From positions 62,001 to 126,000 of the forward strand of contig JAKMXF010000341.1 of the NCBI GenBank assembly GCA_024704765.1: a stretch of 64,000 bases of DNA, read 5' to 3'. The notes beneath the pieces are model-generated. The model worked only from the letters and a program-made list of their open reading frames with translations. It had not been told where the DNA came from and did no database searches. The first letter of the stretch is position 1. Every line of letters starts with the position of its first letter. Source of the DNA: Oopsacas minuta. Its lineage: Eukaryota; Animalia; Porifera. Of the stretch, positions 1 through 64,000 are shown piece by piece. A program made the position numbers and the translations under genes.

Positions 1-1107
1 AACGATCTCAAATACTTAGTCTTAAGGTTCTAATACTTCTGAGCGAAGAACTGATGTCCATTAATGGAATTTACGTAGTTCTAGTATAGTATCTCTTCAC
101 TGTATTGAAATTAGACTCATATGAGTCATATCATGACATTAGCATTACCATTATCATGGAATCCTTTTCATCATTTATATACTTTCGATTGGCATTGCAC
201 ACCTACGATCCTCCTATCCACGAACGAAACTGACAGGTTATCTTGAGGACTGTGAATAAGGTTGTTAGCAGCCAAAATTCTACTAAAAGACTTTGAAGAG
301 ATACTAACTAGCAATATATATATTTGCTAGTAACCATCAGTAACAAAAAGGGTGCAGATTTCTTCAAATATTTACGATTGGGGATAAGAAAAGATATCCA
401 GCAATGTCAAAATTAGAACCTAAAACCGATTACCCCTGACTAGTCGTTGAAACGAAATTTTGCTTCACTGGAATTTAACCAATTTTTTGTGTCACTCGGA
501 CACGTACGGACCGGACGTCTCTTATCATCCATGCGGACCATGCCATTAGTGCATCTCTCTATCCTGCACCAGAATCGTCAAGTTTATATACATAATTTGG
601 TACTATTCTAATACCGAACCTTGCATGAATTCCATTGCAAATACTACGTAAACTTGCTGCTATATTCGAGGAAGTATTTCCAATACGAAATATAGAGCAA
701 AGTGTAGAGTAGTGGTCGAGCGGTTATATGGTATTGTAGTATACCAAATTGTACACTCAATTGGAACTATGGAAATCATTTCGGAGTATTTTCCTATTTT
801 TATCATTCGTGCACTGGCACGATGTGCTGAGTGCTCCTAAACAACCGCGGATGTTGTGTAGGTGTCTCAAGTCCTTGCAAATTGTTAATGTGTGCTATAT
901 AGCTTATCTAATAATTTATATAACTAATGCTATATAATTTTTTATCATGGCCACACTCAAATCGATTACTATATTCAAGTTCGTTCATATTGATCACATT
1001 CGGTCCATTTGGCAATGGTACCAAATTATTTATCAATAAATGAAACATAGCTATACACATGTATGTACACTTTTATTTTAGCATTATTGAATTACTGAAT
1101 CACTTGT

Positions 1108-4100
1108 ATGACTAACCTAGACCTTTCCGCTGTGTTCGGGTTAGATCAGCTGGATTTACAGCAAGATAAAGCCCGTGCAGATGAAGAGAAAGCTAGAGAG
1201 GTAGAATTGAAAGAATTTCTAGCCAGAGAACTGCCAGAAGATCTCCTGGATGATTTCTCTGAATCCTCCTCAGAAGCATCAGAAATAAAAGAGGACTCTA
1301 CCTCCCAAGATGTGGGTGTTCCCACACAGAATTTTAAGGTGGAGGGTATCACCAGGAGTGCTCCTCCTAGACAGCAACCCGATTCACAAGCATGTTTGTT
1401 AGATGAACAGTTCTTCCATTCTAACCAGGTGCTAGTAGCTTCTACGCCCTCTGGAGCTAAAGAAGGATGGGCACCAGAGCAACCCTTATCTCCCCTAACA
1501 GTCTCTAAGGAAACCTCTCCTGTACAGAAGCAATTAATATCTATCTCACCACTTCAGGGTGGTGGAGAGGACGAGGAGTTGCTGGGTCTTAGAATCCTTA
1601 ATGAAGCTCGTTGTAATGAGATCAGGACATTACAGGAGCAGATACAACACATGAATACAGAGTACAGACAACAGGTATGTCAGCTTTCTGAACAGCTGAC
1701 AGAGCAGAGAGAGATTGTCTCCCAGGCTAACTTAAAACTTGAGGAGGTACAGCGTGACACACGCCAGTCACACTCCCACTTGTCCCAGCTGGAACAGAAA
1801 CTCATAGAGACAGAGAGGAATAGAGAATCTCTTAGAGATGAGAATATAAAAATGAGTAATGAGTTACATTCCGCACTGCTACATCTTGACAACTGTAAGT
1901 CTCAGCTGGAGACCCTCTGTCGAACTGACGTCATAGACCGTCTCAGAGAGCAACACATACATCTGATACAAGAGAGCGATAGTGATCATATGCTGGAGCT
2001 GAGGGGGGTGAGAGAGGAGACGGAAGCTCTCACCTCCTCCTATCAGGATACCATCCGACGTATGGAAGAGGAGTTCACCAAACAGAAAGATACTTATCTG
2101 AGGGAGATAGGGCGACTGGAACAGGACTTGAAGAATAGCGAGGGGTTGGTGGATAGGTTGAGGGAGGACCTGGATGGGAACGAGCTGGTGAAACGAGTTG
2201 ATCAGTTGGAGAGAGAACTATCTGTGAGTAGGACACAGGAAGGAGATAGACAAGATGATAACAAACAACTGGAGTTAATGTTGGAGTCGTTACGTACCCG
2301 TTGTAGTGAGGCCGAGATTCAAAAGGAGCGAGTAGTGAGAGAAATGAATACTGTTACCCAGGAGCTGACTGATAAGCTCAGTGAGGCAGAGATAGAAAGG
2401 AAGGAAGGGTTAGAACAATGTAGAGCTGCTTGTCTACAATTACATGAAGAGAGCTGTAATCGTTTGAGAGAGAAATCTACTCAAGAAGAAATATTAAAGA
2501 GAGAAACTCATGAGAGAGAAGTTAAGGGATTAACTGAAGAAATTACACAGCTGAATGAACAGCTGGCCAACAAAGAGGGATCTGTATCTCTTCAGGAACA
2601 GCTGACACTCAAGGAAATACATGAGAGAGAAGTGAGTAGATTATCCCAAGAGATTACACACCTGAGCCAACAGCTGGTCAACAAGGAGGGATCTATATCT
2701 GTCCAGGAACAGTTGAGACTCAAGGAAATACATGAGAGAGAAGTGAGTAGATTATCCCAAGAGAATATACACCTGAACCAACAGCTGGTCAACAAGGAGG
2801 GATCAGTATCTCTTCAGGAACAGCTGACACTGAAGGAAGTGCACGAGAGAGAAGTGAATAGATTATCCCAAGAGATTACACACCTGAACCAACAGCTGGT
2901 CAACAAGGAGGGATCTGTATCTGTTCAGGAACAGTTGACACTCAAGGAAATACATGAGAGAGAAGTGAGTAGATTATCCCATGAGATTACACACCTGAAA
3001 CAACAGCTGGCCAACAAGGAGGGATCTGCATCTTTTCAGGAACAGCTGACACTGAAGGAAATGCACGAGAGAGAAGTGAATAGATTATCCCATGAGATTA
3101 AACAGCTGAATGAACAGCTGGCCAACAAGGAGGGATCTGTATCTCTTCAGGAACAGCTTACGCTCAAGGAAATATATGAGAGAGAAGTGAATAGATTATC
3201 CCATGAGATTACACAGCTGAATGAACAGCTGGTCAACAAGGAGGGATCTATATCTCTTCAGGAACAGTTGACACTCAAGGAAATACATGAGAGAGAAGTG
3301 ACTAGATTATCCCATGAGATTACACACCTGAAACAACAGCTGGCCAACAAGGAGGGATCTGTATCTCCTCAGGAACAGCTTACACTCAAGGAAATATATG
3401 AGAGAGAAGTGAGTAGATTATCCCAAGAGATTACACACCTGAACCAACAGCTGGTCAACAAGGAGGGATCTGTATCTCTTCAGGAACAGCTGACACTGAA
3501 GGAAGTGCACGAGAGAGAAGTGAATAGATTATCCCAAGAGATTACACAGCTGAATGAACAGCTGGCCAACAAGGAGGGATCTGTATCTCTTCAGGAACAG
3601 TTGACACTGAAGGAAATGCACGAGAGAGAAGTGATTAGATTATCCGATGAGATTACACAACTGAAACAACAGCTGGCCAACAAGGAGGGATCTGTGTATT
3701 CTAAGTTCTCTGAAGCAATATCACGGCAAGAGAGGGACATACGCACTCTCTCAGAGGAGAGGAATGAGCTCTATAATTATACAATAGAGACCGTACATAG
3801 CTCATTTCGAGAAGCTCTAAACTCTCCAGATCTCTGTGAGGTAGTCCCAGGGCAGTTTGACCTTCCTCTATTCAAGTACTACCCCTCTCCACACGGGGAC
3901 CCAGTCACAGAGTTCTCCTCCGTCCTGTTAGAATACATGAGGGATACACTCTTGTCAGTGCTAAGACCTGTCTGTGTAGAGAAGAAGATAGCAGAGCTAG
4001 CAGGGAGCAGGGACAGTGATCTCAAAATACAGCATGCGGTGAGTCTAGCTCTAGAACATGCCAAGAGACAATACATGAAATCATTCTCTGAGCTTAAAGG

Positions 4101-4632
4101 CTCATTAACAGCTAAGTACACAGACAAGATTGCAGATATGAGTGAGGGGTGGGAGCAGGAACGTGACACCCTTAATGATAAACTAGAAAAGAGCAGAGAG
4201 TCTAGTCAGCACCTGAAGAGGAGATTACAGGAGAGGGAGCAATCAGCTGTGAACGATAAAAGGAAGCAGACAGAACAGCTGACTCTACTCCAACAACAGT
4301 TATCTCATACGGAAATGTTACACAGGAAATCTGTACAGGAAATATCTCAAAAGTTCGCTAGATCTGTCACACAACGCAAAGACGAGGCCTGTCAAACTGA
4401 CAGCTCTGACAAGCGATACAGAGAATTATTTGAACGTTTATTAACAGACTTACGTGATGAAACAGAAGCTGTGGTCAATAAAAAACTGTCTATCATTGAG
4501 GAAGCTCGTAGACAGGATAATATGAATGCTAAGAGACTGCTGGATAGCAATGAACAGTTCCTGACGAGATGTAGACAGGTGATAAACTCGGGGAAGAGAG
4601 GTACTATTCAAGATTTCCACAGTTCTATTTAG
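1108..4632 (+). CDS. CEP152: CEP152/Asterless-like centriolar coiled-coil protein, intronless, 1174 aa
   Basis: Several segments resemble vertebrate CEP152 in the same order: acidic N-terminus REVELKEFLARELPEDLLDD (cf. REKELQQLLTDLPHDMLDD, Plk4-binding region), LRILNEARCNEI (cf. LQVLNKAKERQL), QLETLCRTDVIDRLREQH (cf. QLVDLHHSESLQRAREQH), RKEGLEQCRAACLQLHE (cf. KQEAVDRCERTYQQHHE) and ACQTD. Comparison is from memory. Confidence 0.75.
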   Translation: MTNLDLSAVFGLDQLDLQQDKARADEEKAREVELKEFLARELPEDLLDDFSESSSEASEIKEDSTSQDVGVPTQNFKVEGITRSAPPRQQPDSQACLLDEQFFHSNQVLVASTPSGAKEGWAPEQPLSPLTVSKETSPVQKQLISISPLQGGGEDEELLGLRILNEARCNEIRTLQEQIQHMNTEYRQQVCQLSEQLTEQREIVSQANLKLEEVQRDTRQSHSHLSQLEQKLIETERNRESLRDENIKMSNELHSALLHLDNCKSQLETLCRTDVIDRLREQHIHLIQESDSDHMLELRGVREETEALTSSYQDTIRRMEEEFTKQKDTYLREIGRLEQDLKNSEGLVDRLREDLDGNELVKRVDQLERELSVSRTQEGDRQDDNKQLELMLESLRTRCSEAEIQKERVVREMNTVTQELTDKLSEAEIERKEGLEQCRAACLQLHEESCNRLREKSTQEEILKRETHEREVKGLTEEITQLNEQLANKEGSVSLQEQLTLKEIHEREVSRLSQEITHLSQQLVNKEGSISVQEQLRLKEIHEREVSRLSQENIHLNQQLVNKEGSVSLQEQLTLKEVHEREVNRLSQEITHLNQQLVNKEGSVSVQEQLTLKEIHEREVSRLSHEITHLKQQLANKEGSASFQEQLTLKEMHEREVNRLSHEIKQLNEQLANKEGSVSLQEQLTLKEIYEREVNRLSHEITQLNEQLVNKEGSISLQEQLTLKEIHEREVTRLSHEITHLKQQLANKEGSVSPQEQLTLKEIYEREVSRLSQEITHLNQQLVNKEGSVSLQEQLTLKEVHEREVNRLSQEITQLNEQLANKEGSVSLQEQLTLKEMHEREVIRLSDEITQLKQQLANKEGSVYSKFSEAISRQERDIRTLSEERNELYNYTIETVHSSFREALNSPDLCEVVPGQFDLPLFKYYPSPHGDPVTEFSSVLLEYMRDTLLSVLRPVCVEKKIAELAGSRDSDLKIQHAVSLALEHAKRQYMKSFSELKGSLTAKYTDKIADMSEGWEQERDTLNDKLEKSRESSQHLKRRLQEREQSAVNDKRKQTEQLTLLQQQLSHTEMLHRKSVQEISQKFARSVTQRKDEACQTDSSDKRYRELFERLLTDLRDETEAVVNKKLSIIEEARRQDNMNAKRLLDSNEQFLTRCRQVINSGKRGTIQDFHSSI
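2506..3697 (+). repeat. Coding tandem repeat, 111 bp / 37 aa unit, about 11 copies
   Basis: ATGAGAGAGAA recurs at 2510 and 2621 (111-bp spacing) and the unit continues to ~3697. Protein unit consensus EIHEREVSRLSQEITHLNQQLVNKEGSVSLQEQLTLK. Confidence 0.97.
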
Positions 4633-5649
4633 TGTGTTACAATTGTACTCATATCTCTTAGTTTCATTTATTAATAACTAATTACGCGTACTTTAATTTT
4701 ACATAAACTGCACTGATAACACACATCAAAGTATTTGTTCATCTAAATTATTCGGATATGTACGAGTAATACAATTACAAAGAGAATAAACAGAAATCCC
4801 TCCAACTGTAATTGTATTTTTGATCAAAACTGGTCTTTTAACCGAATACTGCCGGGAAAATGTGTGATTTTATGACGTCAAAAGGGTGCTAAATCTCGTT
4901 TTTGGTGCGGGAATCGGTTAAAACGAAGAGGTAAAAGTGTTCCTTTTCATTACGAATGTAACAATTCAGCCGTAATCGGTTAAGTTCATCTAATCTAAAT
5001 CACTATTAGGTTGCAACATGTTCATTAATGTAGGTACAACATTAAAGTATTATTTTTTGTGGCGCTATCGCCCACATGCTGTCTGGCATAATCAAGAGAA
5101 ATTATTAATGTCTAGTACTACTCTAGTAAATCAAGACAACAATTATATAACATACTACAATATCAAACTTTCACTAGAGTGATAGGTACACTTTTTGGAT
5201 CGGATTATCGATTTGGCGTCTTTTAATATGTTTAGTTGTATTCCAGGGTTTGGAAGTTTCATAGAATTATTACTATTGCATGCAGAGCTGAGAACTTTTG
5301 AATATCTAATTTTGGGGATTACCCTCTTTATACCAATTGAATTAAAATACGTATGTAAACCCACCAAGGAAAGAATACGGTACGGATCTACACAATCTAT
5401 TTTTCGAATATAAAACACTTGCGGAAGAAGCCCCAAAAAGCGTGAGGCTCCCGCCAAAATGATGTAAGTTTATAACTCTATTGTTGTAAAGTATGAATAT
5501 CTTTTCATTATTTCACGAGAACGATCGGAGTAATTTCAACAAAAAAGGTAAAGATATATCATATTTGAAATTACAATAGAATATAAGTTAAAGCGAGAAG
5601 TTTAGACTTAAAATATATATTTATTATAAATTCAGATAACATCTAAGAA

Positions 5650-6216
5650 ATGGAACAAAACCATTTTCATCCCAGTAAGCAATCTGATGAGTTAGTCTTG
5701 AATGCTCTCTTCAACCCAGAGACCCCTCTAGACCCTCCTTCACCCTCAGGAGCATCAGAAGAGGAGACAGTATGCCCAGTATCGTCACCAGAAGTTGTTA
5801 AAGCTAAAGCCTTAGAGCTTGAGGCAGTGACAGCAGCGGAACAGGGAGAACTGGATAAATCTCTACAGCTAATTAACCTGTCCATTGATTTAACTCCTGA
5901 TCCAGCTTCCCTATACAATAACAGAGCTCAGATATACAGACTGATGGGCCGTACACAAGATGCACTGTCTGACCTGGATACTGCTATAGATCTGTCCGGG
6001 GGTGTGGGTAAAAGTGCGGTAATGGCATACACACAAAGAGGTCTCCTCTTGAAGTTACAGGGAGATGACGATAAAGCATGGAACGACTTTAAAAAGGCTG
6101 CAGACCTGGGGGGAGTATTCGCTAAGTCTATTTTAGTTCAGACTAATCCAATGGCTGCTCTGTGTAATCGCATGCTAAAGGAAGCAGTAGGGAACTTATA
6201 TTCAGATAGTAAATAG
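5650..6216 (+). CDS. TTC36: Tetratricopeptide repeat protein 36, 188 aa
   Basis: DELVLNALFNPETP, KALELEAVTAAEQG, ASLYNNRAQ, QRGLL..LQG.DD.A..DF..AA.LG and NPMAALCNRML match TTC36. Confidence 0.92.
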   Translation: MEQNHFHPSKQSDELVLNALFNPETPLDPPSPSGASEEETVCPVSSPEVVKAKALELEAVTAAEQGELDKSLQLINLSIDLTPDPASLYNNRAQIYRLMGRTQDALSDLDTAIDLSGGVGKSAVMAYTQRGLLLKLQGDDDKAWNDFKKAADLGGVFAKSILVQTNPMAALCNRMLKEAVGNLYSDSK

Positions 6217-7594
6217 TATACTCGTTCAATCCTGCAAGTAAAGCTATAAACATTATATTACTTATCTCATGTAGTTTGTATGAAGCTCGTTTGGAGAGTA
6301 AGCACTTTCACTATATGTTTGTGATACACACAGTCAAAGCAATACTTCTCTCAACCATGTTAGAAGGTCTCCTAAGTACCCCACAATACGCAATAGACTC
6401 TAAAGTGATGTGAAATTGTATTCAAGCAACATTTATCTGGAATAGTAAGATTGATGATGGCCTTGTGGAAGGATACGAACGAGCAGGGATTATACTATAT
6501 GTAGTTACTATTTTAGCAAAATGTTACCCATTTGAAATTAGAATATGAATGTTGCATGCAGCCTTCCAGAGGGGACTACCTCTCCCCGAATAGCCAAATT
6601 TTAGTTCCAATAGAGATACAATACAATTTATACTTACATAATGTATGCATGATGAACTGCGTACTATAATTGTCTTTACAGTAAAGATAATAATATTTAC
6701 ATTTCTATTATGGAAAACTATATATGTTAAGCAACTGAAATATTCAAAATATTTTCCACCACCTTCACAACACAATTCGCTACTCGCTACGCATGTTCAT
6801 ATCTGATCAGAAATTGACTTTATGAATTAGAATTAACGACATTTTTCTGGAAGGCACTAAGCGCAAGCAAGCGAATATTTAGGTTATTTAATTTTCTACT
6901 TTACCATATATGTATGTAACAATTTTTTCAGAACATAAAAATAATCAACTTCTAGTTATACAAATCTATTCAGGCTTGTTTACTTTCAATATTTCTATTT
7001 CTAGTGCACACTACTACACATAGATGTTAAGGATATTTATAGCAAAACAACATAATAATCTATTCGCAGTATGTATGACTGCGAATAGACATATACAGAG
7101 CTATACAAATGATTACATAAACATTCTATTTACGCTGTGACTAGCGTATATTTATGAATTTATCATATCACCTTATCTACATGATTTTGCACTGATAAGA
7201 ATGTTATTCGGAGTGAGAGAGATTGAGTAGAGCGTTTTCTTACCTGTTCTACGAGTATTATTGTAGTTATGGAATTTGATTGAGAAAGCAATAAAATCTA
7301 CTCACTATAGTAATAGTTAATTAAACCACTAAGCTAAACAAACCTTAAAGAGATAACTAGCATGAAAGAGCTAGAGGGTGATTATACTTAGCCCCACATT
7401 ATTTACTCAGTTTATTTGCAGGTGGGTCCAGTGTCCTCATCAGTTATGCTGTAGTATATGATGGACTCGGTTAATTTACTCTTGTCCATGCAAGTGGTCT
7501 AGATATCCTGAATTTTTGAATAATCTGGGCTGTGAATGTATCTAATCCGTTTGTGGAAAAATAATCGTTCAGCCCGTAGTATGAAGTTTGCCGT

Positions 7595-7705
7595 GATTTA
7601 TTGTTGTTTTTATGAATATAAAGTAACAAATTATCCAAATTTCAAAATATACGTACAGGCTTGCTCTAGACGGCTACCCAGGGGTAACTAAGTACGCTGA
7701 ATCCA
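7595..7705 (+). repeat. Dispersed repeat family partial copy upstream of STK36
   Basis: AAAATATACGTACAGGCTTGCTCTAGACGGCTACCCAGGGGTAACTAAGTACGCTGAATCCAA is nearly identical to 60383-60445. Confidence 0.8.
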
Positions 7706-7839
7706 ATATATCTATATTAAAATACTCAAAGGGTAATATTACTGCATTTTATGGACAATCCCGTGATTTTCAGTAGTACAAATATACTGTTCTAATATCA
7801 TAATACCAAAAGTATTGACTAGATAACTGAGTGTATAAT

Positions 7840-10800
7840 ATGAGACCATGTTCTAACAAGGTACAACGGGAATACAAAGGTTACCACGTGCTCCAGCAAG
7901 TAGGAGCTGGATCATTCGGACAGGTTTACAAGGGTCGCAAGAAATGCTCCAAGGAGATCGTAGCTCTAAAGTTCATGTCCAAACTGAACAGACATGAACA
8001 CGAACTGACTAACATCCGTAGAGAAATAGAGGTTATGCATACACTAGATCATCCTAATATAATCAGGATGCTGGATTGGCATGAGACAGAGGATGGGTTC
8101 TGTGTTGTAACAGAGCTAGCTCAAGGAGAGTTGTTCCAGGTCAGCCCACTCTCTATTGAGATAACTAAATTACATTATGTCAACATGGACCACTGATAAC
8201 TAATATTATACTGTGTACTAGAGTAATATAGAATACCATATTTAGAGTTACATGGCTCATCCGAATTTATGAAAGGGTTAACCATTATATCTAGCTGTAG
8301 TTAACCTTACTATGTTGGCGTTAGTTCAAATTATTGATACAAGGATTAGTTAGAATTTATTGATGGGCAATTTCGAATTCTAGATACATACTACATGCAT
8401 GCATTAGATCGATTGTTAGCATCACCGCATTATAATTAATTACATGTTTCTATAAATTCAGGTTTGAGGCAGATTAAAATTACTAAGTGTATAAGACATA
8501 AAAGTGTGAATTTCGATCCGTGTGATTGACTGATTATTATTGAACATATGCGCTATTGCAGTGTGATTCTACGAGTTGATAGTATATCCTAAATTTTCAA
8601 ATAATTAACAGCAATTTATTAGCATGATTACAATTACAATTACAATTACGATTACGATTATGATTACAATTATGATTATGATTAAGATTACAAGAAAATG
8701 TGTAATCGATTACTTTCGATTACAATTGTAATCGTAATCAGCTCCAACCCTGGCAATTTTGATATTTCTGAATTCATAAAATTGCAATACGTACTTATTA
8801 TAGAAAATTCAATAAAAGGAGCCTAGACTCCAATTACCTTGTTTACACCATTAGGGGACGAGGACCTGATCACCTGAATATTTAATTATTGTTATTGTCT
8901 TATGAAATGGTTCTTTGACTAACGTTAAATAATGCAAAAACTAATGACGCATTACCTGTTAAACTCTAATAATATCCGATTTTACTATATATACACTATT
9001 CTTTTTCCATTTGGTAGGTGCTGGAAGATGATAAGACGCTCAATGAAGCAGAGATACAGCGGATAGCAGTACAGCTGATACAAGCTCTATACTATCTACA
9101 CTCTCGTAAGATCCTTCATAGGGACATGAAGCCTCAGAATATTCTGCTATGTAGTGACGGAGTAGTTAAGCTTTGTGACTTCGGGTTTGCTAGAGCTATG
9201 AGCATGGAGACCATTATGCTAACCTCGATCAAAGGTAATAATATATTACCCAGTTGTGTAGTATTAACGGGTTGACTGAATTGGTCCGATTGGAACAAGT
9301 CCGACTAGAAAAGGTCCCTACGAATTTCCAATCCTGGAATAAGTCCGACCCGAGCCTTAAGAGACCTTAGCGACATAATAGTTGGTGGCTGACGTAAGCC
9401 GCCAGAATATGTATTTGGTTGCTATTAGCCACCATTATACTTCGATTTTGAGACTTGATATAATCTCTGTATAGAAGGGATATGTTGGTGGCTCTTAGAC
9501 CAACTAATCTGTTGAGCACTGGGCCTTAAACAACAATATGGGGATAGATTGGTCGCATATTCATAAAACGTCGTATCACATGGCCCCTAGCGGGCGTGTG
9601 ATTCACTGGCACAACAATTTAGGGTTTGAAAATCACTAGCCCCCCCCCCCCCCCATTGAAATCTTGGCAAACAACCGGTATATGAGCCTTGAGAGACTCG
9701 GGAACAATAAGAAAGGTTCCAGTCGGACATATTCAATTCAGACCTATTACAGTTTCCCCATAGGCACTCCCCTCTACATGTCTCCTGAGCTGGTGCAGGA
9801 GAGACCGTATGATTACACCTCAGACCTGTGGGCACTCGGATGTATTCTCTACGAGCTGTACGCAGGACAACCTCCATTCTACACAAACAGCATTGCTACG
9901 CTAGTTAAACTGGTGCTGAGAGGTCACATTAAATGGCCTAAAGGCATGAGTAAGGAGCTACGTACTTTCTTACAAGGTCTTCTGGAAAAAGAGATTTCTC
10001 GACGCTTGCAATGGCCGGACATACTATACCATCCTTTTCTAAAGAAACACATTGATTTTAATCGCATGATAGAGATTGGCAAGGAGGGACAGGAAGTAGC
10101 GAATCAGAGAGCACACATAGAGGTAACCAAGCAGAAGAACAAGGGGTGTAGACCTCCAAGTAGAGGCGATAAGTCACAAACTGCCCCTGCATGTGGCAAG
10201 TCACAATCCGGCCCAATCACCAACAAATCGTATTCCCATAGTATTAATACTGAGATTGAGGTTGTATTTGATAATGTACAAATAGAAAATAATAGAAATA
10301 CAACCAATGATGTATCAGCTACGACAGAAGATAAAAAGATTCATAATACACAAATTACAACTGATAAAACACGTATAGATACTCCCGTGATATCCAATGC
10401 TATTGAGCTAAGTACTAGTCCTGACAAATATACAAATGATCCATTTGTATGCCACGTTATAACTGAGTTAAGTTGTAATCTGGAGCAACCTCAATCTACA
10501 GTAGATTCGATCAAGAATTTGAAAATAAGTAAAGTTGCTTCTGTCAACAATGAAAGTAATTCTGAGAATATTCCATTAAATTCTGAAAAATCACATACAA
10601 CTGAAGATAATCACCGAAACTCTGAGAATAATATAGAACCAGTTACACCACCTGAATCAAAACAAATCAGTACAGTACATAATTCTAATGAAATAGAATC
10701 CACGTTAGAAATACCAATCTCTACTATAGAATGTAATGTTAAATCTAAGAAAATTGTCTCGACACCTGAGTCTAACAGCTCAAGTTCAGAGAAATTATCC

Positions 10801-13092
10801 ACAAATGAAACTAAGACTAATCCTGAATCCAAATCTGTAGAAGTTCAGAAATATATTTCTAATGAATCTAAATACTCCAATAAAAACAAAATAGAAACAG
10901 AGACGATTACGTCACCTCCAGACACTAATAAATCAATTAAACCTGCCCTCAGATCCCGGTCAACAGTTGACACAACTAAATCAGCTGTAGATAAACAGTC
11001 TCCCGCTAAGAAATCCAGATCAGTTATTCCCTCCTCTCCCCGGTTAGAGAAATATGCCCAGTATAGCAGCATCTACGTAGATGAAATGTGTCCTCAGTAT
11101 GAGTACGGAGCTTCAAAGATATCTCCTAGGAGAACTAACCAACAAATACCAGTTGAGACTACTGCTACAACTAGAACTATCAAGGAGCAATACACAAGCT
11201 CCCGAGCTCAATCAGCTAGAGAGAAACCTGTACTAAAATCCCGTTTAGGCAACAATCTCAAGTCTCATTCCCTGAACGAAATTATTCCAGGTCGTCCTGC
11301 TGAAAAAGAGAAGGAGAGCTTCTCTAGATTTGAAGCTGCTCTCTCCCGCATAGACTCTCTCTTCCGACTGTTAATCAAGTACCTCCGTTCCTTAGATGTT
11401 AGCTTCCCACTACTCGACTCCTGGACACAATACTACCAAATATTGTCTCCAGTAGGAAGCCAGACAAGACACAATTCTGACACCGATATTATGCAGGACC
11501 TAGAGAGAGGATGGGAGGGAACTGACTTGTTTCTAGAAATTACACGGGACTGTTTGAGTAGGATCCGAAGTGACAGTCCAAGACTCCGCTCTCGTGCTGG
11601 TGAGAGACTCAACAAGCTGCTCACATTCCAAATACTAGTTCTGGTTGCTAGAGAAACAGTATCATCAGCTGACATGTCAGAAGTGGTACGTAGATTTGGA
11701 ACAGAGGAACTCTGCTCTGAACTCATGAGTGTCCCTGTCCTGCTATCAGAGACACTAGAAAGAGAACAGCTGATGGCAGTGTTCCTCTCTCACGAGCTAT
11801 TCTCTCTCCTCACTAACTGCAGCTGTATAGAATGGGGAGCAAGGATACGAAAGAAACTAGAAGCAATTACTCATCTCGTAACCCGATCACTCCCAGACAA
11901 ACGACCCCCTCTCCCTCCTGTATTTATATCAACCATCCTGCTAGCCTACTACCCACTAGCTAACTCACTCATACAGAAGGGGTTCCTTCAGGTGGATAGA
12001 CTGGATCTTGATAAGTTTATAGAATTCAACAGTCGTACCCTCCTTACTGCTCTACCCCCTGATCCCTTCTCCCCCTACGTCACGACAGGATATCTTGACC
12101 AAGTGTTCGTGTTCCTTAACTCAATACTTAAGCGGTCTAGAAAGCACAAAACGCTTGTAAGGATGCTAGCATTCGCTTCCAGTCTATTCTCTATAAAATG
12201 TATCAAATATATAGAGGGTGTCACACCCTCTTCCCCCCTGGGTCCTGTCCTACAACCCTGCTTGTCCCCCATAGGTCTGATGGAGTTCTTAACTCTACTC
12301 AGAGACTGTCTCTTACAACTCAGCACAGAGAGTCAATCACTACAACTTCTGAGCTCAGAGCTTCTTAAAGAGCTATTCCTGTCAGTATCTACCCTAATGG
12401 AAACTAGTACACTGGATAGATTGCTGGACTGGTACACAGAGTGGATATTCCTTGATTACTACAGTGAGCTAGTAGCTAACTGTGTTAAAGCTATGTGTGA
12501 TCTGCTGGAGTGTTGTGTGGAGAGAGGACTACACCACTGGATTACACACAGAATAGTGACTGCTGGAGTTATACCCTCTCTTCTTAAGATAGTACAGTAC
12601 TTCCTTGCTACACAGCCGGACACAGACTCATTCCTACCTCTCCTATTCATTCTATCTTACTGCGCACAGAGAGGGGATATCCTCACTCATCTGGTAGCTA
12701 CAATACAACTCCCTGAGTGGAGTGAGGTACCCTACTCTCTATTCTCACATCTCCTGGATGAGCCTCACAGAGACAAAGAGCTAGACCAACTACTCAAGCT
12801 ATTCCTACAGATAGCTCTGCTATACCATCAGCAACAAGATCCTGATATAGTCCCTTGTGTGCTTAGTTTGGTATCAGACAGTAATAACACAGGGCTAGAT
12901 AGCTTCTACCAGCTGCTAGCACATGAAAACAGAGACATAACTCTGTCTGTATTCAGACTGGTGGGATTACTGATAGACAAGTCACAAGATTCTGTTATAT
13001 CCCAGGAGATATCATCTCGTCAAGAACTAGCTGATGCCTGTATGAAGCTGTTATTTGCTAAAGAAGATACATCCTTGCAAGATGACTCGTAA
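7840..13092 (+). CDS. STK36: Serine/threonine kinase 36 (Fused), 3 exons: 7840-8139, 9018-9234, 9764-13092, about 1281 aa
   Basis: Kinase motifs [18 protein letters not shown]|[20 protein letters not shown]|GTPLYMSPE are joined by GT-AG introns (8140-9017 phase 0, 9235-9763 phase 1). A low-complexity S/T/N/E linker and a Leu-rich helical C-terminus follow. Confidence 0.92.
8459..8752. mobile_element. Degenerate hAT-like MITE with (GATTAC/ATTAC)n subterminal array in STK36 intron 1
   Basis: Imperfect terminal inverted repeats CAGGTTTGAGGCAGATTAAAATTAC / CAGGGTTGGAGCTGATTACGATTAC (19/25). Hexamer array at ~8624-8690. No clean TSD. Confidence 0.5.
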
Positions 13093-16000
13093 TCCTGTTT
13101 CTTTATATTCTACCTCATCTGTAATACATTGTATGCTCACAAATTAAATAGACTGGTTATGCAATACTTGAGGATAATTGGGACTAAGGAAAAATACCTT
13201 TACATACTACTTCTAAACATTCTAATTAACAATTAGCACAAGTAAATAATTCGTCTTAAAAAAACATTATACAACACATATATAGGGGTAACTAGGTACG
13301 CTAATTACGAATTTGGCGTTTTAAGTTTTATATTTAAATTTTAAGGTTGAAACAATCGAACCGAATATCAGTATTCATGAATAGCAGCAACCTAACCGAA
13401 TACTGATATTAGTTTGGCAACCGAATATTTAACCAATAATTGAAATATTGAAATATAAAACGCGATTAATCTATATGTATATATATGTGGGGTGATTTTT
13501 GGCATACGGGGGTATTTTGGTTCTGGCTCTGACAATTTTGAGTCTTGGAAGAAAAATAATCACTTTTTTGGATTTTCGAAAAATGACATTATTAACCACT
13601 GCTCAGCCAATATACATGAAAGAAGTTCGAAACTTAAATCACAAGTACCCCTCAATGTAACAAATGTCCTGAGGTCATGATTTTGAACAATGCAAACTCA
13701 TCATGACTGTTCAAAAATTCAAATTTCTAAAATTTCAGAGTTTCTTAATACCGATGCACGAAGTGCCGAGATTACTAACTAAAAAGTGACATAGCATCTC
13801 CAGTGTCATTACAGAAGGCTATTAAATGTAATTTGGATGAACCATGGAAAATATAATATTAAAATTTACTAAAAGATTTAGCTGTTTAATACTTAGGCTA
13901 ACCTGAGGCACCAAGCTGTGGAAATACCGTATGAGGGTCACATATATACTGAATCAGAATTTTGCATTTCCAAGGTTTTCATGTGTAAATTTTTAGGTAA
14001 TTTGCTTAATTCGAGGTATAGTGTTCGTAAGCCAAGCAGCGCGAGCAAGCGAAGCGTGCTCGTTGACTAATTCATAAAGTAATGTAAGTATATTTTAAAA
14101 TTGGCTACAAGTCTCAATAGAAATATTCCGGTATATAAATCTGTCTGCTGGACATTATTATATGTCAGATGAACAAACGTATTGTACATTGAAGCCAGGT
14201 GGTTTAAAATTATTATAGTGCAATATCCTAAAAAGTTAAATAATTATAATTGGACTTATCTTAATCAACTCATGATTTTGTTATCGCATTTCACTTAGAA
14301 GCTAAAACAGCTAATTATTTGATAAGACGTGTAAGTTCTATCTAACTAAATAACACTGCTGCTTAAACTGTGGTAATATTACAAGTAATCTAATAATTGT
14401 TTAACAGTCTAATAGACCAAACACATGTATGGAATGCATGTCATATACGCTAGAGCTACTGTTGTACTTCCTCCTTGTGTGCACTATTTTACATTTACGT
14501 ACATATTACTCCGCACGATTTGTTCGATGTACACTGTGAAATTCTAACTCTATATGTCGTAATCAAGTTTGTAATTAAATAATGATACAGTTTATTGTTT
14601 TCTAGAATCATCCAGGAGTGTAGCTTAATCCTGACCCACAAGGACCTGACCCCTGGCATCAAATTGGACCGATGATGCATACGTAGTTACAACAACCATA
14701 GCAAATTATCCATACACATAGCTTACACAATATCTCCAAACAAACATAATTCTTGTTTACAAAAACGGCACTTGTAAATACGATCGAATAAGTACTGATT
14801 TACAGATTAGTATACTTACTAATAAATCAAAAAGTGCTCGGAAAAACATTATGTAACGCTTTCAAGGTGGTGTACTAGTTTCCAGTGCTAATTTGAAAAG
14901 TATGACTGATGGAGTCTAATTCCAGCTATGTTTCTAAAAATACGAATACAACATAATAGAATAGAACTATGGCATAATGATCACATTATCACAATTACTA
15001 ACCGAATACTTTCAAAGTATTCCATTGTAGAGAATATATTGTGGAACCCCCATAATTGCATAATAGCCCCTCTAAATATCTGACTTTTCATCAACGGTCA
15101 TGTCTCGTGACACACGCAGATTGAATTTGCTATGTCTAATAAAAGTAATAAAATAGTTAAGAACCTAAAACGTGCAACGACTGTAGTAGTACGAAGTGTC
15201 CGTTATTCGGAACCTGTATTGTAATGTGTCATGAATCTATGACCAAGAAACAATACTGAAACTAACATTCGAATGAATTGATATATAACAGGGTGTAGGA
15301 AGCAGATGAGATATGGGGGACATTGTTGGCAATTTGGCATTGTGATGCAAAGCGAGAAAGCTCAGTAATACTATATACTGGCATTATTTTTATAAAGCAG
15401 GGAGCCATGCTACATCCTTCTACAATATCCATCTGTTTTACCTTTTTGCCCTCTTAGTATATTCTACAATTATAGCATGCAATATAACCGAGTCCCACCG
15501 TTAATTTGAAAAATCAAAACTCGAGTATTTACGAAACAGTTATTGTTTCGGAACTGAAATCTCGAAAGTCCTGTCCCCCAGGGCGGATCCAGAGGGGGAG
15601 GGGGGGGGCTAAAGGGGGATGAGCTGTGAATCCCTCTTTTTGTAATATTGTGTGTAAATAGATACCAACCATTTTCTTACTTTCGAAGGCACAAAGCCAA
15701 ATTGACATTCGCAGTACACCATGGATAGCAAATGCGGAACAGTCCCAAGTATACTGACTTTACGTATGTAATTATAATAAACTCTAAATCTCTAGTTATC
15801 AACAACAAAGTGAATGACCAATAAGTAGGATGCTAATTAGCCCTCCCTTGGGTTAGAATACGTTGATTACCAAAATTCTAAATTTAAAAGAATATAACAG
15901 CTGGGATTAGCTTGATATATTCGCTTATATATCATGAATATCGAAACATGATTGTTAATAATTTGATATGTTGTGTGGAAGTAATTAAAATAATTCACAA

Positions 16001-16360
16001 ATTCAACTTGATATCTGAATCAGAATTAATTAAGAATTACTTCATGTATAGATCTGAAAATTACAAGTCAAGAGCTATAGGAAAGATGTCATTTTACAAT
16101 GCTAATTAGGTGACGAAACAGAATATCAGGTTCTTACCTGGCTTACAGGGAATAGACTCAGGAATTAGGGGGTAGATAGGGTACAGGGTAAGGGTATTAT
16201 CACAGCGTCGCGGAGAGCCATCTATTTATGACACCTCCTAGCCTTCTGATGTCAGCTGAGGGATAGCTATTAGTAATTAAATTCGGTGATAATATTTTCT
16301 AATTGAACAATTATAATTGGTAACTATAACAACAAGCGCGTATTATGGAATGTCACATAA

Positions 16361-17722
16361 TTAATACGTACTAATATGTTTACTGCCTCCTCTACCCTTC
16401 TTCTGATTCTCTTCATATTTCTGTCTAACTTTCTGGTGTAGCACAGAGCTCCGAAGCTTGAGGTCTTGTGTCTTATCCAGCATCTGTTGGTGTATTGGAG
16501 GTGGATCCTTCTTGATTATTACATGTGCTTCTTTAGCGTTAATTTTCGCGATAAGATTCTTCTCTTGAATATACTTGACAATCCATTGCTCTGCTTGTGC
16601 CTCGCTCACATGCATACACTCAGCTAGCATTTTAAGAGATATACACTGGTATATGGTGATAAAGTTCTGTAGCACAGCGCGTTTAGCAGCCTCAATGAAC
16701 ATCTGATAACAGCCTGTAAGGAAGAAGTCATTCTGTACAACATCAAAGCAGATACCTAGCTTCTTGCTAGCACGGGGAAAGTCAAAGTCTTTATACAGAG
16801 CTAAGAGGAACTCTACGATAGGATCTTCAGTAACAACTCTGTTATCAGTGATGAACTGGAGGAGACGCTTCACCATGTCACCTCTCGTGCTGAGGAGAGC
16901 AGCTACTGCGAAATAGCGGAACAGGTAAGGACAATGGTTCTGTATAGTACTTAAGAGAACACGGTCCTCTCGTAATTCTTGTTCTGACCCCGCTATGATC
17001 TGGGCCAGACGGTCCAGACCATCCTCATGATGGAAAAACACGAATAAGCTCCAATGTACCCACCAGCAGCGTTTGATTTGTTTATCTGCCTGAGTCTCAG
17101 ATCCCCTGTCAATACTCTCTCTCAGCTGATCGAGATTATTCAATGCATCATCAAACTTCTGCAGGAGAATCTCACAAGCTAATCTTCCCCAATTAGCACT
17201 GTTAACTTCTTCCTGATTATATTGAGAGTTAGCTAGTGTGAAGAACCAAGTGAGAGTATCCAGAGCTGATTCATAGTCCCCACACTCATAATTAAGCTTA
17301 GCGAATTGATAGAGATCAGCTACCATACTACTAGCAGTCATACCCTCTCTCTCACAGAGCTGGTGGAATAGTTCATCAGAATCCTGACCAGTCTCCGTCT
17401 TCTTAGCTTCTGTACGGGAATATATCATTAATATTATGTCTTTCTTCTGATCAGCAGCTTTGTATTCCTCCCTAACTCTATTCTGAGATTCTTTTAGATC
17501 TAATGGAATTTCAGTGCCTTCTAACTCCTGGTGAATTTGTATGACGTAATCCACCATCTTGCTCTGAGAGAGAATGCGTAGTTTTGTCCTGTTGATTACA
17601 TCTGGTGAGTAGAGGGACTTCTTGGATAAGAACTCCATTATTGGGAGTGTCATATGAGCATCAAAGTATTTACATATTTTAGGTGTCAGATCGTATTCAG
17701 ATAGATCTGTATCTGTAGCCAT
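16361..17722 (-). CDS. EIF3E: Eukaryotic translation initiation factor 3 subunit E (Int6), intronless, 453 aa
   Basis: EYDLTPKICKYFDAH..P..EFL, YQFAK..YECGDY, WGRLACEIL, WWVHWSLFVFF and C-terminal PCI domain (IYQCIS..MLA....EAEQWIV..I). Confidence 0.95.
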   Translation of the reverse strand: MATDTDLSEYDLTPKICKYFDAHMTLPIMEFLSKKSLYSPDVINRTKLRILSQSKMVDYVIQIHQELEGTEIPLDLKESQNRVREEYKAADQKKDIILMIYSRTEAKKTETGQDSDELFHQLCEREGMTASSMVADLYQFAKLNYECGDYESALDTLTWFFTLANSQYNQEEVNSANWGRLACEILLQKFDDALNNLDQLRESIDRGSETQADKQIKRCWWVHWSLFVFFHHEDGLDRLAQIIAGSEQELREDRVLLSTIQNHCPYLFRYFAVAALLSTRGDMVKRLLQFITDNRVVTEDPIVEFLLALYKDFDFPRASKKLGICFDVVQNDFFLTGCYQMFIEAAKRAVLQNFITIYQCISLKMLAECMHVSEAQAEQWIVKYIQEKNLIAKINAKEAHVIIKKDPPPIHQQMLDKTQDLKLRSSVLHQKVRQKYEENQKKGRGGSKHISTY

Positions 17723-17820
17723 AAGGATGCTTCAGCTATCCTCCTTGGTATCTAGTATGTTGTACAATTCTTAGATTAAAGCCTATAATATACAGTGGAA
17801 TATGCACAATCCGAACCTGG

Positions 17821-18070
17821 CAGGGCCGTAACAAACACAATTGAATTGGTCAGCGACAGTGACCTATACTATTCTGGTGTACCCCATCGCACTGTACTAA
17901 CCAACCGGATCGCCTCTTAGTCTCCTATGGCCTTGCCTGGTATTTTCAACCTGATTTAATGGCATGGCTGTAGGTGACGGCCCGTGGTTTCAACCGAGCC
18001 AACATTTGTTAGCTCCATATATTTTGTATAGGTAAACCTGATCAATTGAAATCTGTTTGCTACGGCCCTG
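17821..18070. mobile_element. 250-bp hAT-like MITE
   Basis: 33-bp TIRs CAGGGCCGTAACAAACACAATTGAATTGGTCAG / CAGGGCCGTAGCAAACAGATTTCAATTGATCAG (28/33). No intact 8-bp TSD. Confidence 0.75.
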
Positions 18071-18270
18071 AATGGATATATGTTACGTTAATAGGAATAC
18101 TTGGAGCTATCTAGCTCCTAATATCATCAGACATAATGTTAAGGACCCTATCACATAACCTGAACAAGAGAATGCAGTTAGTAATATGGTTATACGTGTT
18201 CAGGATAAGTATTAGAGTGATACACCACCAGTGACAATAGTGATTTATCGGTATTAACCGTAGAGAGAGG

Positions 18271-18609
18271 CTAGACAGGACTCTTATCAGTAGCAGTATT
18301 GAGAGAATTGTTACGATACATTCCCGCATTCATCAAGTGTTCAGAGAATTTGTTAGATTTCCCATGGTAGGTGAGAGGGAGCATCTCATCGTTTGGCTGA
18401 GTTAACCCGTAAGTAGTTGAAGTTGTCTGATAGAATGGGTTCGGTTTAGCGGAGGTTGTAGGGAGTGTAACTTGTACCTCTGAAGGGGCAGGGGAGTCTG
18501 TTTGAGCTGTCGAACATGTGAAAACAGGATTACCTGAGTTGATACACTTGGGATTTAAATCTCCCTCTCTAACGCTAGCTTCTGGCTCTTTACACTCTTG
18601 ATCACTCAT
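18271..18609 (-). CDS. PIERCE2: PIERCE family (DUF4490) ciliary microtubule inner protein, PIERCE2/C15orf65-like, 112 aa
   Basis: CINSGNPVFTC resembles PIERCE2 CVNPGNPVFSC. YQTTSTTYG...P...P..Y..KSNKFSEHL..AGMYRNNSLNT is the DUF4490 core. Confidence 0.8.
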   Translation of the reverse strand: MSDQECKEPEASVREGDLNPKCINSGNPVFTCSTAQTDSPAPSEVQVTLPTTSAKPNPFYQTTSTTYGLTQPNDEMLPLTYHGKSNKFSEHLMNAGMYRNNSLNTATDKSPV

Positions 18610-19859
18610 TGAATCTGCTAATCAAGCAATAGAAATGACAAACGTAAAGATATGTTCAAAACTCGTACAATTTCATCGTGTCGTGTGAGTGTCACGACTT
18701 ATGTTGGACTTACATTGGGCGTCCCTATTTCACGGAATGGAATACGAATGGAGAAGTTTTATCTGAGGAAAGTACAAATTTGTCGATTGACACATATTCG
18801 ATCTTGAAATTACAGATTAACAAAGTTGTCAACTTTTGTAATAATTAATCCGTCAGATATGTCTAAGATCAGTTGAAATTAGCCAGTTTTTGTAATGAAA
18901 TGAATGCCTAATAGGATATCTACCCACCTTAACTATGTAATTACTATACTCGTTTGGCTTGGAAAATTTCGATTGGGGGGATTAACTCTGTAGGTACATT
19001 ACCTCATTGAGTCATTGTGCATTTAAGTTAAGGTTGGTATGTGTGTTGGAGAAGGAGATTTCAATATAACATTAAAAATACATTTTTGACTGTCGAGAAC
19101 CATGAAGTGCTTTAGTATAATATATTGCAGAAGTTTGTTTCCTGTTGTGCAGAGTAATTAAGTCAATGCATATATTATCATACAGCACTTAGTGATACAT
19201 CAACACATTTGATTGAATACGTACAATATATACATTTCAAAAGAGAAATAGTGGAAACTGGTTAGGCCGTTAGGTCGATAATATAGTTTGATATTTATGT
19301 ATTGTAGATCAAGAAACAAAAGGGGTTGATTTGTCACTATGTATAATTGTGTATTCAAAGAAATAGCATTAACATACTATGGTTTGCATTATAATGTATT
19401 TGACTGAATTACTCTGCATAACAGGAAACTAAGTTCTACAATATTATATTGGGAGGCTGGAATTAGACCAACACCGAGGTAGGAAATAATTAGACCAACG
19501 CATTTTAACAATTACTGAACAATCGTAGATGTAAATTGAAAACAGTGGACCCATACTAAAATCTAATTAACAAAGGTGATTACTTTGTGTTATTTCTCAT
19601 AGACCTTTCCATAGCATTACATAGCCTTTCATAAAACTTGTAATCCGTTATTACAGTTAACCATCCAAAACATATCGAAGTTTTTATCTGATTAGAATAA
19701 GGTCATGCTTGATTTTGAATTGGAATACCAAAGATTAGAGCAAGGCTTTGGGAAATCAAGAAAAGAAATGAGACAAACATTTTGAATATTGTAAAGATGC
19801 TAAAACATTAATTTTAGCATTTAGATGAATCAAACAGTGACTATACTTTCCCCAATATT

Positions 19860-20005
19860 TATATAATTTGTTGTCAAGGGAGCATTTGCCCTCATTCCTT
19901 GTGGTCACGCATATATCTATGTCAAGATTGTGGCCAGCATTGTATTGAGGAGAACATGCGCTGTCCTATATGTAGAACAGATATAAACGACTTGATACAA
20001 ATATT
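19860..20005 (+). pseudogene. Frameshifted RING-HC (IAP/Mdm2-type) fragment, probably a transposon-borne remnant
   Basis: Pieces (Y)IICC, FALIPCGHA and LCQDC...CPICRTDINDLIQIF lie in different frames. Confidence 0.55.
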
Positions 20006-20544
20006 TCAATCAGTCTCAAACTCATTTATTGATCACTTATTAAATAATGCACATCTTCGAATATTAAATTCCTAAACATCCATACGCATCTTACATAATT
20101 ATTATAATTCTCTCTGAGATAAACATTCTATAATTTCTTACAAAATTATTCGCTAGTGACTAGCGACAAATACTGAGAGTACTTTTCGAATCAATCGTTC
20201 CTAAAATTGCGGCGAATTGTCACACGCTGATTGAAATGTTATTACTCATAGCATTTGCAGAGATGCCAACTCTCAAGGTTTTCGCGGCTCTAACTATTAA
20301 ATCTCACTCATTTTCAGAAGAAATCTCACGGCTTGGTGAGACATCTGGTTGGCATCTATGCATTTGTGTTAATGTGGATAGTTCAATCACATTACAAGGA
20401 AACTTATATATTACGAGCATTGGGCTCGCCGCTTCGCGATGAACTCAGCGCATTGCGCCTCGAGGTATTCAACGACCAAATAAACAGACACAACAATTGA
20501 GATTTGATAATATTGATGTTGTTTCAATATTCAGACTCAGCATA

Positions 20545-20830
20545 CTCGATTACCCCAGGATAGTCGTTGAAAGTATGATTCTATCTCAATTTTTAAATTT
20601 GTTTACTTCATATTCATAAAAACAACAATAAATTTACATATAATTAATCCAAAAGTGTGAAAATCGGATTCAGTATGTTCGATATATTTAGTGAAGTTTT
20701 ATTAAATTCTATTTATTTCCTTGATAAACACGATAAATACATAGTTATGCGACACAATTTCAAATTGCATACCTTAAATCTTTCCTTGACAACGGACAAA
20801 CAAACAACAATTGTGATTTAATGATATAGA
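20545..20830 (-). repeat. Dispersed repeat family copy (inverted relative to 60140-60445)
   Basis: The reverse complement matches 60140-60380 closely, with about 5 differences over an 82-nt core compared by eye. Confidence 0.85.
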
Positions 20831-21280
20831 CTGGGCGGTCTGTATTTATGAATTTCATCGATTTTACATTTGATTTTGACATCAGTATTACTTATTGATT
20901 ACGGATTGGATATAGATTATGATTTGGATCCATCCGGCCCATCTGCTTAAAATTATTTCTTTACTTGAATTAATTTTCATTGAGTGATTTGGCGGATAGG
21001 CGACGTCATCAACAGATCAAGGGAATACGATTTCAATATGCTTACCGATTCACAATAGGATGCTATATAATATAGCTTCCTCATTTTTGCCCCATTGCAT
21101 GAGCTAACATAATTAATTGTCAAGTCTCAGGTATCCAAGTGAGACACACGTATTTGAACACAATCTAACTTCATTTTTACTTTTCATGTTAGCGAGAGAT
21201 AAGTTTAAGAGCAGAGTACTAATAATTTAACAAATATATTTCATAGCAATTCTCATGAACAAGATAAATCATTCACAATT

Positions 21281-24200
21281 CTAGAGTGGTGTAGATTGCT
21301 CTAAAGGTGATTCAATGGTATTACAATATACTTCATCTCCAGTAAATCTCTCCAGTTGTATCTCACGTAGTTCTTCTATTGATATCTCCAGACTAACTAT
21401 CCTGTAACAAGTAAAAACATTAATTAATATTTTCTTGTTCAAAGCTCCGGACGAATACTAATCGAATTTACAACCGAAAACAATATATACGAAAGAGGAA
21501 ATACCTTATTCCCTTATTCCCCTGAAATCGTTACGCTGGTATAAAATAAAATTTAAAAATTATTACATATTATCATAAGAGGCTGAGTAAACACAAATAT
21601 AGCCACAACCTATTACACTCCCATAGCTGGTCATCTTACTGTTTTTACGTTATTGCAAATATAAACAAGTAGCGATAATAATTTCTATGAAAAATATAAT
21701 TTTCCTATCTTAATATTGAGATTTAACATAATTTACAAAATATTTCAAAAATTTCCCAATGCAATTTTTGGTTACAAAGCATTTGGCTGGCCACGTGGTG
21801 TATGAGTAAATTAGCTAACTCTAGGATTAGCATAAATTACTGTATGTTATGCTAATCGTAGAATTTAGCTAATAGCTGATACCACAAATAATGTCAAGAA
21901 TTTTCCCTCTTGAGAATACCCAAAATAAGAAGGATAATGGTAACTAACCGTTTAGGCTTAGACTGTCTGAACTTGGCAAAGAATAGAATGAACAATACTG
22001 CTATCAGAATGAGTATTAAAACGCATGAAATTGTTATGGCAGCAATTATCCACGTGTTCTGAGGATCTGTATGAGGGTACATATAACACGGCCATTCAGG
22101 CTGACAGATACACTCAAACTCTCCATTGTCTTTAGCGATACAACTCGTATTGAATGGACAGGGCTGTGAGTAACATACGTGGGGAATATCACACCTCCTC
22201 ATTGACCAAGCTTCCGTGCATTCACAGCTGTACTCTACCGTAAAGTCTTCTGGTCGGATTATTTTGCTGCAGTTTGGATCACTCTCCGGTCCCTAAAATG
22301 TAAGAACATCAAATAACTAAATATCAAAAATCGTCTGATCATAATTTATCTACAAAACCCTCACTTTACATATACCACCGTTAAGACAGGGTCTGTCGCA
22401 AATTGAGAGTGACACAAATAATAGCCCTGAATATGCTCCATTATTGTCTTCAGCCACAACGCCAATTTCATCAGATCCGTAATAACCTTTTGTAGGAGAA
22501 TATTCTACTATAGATTTGCTGCTAGTATTGCGGTATTCTGTAGGAACTTTATTGCCATTGGAAGGAGTCTGTTCTCTCGTTATCATATCACAGTAAGAAC
22601 AATTTTTATATCTAAATGTAGTATTCGTAATAATATTGTCATACTACACGATGTAACACAGTCGCATTGTAAACAAGCTTCATTCATGTAAATTAACTAT
22701 ACAGCAGTGTATCCAATGCGTTTCTTCAAATTACGTACATTGAAACTCGGAGCTACGAAAAAATGCTCCTATAACTCACTTAAATATTAATTCATCTCCT
22801 TTATCCTTGTCATAACTATAGAATGTGAAATTGTGTTGAGTTGTAGAGCCAATTTCATCAATATACACAGTGTATTGCTTAATTCGAGTATTAAATTCCT
22901 CTACTAGTATAGGATTGTGATTCTTTAGTAATATATACACGGTAACTTGACTTGTTGCTGATAGAGGGATGCCAAGGGCTGCAGGGGTACCTAGTTTAAG
23001 ATATGGAAAACAATCAATTACTTGGACTGACTTACTAATAGGTTCATACCATTTGATTACAACACTACAAATTTCCCCCGATCCGCCATTCCACAGCTTA
23101 AACATCGCTATGAGTTAATACCTATGTGTAGCCTGTGTATCACAATATCAACAATTATATTTGTCAATAGAGGAAGGGTTTGGATAATCAAGACTTTTAC
23201 AAAGAAGCAGATTCTTACAACTCACCTGTCTCTATTAAAGTTAAGTTGATGGTGATATTCCCAGATATCCCCGTGGGAGGAGTTACACACAATACACTGT
23301 CATTAATCTCAACACTATATACAGGAACAGCAACAGGATACTCTGAAGCAGATTGTGTGAATACAACAGAAGTGATAGTGTATCTTACTGTGTCATCTTC
23401 TCTATCAGTGTATGTGAGGAGATGTTGTATTGTGCCAGTGTCCTCACTAATACTGATACAGGGGACTGTATCAGGTATGGGAGCTGTGTCTACAAAGCCT
23501 TTCCTCGCTATTATCAAGATAAACTGCCATGGCTCATTACAACGCTAAATAACAGAAACAAAGTATAATTGCTCATAACTGGCATTATGGGAATTCACAT
23601 AAATATCCTGGTTCTCAATATTGGGGAATAAAAAATTAAAATGGGGCCAGCCCCTATATTCCATTTCAGGGGCGTAGACAACATTTTTAGTTTGGGGGGG
23701 CTAACCCTCTGAGGTGTCACTATGGGATTTGACCAAAGTATAAATCAGTGGCATCAATTTGAATTAATATGAACCGATGCTATAATCATATTTTCGCAGC
23801 TTTGTTTTACCATAGTGATGGTTTTACTTTCTAGGTTTCATTCAAAATGAGAATACTTTTTAGTGCTATAGTTAGATTTGAATAATTTTGAGGTTCATAA
23901 ATTTCTGGCATACTATTTCTACGAATCTATCGAATATTGTTATATATTTAACACATCTCTGGTTTTTATTACTGGGCTTCATTCCACTTTGTATTTATAT
24001 GTGTTTGTGATTAAATATTTAAAATTGTTAGCATTCATAATACGTTTAGATATGGCCCTAGCTCGATGGCTCGTTCAAAAAGCTCAGTCAGGATCAGGAG
24101 AGACTGATAAAGATTCAAGTTTGTTTCCAGATAATGAACAAATGCAATTGTTGAGAACAGAAGGTGAATCCTCTAACGAAATTCAGTTAACACATCGAAC

Positions 24201-27200
24201 CAGACAACCAGACATCCATATACCCCAAAATGCCTCCCAACCAATCCTTTCATTCCCACTACGAACCTTTGGTAAACAACAGAGAGGATTTAACCTTTCA
24301 TGGTATAAAACATTCCCCTGGTTGCATTATCAAGAAGGTAGCGATAGTGTATTGTGTTTTTACTGCTTGGTGGCAGATAAACATGGTTTAAAGATATCAG
24401 GGTACATGGATGAAATGTTCACAAGCACTGGATTCAGCAATTGGAAAAAAGCAATAGAAAAATTCGAAAAACATCAAAGTTCAAAATCTCATCGTGAAGC
24501 TGTTGACCTTGTAATAACAATACCAAGCACAACCAAAGATGTTGGTGAAATGTTGAACAAAAGTCATGCAGAGCAAAAGGATGAGAACAGACAAGTGCTG
24601 TTTAAAATTTTCAGCAGCGTTCGTTACCTTAGTAGGCAAGGCATTGCTTTTCGTGGTCGATGGAAAACTGATGACCCTGAATTATTGAATGGTGAGTCAG
24701 ACTCGAACTTTATACAGCTACTTCGAATACGAGCTGAAGACAATCCAAATCTATTGAAGTGGCTTGACAAGTGTCAAGACAAATTTACTAGTCCAGACAT
24801 ACAAAATGAAATCCTCAAGCTGATGTCATTAAGGATGTTGAGGGATATTGTACAACAGATTTCAGGGAAAATGTATACCATAATGGTTGATGAAACAACC
24901 GATCTGTCAAACACTGAACAAATGGTATTGTGCCTGCGTCACGTTGATGATGACTTAAATGTTCATGAAGAGCTCATTGGTCTCTACAGTTTGGAATCAA
25001 CTTCTGCTGACAATATAATGTTGACAATTCAGGACATACTGTTGCGCTTGAATTTATCTATCAATAATTGCCTTGGTCAATGCTACGATGGAGCCAGCAA
25101 CATGTCTGGAATACGATCAGGAGTTGCCACTAAAGTATCTTCTTTAGAACCTCGAGCACTCTATACCCATTGTTATGGGCATGCATTGAACCNNNNNNNN
25201 NNNNNNNNNNNNNNNNNNNNNNNNNNNNNNNNNNNNNNNNNNNNNNNNNNNNNNNNNNNNNNNNNNNNNNNNNNNNNNNNNNNNNNNNNNNNNNNNNNNN
25301 NNNNNNNNNNNNNNNNNNNNNNNNNNNNNNNNNNNNNNNNNNNNNNNNNNNNNNNNNNNNNNNNNNNNNNNNNNNNNNNNNNNNNNNNNNNNNNNNNNNN
25401 NNNNNNNNNNNNNNNNNNNNNNNNNNNNNNNNNNNNNNNNNNNNNNNNNNNNNNNNNNNNNNNNNNNNNNNNNNNNNNNNNNNNNNNNNNNNNNNNNNNN
25501 NNNNNNNNNNNNNNNNNNNNNNNNNNNNNNNNNNNNNNNNNNNNNNNNNNNNNNNNNNNNNNNNNNNNNNNNNNNNNNNNNNNNNNNNNNNNNNNNNNNN
25601 NNNNNNNNNNNNNNNNNNNNNNNNNNNNNNNNNNNNNNNNNNNNNNNNNNNNNNNNNNNNNNNNNNNNNNNNNNNNNNNNNNNNNNNNNNNNNNNNNNNN
25701 NNNNNNNNNNNNNNNNNNNNNNNNNNNNNNNNNNNNNNNNNNNNNNNNNNNNNNNNNNNNNNNNNNNNNNNNNNNNNNNNNNNNNNNNNNNNNNNNNNNN
25801 NNNNNNNNNNNNNNNNNNNNNNNNNNNNNNNNNNNNNNNNNNNNNNNNNNNNNNNNNNNNNNNNNNNNNNNNNNNNNNNNNNNNNNNNNNNNNNNNNNNN
25901 NNNNNNNNNNNNNNNNNNNNNNNNNNNNNNNNNNNNNNNNNNNNNNNNNNNNNNNNNNNNNNNNNNNNNNNNNNNNNNNNNNNNNNNNNNNNNNNNNNNN
26001 NNNNNNNNNNNNNNNNNNNNNNNNNNNNNNNNNNNNNNNNNNNNNNNNNNNNNNNNNNNNNNNNNNNNNNNNNNNNNNNNNNNNNNNNNNNNNNNNNNNN
26101 NNNNNNNNNNNNNNNNNNNNNNNNNNNNNNNNNNNNNNNNNNNNNNNNNNNNNNNNNNNNNNNNNNNNNNNNNNNNNNNNNNNNNNNNNNNAAAATCTTT
26201 CTTCTCAGAGGTAATCAAAATAGTGAAATTAATTCTTGTGATGCCAGCAACTAATGCCACAAGTGAAAGAAGTTTCAGTGCACTCCGCAGACTTAAGACC
26301 TGGCTGCGTACAACTACATGTCAAGCACGATTGAATTGGTGCTTGTTACTTCATGTGCACAAACAAAGAACGGACGGTTTACCATTAAAAGAATTAGTAA
26401 ATGAATTTGTTACTTGTAATGAGAGTAGGATGCGTTTGTTTGGAAGATATCCGGAATAACTTTATGAATTATTAATAAAGCATAATTTCACATATGTTTT
26501 CAAGAATTTTCGGGAATTGATGAGGCAAAATTTGGGGGGCTTAAGCCCCCCCAAGCCCCCCTTGTCTACGGCTATGTATTTATATAATAGCCGCCCTGAT
26601 GGTCTATGGATAGTATGTAAGTACACTTAAGATTAGAAATGCCCTGTCACCAAGGTATGAATCCCCGAATACGTAATATGTTCTATTTTAGTATTTTACC
26701 AAATATTTGCATAATATACACTCTACAGTAGAGTCTCTGAAGAACGGACACATTGGGGACATGGTATCTGTTCGTTGTAAAGAATTGTCCGCTCCTTGGA
26801 GAGTGCTTAGGTAGTAATTACATGCTTGGAAAATACAATCCATGCCATAAGGTTTGACCGTTGAAGGGGGTTGTCCGCTTCTCGGAGCGTCCGTTTTGGG
26901 ATACTCAACTGCATTCACATATATTTTTCATAATAAAAAGAGTAATTAACAGTAATCTTATGTTTCAGCCTCTAATGAATATATACCAGATATTTGTAAT
27001 ATAATTATTTCTACGATATCAGTTTATCCGTATCTTTTCAAGAATGACTTTGGTCACTTCATTCACGAAGATCAGAATCGTAGTAGAACCAAATCCTATA
27101 ATAAGATGCACTGTTGATGGTGTTACTATACCGAATAAGTCCATACTTAACCTATGGTTATTCATCTCACAAAGTTCCAGCTGCTTTTTAATATCTTCGT

Positions 27201-30200
27201 TAATGTTAACTTGCTTTTTATTAATCGCCAAGATAAGTAAGATCTCGTTTGAAAAATTATCAAGTGTTTTATTTAGAGTAGACATGGCATCGACCATCAA
27301 CCAAACGCTCAAAAAATGAACCAAATACCATGTTGAGAATCTGATAAAGTCAAGCCAATCATACATAATGAATTCATCTATTGACACTATTTTGTCAGAG
27401 TCAATATAACGCAGACAAATACCAACAGCGGCGAACACCAACACAGTTATGTTGATAGCACTGATTCTACGATACTTCATACAAATGGCATTAACTTTCG
27501 AGATTAACTGATAATATTTACGCTGAAGATTTTTCACTTCATTCCTACCCTCACGTATCAGTCCAGAAGCATAGGCATAACATAAACAATCCAGACTAGT
27601 TGTAATTTCCATGCATGATATCCTTATAATGAAACATACGATGACAGGTGATAGATGCCAGTGAATTGAATCAATTATGGATAGTAAGAGTGCTAAATCG
27701 GAATCTTGAGTTAGAAGATTAGTTGAATTTGTATTTGCATAACATCCGATTGCATTTACTACAATCCAATAGACTACAAGAGATATACTTAGAATGATGA
27801 TACAAAGATGAAATAACCCCCAGCCAATGTTATCTATGAAACTTTGCATTCGATTATCTGAGCATGTGATACACATATGTAAACGTTCTGTATCCATCCT
27901 CTTCCTTCTACCCCTACCCTCCTCGTCCTTGGTTACATTAATTAGTTGTGACTTTTCTTTGCGAATTTCCATCTTATTTTGTCTAATTTTCTTAATCAAA
28001 GTGACGATTCCTTGAAATTCAGCCTCATTATTCCAAGAGTGGATGAATATGAAAACAGTTGAATATAGGCCAATCAAACCGTAGAGATAATCCCAAATGA
28101 AAAGGAACCAATCCTCATACTCGTGATAATATCTTTGTGAATTAGTTGTGAACACAAGTGACGTCAATGAATTATCCGTCTGATTAGGATACTCTCCAGC
28201 ATGTGTCTGGTTTGGATACATTCCAGTATGTATCTTGATAAACAGCAGTGGGCGAAATATCAAATCGGCGAGGAAAGCTGAGAACATCAAAAATTGTAAC
28301 AGAACACAGCTGCAGAGGATCATGATTAAAACTATGGAGCGAATAGATTTGTAAGAACCTTCATTAAAAGTGACACAACCTGAGATATAAGGATACATGC
28401 GACAAGATGCCAAATCTAGTACAGGAACAAACCAAAATATCTTTGCGCCCTCAATTCTTCTACCGGCATTACTCAGATCTTCATTACCTACAACCTCCTC
28501 ATCTATAATCCTATCGTCATTACCCACATCATTTATAATCACATCGTTATTACTCAGATTATCAAAATTTTGAGCCAGTAACTCTTGACTATTTTCCGAT
28601 GGAAACTTCACATGACTATTTCCCATAGCAATTCTTTACATTTATCATCAGTTAGGATTATTTATTGATTTTACATAGCATTTTAATAAATTGGGAAGAT
28701 TAGTATTACACAATAATAATGAACAACAAAAGTATAACGCCCTTCTGCTTATTATGTATTTGTAATAACCAATCGAGAAAACCTAAATCCTTAATAATAT
28801 TACATAATATTTTTCTGCAGTTGTGGTGTAATATTATTCTTATTACTTCAGACAAAGCAGCAGTAAAATGAAATTGGTAAGGCATTTACATATATTATTA
28901 GAGAAGACATACATAATACAGAACCAGAAAAATGAGTGTTACCTGGCCTGCCGTATCGGTCCGGCCGGCCTTGCTTAATTGTTTTTATCTAATTATAAAA
29001 ATATTAATTTTAGTTGTTTATACTCCTACGCACTATACAATATGAGTAAAAACATAGCCTATGGCAAAACTTAGTGTAATTAACACTAATAAAGTACCAA
29101 AATAACGGACGAATCCCTAATAGTTGCAGATGATATAACTTTTAAATTAGGAACAAATTCATTACGTATCTGGCTAGTCTGGGACTCCTGAGCAATTGCC
29201 TTGTCCGGTCCTAACGCCTGTTCTGCACTTATTCAATGATATAATGATTAAGCCCACCATTAGAAGTCCAGAACTGCCGATTTAACCTTCCCCCCCAATA
29301 TTATAATTATAGTCATGTAAAAGTGACCAATAGTAAGGAATTAAATAATTTTCGTAATATATAAATAGGACTAACCTCATTAGAACCATTGCAAGGACAG
29401 AAATAAGTAATGAGTGTATCTCTGTTATGAATAGTGTCATTATAAGTGAAGTTGCAGCTACTACGAGAAGCTATCCATTCTCTTATATCAGGGTTCCAAC
29501 CCAATAGAATAGGTTCTAATTCATCTGTAACAAGCTCTAAATCAAATTCAATTTGTATCTTGATATAAGAAGAGAAATTACCACCACCAATCGGACTCAA
29601 ATAGAAAGATGGACCATGAAACGCTACAACTCGAGAAAACACTAGCCTATCAACCAAATGGAGAGTAGAAATAGGATCTACAATGTAAGGCGTATACGGA
29701 GTACTCGTAGGAGCAGAAATGACGTCATATTTATCCCTCATATCTTGAATTGTAAGATCTCCTATAATGAATCCATCTTTATGGTTTATATCTTCTGAGA
29801 AACTCACAGTACATCTAGTAGGATAGAGATACTGAGTCGTAAATTCATCTTCCAAGTAAGTATTATATTCTGAAATTTTTCGACTGACTGACATAGTAAA
29901 ATCTTCTGCAGCATTACAATTATACACATAATATTTATCACCCTCTTTATAGAATGTGACTGAATGAGTACCAGCTGATAAACACATAGGTTGAATAGCA
30001 CATAGAATTAGAGTTTGATAGAATATCCTACCGGGCTCAACATTCATTATCAAATCTCCTTCTTTGTAAACATAGTTAGTCTTGTTAGCTAGCTTAGCCA
30101 GGTCTGTTATATTTGAGGCAAAGAATGAATTGTTACCGATTAGGGTAATGTCTTCTATGCGTATAGAGAAACTACTATTATAGGTGATCTCAAAGATAGG

Positions 30201-33200
30201 AAATATATCGTCCCAGCCAAACTTAGTCCCAATCTTCCAAAATAGTGTTTGATTCTTGACAATGTAATTCTCTTCATAACTAGTTTCATAGAACCCGGTC
30301 CAGTTTAGCCCGATAGATGTTAACTTAAAAGAAACAGAAGCGTTTTGCATTATTGTCTTTACTTCAGTAGAATTCAATGAATGCAGCACAGCTCTAGAAA
30401 CATCAGGTTCCATGTTCAGAATTCTAACTCCCTTACTCTTCAGAATAGTGATAAGACCAGCTCCATTTGTAGCTCTAACAGCCACATAGTACCTCAACTG
30501 CGGATTGAGAGATAGATTTGTAATATTAACGACATTATCAGTCCCCACAGAGTTGAATTGTAATGAATTAATATCATCAATGTTATCTGAATAAGCTATC
30601 TCGTAGCCATATATGTCACTAGCTGCGTCACTACACTCATACAACACTGCTAGTGAATTAGTACTATACTGTACTGTCGTATTGCTGACTTCATCGCTCC
30701 GGAGATCTTCCTGAATGTGCTGTATCTTGGTGCAGTTTGGAGGAGTTGGATCTAACATAATTCCTTTGGAGTATCCATAGGCTATGTGACCTGCTCCTGT
30801 GTAACCTCTCACCTTAATATAGTACACATACTGCACAAAAGTAAGGTTATAAAGATGCAGCTGATCCTCTGGAATGCCAGTTACAGTGTAGTTGTACGGT
30901 GTACATGTTGTGTTGGTTTGATTGGCGGGATGAGTGCAGCCAGATAGTAATTCAAGTCCAGTAGCTTCAAATGTGATATAATGAACTTTAGAATCACAAG
31001 ATGAGTTACAACTGTTGTTACCTTGACTACACTCAGGGAAACATGGAATACATGGTAGAGGAATAGGCTGATATTCTTGTCCTGCTGCTTTTGATAGATT
31101 AGTAGACCCGTAACTCAGCCCCACTCCAACCTCAAACTTAACAAATGGAGCTCTAGAGCTATAAAACGGAGCACCAAACTTACAGACACGAGTGCTATCA
31201 ACTGGTAAGATTATATCAGAGAAGTATGCAGAGGTTGTGGATGGAGCGAATGGATCATTAATAGGTTCTACTCGACCATTATAATTCCTCACATGCAGTC
31301 CGTAGTATAAACTAGAATTGAACTCTGGTAAATCCACTAGGCTAGCTACAGAGAGACTATCTACCGTCAATAGAACAGACCAAGTAGCTTTCTTTACAGT
31401 ACTTGGTGTACTAGAATCAACCTTCTCAAGAGTTAATTGATAAGTATGGTAGCTTGTAGTCGGATCAAATCCCAGTGTAACCCATGTGTGTGCAGTTTCA
31501 GTCGTTACATTACCGCGATACCATATAAGAGCATGTGCCCCTGTAGTATTGTAGGCAGGATGTAGCTGTAAACCGAATGATTTGTATGGTGTAGGATTGG
31601 GATTTGCTGGTGGCATATATTGGCAGTACAAAGAACTTGACGAGGAATTATTCGTATTGGTTGAAGTTATATTTTGAGTGCTATTATCAACAGTTTCATA
31701 ATCCTCTATAATACTATTAGGACCCTCCCATACCAACACAGAGGTTACAGCCTGGAAATTAGGGGCTGATTTAATGCTGACACTCATTTCATTGAAGTCA
31801 ACAACTGATATTTGAGTAACAACTGCAGCAGAAAGCATACGTTCATTCTGAATGTCTCGTGTCATAGAAATCTCTAGGAAAGCAGCATTTGTATTGAATG
31901 AAGCCTGATTGGGATAATAAGCCAGAGTTCTACCAGTTGGATTTCCAGGTCCTACAGGTATAGTAGGCGTTTCTGACTGAGTAATAGTGTTCCAATCTTG
32001 TGCTGAAGAAGAATAATTATACATTCTATCCATACACACAGCTTCATGCTGATCTGTTACAAGAGCTAGTATGCCATTTATATTAGAGGTACTGCCTTGA
32101 TATGGAGGAGTTACTTTCCAATCAGAACCATGCTTAACTACAGCCTGATTTGGAGAGTCTCTATCTAATAGGACAGGTTGTGAGACAACACATGAGGTCA
32201 GTCCTGCTCTGTTTATAGCCCGTAGAGCTATGTAATAGAAATTGCTAGTGATAATATCAAGCACATAGAATGTATGGTTTGTTACATTTCTTAGTGTAGT
32301 GAATGTAGTTAGGTTAGAAAGTTGCTGGCAATTGGTGAGGTTACAAACGGTTAATTCTATGATTGCTATTTGGTAGGCTTTTACTAAGCTTTCTGGATCA
32401 TAAAACCCATTCCATGCAACTGATAGGCTATTGTTGGTAGTAATATAGGAAATTTGAGGTTGAGTGATATCCCTACGGAATTGCCTAGTGTCGAACCCAA
32501 TTATAAACTCTCCAGTTATTGGAGGTGTAATATCGATGGTGAGAGGGTTGGAGACAGCTGTGGAGCACTGGAATGCATCATCAATAGTCCTCACATAAGC
32601 ATAATACTGAAAACCTTCTTGAAGCTGCAGCTGGGATACTACAGCTGAGTCTACAGTTGTTGTTGTAGTGAATGGAAGAACGTCAAAGTATTCTTTAAGG
32701 TTTTTCTCAGCATTAGATTTATAGCAAGAAATATTCGTCAGACTCCCATTTGTACTAATACCGTATTCGTAGTATATGAATGGCAGGAGAGAAGTGAAAT
32801 TATTCCAGGTAATATCTATAACAGTAGTTGCAGATTGGAAGTGAGGTAATTTGACATTTCCAGGCAGAGAAATTCTATCAAAATGTATTGGCTGTATTCC
32901 ATTAGAAGTTACTTCAGCTGTCTGGTTAGTTGCACTAGTAGCTCGTATCGTCACATAGTATGTGTTATTTAGTGTAAGATTTAAATCCATTAACGTGAAG
33001 GTTTCATTCAGAAAGATATCTTGGAATGGTGATACGTTAAACAGATCTTCTCCTCTAGGTTGTGTTCCCGCAGCTATCTCATACTTGTGTATTGTTTGTG
33101 CTAACCTTGTGTGATCACTACCTCCAAATGAATTCCAATTAGCCGAAAGAGAAACCAGGGAAGCTTGATGATTGAAATCTAAACCAGTGAAGGGACCATC

Positions 33201-36200
33201 AAATACCAATCCAGGGATAAGAGGATCAATCGCGACGAATATAGGATCGGAGCGGGCTGAATTTCTGTACCCAAGAGGACTATATAAGTTAACCAGAAGG
33301 TATACTTTAGTTTCTGGTACCATAACGACATTATCATTATATGAGTCTATTGTTGTGACTTTAGTGTAGTTCTGTACAATAGTCTCGTTCATATAGAATA
33401 CTCCCCATTCGTAATAAATATCACTACAAGGGTCCCCGAAATCCCATTCTCCCTGAATGAAAGATGTGGTTGTCTGGGTTTCAAAATCTGAACCAAATGA
33501 AGGGTCATCAACTGTTGGAGGATCAGGATTATGTAAAGTAATTGCTATGCGTTTTGAAGTAATAGCGCTTGTAAGACCTAGCAGATTAACCCCTCTGAGT
33601 GTAACATAGATATAAGGATAGTCAATTAGATCCAGTCCTTGAATAAGATACTCGTTAACAAGTCCTACTGTTATGAAAGGTAACACATTAATGTCTCCTG
33701 CAGTATCACCTATACCAATCTCATAGTGTTCTATTGGAGTCTCAAAATCAAGAAAATCATCCCATCTAACTCGTAATTCTGTGATAACAGCTTTACACTG
33801 GGTACTGGAAGATACATTATTGTAGCTAAGTGTTGAATTCAATTCCCCAGTTGGAAAGAAACTTGCGAATGTTTGGTCTAATAGAACATCTATGGTTTGT
33901 GGTATAGGTAATGTGTTATCTACTGTCAGGAAATCAAACACATTATTTAATAGCCCAACATTATTTATGATATTAAGTGTGTACACGTATTCACCATCTA
34001 GAAGATCTCTTGAGAAGTCGTCCAACACGATAGATGAATCTCCTAGAAATGCCTCTTTAATTATATACTCAGAACTCCCTTCGCTATCTCCAAGCAAAAT
34101 CTGGTATAGATACACATCGCTGTACTTATCAACAGCGCCACTCCATTTACAATTCAGTTGAGATACCAATGGTAATGCGTATTCTGTACATTCAAACTGC
34201 GTTTCAGAAATATTCGGATATGAGGTGCTTATAGTTACACCAGGGGCAATGTGGAATGTGGATACCCCGGCATTATTATACACGGTTATTTGTAGTATAT
34301 TAGGCTTGCCAGTTGTATTAGGTTTGACTTCGTTATTTATTAGACTACTTCTGTTGGTATATTTAGGCTGAACTACATTATCTCTGTAAGGTACAGTGCC
34401 TACTATATAGAAAGCATCAGCTATACCACTCTCTAGATCTGTAGCTACCCATTCTGCCACTAATGTAGAAGTATCAAATTGATATATGTTCTCATCCTGA
34501 GGAGGATCTACGAAAGCATTTCCATCCTTCTTCTTGCCTAGTTCTTTAATTATGATATTTGGTTCTGTCCAATCCACCTTGATTCCTAAAAGATTTCATA
34601 AAAAGAGATAAACAGTTAAACACGACAACAAAGCGAAGTATATAATCAATAATTTCAAATACAAAATGAAAACAAACATAATTACGTTTTGTACAATACT
34701 AAAGTATTGAGGCATGGCACTACCAAATATAGAAATACCAATCCGAAATTACCACAAGGTAATGACCAAAATCTCTGATAATTTTCATTTCAATATTCGA
34801 TGTCAAACATAATCAATTTTCTCCTATGAATTCTAGAATAAAGTAGTTTTAATTCTGTAGTCAATGTCCATAAAGAAAATGTATCTCTAAAATGTATACA
34901 ACCCAAAAATAATATACGTCATAGTACTGCGTATTATAGAGTGATAGCTATAAAGCTAAAAAGCGGTAACATTTGGGTTAATAGGATATTACAGTATTTT
35001 GCTTGGAAGATTATAGTAATAATTAAGAGACTACATTTTGGGGTCTTCAATTGTTGCGTAACTAATTTATGGGTAAATAGGGCCCCTATGACAACTCACC
35101 TTGCCCATAACTATCAATAGCGTCCTGTCCATCTCCAGCAGAACAAGCTGTGATAGCCTTTACTTCTGTATACAATGTCTCATTAAGGTAGAGAGTAACT
35201 ATTGATTGAGCTCCACCAGACCCTTCCCCGTTATCTGTAACCCCAGCAGTAGTAGACTCTTGTATTTGACCATCAGCAAAACTAGTCCCTATTGACCACT
35301 CATAATACTGTATACCACATAGTTCACTGGAGAATCCTTCAAACTTTAGAGTGACTGTGTCTCTCTCAGCTTGGAATTGTCCACTAATACCAACTCCTGA
35401 GTGTCCTACCGTAACAACACCTGCTACATTTGCACGTAGTACTTTAATCTTAGTTGAGACTATTGCTTTAGAAAGCAGTCCTACTCCATTCATAGCCTTC
35501 GCTATGACGTAATAGTATTCACTCGTTTCTTCGAATAGTTCAAGTTTAACGTCAATGAACACGTTTTCAGAAGCTGGATATAATTTGTAGTCAGATATGT
35601 CAGTGCTATTCTCTGTTGTTCCAACGGCAGCTTGATATCCCTGTACTCCACTGTCTGGATCAAATGCTGCCCATTGAACTGGTATACCTCCTGAATTGCC
35701 GATCTCAACCTAGATAATGTTACATATATACATATATAGATCTGGGAAATTTTGTTAGAATATTTTCGTGGGTTTTATAAACCATGTAATATAAAAACAT
35801 GAACATTTCCTGTGTTTTGTAGTTTTGTAAGCGACGAACCCTCGAATCACAAAAATATTTTACAGATCTACAGTAAATACGTATTAGAAATACTATTTTT
35901 TGAAGTTGAGAGATTAAAATGAAATTTCATAATCATAATTCATAACATGGCTCTCAAAATTCTCTTTTGATTTCCAAGTTAAGCCCTGTCATAAGTCTTT
36001 ATATGATTGTATGGGGATGGATAAACCGTTGATAATAATATGCTATGTTGTTGCAATTACCAGAATGACAGTAGTTCCTCAGACAAACACTATATGAGTT
36101 TAAACACACAAAAATGAACTAACCGCTCCTTGTTGATCTAGATCTTCAGATAGATCTCCATAAGTATCAATATGTAGGAAATCAATAGTAGGAGGAGTGT

Positions 36201-39200
36201 TATCCGGAATAATACCAGTAGACTCATATGAAGTAGATATACCAGCTCTATTAACAACCTCTACTCTTACTATGTACTCACTACCTACTGCTAACTGAAT
36301 ATTCGTATCAGTCCAGCAGGTTAATTGTCCAGACTCTCCTATAACTTGAGGCTGTATTGGGATCTGCTTATTATTAGCTGGGTAGAATTGAGACTTAGAT
36401 CCTTCTGTTCTGACGTAAACAGATAACAGGTATTCTTCTATACCAGACTCAGGGTCTATCATTATCCAAGATGCTTGAAGTGAATCGATTGATAACTGAT
36501 AGTTCTGATCTCTGGATGAATCTCCTCCATCGTACAAATATATTGATATAGGAGGAGTCAAATCAATAAGGAAGCCTAAGTAAGAATACATAGTTAGAAA
36601 TAATGAATGTTTGATATAGGTTGCCCGATCGGAGCCTGAGGCCCGTTGCGATGTTTGATATTATGGAATCTGGAAGTTGATACATGAGTTAAAATTTGTT
36701 TCTAATGTAAAGCTAATCATTGAAATCCAATGGGAACTGTTAGAATAGTATTACAGTAGTTGAAAATATCTGAAATTTTGTATGTAATATGGACATTTAC
36801 TAGTTTATCACTTAATTAAAAATGAAAAAATCTCAAATCACCGGCTGTACCGACGTAATTTTCCTAAGGCAACCGGATTCAGCGTAATTTGGTACCCCAT
36901 ATCTCTGTTGAGAGAAAGTCTCTACTAATATTTAGAAATTTGGATAATTTGTTTACTTTATATTCAGAAATCAACAATAAATTTACATATGAGAAATTTG
37001 AGGGTGTTAAATTCGGATTCAGCGTACTCAAATACCCATGCAGCTATACATGGGTATTTGAAGAGCAAGTCTCTACGTATATTTTGATATTTCAATTATT
37101 TGTTTACTTTCTATTCATGAAAACAACAATAAATGTAAATTTGACAAACTTTATGATCATGCGAAATCGGATTCAGCGTACTTGATTATTTCTATATGTA
37201 GCATGCTTCTAGCATGCTTTTGAATTTCATAGAAATGTATGAGAAATTGGAAATTTGATTAATCACCTAAAAGGTGTGAAAATATACACATCAAAATTTT
37301 CAAATGTCAGGTACACAACTAGATGTTACTACGAGTATACCTGCCAAATTTCGAGTCTTAATCTCCAAAGGTGTGAACAGGAGAGCGAACACATATTTAT
37401 AAAAATATACCTACCGACTAAGACGGTCAGCCATTTTAGAACTGACTATAGTATAGTCAGCACAGCAATAATTAGGAGTGAAAGTAAACAATATAGACTA
37501 ACAATATTTATCTGTAACTAGTAACATTCTTAACACCTACTTAACCTCTTATATATTAAAATTCACACTTGCACACTCTAAGATTTAGTAAGAAGGTTTG
37601 GGATTATTTGAGGTTCAATCGAGTTCAAAGAATATAAATTCTATAAATTCTATAAATTCTATAATTTCTATATTACCTTGACTAATAACAGCAGTAGTTC
37701 GAGTAGCTCCATCTTGTGCAACTATATCAGTCCTAACAAATGTACCATCAGGAAAGTGGAAGTGTTTAACATCAATTTGACTAGCCAGGCCTACTGACTC
37801 TGAATCTTGTGCGATGCTGAATTTCACCTAAAAATATAAAGAATAATACTCATTAACCAGGTAGCAGGTACGGATAGCAAATGTGTATAGAAAGTGATAT
37901 GTATGGTCACACTGCTGTTAATATGCTAGTAATATCCGATTGGAGTATTCTCAATATGATAATTTAAAGTGTCTGTATGTCCTGGCTTTGTTGCAGTCAA
38001 TATTCAATTAACTTGTCATATATGCTACGAAAGATGTTACCATCTCCATGATTTCTAGTATATACAAGGAATTCAGTTCGTTGGCCACTATTTTGAATAT
38101 TTATATTAGCTCTAGCAAATTAAAATCAAATGCAAACTTACACTAGCTGGCGGTATGAAGGGCGGTTTAATAGGAATAACAGAGTTGTTAGAAGGAACAG
38201 GACAAGTTTGATTAAGATTTGGATTCCCGTCAGAAGGCAAATACTTGAGTACTTGAGCAATGTATATAGTAGCATTATACTGAGCTATACCAGACTCAGG
38301 GTCTGAGAAGTTACTCCACACGGCCTGTACTGTTGTAGGTTTATATGTATAGTTTAGACTTCCATTGATATTCAGACCATCTCTAACAAACCCAGCTATA
38401 GGGTTAGTTAGATCTACGAGTACTCCATTAGAAGAAGCAGTTGTATTCCTTGGATGATCTGTATCAGCATTGAATGCTATTATAGTTGAGTAGTATGTGG
38501 TGTTGTGTGTTAGATTCAGACCACTTCTGCACATAGACTCCTGGTCATTCGGGAGATTGCTTGTGAAGGGAACTGTATTGGAGAGTCCAGGTGATGTTCC
38601 AGCTCCCCAGCGGTATGCAGATATTCCTGATTCAGGATCAAAGAAGTTCCTCCACTTCACACAGAGAGTAGAACTAGAAGGTTGATATTTCCAATCTGAA
38701 TTCCCAACCCCGTCCCCATCTAGAACCTGTCCTGCTATAGGTGGAGTACGATCTACTTGAATAGGGATAGGTCCAAATGCTGTACTCTCCAGATCAACTA
38801 CAATAAACAATAATATGGCATCCATTATTGCACAGATTCTACAGACGACCCTCGTTAAGAAGAACTGAGCATGGAGTGGTGAAAATATTACTCAAAAGAC
38901 CAATGAAACCTAATCCATTTTTCGCACTTACATCTTGTGAATAACAATTACAGTATAACAGCAATCATTCTGGACACAGTTTCTATTGAAAACTTTAAAT
39001 AATAGCTAGCTACATCTAATCCAGAAGTATTCTTTGCAATTAGGTTAAAGACTCTTAGCATTGTCGATGATATGCTGTTTTATATGCGAATACTAACCAA
39101 CAGCCAAAGGGTGTGAAAATATGAATAATCATATGAAAACCCTCGTATCTTTGTAAAATTCAGGCCTGATAATGCCAAAATTTGACTCTACGTAAACAAT

Positions 39201-42200
39201 TAACCCTGACAACATGCTGAAACGGTGTGAAAAATATGATTAATCACCAAAAAGGTGTAAAATTCACTAAAAATTCGTACCCCAAGTAAATATCTACACG
39301 CTAAAATATATGTACTAATTTTCATGGTAATCGTACTAGATTTTGCATTAAAGTACGTCCCACATTGTTCATGCCTTTAGGTTAAGTCTTCTCGCTATAG
39401 GACCGGCACTAGAAACAAACCTACCATTATTAACAGCTCTAATCCTAATGAATGCTCTCGTTCCATCCTTTACATTGATCTGATGCAGGAGAGTAGCAGT
39501 GTTGTTAGTGAATATCTTCTCCCAACTCTGTACAAGCGTGTCACTATAGGTTAAGCCAGCTCCTACATACACCTGCTGCAGGCCAGACTGGTTATCTCTA
39601 ATGACAAAAGAAATATTCTATTTAACGACACTGTACTACTTAACAAGCAAAATATGCCTGAACATGGCCATAGGTTGAAACAGGAATCAAAAGTGGAATA
39701 ATAATAGAAAATTTGTGAAAAGACGATAACATGTGCTTCACAAGTCTTATTGAAATTATAGACCTGATATTATCAACTTTATAATTTCTCAAAGATATAA
39801 TCACATATTTGCAAATAGAATTCTCATTAAAATTGTCAAATAAGTATTTTAACAGTACTCACACTGCGTGATAGTAGAATGTAGATATATTAGACGTCTC
39901 GTTGTAAGCTATCAGCTTAACAGTATAAATGACAGGTCGAGTAGTATCAATGATATAGGGTGTAGAGTGACAGAGAGCCAGAACTCCAGAACCTCCAAAT
40001 ATAACTTGATTAAGTGCCTGTACGGTAGCATAGTATATACCGTCATCAAAGTGCTGTTCTATTCTACCTTGTACCGGATCACTAAGAACTGTGGTAGCAT
40101 CTGCTCGAGGATCTCTTGGCGATAAAGCTAAATTTCCACAGTATTCGTAGCCCAGAGACCAAGTGTAGGCATATATATCTAGTAGAAAGAATTGGTTAAG
40201 AAAAATTTAAGTCATAAAGTACCATGTTGAAATACTAATAGCAAATCTGGATTTTACGCACGTACATATGAATAGGTAACAAAGATAATTGTTACGAATT
40301 GCAAATTTTAAACTTGTAAATGAAGTTCAGCCAAAATAACTACATTTGAGCGATTGTATTACATATTTATTTGATAATAACTCACCTGACTCATTATCAT
40401 GGAAACCAAAGAATGTAATGCTCACAAATGAGTTAAGCCTGGTGTACTTTAGTTCAACTTTAATACTCGGACCATTGAATATGCAATCAGATCCAATTCC
40501 ATCTACAACAATTCTATAATTCTTCTCTGGGGTAACATGCACACAACGTTGGTTGATAGCAGCAGTACATCCAGCAGCGATGAAATCATCTCTTGACACA
40601 TTAGCAATAGTTCCAGGCTCCGGTGGAGTAAAGTCAATGAGTATACCCTCAGAACTGAGATAGTTGTCATAAGCTAGCGAATTATTAACATATACATTCA
40701 GGAAGTATAGCTCATTATGAACTAGAGGGAGATTATCGTGTGTGAAGTTCTTGTGACTACCTATCCCTTTCCTCTCATAATAATCAAACTCGTTAGATGT
40801 TTGTATCTCTATATCAGAAGCTCCAGCAATCTCAGATAGAATCTGACAAGTTTTTAGTATGTGAGCATAATTAAAAGAAAAACAGTCATCTGGAAAAGTA
40901 GCACACTCCTTAACACAATCATCTATAGATTTTACAGTAATTGTCTTGAATGAAGGGACACCTAAGCGCTTATCAGGGAACATAATGTAATCACTCAATG
41001 TATTAGCGGTATTGCTCAGGCCGGTTACTTGATCAAACGTAAACGATGTAAAAGGTATAATTTGGTCTCCAAATGCACCTTGTGCATAACCTATACTAAC
41101 AAATTGCTCAATAATCGGAGTAGCGTCTAGCACAACTGAATCTCCAAATAACAGAGTGGGATTACTGGAGTACATATAGTTGAACTTTACTCTACCAAGA
41201 GGAAGAGTAGTATCGTAATCAGCTAGACTACATTGTGAAGCAGTAGCTATACCCTGAGAATTGGAGCCTTTAGCAGTCCAGTATAATGGAACACCTGATA
41301 CGAGTTCTTTAGCTTTAAGTACAGTACTTCCAGACATCCTATCATCTTTAACCAAATCCTCTCCACCTCGATAAGTACCAACTGAGTAGCTGAGCTGAAC
41401 CTGACTCTTATCATCTGCTACAACAATCTGTAGGATAAAAGCTGGATCAGTGTAGTCTCTACCTCCTACCTGAGTGACAGTACATGGAGTAGTTCCTGAA
41501 GTAGATGTAGTATCAGTCTGTTTCTGAGAAGCCACAATAGTATTTGTGGTATTCGAAACGTCAGAAATGGGTGAGAATTCAGGAGGAGATTTATCTTCGT
41601 TAGCATTAGAAATTTGGAGCAGTGTTAACTTAATTGATGGTGCTGTCCAACTGAATATTAACTTATCGAATAAAGTCTTATGAATGGTTGTGAATAATAA
41701 GTTAATAGTTATCTTGAGATAGACATGCAGTGATATGGATAAGGGAATTAAATCAAGTTTAATCTGTATTGTTATTGCGAGTGGGAATTGTTTGAATCCA
41801 ATAGAAGCATTTGTAGGTAGATGAGTATCCATTAACTTACCAACGATATCAATTCCAGCTTCAAATATAGCCAGAGATATAGCAGCACTGCCAGATAATA
41901 GTAATGCTAGGTTAGGATCAGCTACTGCATTCGCTTTCATTGATAAGAAACATAATTTCACATTGATATCTACACCGAAACTACCATCAAGTGCAAATTG
42001 GAAGTGTAGAGGGACCGGTCCGATGAATAAATAGTCATTAATTTGGAAGAAGTTATGAGGCTGTGGAGTAATTGGAATATCACCACTAATGCAGAAATCA
42101 AATGAAGTTGGGAAATCAGTTTGTCCACTGCCAAGCGGATTTTTACCGCTAAGAATAGCATCTAATAAAGCTTGTAGGAAAATAGTCCGAAGATTCTGAG

Positions 42201-43200
42201 TTAACTCGCTAAGGCTGTTGGAAGATTCAGCAGAAGTTCCTGAATCGCCCAGGTCTTTGATGTAAGATACAAACTCACCAATACTCATACCATAGAAATC
42301 TGGTATCTCAACATCACAGCCTTCACCATTATCTCCATTCCCATTAGTTCCATTACCATTAGTTCCGTTTCCATTAGTTCCATTCCCATTAGTTCCGTTT
42401 CCATTAGTTCCATTACCATTAGTCAAATTTCCATTGAATCCAGTGGCTCTAGCTACTCTCGCCCCATTTCCATTGGTTCCATTTCCATTGCTCGTGCAAT
42501 TATTGACGTCTGGAATTGTGAATACGCTCCCTATCAATAACTGGACTGTGTAGAAACAATGTGAGTAATCTTCAGTAGCTTCATTAGGTTGACATAAATA
42601 TGCTGTAAAGTTTACATGGATATCTGATGTCTCTCTGATAATGTTCAGTGCAAGACTGACATTAGCTATTCCTTGGGTTTCAGGTGAATCTGTTGGTATA
42701 TCTAGCTCAAACCCTCCATCTCCATCAGGTAACTCAATAGTTCTATTCAAATCTTGGAAATTTAGCGAAAATGAAGGTTCACAGGGTAAAAGTGTGAGAG
42801 AGAAGTTGACTGAATATTTGAGAAAATCTAGCGTGAGAGAAGAAGCACATTTAACATTGAGACAATTTTTCGTGATTGTACACCATCGATCCTTAGGAAT
42901 TCCTTGTTGCAGATCAGTACATAGATCAGGAGGTAATGCTATTAACCTAGCAGTGAGCGTTTCCTTGTCTCCAGTTTGATCTTCACCTCTTAATTTCAAT
43001 GTGTTCTTAATAGAATCAATGTCCAGAAGTGAAGGATCACTCAGTTCTTGATCATCACAATCTAATGCGGCCTTAGCATTTTCTATAGAAGAATTAATAG
43101 CTGATACAAGCTTGTCAAGTGTAGGGCTATTAAACCCGGACAAGATTTGTAAGACTTGTCCTAGATTTAGTTCATCTACTGAAAAGTTGAATCCACTCTC

Positions 43201-43248
<48 letters not shown>

Positions 43249-46200
43249 GTCTCCATTCTCATCATCATCTCCATTCTCATCATCGTCTCCATTCTCATCA
43301 TCTGCCGATCTTCTAGCTTTTGTAGTTTTAGTTGGATATAACATCTGCTCTTGCTCTTTCGTAAAGTATTTCCCAAGACCTGAATCTCCTGGACGATTAC
43401 TGGGAGTGTTAGGACCATTAGAAGAAGCCTTAGGTAAAATCTTGTTTGTAGATTTTGGGTCGTCAGCCAAATCTTGCTCATAATTTGGTTCTGCATTTAC
43501 AGGCTTAGACGGATTGGTATTTCCTTCATCGACTGTCGGCTTATCACATTCAGTACCGCATGGCTGACGAGGACTTCCCATTTCACTTTTTTTAGGATCA
43601 GACCCAAGAGTACCCTGACGGATTACAATGTCTAAAATTTCTAATTTGTAATCATTGCAATCGCTAATCCACTTAGGTACCTCTAGTAGTCGTGGTTGCA
43701 AGAATTTAGCAGGACTTGTTGGATCTCCTTTAGATTTAGTCATCATTGTAAGGTGTACGAAGTTGGGTGAACATTTCGACTGAGTCACAGTGCCAATAGT
43801 AGTTCCTGAGTTAATATTAATACCTGCTTTAGTGATATTACTTATGAGACTGATATGATGAATTGCAATTACATATTTCTCAAGAGAGCCTCCAGGAAAT
43901 ATCAGAACTTGATTTGCTATCTTAGTCAAGTAAAGCCCTGTAACAGGAGCAAACAACGCCTCACCTTCTGGAATTTCTATTTGCATACCCTCTTTATAGG
44001 TTGTTGCATCACCAGACGTGGTTGGATAAAACCCGCATTGGCATTCAGTTGATTCACAACCATCTTCGCCTCTGATACTTCTAGGAAACTTTGAATTGAA
44101 TCTGGGGCCCAATAACTGTTCTATTAACCCCATAGCATCCTCATAAGCACCTTTCAATGTATTATACGCTTTTATGCCTGTTTTTATAATATTGACTGTA
44201 GAGGTAAACGCTGTTAAAAATGGTTCAACAATGTTTATTAATGGGGCAATCGGGGCAGTAAACTTTTCCAATGCATTCTCAAGATCTGAATAAGCCTTTT
44301 TACGAAGTACTGAAACATTCAAACCTGTTGCTTCTTCGAAACTAGAAATATCTGTGATTTCTGAAAACTGTTTCGCTTCTTGGATGAGTAAATCTTTTGT
44401 CTTAATGGTATCATTGTATACTCCCTTAAGTGTGTTTACTAAGTCCATCCATCCTCTAATATGTGATCCCTGAAACTTAGCCGCATTCAACAGAATATCC
44501 TTACATTCTATTACCCCATCAAAAGCTGTCTTTAACTGAAACACAGATGATGTAACATCTGCAATAGCAGTGAGTGGATTATCAAAGAATTTAGCTATCG
44601 CATCGACTATTGTTTCGATGGAGGTTTTTATTGTACCCCCAACCCAAGGTAGAGTAACTGTTGCACAGCTGGATATTTCTTGATAAAATTTCAATACATC
44701 ACCTCGTACATCACTAAATGTAGACTTGATTTTGTCTATTAGTGTTAGTGCACTCTTAACGAAAGGGATTTGTTGTAACGTAACGAGTAGTTTACGTAAT
44801 TCAGCAGAAACTACCAAATTCTTAATTAATCCGGGGAATTCCTTTACTGCAACTTCAATTTCATGAAACACATATCTCAAATCAATTCCATGCTGAAAAG
44901 CAGTTCTAAAATCGACAATTGCCGACTTTACAGCACCAACTACAGCGCCTATTGTATTGTCGTATAAATGTGCAAGATTGGTAAAAGAATTGATACCTAA
45001 TTCCTGCAGAATATTCAGATTATATTCAATATGCCCTTTGAAGCAAACCTGTGCAAGGAATACATTAAGAGTAAGATCAACGAAACCGATCCCAACTTTG
45101 AAATAAGCTTCGTCGAATACATCTATAGAAAATTTACCACTTAAGGGCTTGATATCAAGATCCATGATATTACGTACAACTAAACCCATAGAAGCGCCGA
45201 ACTCGGAACTTCCTATTGATTTCTTCCAATTGAAACTCGGAGTTTGTAAATGGAAAGAGAGAGCATCGAATATACTGAATCTCCTAATTCTTCTTTTGCT
45301 GGCATCGACAGGAGACTGCTGAGCATTAGTATAGTTATGGAAGTCGGATAGGATATCTGACATAGAGTCTGCTCTGGGGTGCTTTTGGTATTGTAGGGTA
45401 GCTTCATAGCGAACTACTTCCTCTTCATCAACCAATGCTGCTGATAATATAGTATCTGCTGCCTGTATATGTAGTAAATTAAACACAGGTATATTATAAA
45501 TACATATAGTTACCCTGTCTATAACTACTACGCTATACAGTAATCACCTGTAAATGAGGTCACTTTTGCCTAGTTATTGGTGACTATTATTAGCCATTAG
45601 CAGGTTCCTCTATACTAAAAATGTATTCACGCGGAATTAAGTAGATTTTATAGGCAAATTTTTGATAATCATAATATCACATGATTAATAATAGTATTTT
45701 AAAATATTCTTTTCGTACATACCTTCTCTAGAAAACGATCCTAGAGGTTTGTTTCCAACGAATATGCTGTATGATTGTTAAATAATCCCGAAATTTAATA
45801 ATTCTCTATCGGCACACATTTTATCGAATAAACATAATTTGTAAGTAATAATAGAGCAAAAGCCCTCTTCCTATGTCACTGGTAGATTTAGTTCACATGC
45901 GAATATACCTAGAATAAAGTAATTTACTCGTACATAGTAAATACCTCGTCAGTATGATATTTCCTCAATGAATGAACAGCAGATCTCCTGAGGAGAGAAG
46001 GAACATGCTTAGACTCTACATAACTCTTAATCAGATTGAAGCTATTCTCGTGACCGGCATTACCCAGTGAGTGTATAAGGCTAGATTGTCTCAACATGCC
46101 TACACTATCAGTGGAGGGTCTGTTTGAATTATCCGTATTATCTCGTCTATATCTACAATATTTAATATTATAAGCATTATGTATAACTCAATTGGAACAC

Positions 46201-49200
46201 AAAGATAGTATCTAGTAATGAGATGCCACATTTGAAACGATGAAATTCAAAAGAGACGCATGCATTTGTCTGAACTTTATAGCATACAATGGTTAGACAG
46301 AGGTACCCACTTGCCCGAATTTGTAATATACATTTGTCCGAATTATAACCAACAACCAGAAATAACACATCCGGCTATGCCATTGCCCTATGGTCCTATC
46401 ACCCTAGTGTATCCTACATCGTTTCAGATTATTCATATTCAAGGTATCACTAACCTAATGTGATCATAAGGTAGTGTCATTCTGTGTAGCTTAGATAGGA
46501 TACGTTCAGACAGCAGAGGGTCTGATACTCTAAGAGAAGCACTCATGGCACCCAGAGCTAGCACTGCCATGTTAGAGAGTGTACTATTGTGGAGCTGTTT
46601 TGGAAAAGAGCTAGGATGGAAAGCTAACTGATCCATTACATCAATAGCAAAGAGAGAGGGTCTTTTCGTTGTGGCCAGATGTGGCAGTATTTTAAATGCC
46701 ATGTCTATCTCCACACAGTTTACATAGAGGAATGAGACGAGTATATACTGACAAGATGCTCTGTTACACATTCCTAGTGCATCTATCATAGTCAATACAT
46801 CTGAGCGTTTGTTAAAGGGACAGGACAAATAATCAACTGATAACTGAGTAATATCTTGCTCTTTCATCTGCTCTATGACATTGACTATCTTCCTAATTAA
46901 CTTAACACATTCTGCTGTTGTTTTTGGATAGCATTTCTCTGTCAGAGTTAGGTTGGATTGGATCTATCAATGAAAGATACCAGTACAAAATACATAGGAA
47001 TACTATTATCTGTATACAATTATTAATACATGATATCACCCGAGCTGACCGAGCAATTTATCATTTCAATGAATGTAGTTAAAGTACTCAACATCTTCAG
47101 GAGAATTACTATTCGAGTAAATACGGTAATAAATCGCTCTACAGATAATAATAGTTTCGAAAATTCCCTAAAGCATTGATCAGCAACACTTTGGCTGGCG
47201 GACAAGATGCAGAAAATTTGGGATATAGAAATATTATACGGCCATTCCCTAAACCGCTAGAATTATAGTCAGTGTATTTTAAACCATATCAGAGGGCACT
47301 TTGGGGTCTCTAATTTATAACGTGCTAAGTATCCAATATCATTACATTTTGTGGTGAGGGAATTCAATTGTTGGCAGGCCAGCTAAGCAAATCCTAAAAA
47401 AATTATTACAGTTGAAATCGTTATTTTTCATTTCTTTACACGAGGAATGAAGACAAAAAATGCGTTAAGTAAAATGATACAACAATATTTACAGATAAAA
47501 AAAGTATTTCTGTACAATTTATACGTTTTTAAGAGAAACTAATCTGAAACTCAAAATAGTTTGGTGTTAAAATAACCAAATTTCAATTGATACTAAACAA
47601 ATGCGAAATACCATTCCTTAAACTCAGAAATATCTCGTTGTATTATTATTTTTTCAGGATATTAGCTAGAACATCAAATTATTTTGCATTAATTTATAAC
47701 ACCTCAAGAGGTAACTATTTATATATAAAATAAACGTATCACTAATTATTGCTTGCAAGTATTCACATAATTCATTAGTATTCATGTTTGCAGTGAGGAG
47801 GAAATTTTATTTAGAATTATCATATTATGATTTCTACCTGAGTTTTAGCATTTTTGTATTGAATAGGACTTTTCACAACTCTTTGGGCTATAATACTGTC
47901 AAAAATGAGACCAGCAGGTTCTCGAATAGAAAGGGGATCAAATTTAGACATTGCTATCAGATATATCTTAGATAGACCGGTAGCCTTTATTTGAGGAGGT
48001 TTCTCTATCGAGTAGGATTCTGTTTCAGGAGTGTTAGATATCTTTGCAGTGTCCTGCACCCGAATCAACTCAATATGACCTAATCATAATATAAAGTGAT
48101 ACAGTGGAACCTGCAAAACCGACACTTGTTGGATTATGCATGCGAATTTGTATTATCGGAAGCTATTTCAGGTCAGAAACACTGTCAGATTATAGAGGTG
48201 TAGTTTATACAGGTTCTACTGTAATTCTCAATTGTTGTTTGTGCAAACTAAAGGTAAATAACATAATTCAAATAAATGTAAGAATAGTAACAAACCAGTT
48301 TCTGTTTTTATTTGCATTTCTTTGCTTTGAGTATGATCTCTTTGAGGATCTCTCTTGATCTTCTTGTAAGTAACAACATTATTTCTCTCATTCACTTCAT
48401 ATCTACAGTACAAAGACTTACAGGTAAGAAATCTTATCTTAGCAAAAGTAATTTGACATATTTCAAAAATTTAATTAGAGCCAAAAATACAGTGCCCACC
48501 GGACAATCCGTTACATCATTCGCGGCGGATTATCCGGTGGGCACAATACTATTATACGTAACAATATATTACAAAGGAATTGGTGTATTATATTACAAAG
48601 GAATTGGTGTATGAAATTACAAGCCCAATGTGCTAAATTCTGCTTAATTACTACTTTCCGTTCCGATTGTTATCCACTCAGGTTGAACAAGCAATTTTAG
48701 ACAACTACTATTGTTAATACAGTGGAACTTCGTTAATACGAACACAGTTAATAAGAATTTCCAGATAAGATGAACAAACATTTGCACATAATCAGGTCCT
48801 TACAATGGAAATACAATGAGTATTACTCCGGTTAATACGAACCAGTGGCGGCGGAACCACGTGGGCTACGGGAGCTTAGCCCCCTAAATATCAGGCTTGT
48901 TGTATAAAATATTTCTCTGTATAAAAGCTAATTTCCTATTTACACATCAAATTCAGAAATGCTGTATATTGCCATTGAAAACTGTTAGAGTGAACTGTTC
49001 GTTGTGCTTGTTATTGATATAAATACTTTTGAGAATCCAATGCCCTTCAAATCAATAATATTACCTGTCATTTTTACGATTTCTGCCCCCCTGAAAAATA
49101 ATTCATTCCGCCTCCACTGATACGAACTCCGTAAAAGGCGAACAAAATTTGACGGTCCGTTGGTGTTCGTATTAACAAAGTTTCACTGTAATAATAAACA

Positions 49201-50954
49201 CAATTTTTCTACAATACGACAATATTGGGTATGGATATGGGCATGTCCTTAAGGAGAATATATCAAAGTACAAAATAAACTAACTTTGCAGAATGAGTTC
49301 CTGAATGATCCAAATCAGGTACCCTGTAACTCCATCCTCCGTATTTCTTACTGGTTCCTTTATTCCTGACGTAGTTATGTAGACGTAGAGAGAAAGAGCT
49401 TATAACTGCTTTCTTCAGTTGTAACACCTCTGTATCTTCATTCTCTGGATATCGTACCTTGCTATTAGATGGAAAATTAACAATACACTCAGTAGCGACC
49501 CTACTAGAAGGCCAGTTGTCGTCAAACAAACGGAAAACAGTGTAGACTTCTTCCCGTAGGAATTTCAGGGACAGGATTACAGAATTCACTATTCATAAGC
49601 ACTAGTAAATTAATGATTCACCTGATTAGTCCATCTTGTCGCTGATAGAATGAGAACCACTGAGAGAAATTCAGGTTATGCTCAGTCATTTCATGACTTT
49701 GCTCTCCGGCTTGTACACTTATCACACTTGTATCAGTGAGTCGAACATGTACCGAGGTGCAGTTGAGAGTTCCAAATAAATCCTCTCGCATTAATACACC
49801 TTCTTTCTCTTCACATTGACTAACTGCATATCCGGAGAGGAAAGCTCTCGCGGTAAAGAAGAACCTGTCTACATCTTTTAAAGTTATCTAATAACATAAA
49901 CACAATAGAACTCAGATAAGACGTACTCCCTATGGAAATAAAATTAGTACCTACTAACCGAAGTATATCTTAAGGGTACAGCCGAAATCGTTTTTTTTGC
50001 CCAAAAAATGCATGAAAAAGAGGCAAAATAATCCGTTTCAACGAGTAAACCAATTTATGCTTTTAGGGCGAAATTCTTAGACTTTATGTTCATCGAATTA
50101 GTCCAGTACAGAGTCAGAAACAAGAAAAATCGATATTAACTAAACAATTAACAATATTTAATCATTTGATAAATGAAAATTGCACTCTTGATCACTTAAC
50201 ATATGAAAAAGAGAAAGAAACAGAGACGCAAAATAACCAGAAATAATGCATTAAAATTATACTTTTTTATATGATTAAGTTATCAAAACCTGATAGAAAA
50301 AAATTAAACAACCAATTAAGTTTTGTATTTATATTGTATTTTGGGAGAAACAAGCAATTGCAAGGAGGCAAAAATAAAATTACCCAGCGGCGCCAATTAA
50401 TTATACAAATATACATATCACAATTACGACTGTACTAACCGAGTTCTACTGTTACAATATTATATTATGAGTAGCAAACAGAAAATATTATCAACTACCT
50501 AAAACATATACAACTTCTACAAAATGACGCGAATTCCTTAGTTCGAAACTATCACTCTTCATGAGAACATGAAATTTACAAACACACAGATTGGGACTGC
50601 GGACGGTATTTTATATTGTATATGCAGGGTTGCCATGGGAATGCGAATTGGAATTCCGTTCCCACGGCACCTGTGTGTTTGGGCCAATGACATATTTGGG
50701 ATCTGTTGTCTCATTACATTATTTATGGGGATAAAAATTGAATATTTCAGTTACACAAGTATATAAGTAAAATATGGGTTTCTCTATCTGCGATCAAAAT
50801 TATTCTCAAAATTGTTAAAATACCAACTCCTTACCTCTGCAGAGTATGAGTATTCATACTGTGAACCCACCAAGAACGGGGTAGGGGTAATCTCTGTCCT
50901 TCCAGTACGGATAAGAAATAGAATAATGAAGATAAGAAGTGAATGCTTTGTCAT
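21281..50954 (-). CDS. Giant type I membrane protein (~5210 aa) with N-terminal vitellogenin/large lipid transfer module, FN3-like array, PAN, cadherin-like and EGF domains; 20 exons
   Basis: Hand-assembled exons (minus strand): 50954-50835, 49887-49622, 49461-49285, 48402-48296, 48079-47838, 46963-46455, 46152-45945, 45462-40386, 40178-39863, 39597-39425, 38797-38142, 37827-37677, 36575-36124, 35709-35100, 34585-29376, 23544-23226, 23107-22780, 22611-22365, 22292-21949, 21401-21281. All introns are GT-AG, all phases match, and the total of 15633 nt is divisible by 3 and ends in TAG. The signal peptide MTKHSLLIFIILFLIRTGRT is at the start and a TM helix lies near the end. The 29376-23544 join crosses an assembly gap. 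Confidence 0.8.
21975..22052 (-). other. Transmembrane helix of the giant gene
   Basis: WIIAAITISCVLILILIAVLFILFFA is followed by basic KFRQSKPKR and preceded by two EGF-like Cys clusters. Confidence 0.9.
24052..26459 (+). CDS. hAT transposase (TTF-type zinc finger, DUF4371, hAT dimerisation domain), interrupted by assembly gap
   Basis: WY..FPWLHY...C..C zinc finger, MVDETTD, QCYDGASNM, CYGHALN and, after the gap, MPATNATSERSFSALRRLKTWLR. No stops in the sequenced parts. Confidence 0.9.
25193..26190. other. Assembly gap (run of N)
   Basis: 998 consecutive N. The poly-X ORFs in the track are artefacts of this gap. Confidence 1.
27019..28626 (-). CDS. Intronless 7-TM protein with gustatory-receptor-like (7TMIC) topology, 535 aa, nested in an intron of the giant gene
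   Basis: Seven hydrophobic segments. NQT/NST sequons in loops 1-2 and 3-4 and a highly basic loop 2-3 imply N-terminus-in topology. YYQLISKVNAI lies in loop 4-5. The C-terminus LSMDLFGIVTPSTVHLIIGFGSTTILIFVNE resembles the GR TM7a/7b region. The ORF is certain; the family call is moderate. Confidence 0.6.
   Translation of the reverse strand: MGNSHVKFPSENSQELLAQNFDNLSNNDVIINDVGNDDRIIDEEVVGNEDLSNAGRRIEGAKIFWFVPVLDLASCRMYPYISGCVTFNEGSYKSIRSIVLIMILCSCVLLQFLMFSAFLADLIFRPLLFIKIHTGMYPNQTHAGEYPNQTDNSLTSLVFTTNSQRYYHEYEDWFLFIWDYLYGLIGLYSTVFIFIHSWNNEAEFQGIVTLIKKIRQNKMEIRKEKSQLINVTKDEEGRGRRKRMDTERLHMCITCSDNRMQSFIDNIGWGLFHLCIIILSISLVVYWIVVNAIGCYANTNSTNLLTQDSDLALLLSIIDSIHWHLSPVIVCFIIRISCMEITTSLDCLCYAYASGLIREGRNEVKNLQRKYYQLISKVNAICMKYRRISAINITVLVFAAVGICLRYIDSDKIVSIDEFIMYDWLDFIRFSTWYLVHFLSVWLMVDAMSTLNKTLDNFSNEILLILAINKKQVNINEDIKKQLELCEMNNHRLSMDLFGIVTPSTVHLIIGFGSTTILIFVNEVTKVILEKIRIN
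36870..37185 (-). repeat. Tandem units (~140-150 bp) of a dispersed repeat family marked by GGATTCAGCGTA
   Basis: The motif recurs at ~36876, 37016 and 37168 with similar intervening sequence. Related copies occur elsewhere in the window. Confidence 0.75.
40775..40995 (-). other. PAN/apple domain in the giant gene
   Basis: KSIDDCVKECATFPDDCFSFNY....TCQILSE...FDYYER has the C-x3-C...C-x-S-F-x-Y...C-x-L pattern. Confidence 0.75.
42323..42500 (-). repeat. Coding 15-bp repeat (GNGTN)n
   Basis: NGNGTNGNG...NLTNGNGTNGNGTNGNGTNGNGTNGNGTNGNGDNG in exon 8 of the giant gene. Confidence 0.95.
43201..43305 (-). repeat. Coding (GAT)n poly-Asp tract with ENGDDD units
   Basis: DDENGDDDENGDDDENGDDDDDDDDDDDDDDDEE. 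Confidence 0.95.
43693..43998 (-). other. Degenerate peptidase M23/LECT2-like domain in the giant gene
   Basis: EGMQIEIPEGEALFAPVTG...IAIHHI...GININSGTTIGTV...VHLTM...GDPTSPAKFL follows the M23 pattern, but the HxxxD and HxH zinc ligands are not conserved. Confidence 0.6.
48102..48221. mobile_element. 120-bp Tc1/pogo-like MITE in intron 4 of the giant gene
   Basis: TA flanks, CAGTGGAACCTG / CAGTAGAACCTG ends. The interior is the inverted homologue of 61735-61889. Confidence 0.7.
48720..49188. mobile_element. Tc1/pogo-like MITE (host element), TA TSD
   Basis: 26-bp TIRs CAGTGGAACTTCGTTAATACGAACAC / CAGTGAAACTTTGTTAATACGAACAC (24/26) flanked by TA. Confidence 0.85.
48843..49119. mobile_element. 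277-bp hAT MITE nested in the pogo-like MITE
   Basis: TIRs CAGTGGCGGCGGAA / CAGTGGAGGCGGAA (13/14). Perfect 8-bp TSD ATACGAAC at 48835-48842 and 49120-49127. Confidence 0.92.
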
Positions 50955-51544
50955 CGAAATTAACACGAATAGTATCTATCATATAATCCGCGTTTCTATA
51001 AAAATAACATAATAATTATATAAACATCAAAATTCCGTGTGATTACATGATAAATAAGAAAATATATTCTTACATGAAGTAACTGATCAAAAAACAGTGA
51101 AGTTAAATGGTACAATACAAGACCTTCACTAATCTGAAGAATTTAGTATAAATTTATATTAGAATGCGAATTTGTTAGAGATATACCTCTAAAATGGTTA
51201 TAAAAGTCATAATGCGTATCCTAATTCATATAATGTCTAAGAAAGTATAGAATTGCGGTTTCAACGATCCAATGGTCCACTGGGTAAGCTACATATGACA
51301 TTTACATAGAGTAATTAGACATTGATATTAGATAAAAGCTTTTGTAAAATACGTATAACTGATAACCTACCTGCTGATTTATAAAGTATAATCCCTGGAT
51401 ACATTGCGGTATTTCTTGGAATTTATTCATTTCCTGGACGTATTTATAGAATAGAATTCTTGAATATTCTGAAAATTAGGAGATGAAATACTGAATTATA
51501 ATAATCTATATGATTAAATTGCTATTTTTGTCTAATTTCGCTAG

Positions 51545-51865
51545 ATTGACTGGACTATTTGTCCGTTGTCAATGATAGGATTTCTGGAATGCTATATTGA
51601 ATTCAAATTTCTCAATTCTGAGATGTCGCATAACTATGTATTTATCGTGTTAACTATGTATTTATCGTGTTAACTATGTATTTATCGTGTTTACCTAGAA
51701 AGTAAACAGAACAAAATAAAACTTGACTAAATAGATCGAATATGCTGAATCCGATTTTCACACTTTTGAATTAATTATATGTAAATTTATTTGTTGTATT
51801 TATGAATAGAAAGTAAACAAGTTAGCTAAATCTCAAAATACTGTTAGAGACTTGCTCTCAACAGC
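51545..51865 (+). repeat. Dispersed repeat family copy with internal 20-bp triplication (51631-51690)
   Basis: TAACTATGTATTTATCGTGT x3, then GCTGAATCCGATTTTCACACTTTTG core shared with ~60295. Confidence 0.85.
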
Positions 51866-54043
51866 TATAATGGGATTCTATAATCATACATATTTCAATA
51901 ATCTCATCAATAAGAATATTGCTTATCATTTTGAGAATATATACGTATGTCGTTGTAACCATAATATACTTCTTCGTAAAATACGAATAGCGAGAAGTTC
52001 GGGAGAACAATTAACAATCCGTCTGGGAAAGAATTGGAATAGTTAGCTTTCAATTAATCAAATTAATCATCGTTTTCTTAAACCAGTAAGAATATAATCC
52101 GTTATCTCTATTTGCCCCAAAGATTTACAGGTAAATAGCTTCAAGGTATGAATGACTAACACAACTTGCAGACATACTGAAGTTAAAATGTTGTCTTGCA
52201 CGTGGCTAACACCCTAGAATCTAAAGTATTACTAGAAGCAACAGAAAAAATTCAATGATTTTCGCAAAAAATGGTAAATTGCAAATTTTTGAGATTATGA
52301 TGACGGATAGAATAAATATGTATAATGTACTTGGATGTCTTATCTTATCTGAGTTGTTGATACCGATATGAAATGGAGTTAATCAAATTTCGAGAATTAC
52401 AAATTACAGGTATAAATACACACAAACAGATGGAAAAAGTAATCTGCAATGCTTTCAACTTACCAAATCGTTATCAAGCTGCGTCCACTCATAATATTTC
52501 CATATAGCAGCTCTCATCGTAACTTATTACATTTCACTAAAATATAAGATATCGGGTTGAAATCAAGAATCTACCAAACTTACCAACAGTAGGAGTTGAT
52601 TTCAATAAAGTTAGGACAAAATTACGGATAAAATCAACGATCTACAACTTAATTCTATTCCTTTCCATGTCAGAGCTGATTGCAAATATTCTACTCCAAG
52701 CAGTTGATATCAGCCAATTGGATTTAAATATTTATGTTACTCCAGCATAACAAAGAAACAAGCGATTGAGGTACCTATACCTGTCAGTATTGCGTAAATT
52801 ATAAATGTTAATTTGAGCATAGAAGAAGCGTTTTATAATCTGTTTCCTCTCAAAGTATTGGTATTTATTGGAGTGTAAACTAGCTGAATTCATGTTTCCT
52901 TTTAGCAATTTGTAGAATTTGTTTGAGGTATATAGATAAATACACATATCTACAAAACCAAATAACATCATTCTAGCTTCCTTGTTTCCTACCAGACATA
53001 TCTATTCCAAACAAACTCAAGAAATCATGGCCACAATTATAGATAATGTATTAATATTCGAGTAAATTTGCATGTTTATTATCGATGTGTTGTTCATTAC
53101 TATAAATATAGTATTCAGCATACAAATTATATATAATCTTATTAGAAAACGCAAGTAAAACAACGAAAAAATCTGCATTGACTCGCCCTCTCATGGATAA
53201 ATACTGAAAGAATATACACTCATATGATGAATGGAATACATAGGAGACGCTCAAAATATTCTGTATTAACTGACTCTGTATTTACTTGTCTTTGTTTTAA
53301 AATAAATTATCTACATTATTTCTTTTCTCTTCATGGTCTGACTTTAAATTAGATATTGGAGTGTTCAAATGTCATGCAACATAATTCAACCACCAAGCCC
53401 CAATTATTGTTACTCCACGTAATTCTTACCATAGGTAACTTTAAGTTTAACCTACGTTAAAGTTACTCCCTTCAGTTTAGATGTACCCTCGGGCATTATA
53501 AGTTCTAACTTATGTTTTCCATACCGTAATACAATTAAATAAGGTATCTAAAGTAAATAACGCATATGCTGCATTTTGAGTATCCATCATGCGTTCATCT
53601 CCTACTATCAGGGATGTCGGAAGACATGAAAAGTGAGGCGGCCCAAGCCGCCCCACCTCGAACGACCCTATCTACAATTAGCTCTATAATATATTTGAAT
53701 AATTAATTATACCTAGATATGGATGAGGACATGCTATAAGTAATAACCGATTGTGAACTATAGCGCTGATTGGAATCCAATTCTAAATGAAAATAACCAT
53801 ATTAGAATACAAATATCGTAATTCAGTATTTGTTAAGATGATATGAAAACTATTCCCTCATGAACCAGCCTTATGCTCTACTGATGACTACACCTTAACT
53901 ACATATCCTGTCCCATAAATTAATTAGATTTCTGGGATGGTAACATCCCGAAATATTCAGTTATGGAAATTTGGTAACGTATATAGTATAATACAATATA
54001 AACATAGAATACAGTCCTGCAATGCAAACATTCCCAATACAAA

Positions 54044-55174
54044 TCAGTTTATTTTCACTTGATTAGTCCCTTCAGTCGATTCACTCCTTAACAAACTTTG
54101 AGATTCCTGTTTATCATTTCTATTGAATATTCTTATCCCAAAGCATCTAAACCCCTTTACTTTGTCTCTGTATAACACATAATGTTGTAGAACGAATATT
54201 ATGTCAAAGCCAATTGAAATAACTCCTAACCAGAATTTGACAAAGTCTCCAAATATAGACAACCAATCATTGAAGTTGTAAGCTAGTATCACCATTTGTA
54301 GGACAGATAGGACACCTCCTGAGAAATCTAACCATATGCCTTCTATACTGAAGCCAACAGTAGATTTAGACCTGTAGTTCATCCACGCCTGTGGTGTATA
54401 CTTAATAACTGTTATAACAAGCTTTACATACGACATAACGTATATACAGTTCAGCCATGAAGTAACAGATACCACAGCAAGAATGCATGTAATTCCAGCT
54501 GCTAATAACAAAAAAATTAGTATTGTGCAAGCAATAGGTGATACATGCAATTTTCTACCATAGTATATGGTTTGTAATAGAATAACGAGTGATATGGCTA
54601 ATCCATGCAATGAGAATATGACGTCATTTAATCGAACAGGGTTAACTCCCCCTGGATGCAATGCCAAGTATTGATCCTGAATAAATGTAGACCAATATAG
54701 GGATACATTGAATGTAGAGTACGAGAAGTAACCAAGTATATTCATTAGCACATAATCAACACTGAATCCATCAATGCTCTTGCGAAGGAAATTTTGTACA
54801 ACTTGAGGATAGAACGAAATGCTCCAACAAAGGAAATACATCCATCCTATGCTATTAGATACCCATTGTAGGAAAGAGTAGTGTAGAACTGAAAATCTGA
54901 TATACTCACCATTAGGAAATTGTACAGGATAATTCGGTGAAAGTTGGTATACAGCTTTACCTGGCGAAAGTCCCCCAAAATATACATCAACAACAGAGTT
55001 TCCTGTTTGGAAAGAGGTGTTAGGAGGAAGAGACACAATTCTCGGGTGTCTCTCTTCCAAGGAAAAGAATGTTAATATTAGTGAAGAAGTTAAGTTTGCG
55101 ATAAATGTAAGATTACTAATCTCTCCGACAACTAACTGAGAACTGTATCTGTAGAAGATAGTATTGCTCGACAT
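54044..55174 (-). CDS. CTNS: Cystinosin, lysosomal cystine transporter, 376 aa (5' end possibly incomplete)
   Basis: IGWMYFLCWSISFYPQ, RKS..GFS.D, NPVRLNDVIFSLHG, KYTPQAWMNY..KST.GFSI..I.LDFSGG.LS.LQ and KF.LG.ISI.FDI.F..QHY.LY (two PQ loops). No clear signal peptide at the ORF start. Confidence 0.95.
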   Translation of the reverse strand: MSSNTIFYRYSSQLVVGEISNLTFIANLTSSLILTFFSLEERHPRIVSLPPNTSFQTGNSVVDVYFGGLSPGKAVYQLSPNYPVQFPNGEYIRFSVLHYSFLQWVSNSIGWMYFLCWSISFYPQVVQNFLRKSIDGFSVDYVLMNILGYFSYSTFNVSLYWSTFIQDQYLALHPGGVNPVRLNDVIFSLHGLAISLVILLQTIYYGRKLHVSPIACTILIFLLLAAGITCILAVVSVTSWLNCIYVMSYVKLVITVIKYTPQAWMNYRSKSTVGFSIEGIWLDFSGGVLSVLQMVILAYNFNDWLSIFGDFVKFWLGVISIGFDIIFVLQHYVLYRDKVKGFRCFGIRIFNRNDKQESQSLLRSESTEGTNQVKIN

Positions 55175-58100
55175 TTGTAGTTAAATATACTGTTTAAAAT
55201 AGCTAATACAGATGTACTGGCTTCATAGCCTATATATATATGTACGATGAGAGCAAGATAGTACAATAGATATGTAAATAATGATGGGTTTTGAATAGAG
55301 TACTTATTAAACACTTGAAAATGGGATAAAAAATACAAACACAAAGAATATTTAACTAGAATAGAAAAAATACTCAGTCATCGATATAAGTCAGTATTTA
55401 AATCCATAATATAACACCAACTCATTTATTAATTTTGTTGATATATTCTTATATTTATTTACTATTAATTATCAATTGTTGACTGTCAGTTCATCTGTTT
55501 GTTTGTATGTCTGATTTCAGAACATTGAAGGAGTGCGATCCAGGTGCGCGCTCATGTCTTGAAGAGCTGGGCCTGGAGCGAGCTCATTTTATGAATCAGG
55601 AGAGAAAAGTAGAGTGGCGCTCCATTGTTTGAGGACCGGGCACACTGGAGTGTGCTCCTGTCTGATAACAAGCAAAAATTTACAAATATCATCGTTATTC
55701 TGCATAAATTCAGTATTGTTGCTATAAAAGTGGTTGTTGGAACACTTTTTCATTATTCACAAGAATTACCATCTGCATTTATTGAAGTGGATTCACGTTG
55801 CAGATCTAGTATTTCCCGAATGTATGTACAACGTTCCAATTCAATCCTGATTACTACAATAGAACCTCTATAAGTGGGGGAGGTCGGGATGGCGAAAGCT
55901 CGGATTATTTGGATACAGGGCTCAGACTCTAATGAGTTCGGGCCTTCAAATACTGCAGAATCCCTGGTCTTTTCACAGAAAACTAATATTAAATTGCACA
56001 TCTCACGATTTTGAAGGTTTCCAGGTTGAGAACCCTGCGGATATGCCCCCATTCCCCACTTATAAATTCAATGGTAAATGTCCTTATATGAGAGTTTTAG
56101 AGTCAATTTTTAGCCACTTCCTCCAATGACTGTTTCTTCAAAGATATTTGACTTTTATAATATACCAGCCGCTTGGCTTGCTCGCGTTGCGCTGCTTGCG
56201 AACACTTTGTGTTCGAAAGCGGATTGACACTTTGCATAGCTCGTGTACTGATCCTAATGCGGATGCGCACAGGACTTTTAATACCTCAATTCTTCATAGA
56301 ATTATTTTTAAAAGATTCTCGCAATTCTGAGATGTCATATAACTATGTATTTATGGCGTTAAATAATCAGGAAATTAAATGGACCAAAATACGCTTATTC
56401 CGAATTTAGAATTGGAATATGAACTTAACTAAACATGAACAACCTAACTGCAGCCTTAAGGAACCGTCAATTTGGATAATAATGTATACCTCATCACAAA
56501 GCGCCTAGCTAAGGTTTCGTATATTACATTGTATACACGCCTGTGAATGTAACACTTCTCGGACTCTTACCTAAATATCCCGCTACCGAAATAAACAAAA
56601 ATATTTGAAAAAAGAGATAGTTGAAACATTTGAATACAGGAATTTGCATTACAAGTGTCTACAATAGTTTAATATTTCGAATCCACAGTTTCTCCATTGG
56701 GATTTTGAAACTCTGTCAGTTTAGCAATTTTCCTATGTTTGAGAATATTCTCTCTCTGTATAAAGAATGTTGCAATCCTTATTTAGGATGATATAATTCA
56801 TTCACTTCATTATGACTTATCTTGTGAAATGTGAGAATTATCGTAGATGTTAATACGATGAATATCAGTGCAGGTCAACACGAAGACTTCTTGGCACCTG
56901 GAATCTATAAAGTGTTACAAGCATTATCCAGTCTATAAAAACAATCTAAAACAGTCAAGCCGACATGCAATTGCAATGGTAATTTGGGAAGGAAGCGTAT
57001 TTCTGAAACATAGCGCTAGTCATATTAGATTGCAGCACAGATTGTATGCTGCCCCTATCTAATTGGTTAAATAAAATAATTGAATCTGACTATCCAAATG
57101 TTGTTACTATAGTCTCCTGACGAAATAATGAAATCCTTAATTGCCATCCCAGCGGTTTAGAATAGCTGATTGAGTTGTTTGGACAAATTTTGATTGGACA
57201 GTGAAAATAGCCTCTAATCTGCTGTATCAACTTCTTTGAACACATTTTTGCAGTCTTTGAGGCAGATTTTCGGTGAATAGCTCTATTCTTACCCCTTTAT
57301 GTTTCCCCAGTGCCTTATATCTGGGTTATTGAATTGACAAATTTAAAAGCAACAATTGGGACTTATCCCTACTTGAAGGCCTTTCGAACTTAATCCTACT
57401 TCAAATTCAGACTTAATCCCGCGACCCATCCGACTGTATACATTGTAAATGTAATACAAGTGAATTGATTAACAAGTAAAGTCCAATCATTACTAATTTA
57501 CTATTAAATAATGTAATTTGTGTTTATTCTCAATATTATTTCTATCTGTTTGTTGGTTTTCAAGGAAATGATCTATGGTAAGCTATATGAATTCAAATTT
57601 TGTAATTTCAAGATGTCCTATATATATATATATATTTAGCATGTGTTTATGAAAATATGAATAGATTTCGACAATTTAACCAGATTTATCGCATATGAAG
57701 AATTCGATTTTCACACTTTTGAATTAATCACGTGTAATGTATTTCTTACATTCCTGAATAAAAAAACAATCAAATTACCCACAAAGGTAAATTTTTTCCT
57801 GAAACATGTTTGAATGTAATACACATAAGCTGTACGAATTGGTATGGATGCTAAAAAGGAAATTATTGATTTATGGTAATCACAACAGACAGTTGTGTAT
57901 AATTATGAGAGTTAGCATAAAGTGCATGTATTTTTGCTTTTATTTACATAATATACTGAAAACCAGTGACTTAGATTAGTTAGAAATTTCATTGATATTT
58001 TCGTTTTATCAGGAATAATTTGAAGAAATCACAATGAGTCGAAAGTTGTACTTCATCTAGTATAGTATAGACTTAGATCAACATATCAGATATTATAAGT

Positions 58101-60139
58101 ATAATTAAAATTTACCATACATTTTCTCTTGTTTAGTATCGAACAACTCACATTTTTGTATCTTGATTAACGTCTTCAACAACAGCTCAACAGGTGGAGG
58201 TGGACCTTGGAGAATCTTGTACTTCTTGACAGCATCTTGCTTATTTCTATAAATCGTTAGTAAAATTCAACTTTCCTCTTCAAAGAGCTAGTAGTAAACT
58301 CATGGTCAGTACATCTAGAACAGACCCGTAGCCTCGATAATTGAAACGATCTGACCATTGAAAAATTTGAGAATGTTCAAAACTCAGAGCATACGTAGAG
58401 ACTAACTGGGTAAGTTTCGAATATTCAAGTTTATCTTTTGTTAATTTATAATGATTTTATTAAATATGCATAATTCAATTTCTGATGATATGTAGTAAAT
58501 ACGACCCCAATAAGAACAATTTGAAGCATAAAGTATACCGAGAAGCGAGGCGTAGAGAGACGAGTTTATAGCTAAGCCACGAGCCTCGTTATTAGTAGTT
58601 AATAATGAATAAATACATCAAAAAAGCAATCTATAACCTCCAAAAGGTATTCTACTCACATCATTAAAACCTATTAAGTCCAGACTTACGCTTGTATAAC
58701 AATTATTTGACTGCAATCCAATTTGTACGCTATCCTAAGTATATTGCTGTTATCTCCCAGCATGCTCGTGTTAACATGCAATTCCTTAGCAAACATAATA
58801 TAACATATACTAAATGTAATATTAGAGCATAAGGTAGACATCAGTGAATGGTTTGTCAATTATCTATTTCTTCCGCTTGAAACCAGATAGAAACAAGATT
58901 CTTCCAGGGTAGTGTGAATTATTGTATCTATACATTATAATAACATATTGATGATACTTTCCCCAAATCCTTTGTTAAGAGTATCATTCTGGCAAGTTGA
59001 GTTGGAGATTAGAAGAGATATCTTCGAATTGTTATTCGTTACTTGAATTACATTATCTAATGCCTCTTCTTATATGTTTATACTAAGATTCTTATAGATA
59101 GATAAATCTCAATGGTATGATAAACCTAGATAATTGAGTGTAACACGTGCAAATAGGTATTTAGTTATATACATTCGATTGTTATGCTGAAATAAATATA
59201 TGAGCCTTTGATCAAGGTAAGTGTAAGATTGATGTAGAAAATCGATTAATTGACTGGTGAATATAATTCCAATACACTCACTCTCGCGTATAATATACTT
59301 TGGTTTACAGTATTTATTAGAGAATTTTCTATCTGTGTATTGTCAAAATTTCAGGAACTTCTATATTTAGAATTCATTGAGTCTACTAAACAGATACTTA
59401 CAGCCATTTTGATTTAGATGCAATGTAATGATTTTAGAGATTCCTTATATATATAGCCGAGTTATAGTATAGTATAGTTTTTCACAATACAAAAACCCCA
59501 TACACTCAATCGAAAAGGTGACTTTCATTAATCCGAAAAAATGACCTTTCTTCGAAGATAGAAAAGCTAATACACAAAAACTGTACTATAGTATAGCTGA
59601 GCAATATACAAGTTAATTGATTATTGTATATATATGACTCACTACAATAATTACAAGCGATTGTAGCTGTCTGGATAGGAATCTCGTAGGTTGTGGGATC
59701 TCAGAGCTGCTATATCTTGAGGATTCACAATACATGTGGTATTTCATAAGTACATATGTCATTTGAGAGAATGAAGTCATACAGTATCTCGGAGGTATCC
59801 CAGCATATGTAATCAAAAGATCATATTCCATTACTCTCAAGTAACAAAATATGTTCATCCTTATGGCTACATTTACTACCCCTTCCAGTGAATTCGTCCA
59901 AACAAATATCTACCACTTTCGGTACAGTAACGACCTCTAAATTGATCAATATGTATTGATAAAATCACTAAAGTGTAAAAGGTATAAACGTATAGTACAA
60001 AACTATAAAATATGTTTTTATAGTTGAGGTATAATTAATATACCAAAATATACATTATGTATACCCATTAACTTGTCAGAATGGAAAGTGATATTTTATT
60101 ACAAAGGCCCTAGTACTTGTGGATATCAACATCGCAAAT

Positions 60140-60445
60140 CTATAATATTAAATCTCAATTGTTGTTTGTTTGTCCGTTGTCAAGGAAAGGATTTACAGTA
60201 TGCAATTTTGAAAAGGTCGCATAACTATGTATTTATCGTGTTTATCAAGGAAGTAAAATAATTCAATAAAACTGCACTAAATATATCGAACATGCTGAAT
60301 CCGATTTTCACACTTTTGGATTAATCATATGTAAATTTATTGTTGATTTATGAATATAAAGTAAACAAATTAGCAAATCATAAAATATACGTACAGGCTT
60401 GCTCTAAACGGCTACACAGGGGTAAGAAAGTACGCTGAATCCAAA
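60140..60445 (+). repeat. Dispersed repeat family copy (most complete)
   Basis: Shares its core with 20545-20830 and 51545-51865, and its 3' part with 7595-7705. Confidence 0.85.
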
Positions 60446-61734
60446 TTTCCGATTTTCAAATGTCTATTATGTAAATATAATGTTAGTTTATGAATATATA
60501 GTCAACAAATTTCAAAATTGTGGTAGAAACATGTTTGCTACGGTTAAGATTCTGAGTTTATGTACTCGAGGGCCATAACCCCGAGTGTGGACATGAATAG
60601 TGTTCGTAACCGCATAGCGCCAGCAAGCGAAGCGCGCTCGTGCAAAGTGGAACACAATATTTGAGTTTTGATAATATATATAATTATATATGGGTTACAT
60701 GCAAAATATTATTAATTAGAATAAATAGCTAGAAAATTAGTTTTATGCCAAATATCAATAGAAAATTGGAAATGGGGGAATTTTCCTATTATCTTCTCAA
60801 TCCAAAATTCTTAAAAGATTCAAATAGCTTTTTGAAGCTGTTGGTACATTTTTAATATCACGATTTATACCGAAAATTTGTAAAGAAGTTGTCTCAATGT
60901 AAATGAATTCCACATACGTATACAGAAACCTCTAGAAATTTCAATTTGCATCAAAGATTCAAAGCATATTTCAGCAAAGATTCATTTATTAATTGATACA
61001 ATAAATAATCTTATTAATCTATTTGAGTGCATTTCAGATAGTAATACTTCTTAGTCTACACTCCAAATAACGTATTTGATTATTTCTTAATTAAATTCGC
61101 ATTTGCCTTCATATTATGTGAACTAGCCCAGAATTCAATAAAGCAATTAGTATAGATGTTTGATATATCTAATGTATACAATGCACAAGTTTCAAATTAA
61201 ATTGGATAATTTCCAACAAAAAGTGAATTACGATTTGATTTATTTAAATATTATTTGGTAGTGAAAGGGTGTCGTGATTCTGATCTACATACGCATACAT
61301 GCCTGTCTGACAACCAGCTGACTGAATGATTATTTCATCACTAAACGAGAGTTGTATTCATCTGATTTAACGTATATTTTGGTGTGTCAACCAACTTTTG
61401 GTTTTCTTGTGAGTTGCATAGGATTAATCAATCATCATCTACAGTAGGAGTAGGTAAACTCCTGTGGGTGTCTGGGACGATTTGATTGAGGAGTGTTATG
61501 ATTTGCTTCTATACTATATGTTACGCATAAAATTATAATCTAATTAACTCACCTCATTATAAGCATACCAATATTACGTATTTAGTATTCTATTATTAAA
61601 CAGCTTAACATTTACATTCTGTATAAGCCGATTAGTATAGGTAATAGCTTATATCCTACATAGGTAACCTAGTTAATTTGTACAAGCTTTACTCTTCAAC
61701 TCAAATGAACTCCTTGGTAATTTTTTCTGTGATA

Positions 61735-61889
61735 CAGTGAAACCTGGATAAACCGACAACTGTAATAATCTGAGTGTTTCTTCTCCGAAATAGCTTCCGA
61801 AAATACAAATTCACCTGTATAATCCGACAATTTGCTAAACCGACAAATTTTCATTTCCCAACGAGTGTCGATTTATGCAGGTATCACTG
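61735..61889. mobile_element. 155-bp Tc1/pogo-like MITE, TA TSD
   Basis: TIRs CAGTGAAACCTGGATAAACCGACA / CAGTGATACCTGCATAAATCGACA (21/24) flanked by TA. Confidence 0.85.
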
Positions 61890-63009
61890 TATTCACAGCC
61901 CAGACGGTTAATAATCATATACAAAATTATATACGTATGAAATTCAAAATGGTAATACAAATAAATTAATATACAAAAGCGTATCATTCGGATTAAGCAA
62001 ATCAAAAAGGCCAACTCTCACGGGCTATCCGTGAGTGAAGTGAAACCTCCAAGCCATTTATTCGCTGTACATATTGATGCAGAGAGGCCAAATCTCAAGC
62101 TTGGTGAGACGCTAGGTTGGCATTTATGCCGTACCAGTATGAGATAAGTTGGCCCAGATTATAGAATTCTATTTACTTTTGAACATTCCAATTAATATAT
62201 TAATTAAAATACTTATAATTGACATGCACTTAGGTTAAAACATTTGTATATATCATAGATTGATTTTTTGCATCAGCAAATATTTTGAAGTAATCAATAT
62301 TTGGCGGACATAGAAATAGCTCATCAATTTCCATAATTGTTTTATACTTAAATCGTCCAAAATAGTGCAAAATGTCGGTAGCCAAATGTGAATATTCTGT
62401 TGTATCTATTATCATCATTTTATTAAAATGAATCGTAATATTTTCCCTAACTAATATATTTGATACTTAGTTATTCTTAGTTGGCCAAAACAGGCTAAAG
62501 TTGTGCAGAGATCTTCACTGACTGTAGATTATATATTTTTGTGCATTGTAATTACTAAAACCAAGTAGAATAAGTCGAATCATACAAGTTTTGAAAAATA
62601 AATATAGTCTAAAGGTGGATGACTTCCTGTTTTGATGCATAAAAATTGATTTTTCTGATGTTCAAATTTCTAGAAATATCTACGTATATACTCAATGCAT
62701 TTATTAACTTAATAACATTTGTGGATTCATTGGTGCTTAATCTTTATTTCATTGCGTATTTTAAATTAATATAAGATCTAGTAATTAAGACAGAGCTATC
62801 CCTTCGCTTATCATTATTGTAGGGAATGGCCTCCCACTTTTCAGCCCCTCCGGCAACTGATTTTATTTAATTATAAATAGAATTTTGAAAATCTTTTATA
62901 GCATTGCTAACTACACAAATAAAATTTACAATAAAATTATATTTTGATTATTTGCAGGAACACACGAATAATTAGCGCAATTATTAGCGGATTAAATATC
63001 GAATTAATC

Positions 63010-63324
63010 CTAATAACTCTCTTCATGAAATTGATCCAACATTCCCATCAGCTCGAGATACATCTTGGTTTCTTGTAGCCGGTCAAGCTCGAGAAGGAGG
63101 TGCTGATACTCTAGTTGCAGTTCTTGTTTCTCCTCTTCCAACGCTAATTCGTATTGCTTTTGCTTGTTTCGTTGTGCCTTGTTATACTGACTCATCTTTT
63201 TGAGTCGTCGCGAGTATTTCATCTCTTTGGCCTCCTCGGGGCTAATATCATTCACTTTAATGAAATTATTCAATTGTTTTATGTCAATTTCCGCAAACAG
63301 ATAATGGAATTGATCGGTGGCCAT
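63010..63324 (-). CDS. Small divergent Maf-type bZIP protein, 104 aa
   Basis: IDIKQLNNFIK..DISPEEAKEMKYSRRLKKMSQY aligns with the Maf extended homology region (SVRELN...SKEEV..LKQ.RR.LKNRGY) and is followed by a leucine zipper LEEEKQELQLEYQHLLLELDRL. Confidence 0.75.
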   Translation of the reverse strand: MATDQFHYLFAEIDIKQLNNFIKVNDISPEEAKEMKYSRRLKKMSQYNKAQRNKQKQYELALEEEKQELQLEYQHLLLELDRLQETKMYLELMGMLDQFHEESY

Positions 63325-64000
63325 CTTGTTCAGAATGCTTATTCCCTGAAATGTTTTTACTTAATATTTGTCCCTCGTGTCTATATTTATACTTGTGTGT
63401 TTCGACCGAACTAAACGCAATCACTGGAGTGCGAACTGCAATACAGTGCTATCACCTCCAATGCCATTACCATTGCTAATTAATAGTACAGTACACATAT
63501 ATATGTATATCACTTCTATCCTCAGCGACAGCAGGCTGTAAGTCTGGAAAGGTTGAAACTCACAAAAAGGAATTCATGTGATTTTAAAATCATAAATAGA
63601 ACTAGACAGTCTTTCTAGATTAATAGGATATGCCATTGAAAACCAACCTCACTTAAGGTAATATGAGATTGTATAGTGGAATAATACAACATGAACCAGT
63701 GACATTCCCACAGATGATGAAAGCGGATCATTTTCATAGTCTTAACATTTTTGACAACAATTCACTCAAAAATATAGCAAACATGATCAAAATATGTTAA
63801 CATTAAATACGTACAGTAGTGTATTAAATTAATGTATTTGATATTTTGCTTGCGTTGCTTTTGTTCTACGTACTGCAGTTACAAGTATAAATATCGATAT
63901 AAGGGAGAATAATTAAACAAAAATAATACAAACCAGATGGACAGTTCATTTTACAACATGATTGCGGATGTTGAGGTTAAAAAACTCAATCATTTTATTA

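What the first reader, a model, noticed from the sequence alone, without database searches (positions are those of the whole stretch)
21281..50954. Hidden ~5,200-aa membrane-tethered vitellogenin/LLTP mosaic protein spread over 20 exons
Seen: the scattered minus-strand ORFs join through 19 GT-AG introns with matching phases into one frame, from a signal peptide to a TM helix and 49-aa tail. Established: large lipid transfer proteins (vitellogenin, apolipophorin, apoB, MTP) are normally soluble, and several vitellogenins bind microbial surfaces. Inference: an LLTP module on a long FN3-like/PAN/cadherin/EGF stalk with an M23-like domain could be a cell-surface lipid-capture or bacteria-capture receptor, for example in filter feeding. 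I know of no characterised protein with this architecture.
Basis: partly seen in the sequence, partly recalled or inferred. Interest (0 to 1): 0.88.

Follow-up and report, generated by a model that had tools for sequence, protein, structure and literature searches.

The report
Giant membrane-anchored vitellogenin-like sponge protein
The scattered reading frames do form one 20-exon gene for a roughly 5,170-residue cell-surface protein whose tip resembles the front end of yolk and lipoprotein carriers; uncharacterised relatives of it occur from chytrid fungi and single-celled relatives of animals to amphioxus.

Summary
Observation confirmed. On the minus strand, 50954-21281 holds one open frame of 5,171 codons across 20 exons and 19 GT-AG introns. 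It starts with a signal peptide and ends with one TM helix and a 49-aa tail.

An RNA-like run shows exons 8-11 and 11-15 spliced. That contig's length matches exons 15-18 exactly. The assembly gap (25193-26191) lies in intron 15, and orthologues show no missing exon.

The gene is not an orphan. Predicted proteins of 4,600-5,400 aa in amphioxus, abalone, scallop and acorn worm align with it almost end to end. Capsaspora and chytrid members align more patchily, and a choanoflagellate fragment also matches. All are "uncharacterized", and I found no paper on the family.

The tip has the LLTP beta-barrel and helical solenoid: profile hits to lipovitellin and MTP, and top fold matches to vitellogenin, MTP and apoB. 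The canonical lipid-cavity sheets do not follow directly. Instead come a helical bundle and an M23/LECT2-like domain that has lost its catalytic motifs in this sponge. A weakly MTP-like beta block lies about 1,050 aa downstream.

PAN, at least 16 FN3-like repeats and EGF-like modules form the stalk. "Cadherin" is weak.

Lipid or bacteria capture is untested. The scan also noted a paralogue on another piece of this genome.

The parts
21281..50954 (-). Whole gene: 20 coding exons, 19 GT-AG introns, 5,171 codons plus stop
   Evidence: model. (RNA contigs). (colinear orthologues).
50835..50954 (-). Exon 1: start codon, signal-peptide-like hydrophobic segment, first strand of the LLTP beta-barrel
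   Evidence: P0010 residues 24-45 align here.
45945..49887 (-). Exons 2-7: LLTP N-terminal beta-barrel and most of the helical solenoid (model aa 41-543)
   Evidence: Colinear sub-threshold Vitellogenin_N hits on exons 6 and 7. Orthologue P0010 scores 34.2 bits against a cut-off of 24. The family profile hits lipovitellin 1LSH at 7e-12 and MTP at 2e-9. AF2 and Foldseek on the orthologue.
40386..45462 (-). Exon 8 (giant exon A, 5,077 nt; model aa 544-2236)
   Evidence: Its 3' 2 kb lies in X2 contig 11, spliced to exons 9-11.
44197..45135 (-). Long alpha-helical bundle inserted after the LLTP helical domain (model aa ~653-965)
   Evidence: The AF2 model of the orthologue shows helices 653-941 at pLDDT 70-80. 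The profile hits coiled-coil and helical-bundle chains.
43687..44001 (-). M23/LECT2-like domain with degenerate catalytic motifs (model aa ~1031-1135)
   Evidence: Peptidase_M23 is found in 10 of 49 family members, best E 9e-12. The profile hits LytM at 1e-5 and LECT2 at 1.5e-4. In the window the HxxxD position reads K-E-G-M-Q and the HxH position reads F-V-H.
42322..43344 (-). Poorly conserved linker with a poly-Asp run, a SAP-like motif (43029-42922) and NGT/NGNGT sequon repeats
   Evidence: sequence. (gap in the homologue alignments at 1227-1626). A SAP hit in one family member and source names containing 'SAP domain'.
41686..42006 (-). Conserved amphipathic beta block weakly resembling the A-sheet of the MTP lipid-binding domain (model aa 1696-1802)
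   Evidence: Four distant members hit PF19444 at the same profile positions and the same alignment columns, E 0.002-0.02, all below the cut-off. The block profile's only PDB hits are MTP residues 751-832, E 0.44.
40744..40962 (-). PAN/apple domain (model aa ~2044-2116)
   Evidence: PAN_1 scores 35 bits against a cut-off of 21.4. The same domain is found in Oopsacas and scallop homologues.
32196..40467 (-). Array of 14 consecutive FN3-like repeats (model aa 2209-3818) spanning the end of exon 8, exons 9-14 and the first part of exon 15; the range includes the introns between them
   Evidence: Iterated HMM on the model. Every exon junction in this stretch is seen in X2 contigs.
29376..34585 (-). 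Exon 15 (giant exon B, 5,210 nt; model aa 3022-4758), beta-sandwich stalk with two further FN3-like repeats at aa 4213-4400
   Evidence: AF2 of the orthologue's C-terminal 1,200 aa shows a string of beta-sandwiches.
23545..29375 (-). Intron 15 (5,831 nt), containing the assembly gap 25193-26191 and a nested same-strand ORF 28626-27022
   Evidence: Its first 731 nt are held by the DNA runs but not by the RNA-like run. The orthologous introns are 2.9 kb and 0.7 kb and lack the ORF.
22365..23544 (-). Exons 16-18: last beta-sandwich domains (Big_9/cadherin-like at best) and the first half of an EGF-like module
   Evidence: The X2 contig length fits exons 15+16+17+18 exactly.
21949..22292 (-). Exon 19: EGF-like cysteine modules and the TM helix (aa 5098-5122, 22052-21978)
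   Evidence: EGF_MSP1_1 at E 7e-5, below the cut-off. Hydropathy 3.35. It aligns to the Oopsacas C-terminus.
21281..21401 (-). Exon 20: end of the 49-aa cytoplasmic tail and the stop codon
   Evidence: This junction is the least certain, because reading through exon 19 to the stop at 21897 is the alternative.

Best explanation
One gene encodes a ~5,171-aa type I membrane protein. It is the sponge member of an old, uncharacterised family of giant surface proteins found across opisthokonts.

Anatomy, shown by tools or read from the sequence:
- A signal peptide.
- A 'head' made of the LLTP N-terminal beta-barrel and helical solenoid.
- A ~1,050-aa insert carrying a long helical bundle, an M23/LECT2-like domain without catalytic motifs, an acidic run, a SAP-like motif and NGT sequon repeats.
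- A conserved beta block that weakly resembles the MTP lipid-binding A-sheet.
- A PAN domain.
- At least 16 FN3-like repeats plus further beta-sandwich domains.
- Two EGF-like modules, one TM helix and a short tail.

Mechanism, inferred at about 0.3 probability for the specific form: the protein is a cell-surface binding or adhesion receptor. A stalk of roughly 30 or more beta-sandwich domains would hold the conserved head on the order of 100 nm from the membrane. The head would bind a ligand through the LLTP barrel and solenoid, which are the receptor- and partner-binding parts of vitellogenin, apoB and MTP, and through the non-catalytic M23 domain used as a binding module.

A lipid-holding cavity may exist if the displaced beta block packs against the solenoid, but this has not been shown. 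The confidence value refers to the gene structure, the architecture and family membership.
For: Gene model and open frame.

RNA evidence: X2 contig 11 joins exon 8 to exons 9, 10 and 11. X2 contig 9 joins exons 11, 12, 13, 14 and 15. After exon 14, 5,987 nt of contig 9 remain, which equals 5210+319+211+247, the lengths of exons 15-18. The first 731 nt of intron 15 are held by three DNA runs but not by X2.

Homologues: Oopsacas proteins P0010 and P0019 map colinearly onto the model. The conserved exon 13 homologue is one open frame across the annotated split between them. The model aligns at residues 27-1227 and 1626-5076 with amphioxus XP_078620548, and through the TM region with the Saccoglossus and Ylistrum proteins.

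Head: Vitellogenin_N in 33 of 49 members and Peptidase_M23 in 10 of 49. Profile hits to lipovitellin, MTP, LytM and LECT2. AF2 of the orthologue and Foldseek, with the top 11 PDB hits all LLTPs.

Stalk.

Family range: Capsaspora, Spizellomyces, Geranomyces, Salpingoeca urceolata, Patiria, Anneissia, Owenia, Haliotis and Branchiostoma.
Against: There is no direct RNA evidence for junctions 1-8 or 18-20. The link from exon 15 to exons 16-18 rests on contig-length arithmetic and on the absence of intron words from X2, not on a laid alignment.

Structure predictions used the Oopsacas orthologue, not the window protein. Confidence was moderate (mean pLDDT 72 and 64; pTM 0.39 and 0.45).

The function is entirely inferred. 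There are no expression-site, localisation or binding data.

The amphioxus homologue ends in Sushi and C-type lectin domains, and I detected no TM segment in it, so membrane anchoring is not universal in the family.

The MTP-like beta block is below significance in every single test.
Confidence: 0.8

Rival explanations
1. The locus holds two or more separate genes. Either it splits as in the Oopsacas annotation (a vitellogenin/PAN gene and an FN3 gene), or exons 16-20 form a separate small EGF/TM gene beyond the gap.
For: The Oopsacas annotation lists two adjacent genes, LOD99_10427 and LOD99_10426. A 5.8-kb interval with an assembly gap and another ORF separates exon 15 from exon 16.
Against: An RNA contig splices exons 11 to 15 across the exact point of the Oopsacas split. 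In Oopsacas the two gene ranges lie 81 bp apart, and both fall within one uninterrupted conserved exon, L002:9887-10351. P0019 itself joins exon 15 to exons 16-19. Single-protein models of 4,600-5,400 aa in four animal phyla are colinear with the whole model. Contig arithmetic and the absence of intron words from X2 point the same way.
Confidence: 0.04
2. It is a working lipid-binding LLTP. The barrel, the solenoid and the displaced beta block would form a lipid cavity, so the protein captures or presents lipid at the cell surface.
For: The LLTP barrel and solenoid are clear. A conserved amphipathic beta block at aa 1696-1802 hits MTP_lip_bd at the same profile positions in four distant members, and MTP is its only PDB hit. 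Large inserts within the lipid-binding sheets are tolerated in vertebrate vitellogenin, where phosvitin interrupts them (established knowledge of the lipovitellin structure).
Against: All beta-block hits are below the curated cut-offs (14.7-17.8 bits against 27; E 0.44 against PDB). The wider A3 profile found nothing in PDB. After the solenoid the AF2 model shows only a four-strand, low-confidence sheet. No Vit_open_b-sht or DUF1943-type domain passes threshold anywhere. No lipid data exist.
Confidence: 0.2
3. It is a microbe-recognition or microbe-capture receptor. The M23-like domain, derived from peptidoglycan hydrolases, together with PAN would bind bacterial envelopes for feeding or immunity.
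For: The M23 domain is conserved across the family. Some members keep both HxxxD and HxH, for example Potamilus P0038. Many hosts are suspension or particle feeders.
Against: In this sponge both metal-ligand motifs are degenerate. LECT2, the known animal M23-fold protein, is a signalling ligand and not a bacterial binder. The family also occurs in osmotrophic chytrid fungi. No binding data exist.
Confidence: 0.15
4. It is mainly a structural cell-coat or cell-cell/matrix adhesion protein. The LLTP-like head would serve only as a protein-protein interaction module, with no lipid or microbe role.
For: About three quarters of the protein is tandem beta-sandwich, as in adhesion and matrix proteins. 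There are many N-glycosylation sequons. The LLTP barrel and solenoid are the partner-binding parts in MTP and apoB: PDB entry 9BD8 (apoB beta barrel bound to the LDLR beta propeller) is among the fold hits. Amphioxus paralogues swap the TM end for Sushi and lectin modules.
Against: The head, not the stalk, is the part most conserved from fungi to chordates, including the M23 domain and the beta block. That points to a specific ligand.
Confidence: 0.3

Closest known systems
Uncharacterised giant proteins predicted in other genomes: Branchiostoma LOC144887293 (XP_078620548.1, 5,363 aa), Haliotis (XP_067664253.1, 5,123 aa), Saccoglossus LOC102804939 (4,932 aa), Ylistrum LOC132554093 (4,640 aa), Capsaspora KJE92161.1 (4,741 aa), Spizellomyces SPPG_08216 (5,053 aa), Geranomyces (5,052 aa)
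   Same: The animal members are colinear with the window protein over almost its whole length, at 25-30% identity (residues 27-1227 and 1626-5076 for amphioxus). They share the Vitellogenin_N head, the M23 domain, the beta block, PAN, the FN3-like stalk and, in Saccoglossus and Ylistrum, a C-terminal TM segment. The chytrid and Capsaspora members share the head, the M23 domain and the beta block, and match the stalk in patches at 20-25% identity.
   Different: The amphioxus protein ends in five Sushi repeats plus a C-type lectin, and I detected no TM segment in it. Some members keep intact M23 motifs. The linker at 1227-1626 is not conserved. None has a described function or a paper that I could find.
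Oopsacas minuta LOD99_10427 plus LOD99_10426 (glass sponge)
   Same: This is the orthologous locus. It has the same exon order and 49-77% identity per exon.
   Different: It is annotated as two genes whose ranges lie 81 bp apart, with the split inside a conserved open exon, which is probably an annotation artefact. Its intron 15 is 2.9 kb and has no nested ORF.
Large lipid transfer proteins: vitellogenin/lipovitellin, apoB, apolipophorin, MTP
   Same: It shares the N-terminal beta-barrel and helical solenoid by sequence profile and by fold. It may also share part of the A-sheet.
   Different: Canonical LLTPs are soluble lipoproteins or ER-lumenal proteins of 900-4,500 aa in which the C- and A-sheets follow the solenoid directly. 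Here a ~1,050-aa insert follows it, the protein is membrane-anchored, and most of its length is a beta-sandwich stalk. LLTPs are described in the literature as animal proteins (PMC1783640), whereas this family includes fungi and protists.
LECT2 and degenerate LytM/M23 domains
   Same: It has the M23 fold at family level with loss of catalytic residues.
   Different: LECT2 is a small secreted protein said to keep its zinc site (from memory, not tested). The sponge domain has lost both metal-ligand motif positions and is embedded in a giant protein.

Membership tests
LLTP superfamily (LLT module / Vitellogenin_N) | N-terminal beta-barrel (N-sheet) | tested here: met
   The AF2 model of orthologue P0010 has a barrel at residues 35-290 with pLDDT around 90. 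Foldseek aligns it with vitellogenin, MTP and apoB from residue ~8. The family profile covers lipovitellin residues 2-504. Window exons 1-5 align to P0010 residues 24-309. The test was made on the orthologue and the family profile, not on the window protein itself.
LLTP superfamily (LLT module / Vitellogenin_N) | Alpha-helical solenoid following the barrel (Pfam PF01347 match) | tested here: met
   Window exons 6 and 7 give colinear sub-threshold hits (16.3 and 22.2 bits, profile positions 318-447 and 482-522). The orthologue scores 34.2 bits against a cut-off of 24, and 33 of 49 family members match.
LLTP superfamily (LLT module / Vitellogenin_N) | C-sheet and A-sheet forming the lipid cavity (PF09172 / PF19444) | tested here: inconclusive
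   Only a four-strand, low-confidence sheet follows the solenoid. A displaced block at aa 1696-1802 gives reproducible but sub-threshold MTP_lip_bd hits. MTP is that block's only PDB hit, at E 0.44.
LLTP superfamily (LLT module / Vitellogenin_N) | Soluble lipid-carrying protein | not testable with these tools
   The sequence predicts a membrane anchor. Lipid loading can only be tested experimentally.
Peptidase family M23 | Sequence and fold similarity to the M23 domain | tested here: met
   PF01551 is found in 10 of 49 members, best E 9e-12. The family profile hits LytM at 1.2e-5 and LECT2 at 1.5e-4. The window segment on its own finds nothing in PDB.
Peptidase family M23 | Catalytic and zinc motifs HxxxD and HxH | tested here: not met
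   In the window row the first motif position reads K-E-G-M-Q and the second reads F-V-H. The other glass-sponge-like sequences are similar. Some molluscan and amphioxus members keep H-x-G-V-D and H-I-H.
PAN/apple domain | Pfam PF00024 above the gathering score | tested here: met
   35 bits against a cut-off of 21.4, at exon 8 residues 1501-1572.
Fibronectin type III repeats | Pfam PF00041 match and a repeated ~90-aa beta-sandwich unit | tested here: met
   fn3 scores 24.9 bits against a cut-off of 25, so it is borderline. An iterated HMM finds 16 copies, E 1e-14 to 4e-29. The AF2 C-terminal model is a string of beta-sandwiches that matches Ig/FN3/cadherin/MG arrays.
Cadherin repeats | Pfam cadherin-family match | tested here: not met
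   No cadherin family hits the window exons. The only related hit is Big_9 at E 0.01. The scallop homologue scores 25.9 bits on Cadherin_5 against a cut-off of 26.5, and passes Big_9. Calcium-binding motifs were not examined.
EGF-like domain | Six-cysteine EGF pattern or a Pfam match | tested here: inconclusive
   There are ten cysteines in aa 5017-5104 in an EGF-like spacing. EGF_MSP1_1 scores 23.1 bits against a cut-off of 27. The AF2 model has short hairpins there at low confidence.
Uncharacterised opisthokont giant-protein family (amphioxus LOC144887293 and relatives) | Colinear alignment over head, beta block, stalk and C-terminus | tested here: met
   blastp of the model against amphioxus, abalone, scallop and acorn worm proteins is colinear over most of the length. 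Capsaspora and chytrid proteins match the head and beta block and, in patches, the stalk. phmmer E-values range from 1e-15 to 1e-85.

The most novel reading that the evidence does not exclude
The LLT (vitellogenin/apoB/MTP) module did not arise in animals as a soluble lipid carrier. It is older, and it first sat at the tip of a giant surface protein shared by fungi, filastereans, choanoflagellates and animals. In that protein it is interrupted by a helical bundle and an M23 domain. Canonical lipoproteins would then be shortened derivatives of such a protein, and this sponge gene is a surviving member of the ancestral form.
Probability: 0.3. Interest if true: 0.8.

Novelty: new variant of a known kind. 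Interest (0 to 1): 0.62.

Why it matters
LLTPs (vitellogenin, apoB, apolipophorin, MTP) are treated in the literature as an animal superfamily of soluble lipid carriers (for example PMC1783640).

This locus belongs to a family that places the same barrel-plus-solenoid module on a ~5,000-aa, usually membrane-anchored protein. Vitellogenin_N scores above the Pfam cut-off in Capsaspora, a choanoflagellate and a chytrid. That makes the origin of the lipoprotein module testable outside animals.

It also points to an unstudied class of very long surface proteins, present in many marine invertebrates but not among the hits I examined from vertebrates, insects or nematodes.

On the practical side, the result gives a correct gene model for this genome and shows that the Oopsacas annotation probably splits one gene in two.

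Tried and rejected
- My first codon-usage and splice-site gene finder gave a 17-exon model. It skipped exons 6-7, took a false exon inside the nested ORF (28605-27918) and stopped at 22350. I replaced it with homology-guided junction scoring.
- Pfam on single small exons mostly gave nothing.
- The window's M23 segment alone found no M23 structure in PDB. Only the family profile did.
- ESM Atlas feature searches of exon 15 and of the 1626-2044 region gave only weak, unspecific leads: bacterial Ig/FN3 and DUF6603, with scores of 0.85 or less.
- The wider A3 profile (aa 1626-2044) found nothing in PDB at E<=10.
- I looked for a canonical LLTP among the weakest phmmer hits, to run a profile-profile test of the beta block. 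None had a lipid-binding domain.
- Eight literature searches on the family, its accession numbers, and LLTPs in sponges, fungi and protists found no description.
- Read-through of the RNA contig into intron 15 was considered and rejected.
- The idea that the gap hides an exon was rejected on orthologue continuity.
Full report
**What is in the sequence.** The window is AT-rich eukaryotic DNA. The minus strand between 51 kb and 21 kb carries two very long open frames, 45486-40327 and 34577-29313, plus many short ones.

Both long frames have close relatives in several assemblies. The nearest named relative is the glass sponge Oopsacas minuta, at 49-59% identity. Unnamed ENA contigs reach 64-70%. 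The window therefore comes from a sponge related to Oopsacas, but the species was not identified.

**Gene model.** I mapped the two adjacent Oopsacas proteins, P0010 (LOD99_10427, 2,527 aa) and P0019 (LOD99_10426, 2,464 aa), onto the window. They gave a colinear series of blocks from 50897 down to 21942.

I then scored every phase-compatible GT/AG pair at each junction by similarity of the joined peptide to those proteins. The result is 20 exons, 19 GT-AG introns, 15,516 coding bases, 5,171 codons and no internal stop.

The product has:
- a hydrophobic N-terminal signal-like segment;
- one strong TM segment at residues 5098-5122;
- a 49-residue tail.

An alternative acceptor at 49500 would add 13 residues to exon 3. 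The exon 19-20 junction is the least secure.

**RNA evidence.** Of four runs from one sample, X1, X3 and X4 cover introns evenly, so they are DNA. X2 has no depth in most introns and its contigs skip them at GT-AG borders, so it behaves as RNA.
- X2 contig 11 (2,738 nt) joins the last 2 kb of exon 8 to exons 9, 10 and 11.
- X2 contig 9 (7,452 nt) joins exons 11, 12, 13 and 14 and enters exon 15.

Contig 9 bridges the one place where the Oopsacas annotation divides the locus. In Oopsacas the two annotated gene ranges lie 81 bp apart. Both fall within one conserved, uninterrupted exon 13 homologue, L002:9887-10351. That split is most likely an annotation artefact.

**The gap and the 3' exons.** The N run 25193-26191 lies in intron 15 (29375-23545), so frame continuity across it does not arise. 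Four lines of evidence connect the two sides:
- Exon 15 ends and exon 16 begins in phase 0.
- P0019 passes from residue 2049 to 2050 across the junction, and the junction peptide aligns without an indel.
- In Oopsacas and in a closer relative (L003), the exon 15 and exon 16 homologues are neighbours on one strand, 2.9 kb and 0.7 kb apart.
- 5,987 nt of contig 9 lie beyond exon 14, which equals exons 15+16+17+18 exactly (5210+319+211+247). The first 731 nt of intron 15 are held by the three DNA runs but not by X2.

I could not lay reads on this part. This link is therefore inferred, though strongly. The real length and content of the gap are unknown.

**The family.** A full-library phmmer search with the first 1,200 residues of P0010 found 157 proteins. 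Among them are gene models of 4,600-5,400 aa. Name look-ups place family members in:
- Branchiostoma, Saccoglossus, Ptychodera, Patiria, Anneissia;
- Haliotis, Ylistrum, Argopecten, Potamilus, Solemya, Batillaria, Owenia;
- the filasterean Capsaspora;
- the choanoflagellate Salpingoeca urceolata;
- the chytrids Spizellomyces and Geranomyces.

All are named "uncharacterized" or "hypothetical", or carry automatic domain names. The window protein aligns colinearly with the amphioxus protein over residues 27-1227 and 1626-5076. It aligns with the Saccoglossus and Ylistrum proteins up to their TM segments. These independent one-gene models in other phyla are further support for the single-gene reading. 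Eight literature searches found no paper on the family.

**The head.** A 49-sequence alignment of N-terminal parts (A1) gave these results:
- Vitellogenin_N in 33 members, best E 1e-19, and Peptidase_M23 in 10 members, best E 9e-12.
- Profile hits in PDB to lipovitellin 1LSH (7e-12, profile positions 21-521), MTP (2e-9), LytM (1e-5, positions 1009-1111) and LECT2 (1.5e-4).

AlphaFold2 on P0010:1-1200 with this alignment had mean pLDDT 72. It shows:
- a beta-barrel at residues 35-290;
- a helical solenoid at 300-570;
- a small four-strand sheet at 590-644, at low confidence;
- a long helical bundle at 653-941;
- a beta domain at about 980-1090.

Foldseek's best eleven PDB matches are all LLTPs: honeybee vitellogenin, lipovitellin, MTP and apoB100. 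The best Swiss-Prot matches are vitellogenins and MTPs, aligned to query residues of about 8 to 625-700 only. The barrel and solenoid of the LLT module are therefore present. The large C- and A-sheets that normally follow are not.

In the M23 block, the window and its closest relatives read K-E-G-M-Q where M23 enzymes have HxxxD, and F-V-H where they have HxH. Some molluscan and amphioxus members keep both motifs. In this sponge the domain is thus non-catalytic.

**A possible displaced sheet.** After the M23 domain comes a poorly conserved linker holding a poly-Asp run, a SAP-like motif and NGT repeats. Conservation then resumes at residue 1626.

Within that region, residues 1696-1802 form a strongly conserved block of alternating hydrophobic pattern. 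Four distant members (amphioxus, abalone, Capsaspora and an unnamed Logan protein) each hit Pfam MTP_lip_bd at the same profile positions, about 160-260 of 294, and in the same alignment columns. E-values are 0.002-0.02, below the cut-off.

A profile of the block alone has exactly two PDB hits at E<=10. Both are the MTP large subunit, residues 751-832 of 8EOJ_B (741-822 of 6I7S_G), at E 0.44. Each test is weak, but they agree. My reading is that the LLT module is split by a ~1,050-aa insert.

**The stalk and the end.**
- PAN_1 passes its cut-off.
- An HMM iterated from the one fn3 hit finds 16 FN3-like repeats, 14 of them consecutive at residues 2209-3818.
- AlphaFold2 on P0019:1265-2464 gives a chain of beta-sandwiches, short cysteine-rich hairpins, a TM helix and a disordered tail.
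- The fold matches for that model are generic Ig/FN3/cadherin/MG arrays.
- "Cadherin" is not supported in the window itself.

**Interpretation.** Gene structure, architecture and family membership are well supported. Function is not.

The head is the part conserved from fungi to chordates, so I expect it to bind a specific ligand. The stalk would hold it far from the membrane. Whether that ligand is lipid, a microbial envelope or another protein cannot be decided here. The family's presence in chytrids argues against a role tied to filter feeding.

The most interesting open reading is evolutionary: the LLT module predates animals and lived first in this kind of giant surface protein. Vitellogenin_N scores above the Pfam cut-off in Spizellomyces (46.8 bits), Capsaspora (63 bits) and Salpingoeca (33.3 bits). 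Direction and ancestry, however, need a rooted phylogeny that I could not build, because I had no canonical LLTP sequences to work with.

**Earlier notes of the scan.** The same stretch was noted before from an overlapping window (s1-226821). A paralogue with the same head on another piece of this genome was also noted (s1-226712); I did not examine it.

Noticed in passing
window 27022-28626 (minus strand), inside intron 15: An intronless 535-aa ORF with several hydrophobic segments lies on the same strand as the giant gene, 750 nt downstream of the exon 15 donor. It has ten homologues of 475-517 aa (42-54% identity) in related assemblies. It has no Pfam hit. It is absent from the orthologous intron in Oopsacas and in L003, so its nesting here is lineage-specific. 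An earlier scan note calls it gustatory-receptor-like; I did not test that.
   Followed up: partly
window 22293-22364 (intron 18) and 22365: The 7,452-nt RNA contig appears to end exactly at the exon 18 donor, as a de Bruijn contig does at a branch point. If the 72-nt intron 18 were retained, the frame would stop after four codons. That would give a secreted form without the EGF-like modules, TM helix and tail. This is inference only.
   Followed up: no
window 36914-37504 and 39081-39277 (introns 12 and 10): Summed contig depth in the DNA runs rises from about 60-200 to 1,000-12,000, with many aberrant joints and loose ends. These are high-copy repeats, probably transposon fragments.
   Followed up: no
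L001/L002 (Oopsacas minuta JAKMXF010000035.1), L002:9887-10351: The annotated genes LOD99_10427 and LOD99_10426 lie 81 bp apart and meet inside one conserved open exon. They are most likely one gene of about 5,000 aa.
   Followed up: yes
window 43344-42322 (exon 8): The exon holds low-complexity stretches: a poly-Asp/DDENG run of about 40 residues and about ten NGNGT repeats, which are stacked N-glycosylation sequons. Between them lies a SAP-like motif at 43029-42922. Some homologues are auto-named 'SAP domain-containing'.
   Followed up: partly
window 49461-49500: Two phase-compatible acceptors exist for exon 3. Similarity to Oopsacas favours 49461, while my composition-based model chose 49500, which adds 13 aa.
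   Followed up: partly
window 34997-40322: Thirteen single-base differences and one 1-nt deletion separate the X3/X4 contigs from the window and from X1. This suggests heterozygosity or more than one genotype in the sample.
   Followed up: no
another piece of the same genome (scan note s1-226712): The scan noted a second membrane-anchored protein with a vitellogenin/LLT head and amphipathic helices elsewhere in this genome. It is probably a paralogue of this gene.
   Followed up: no
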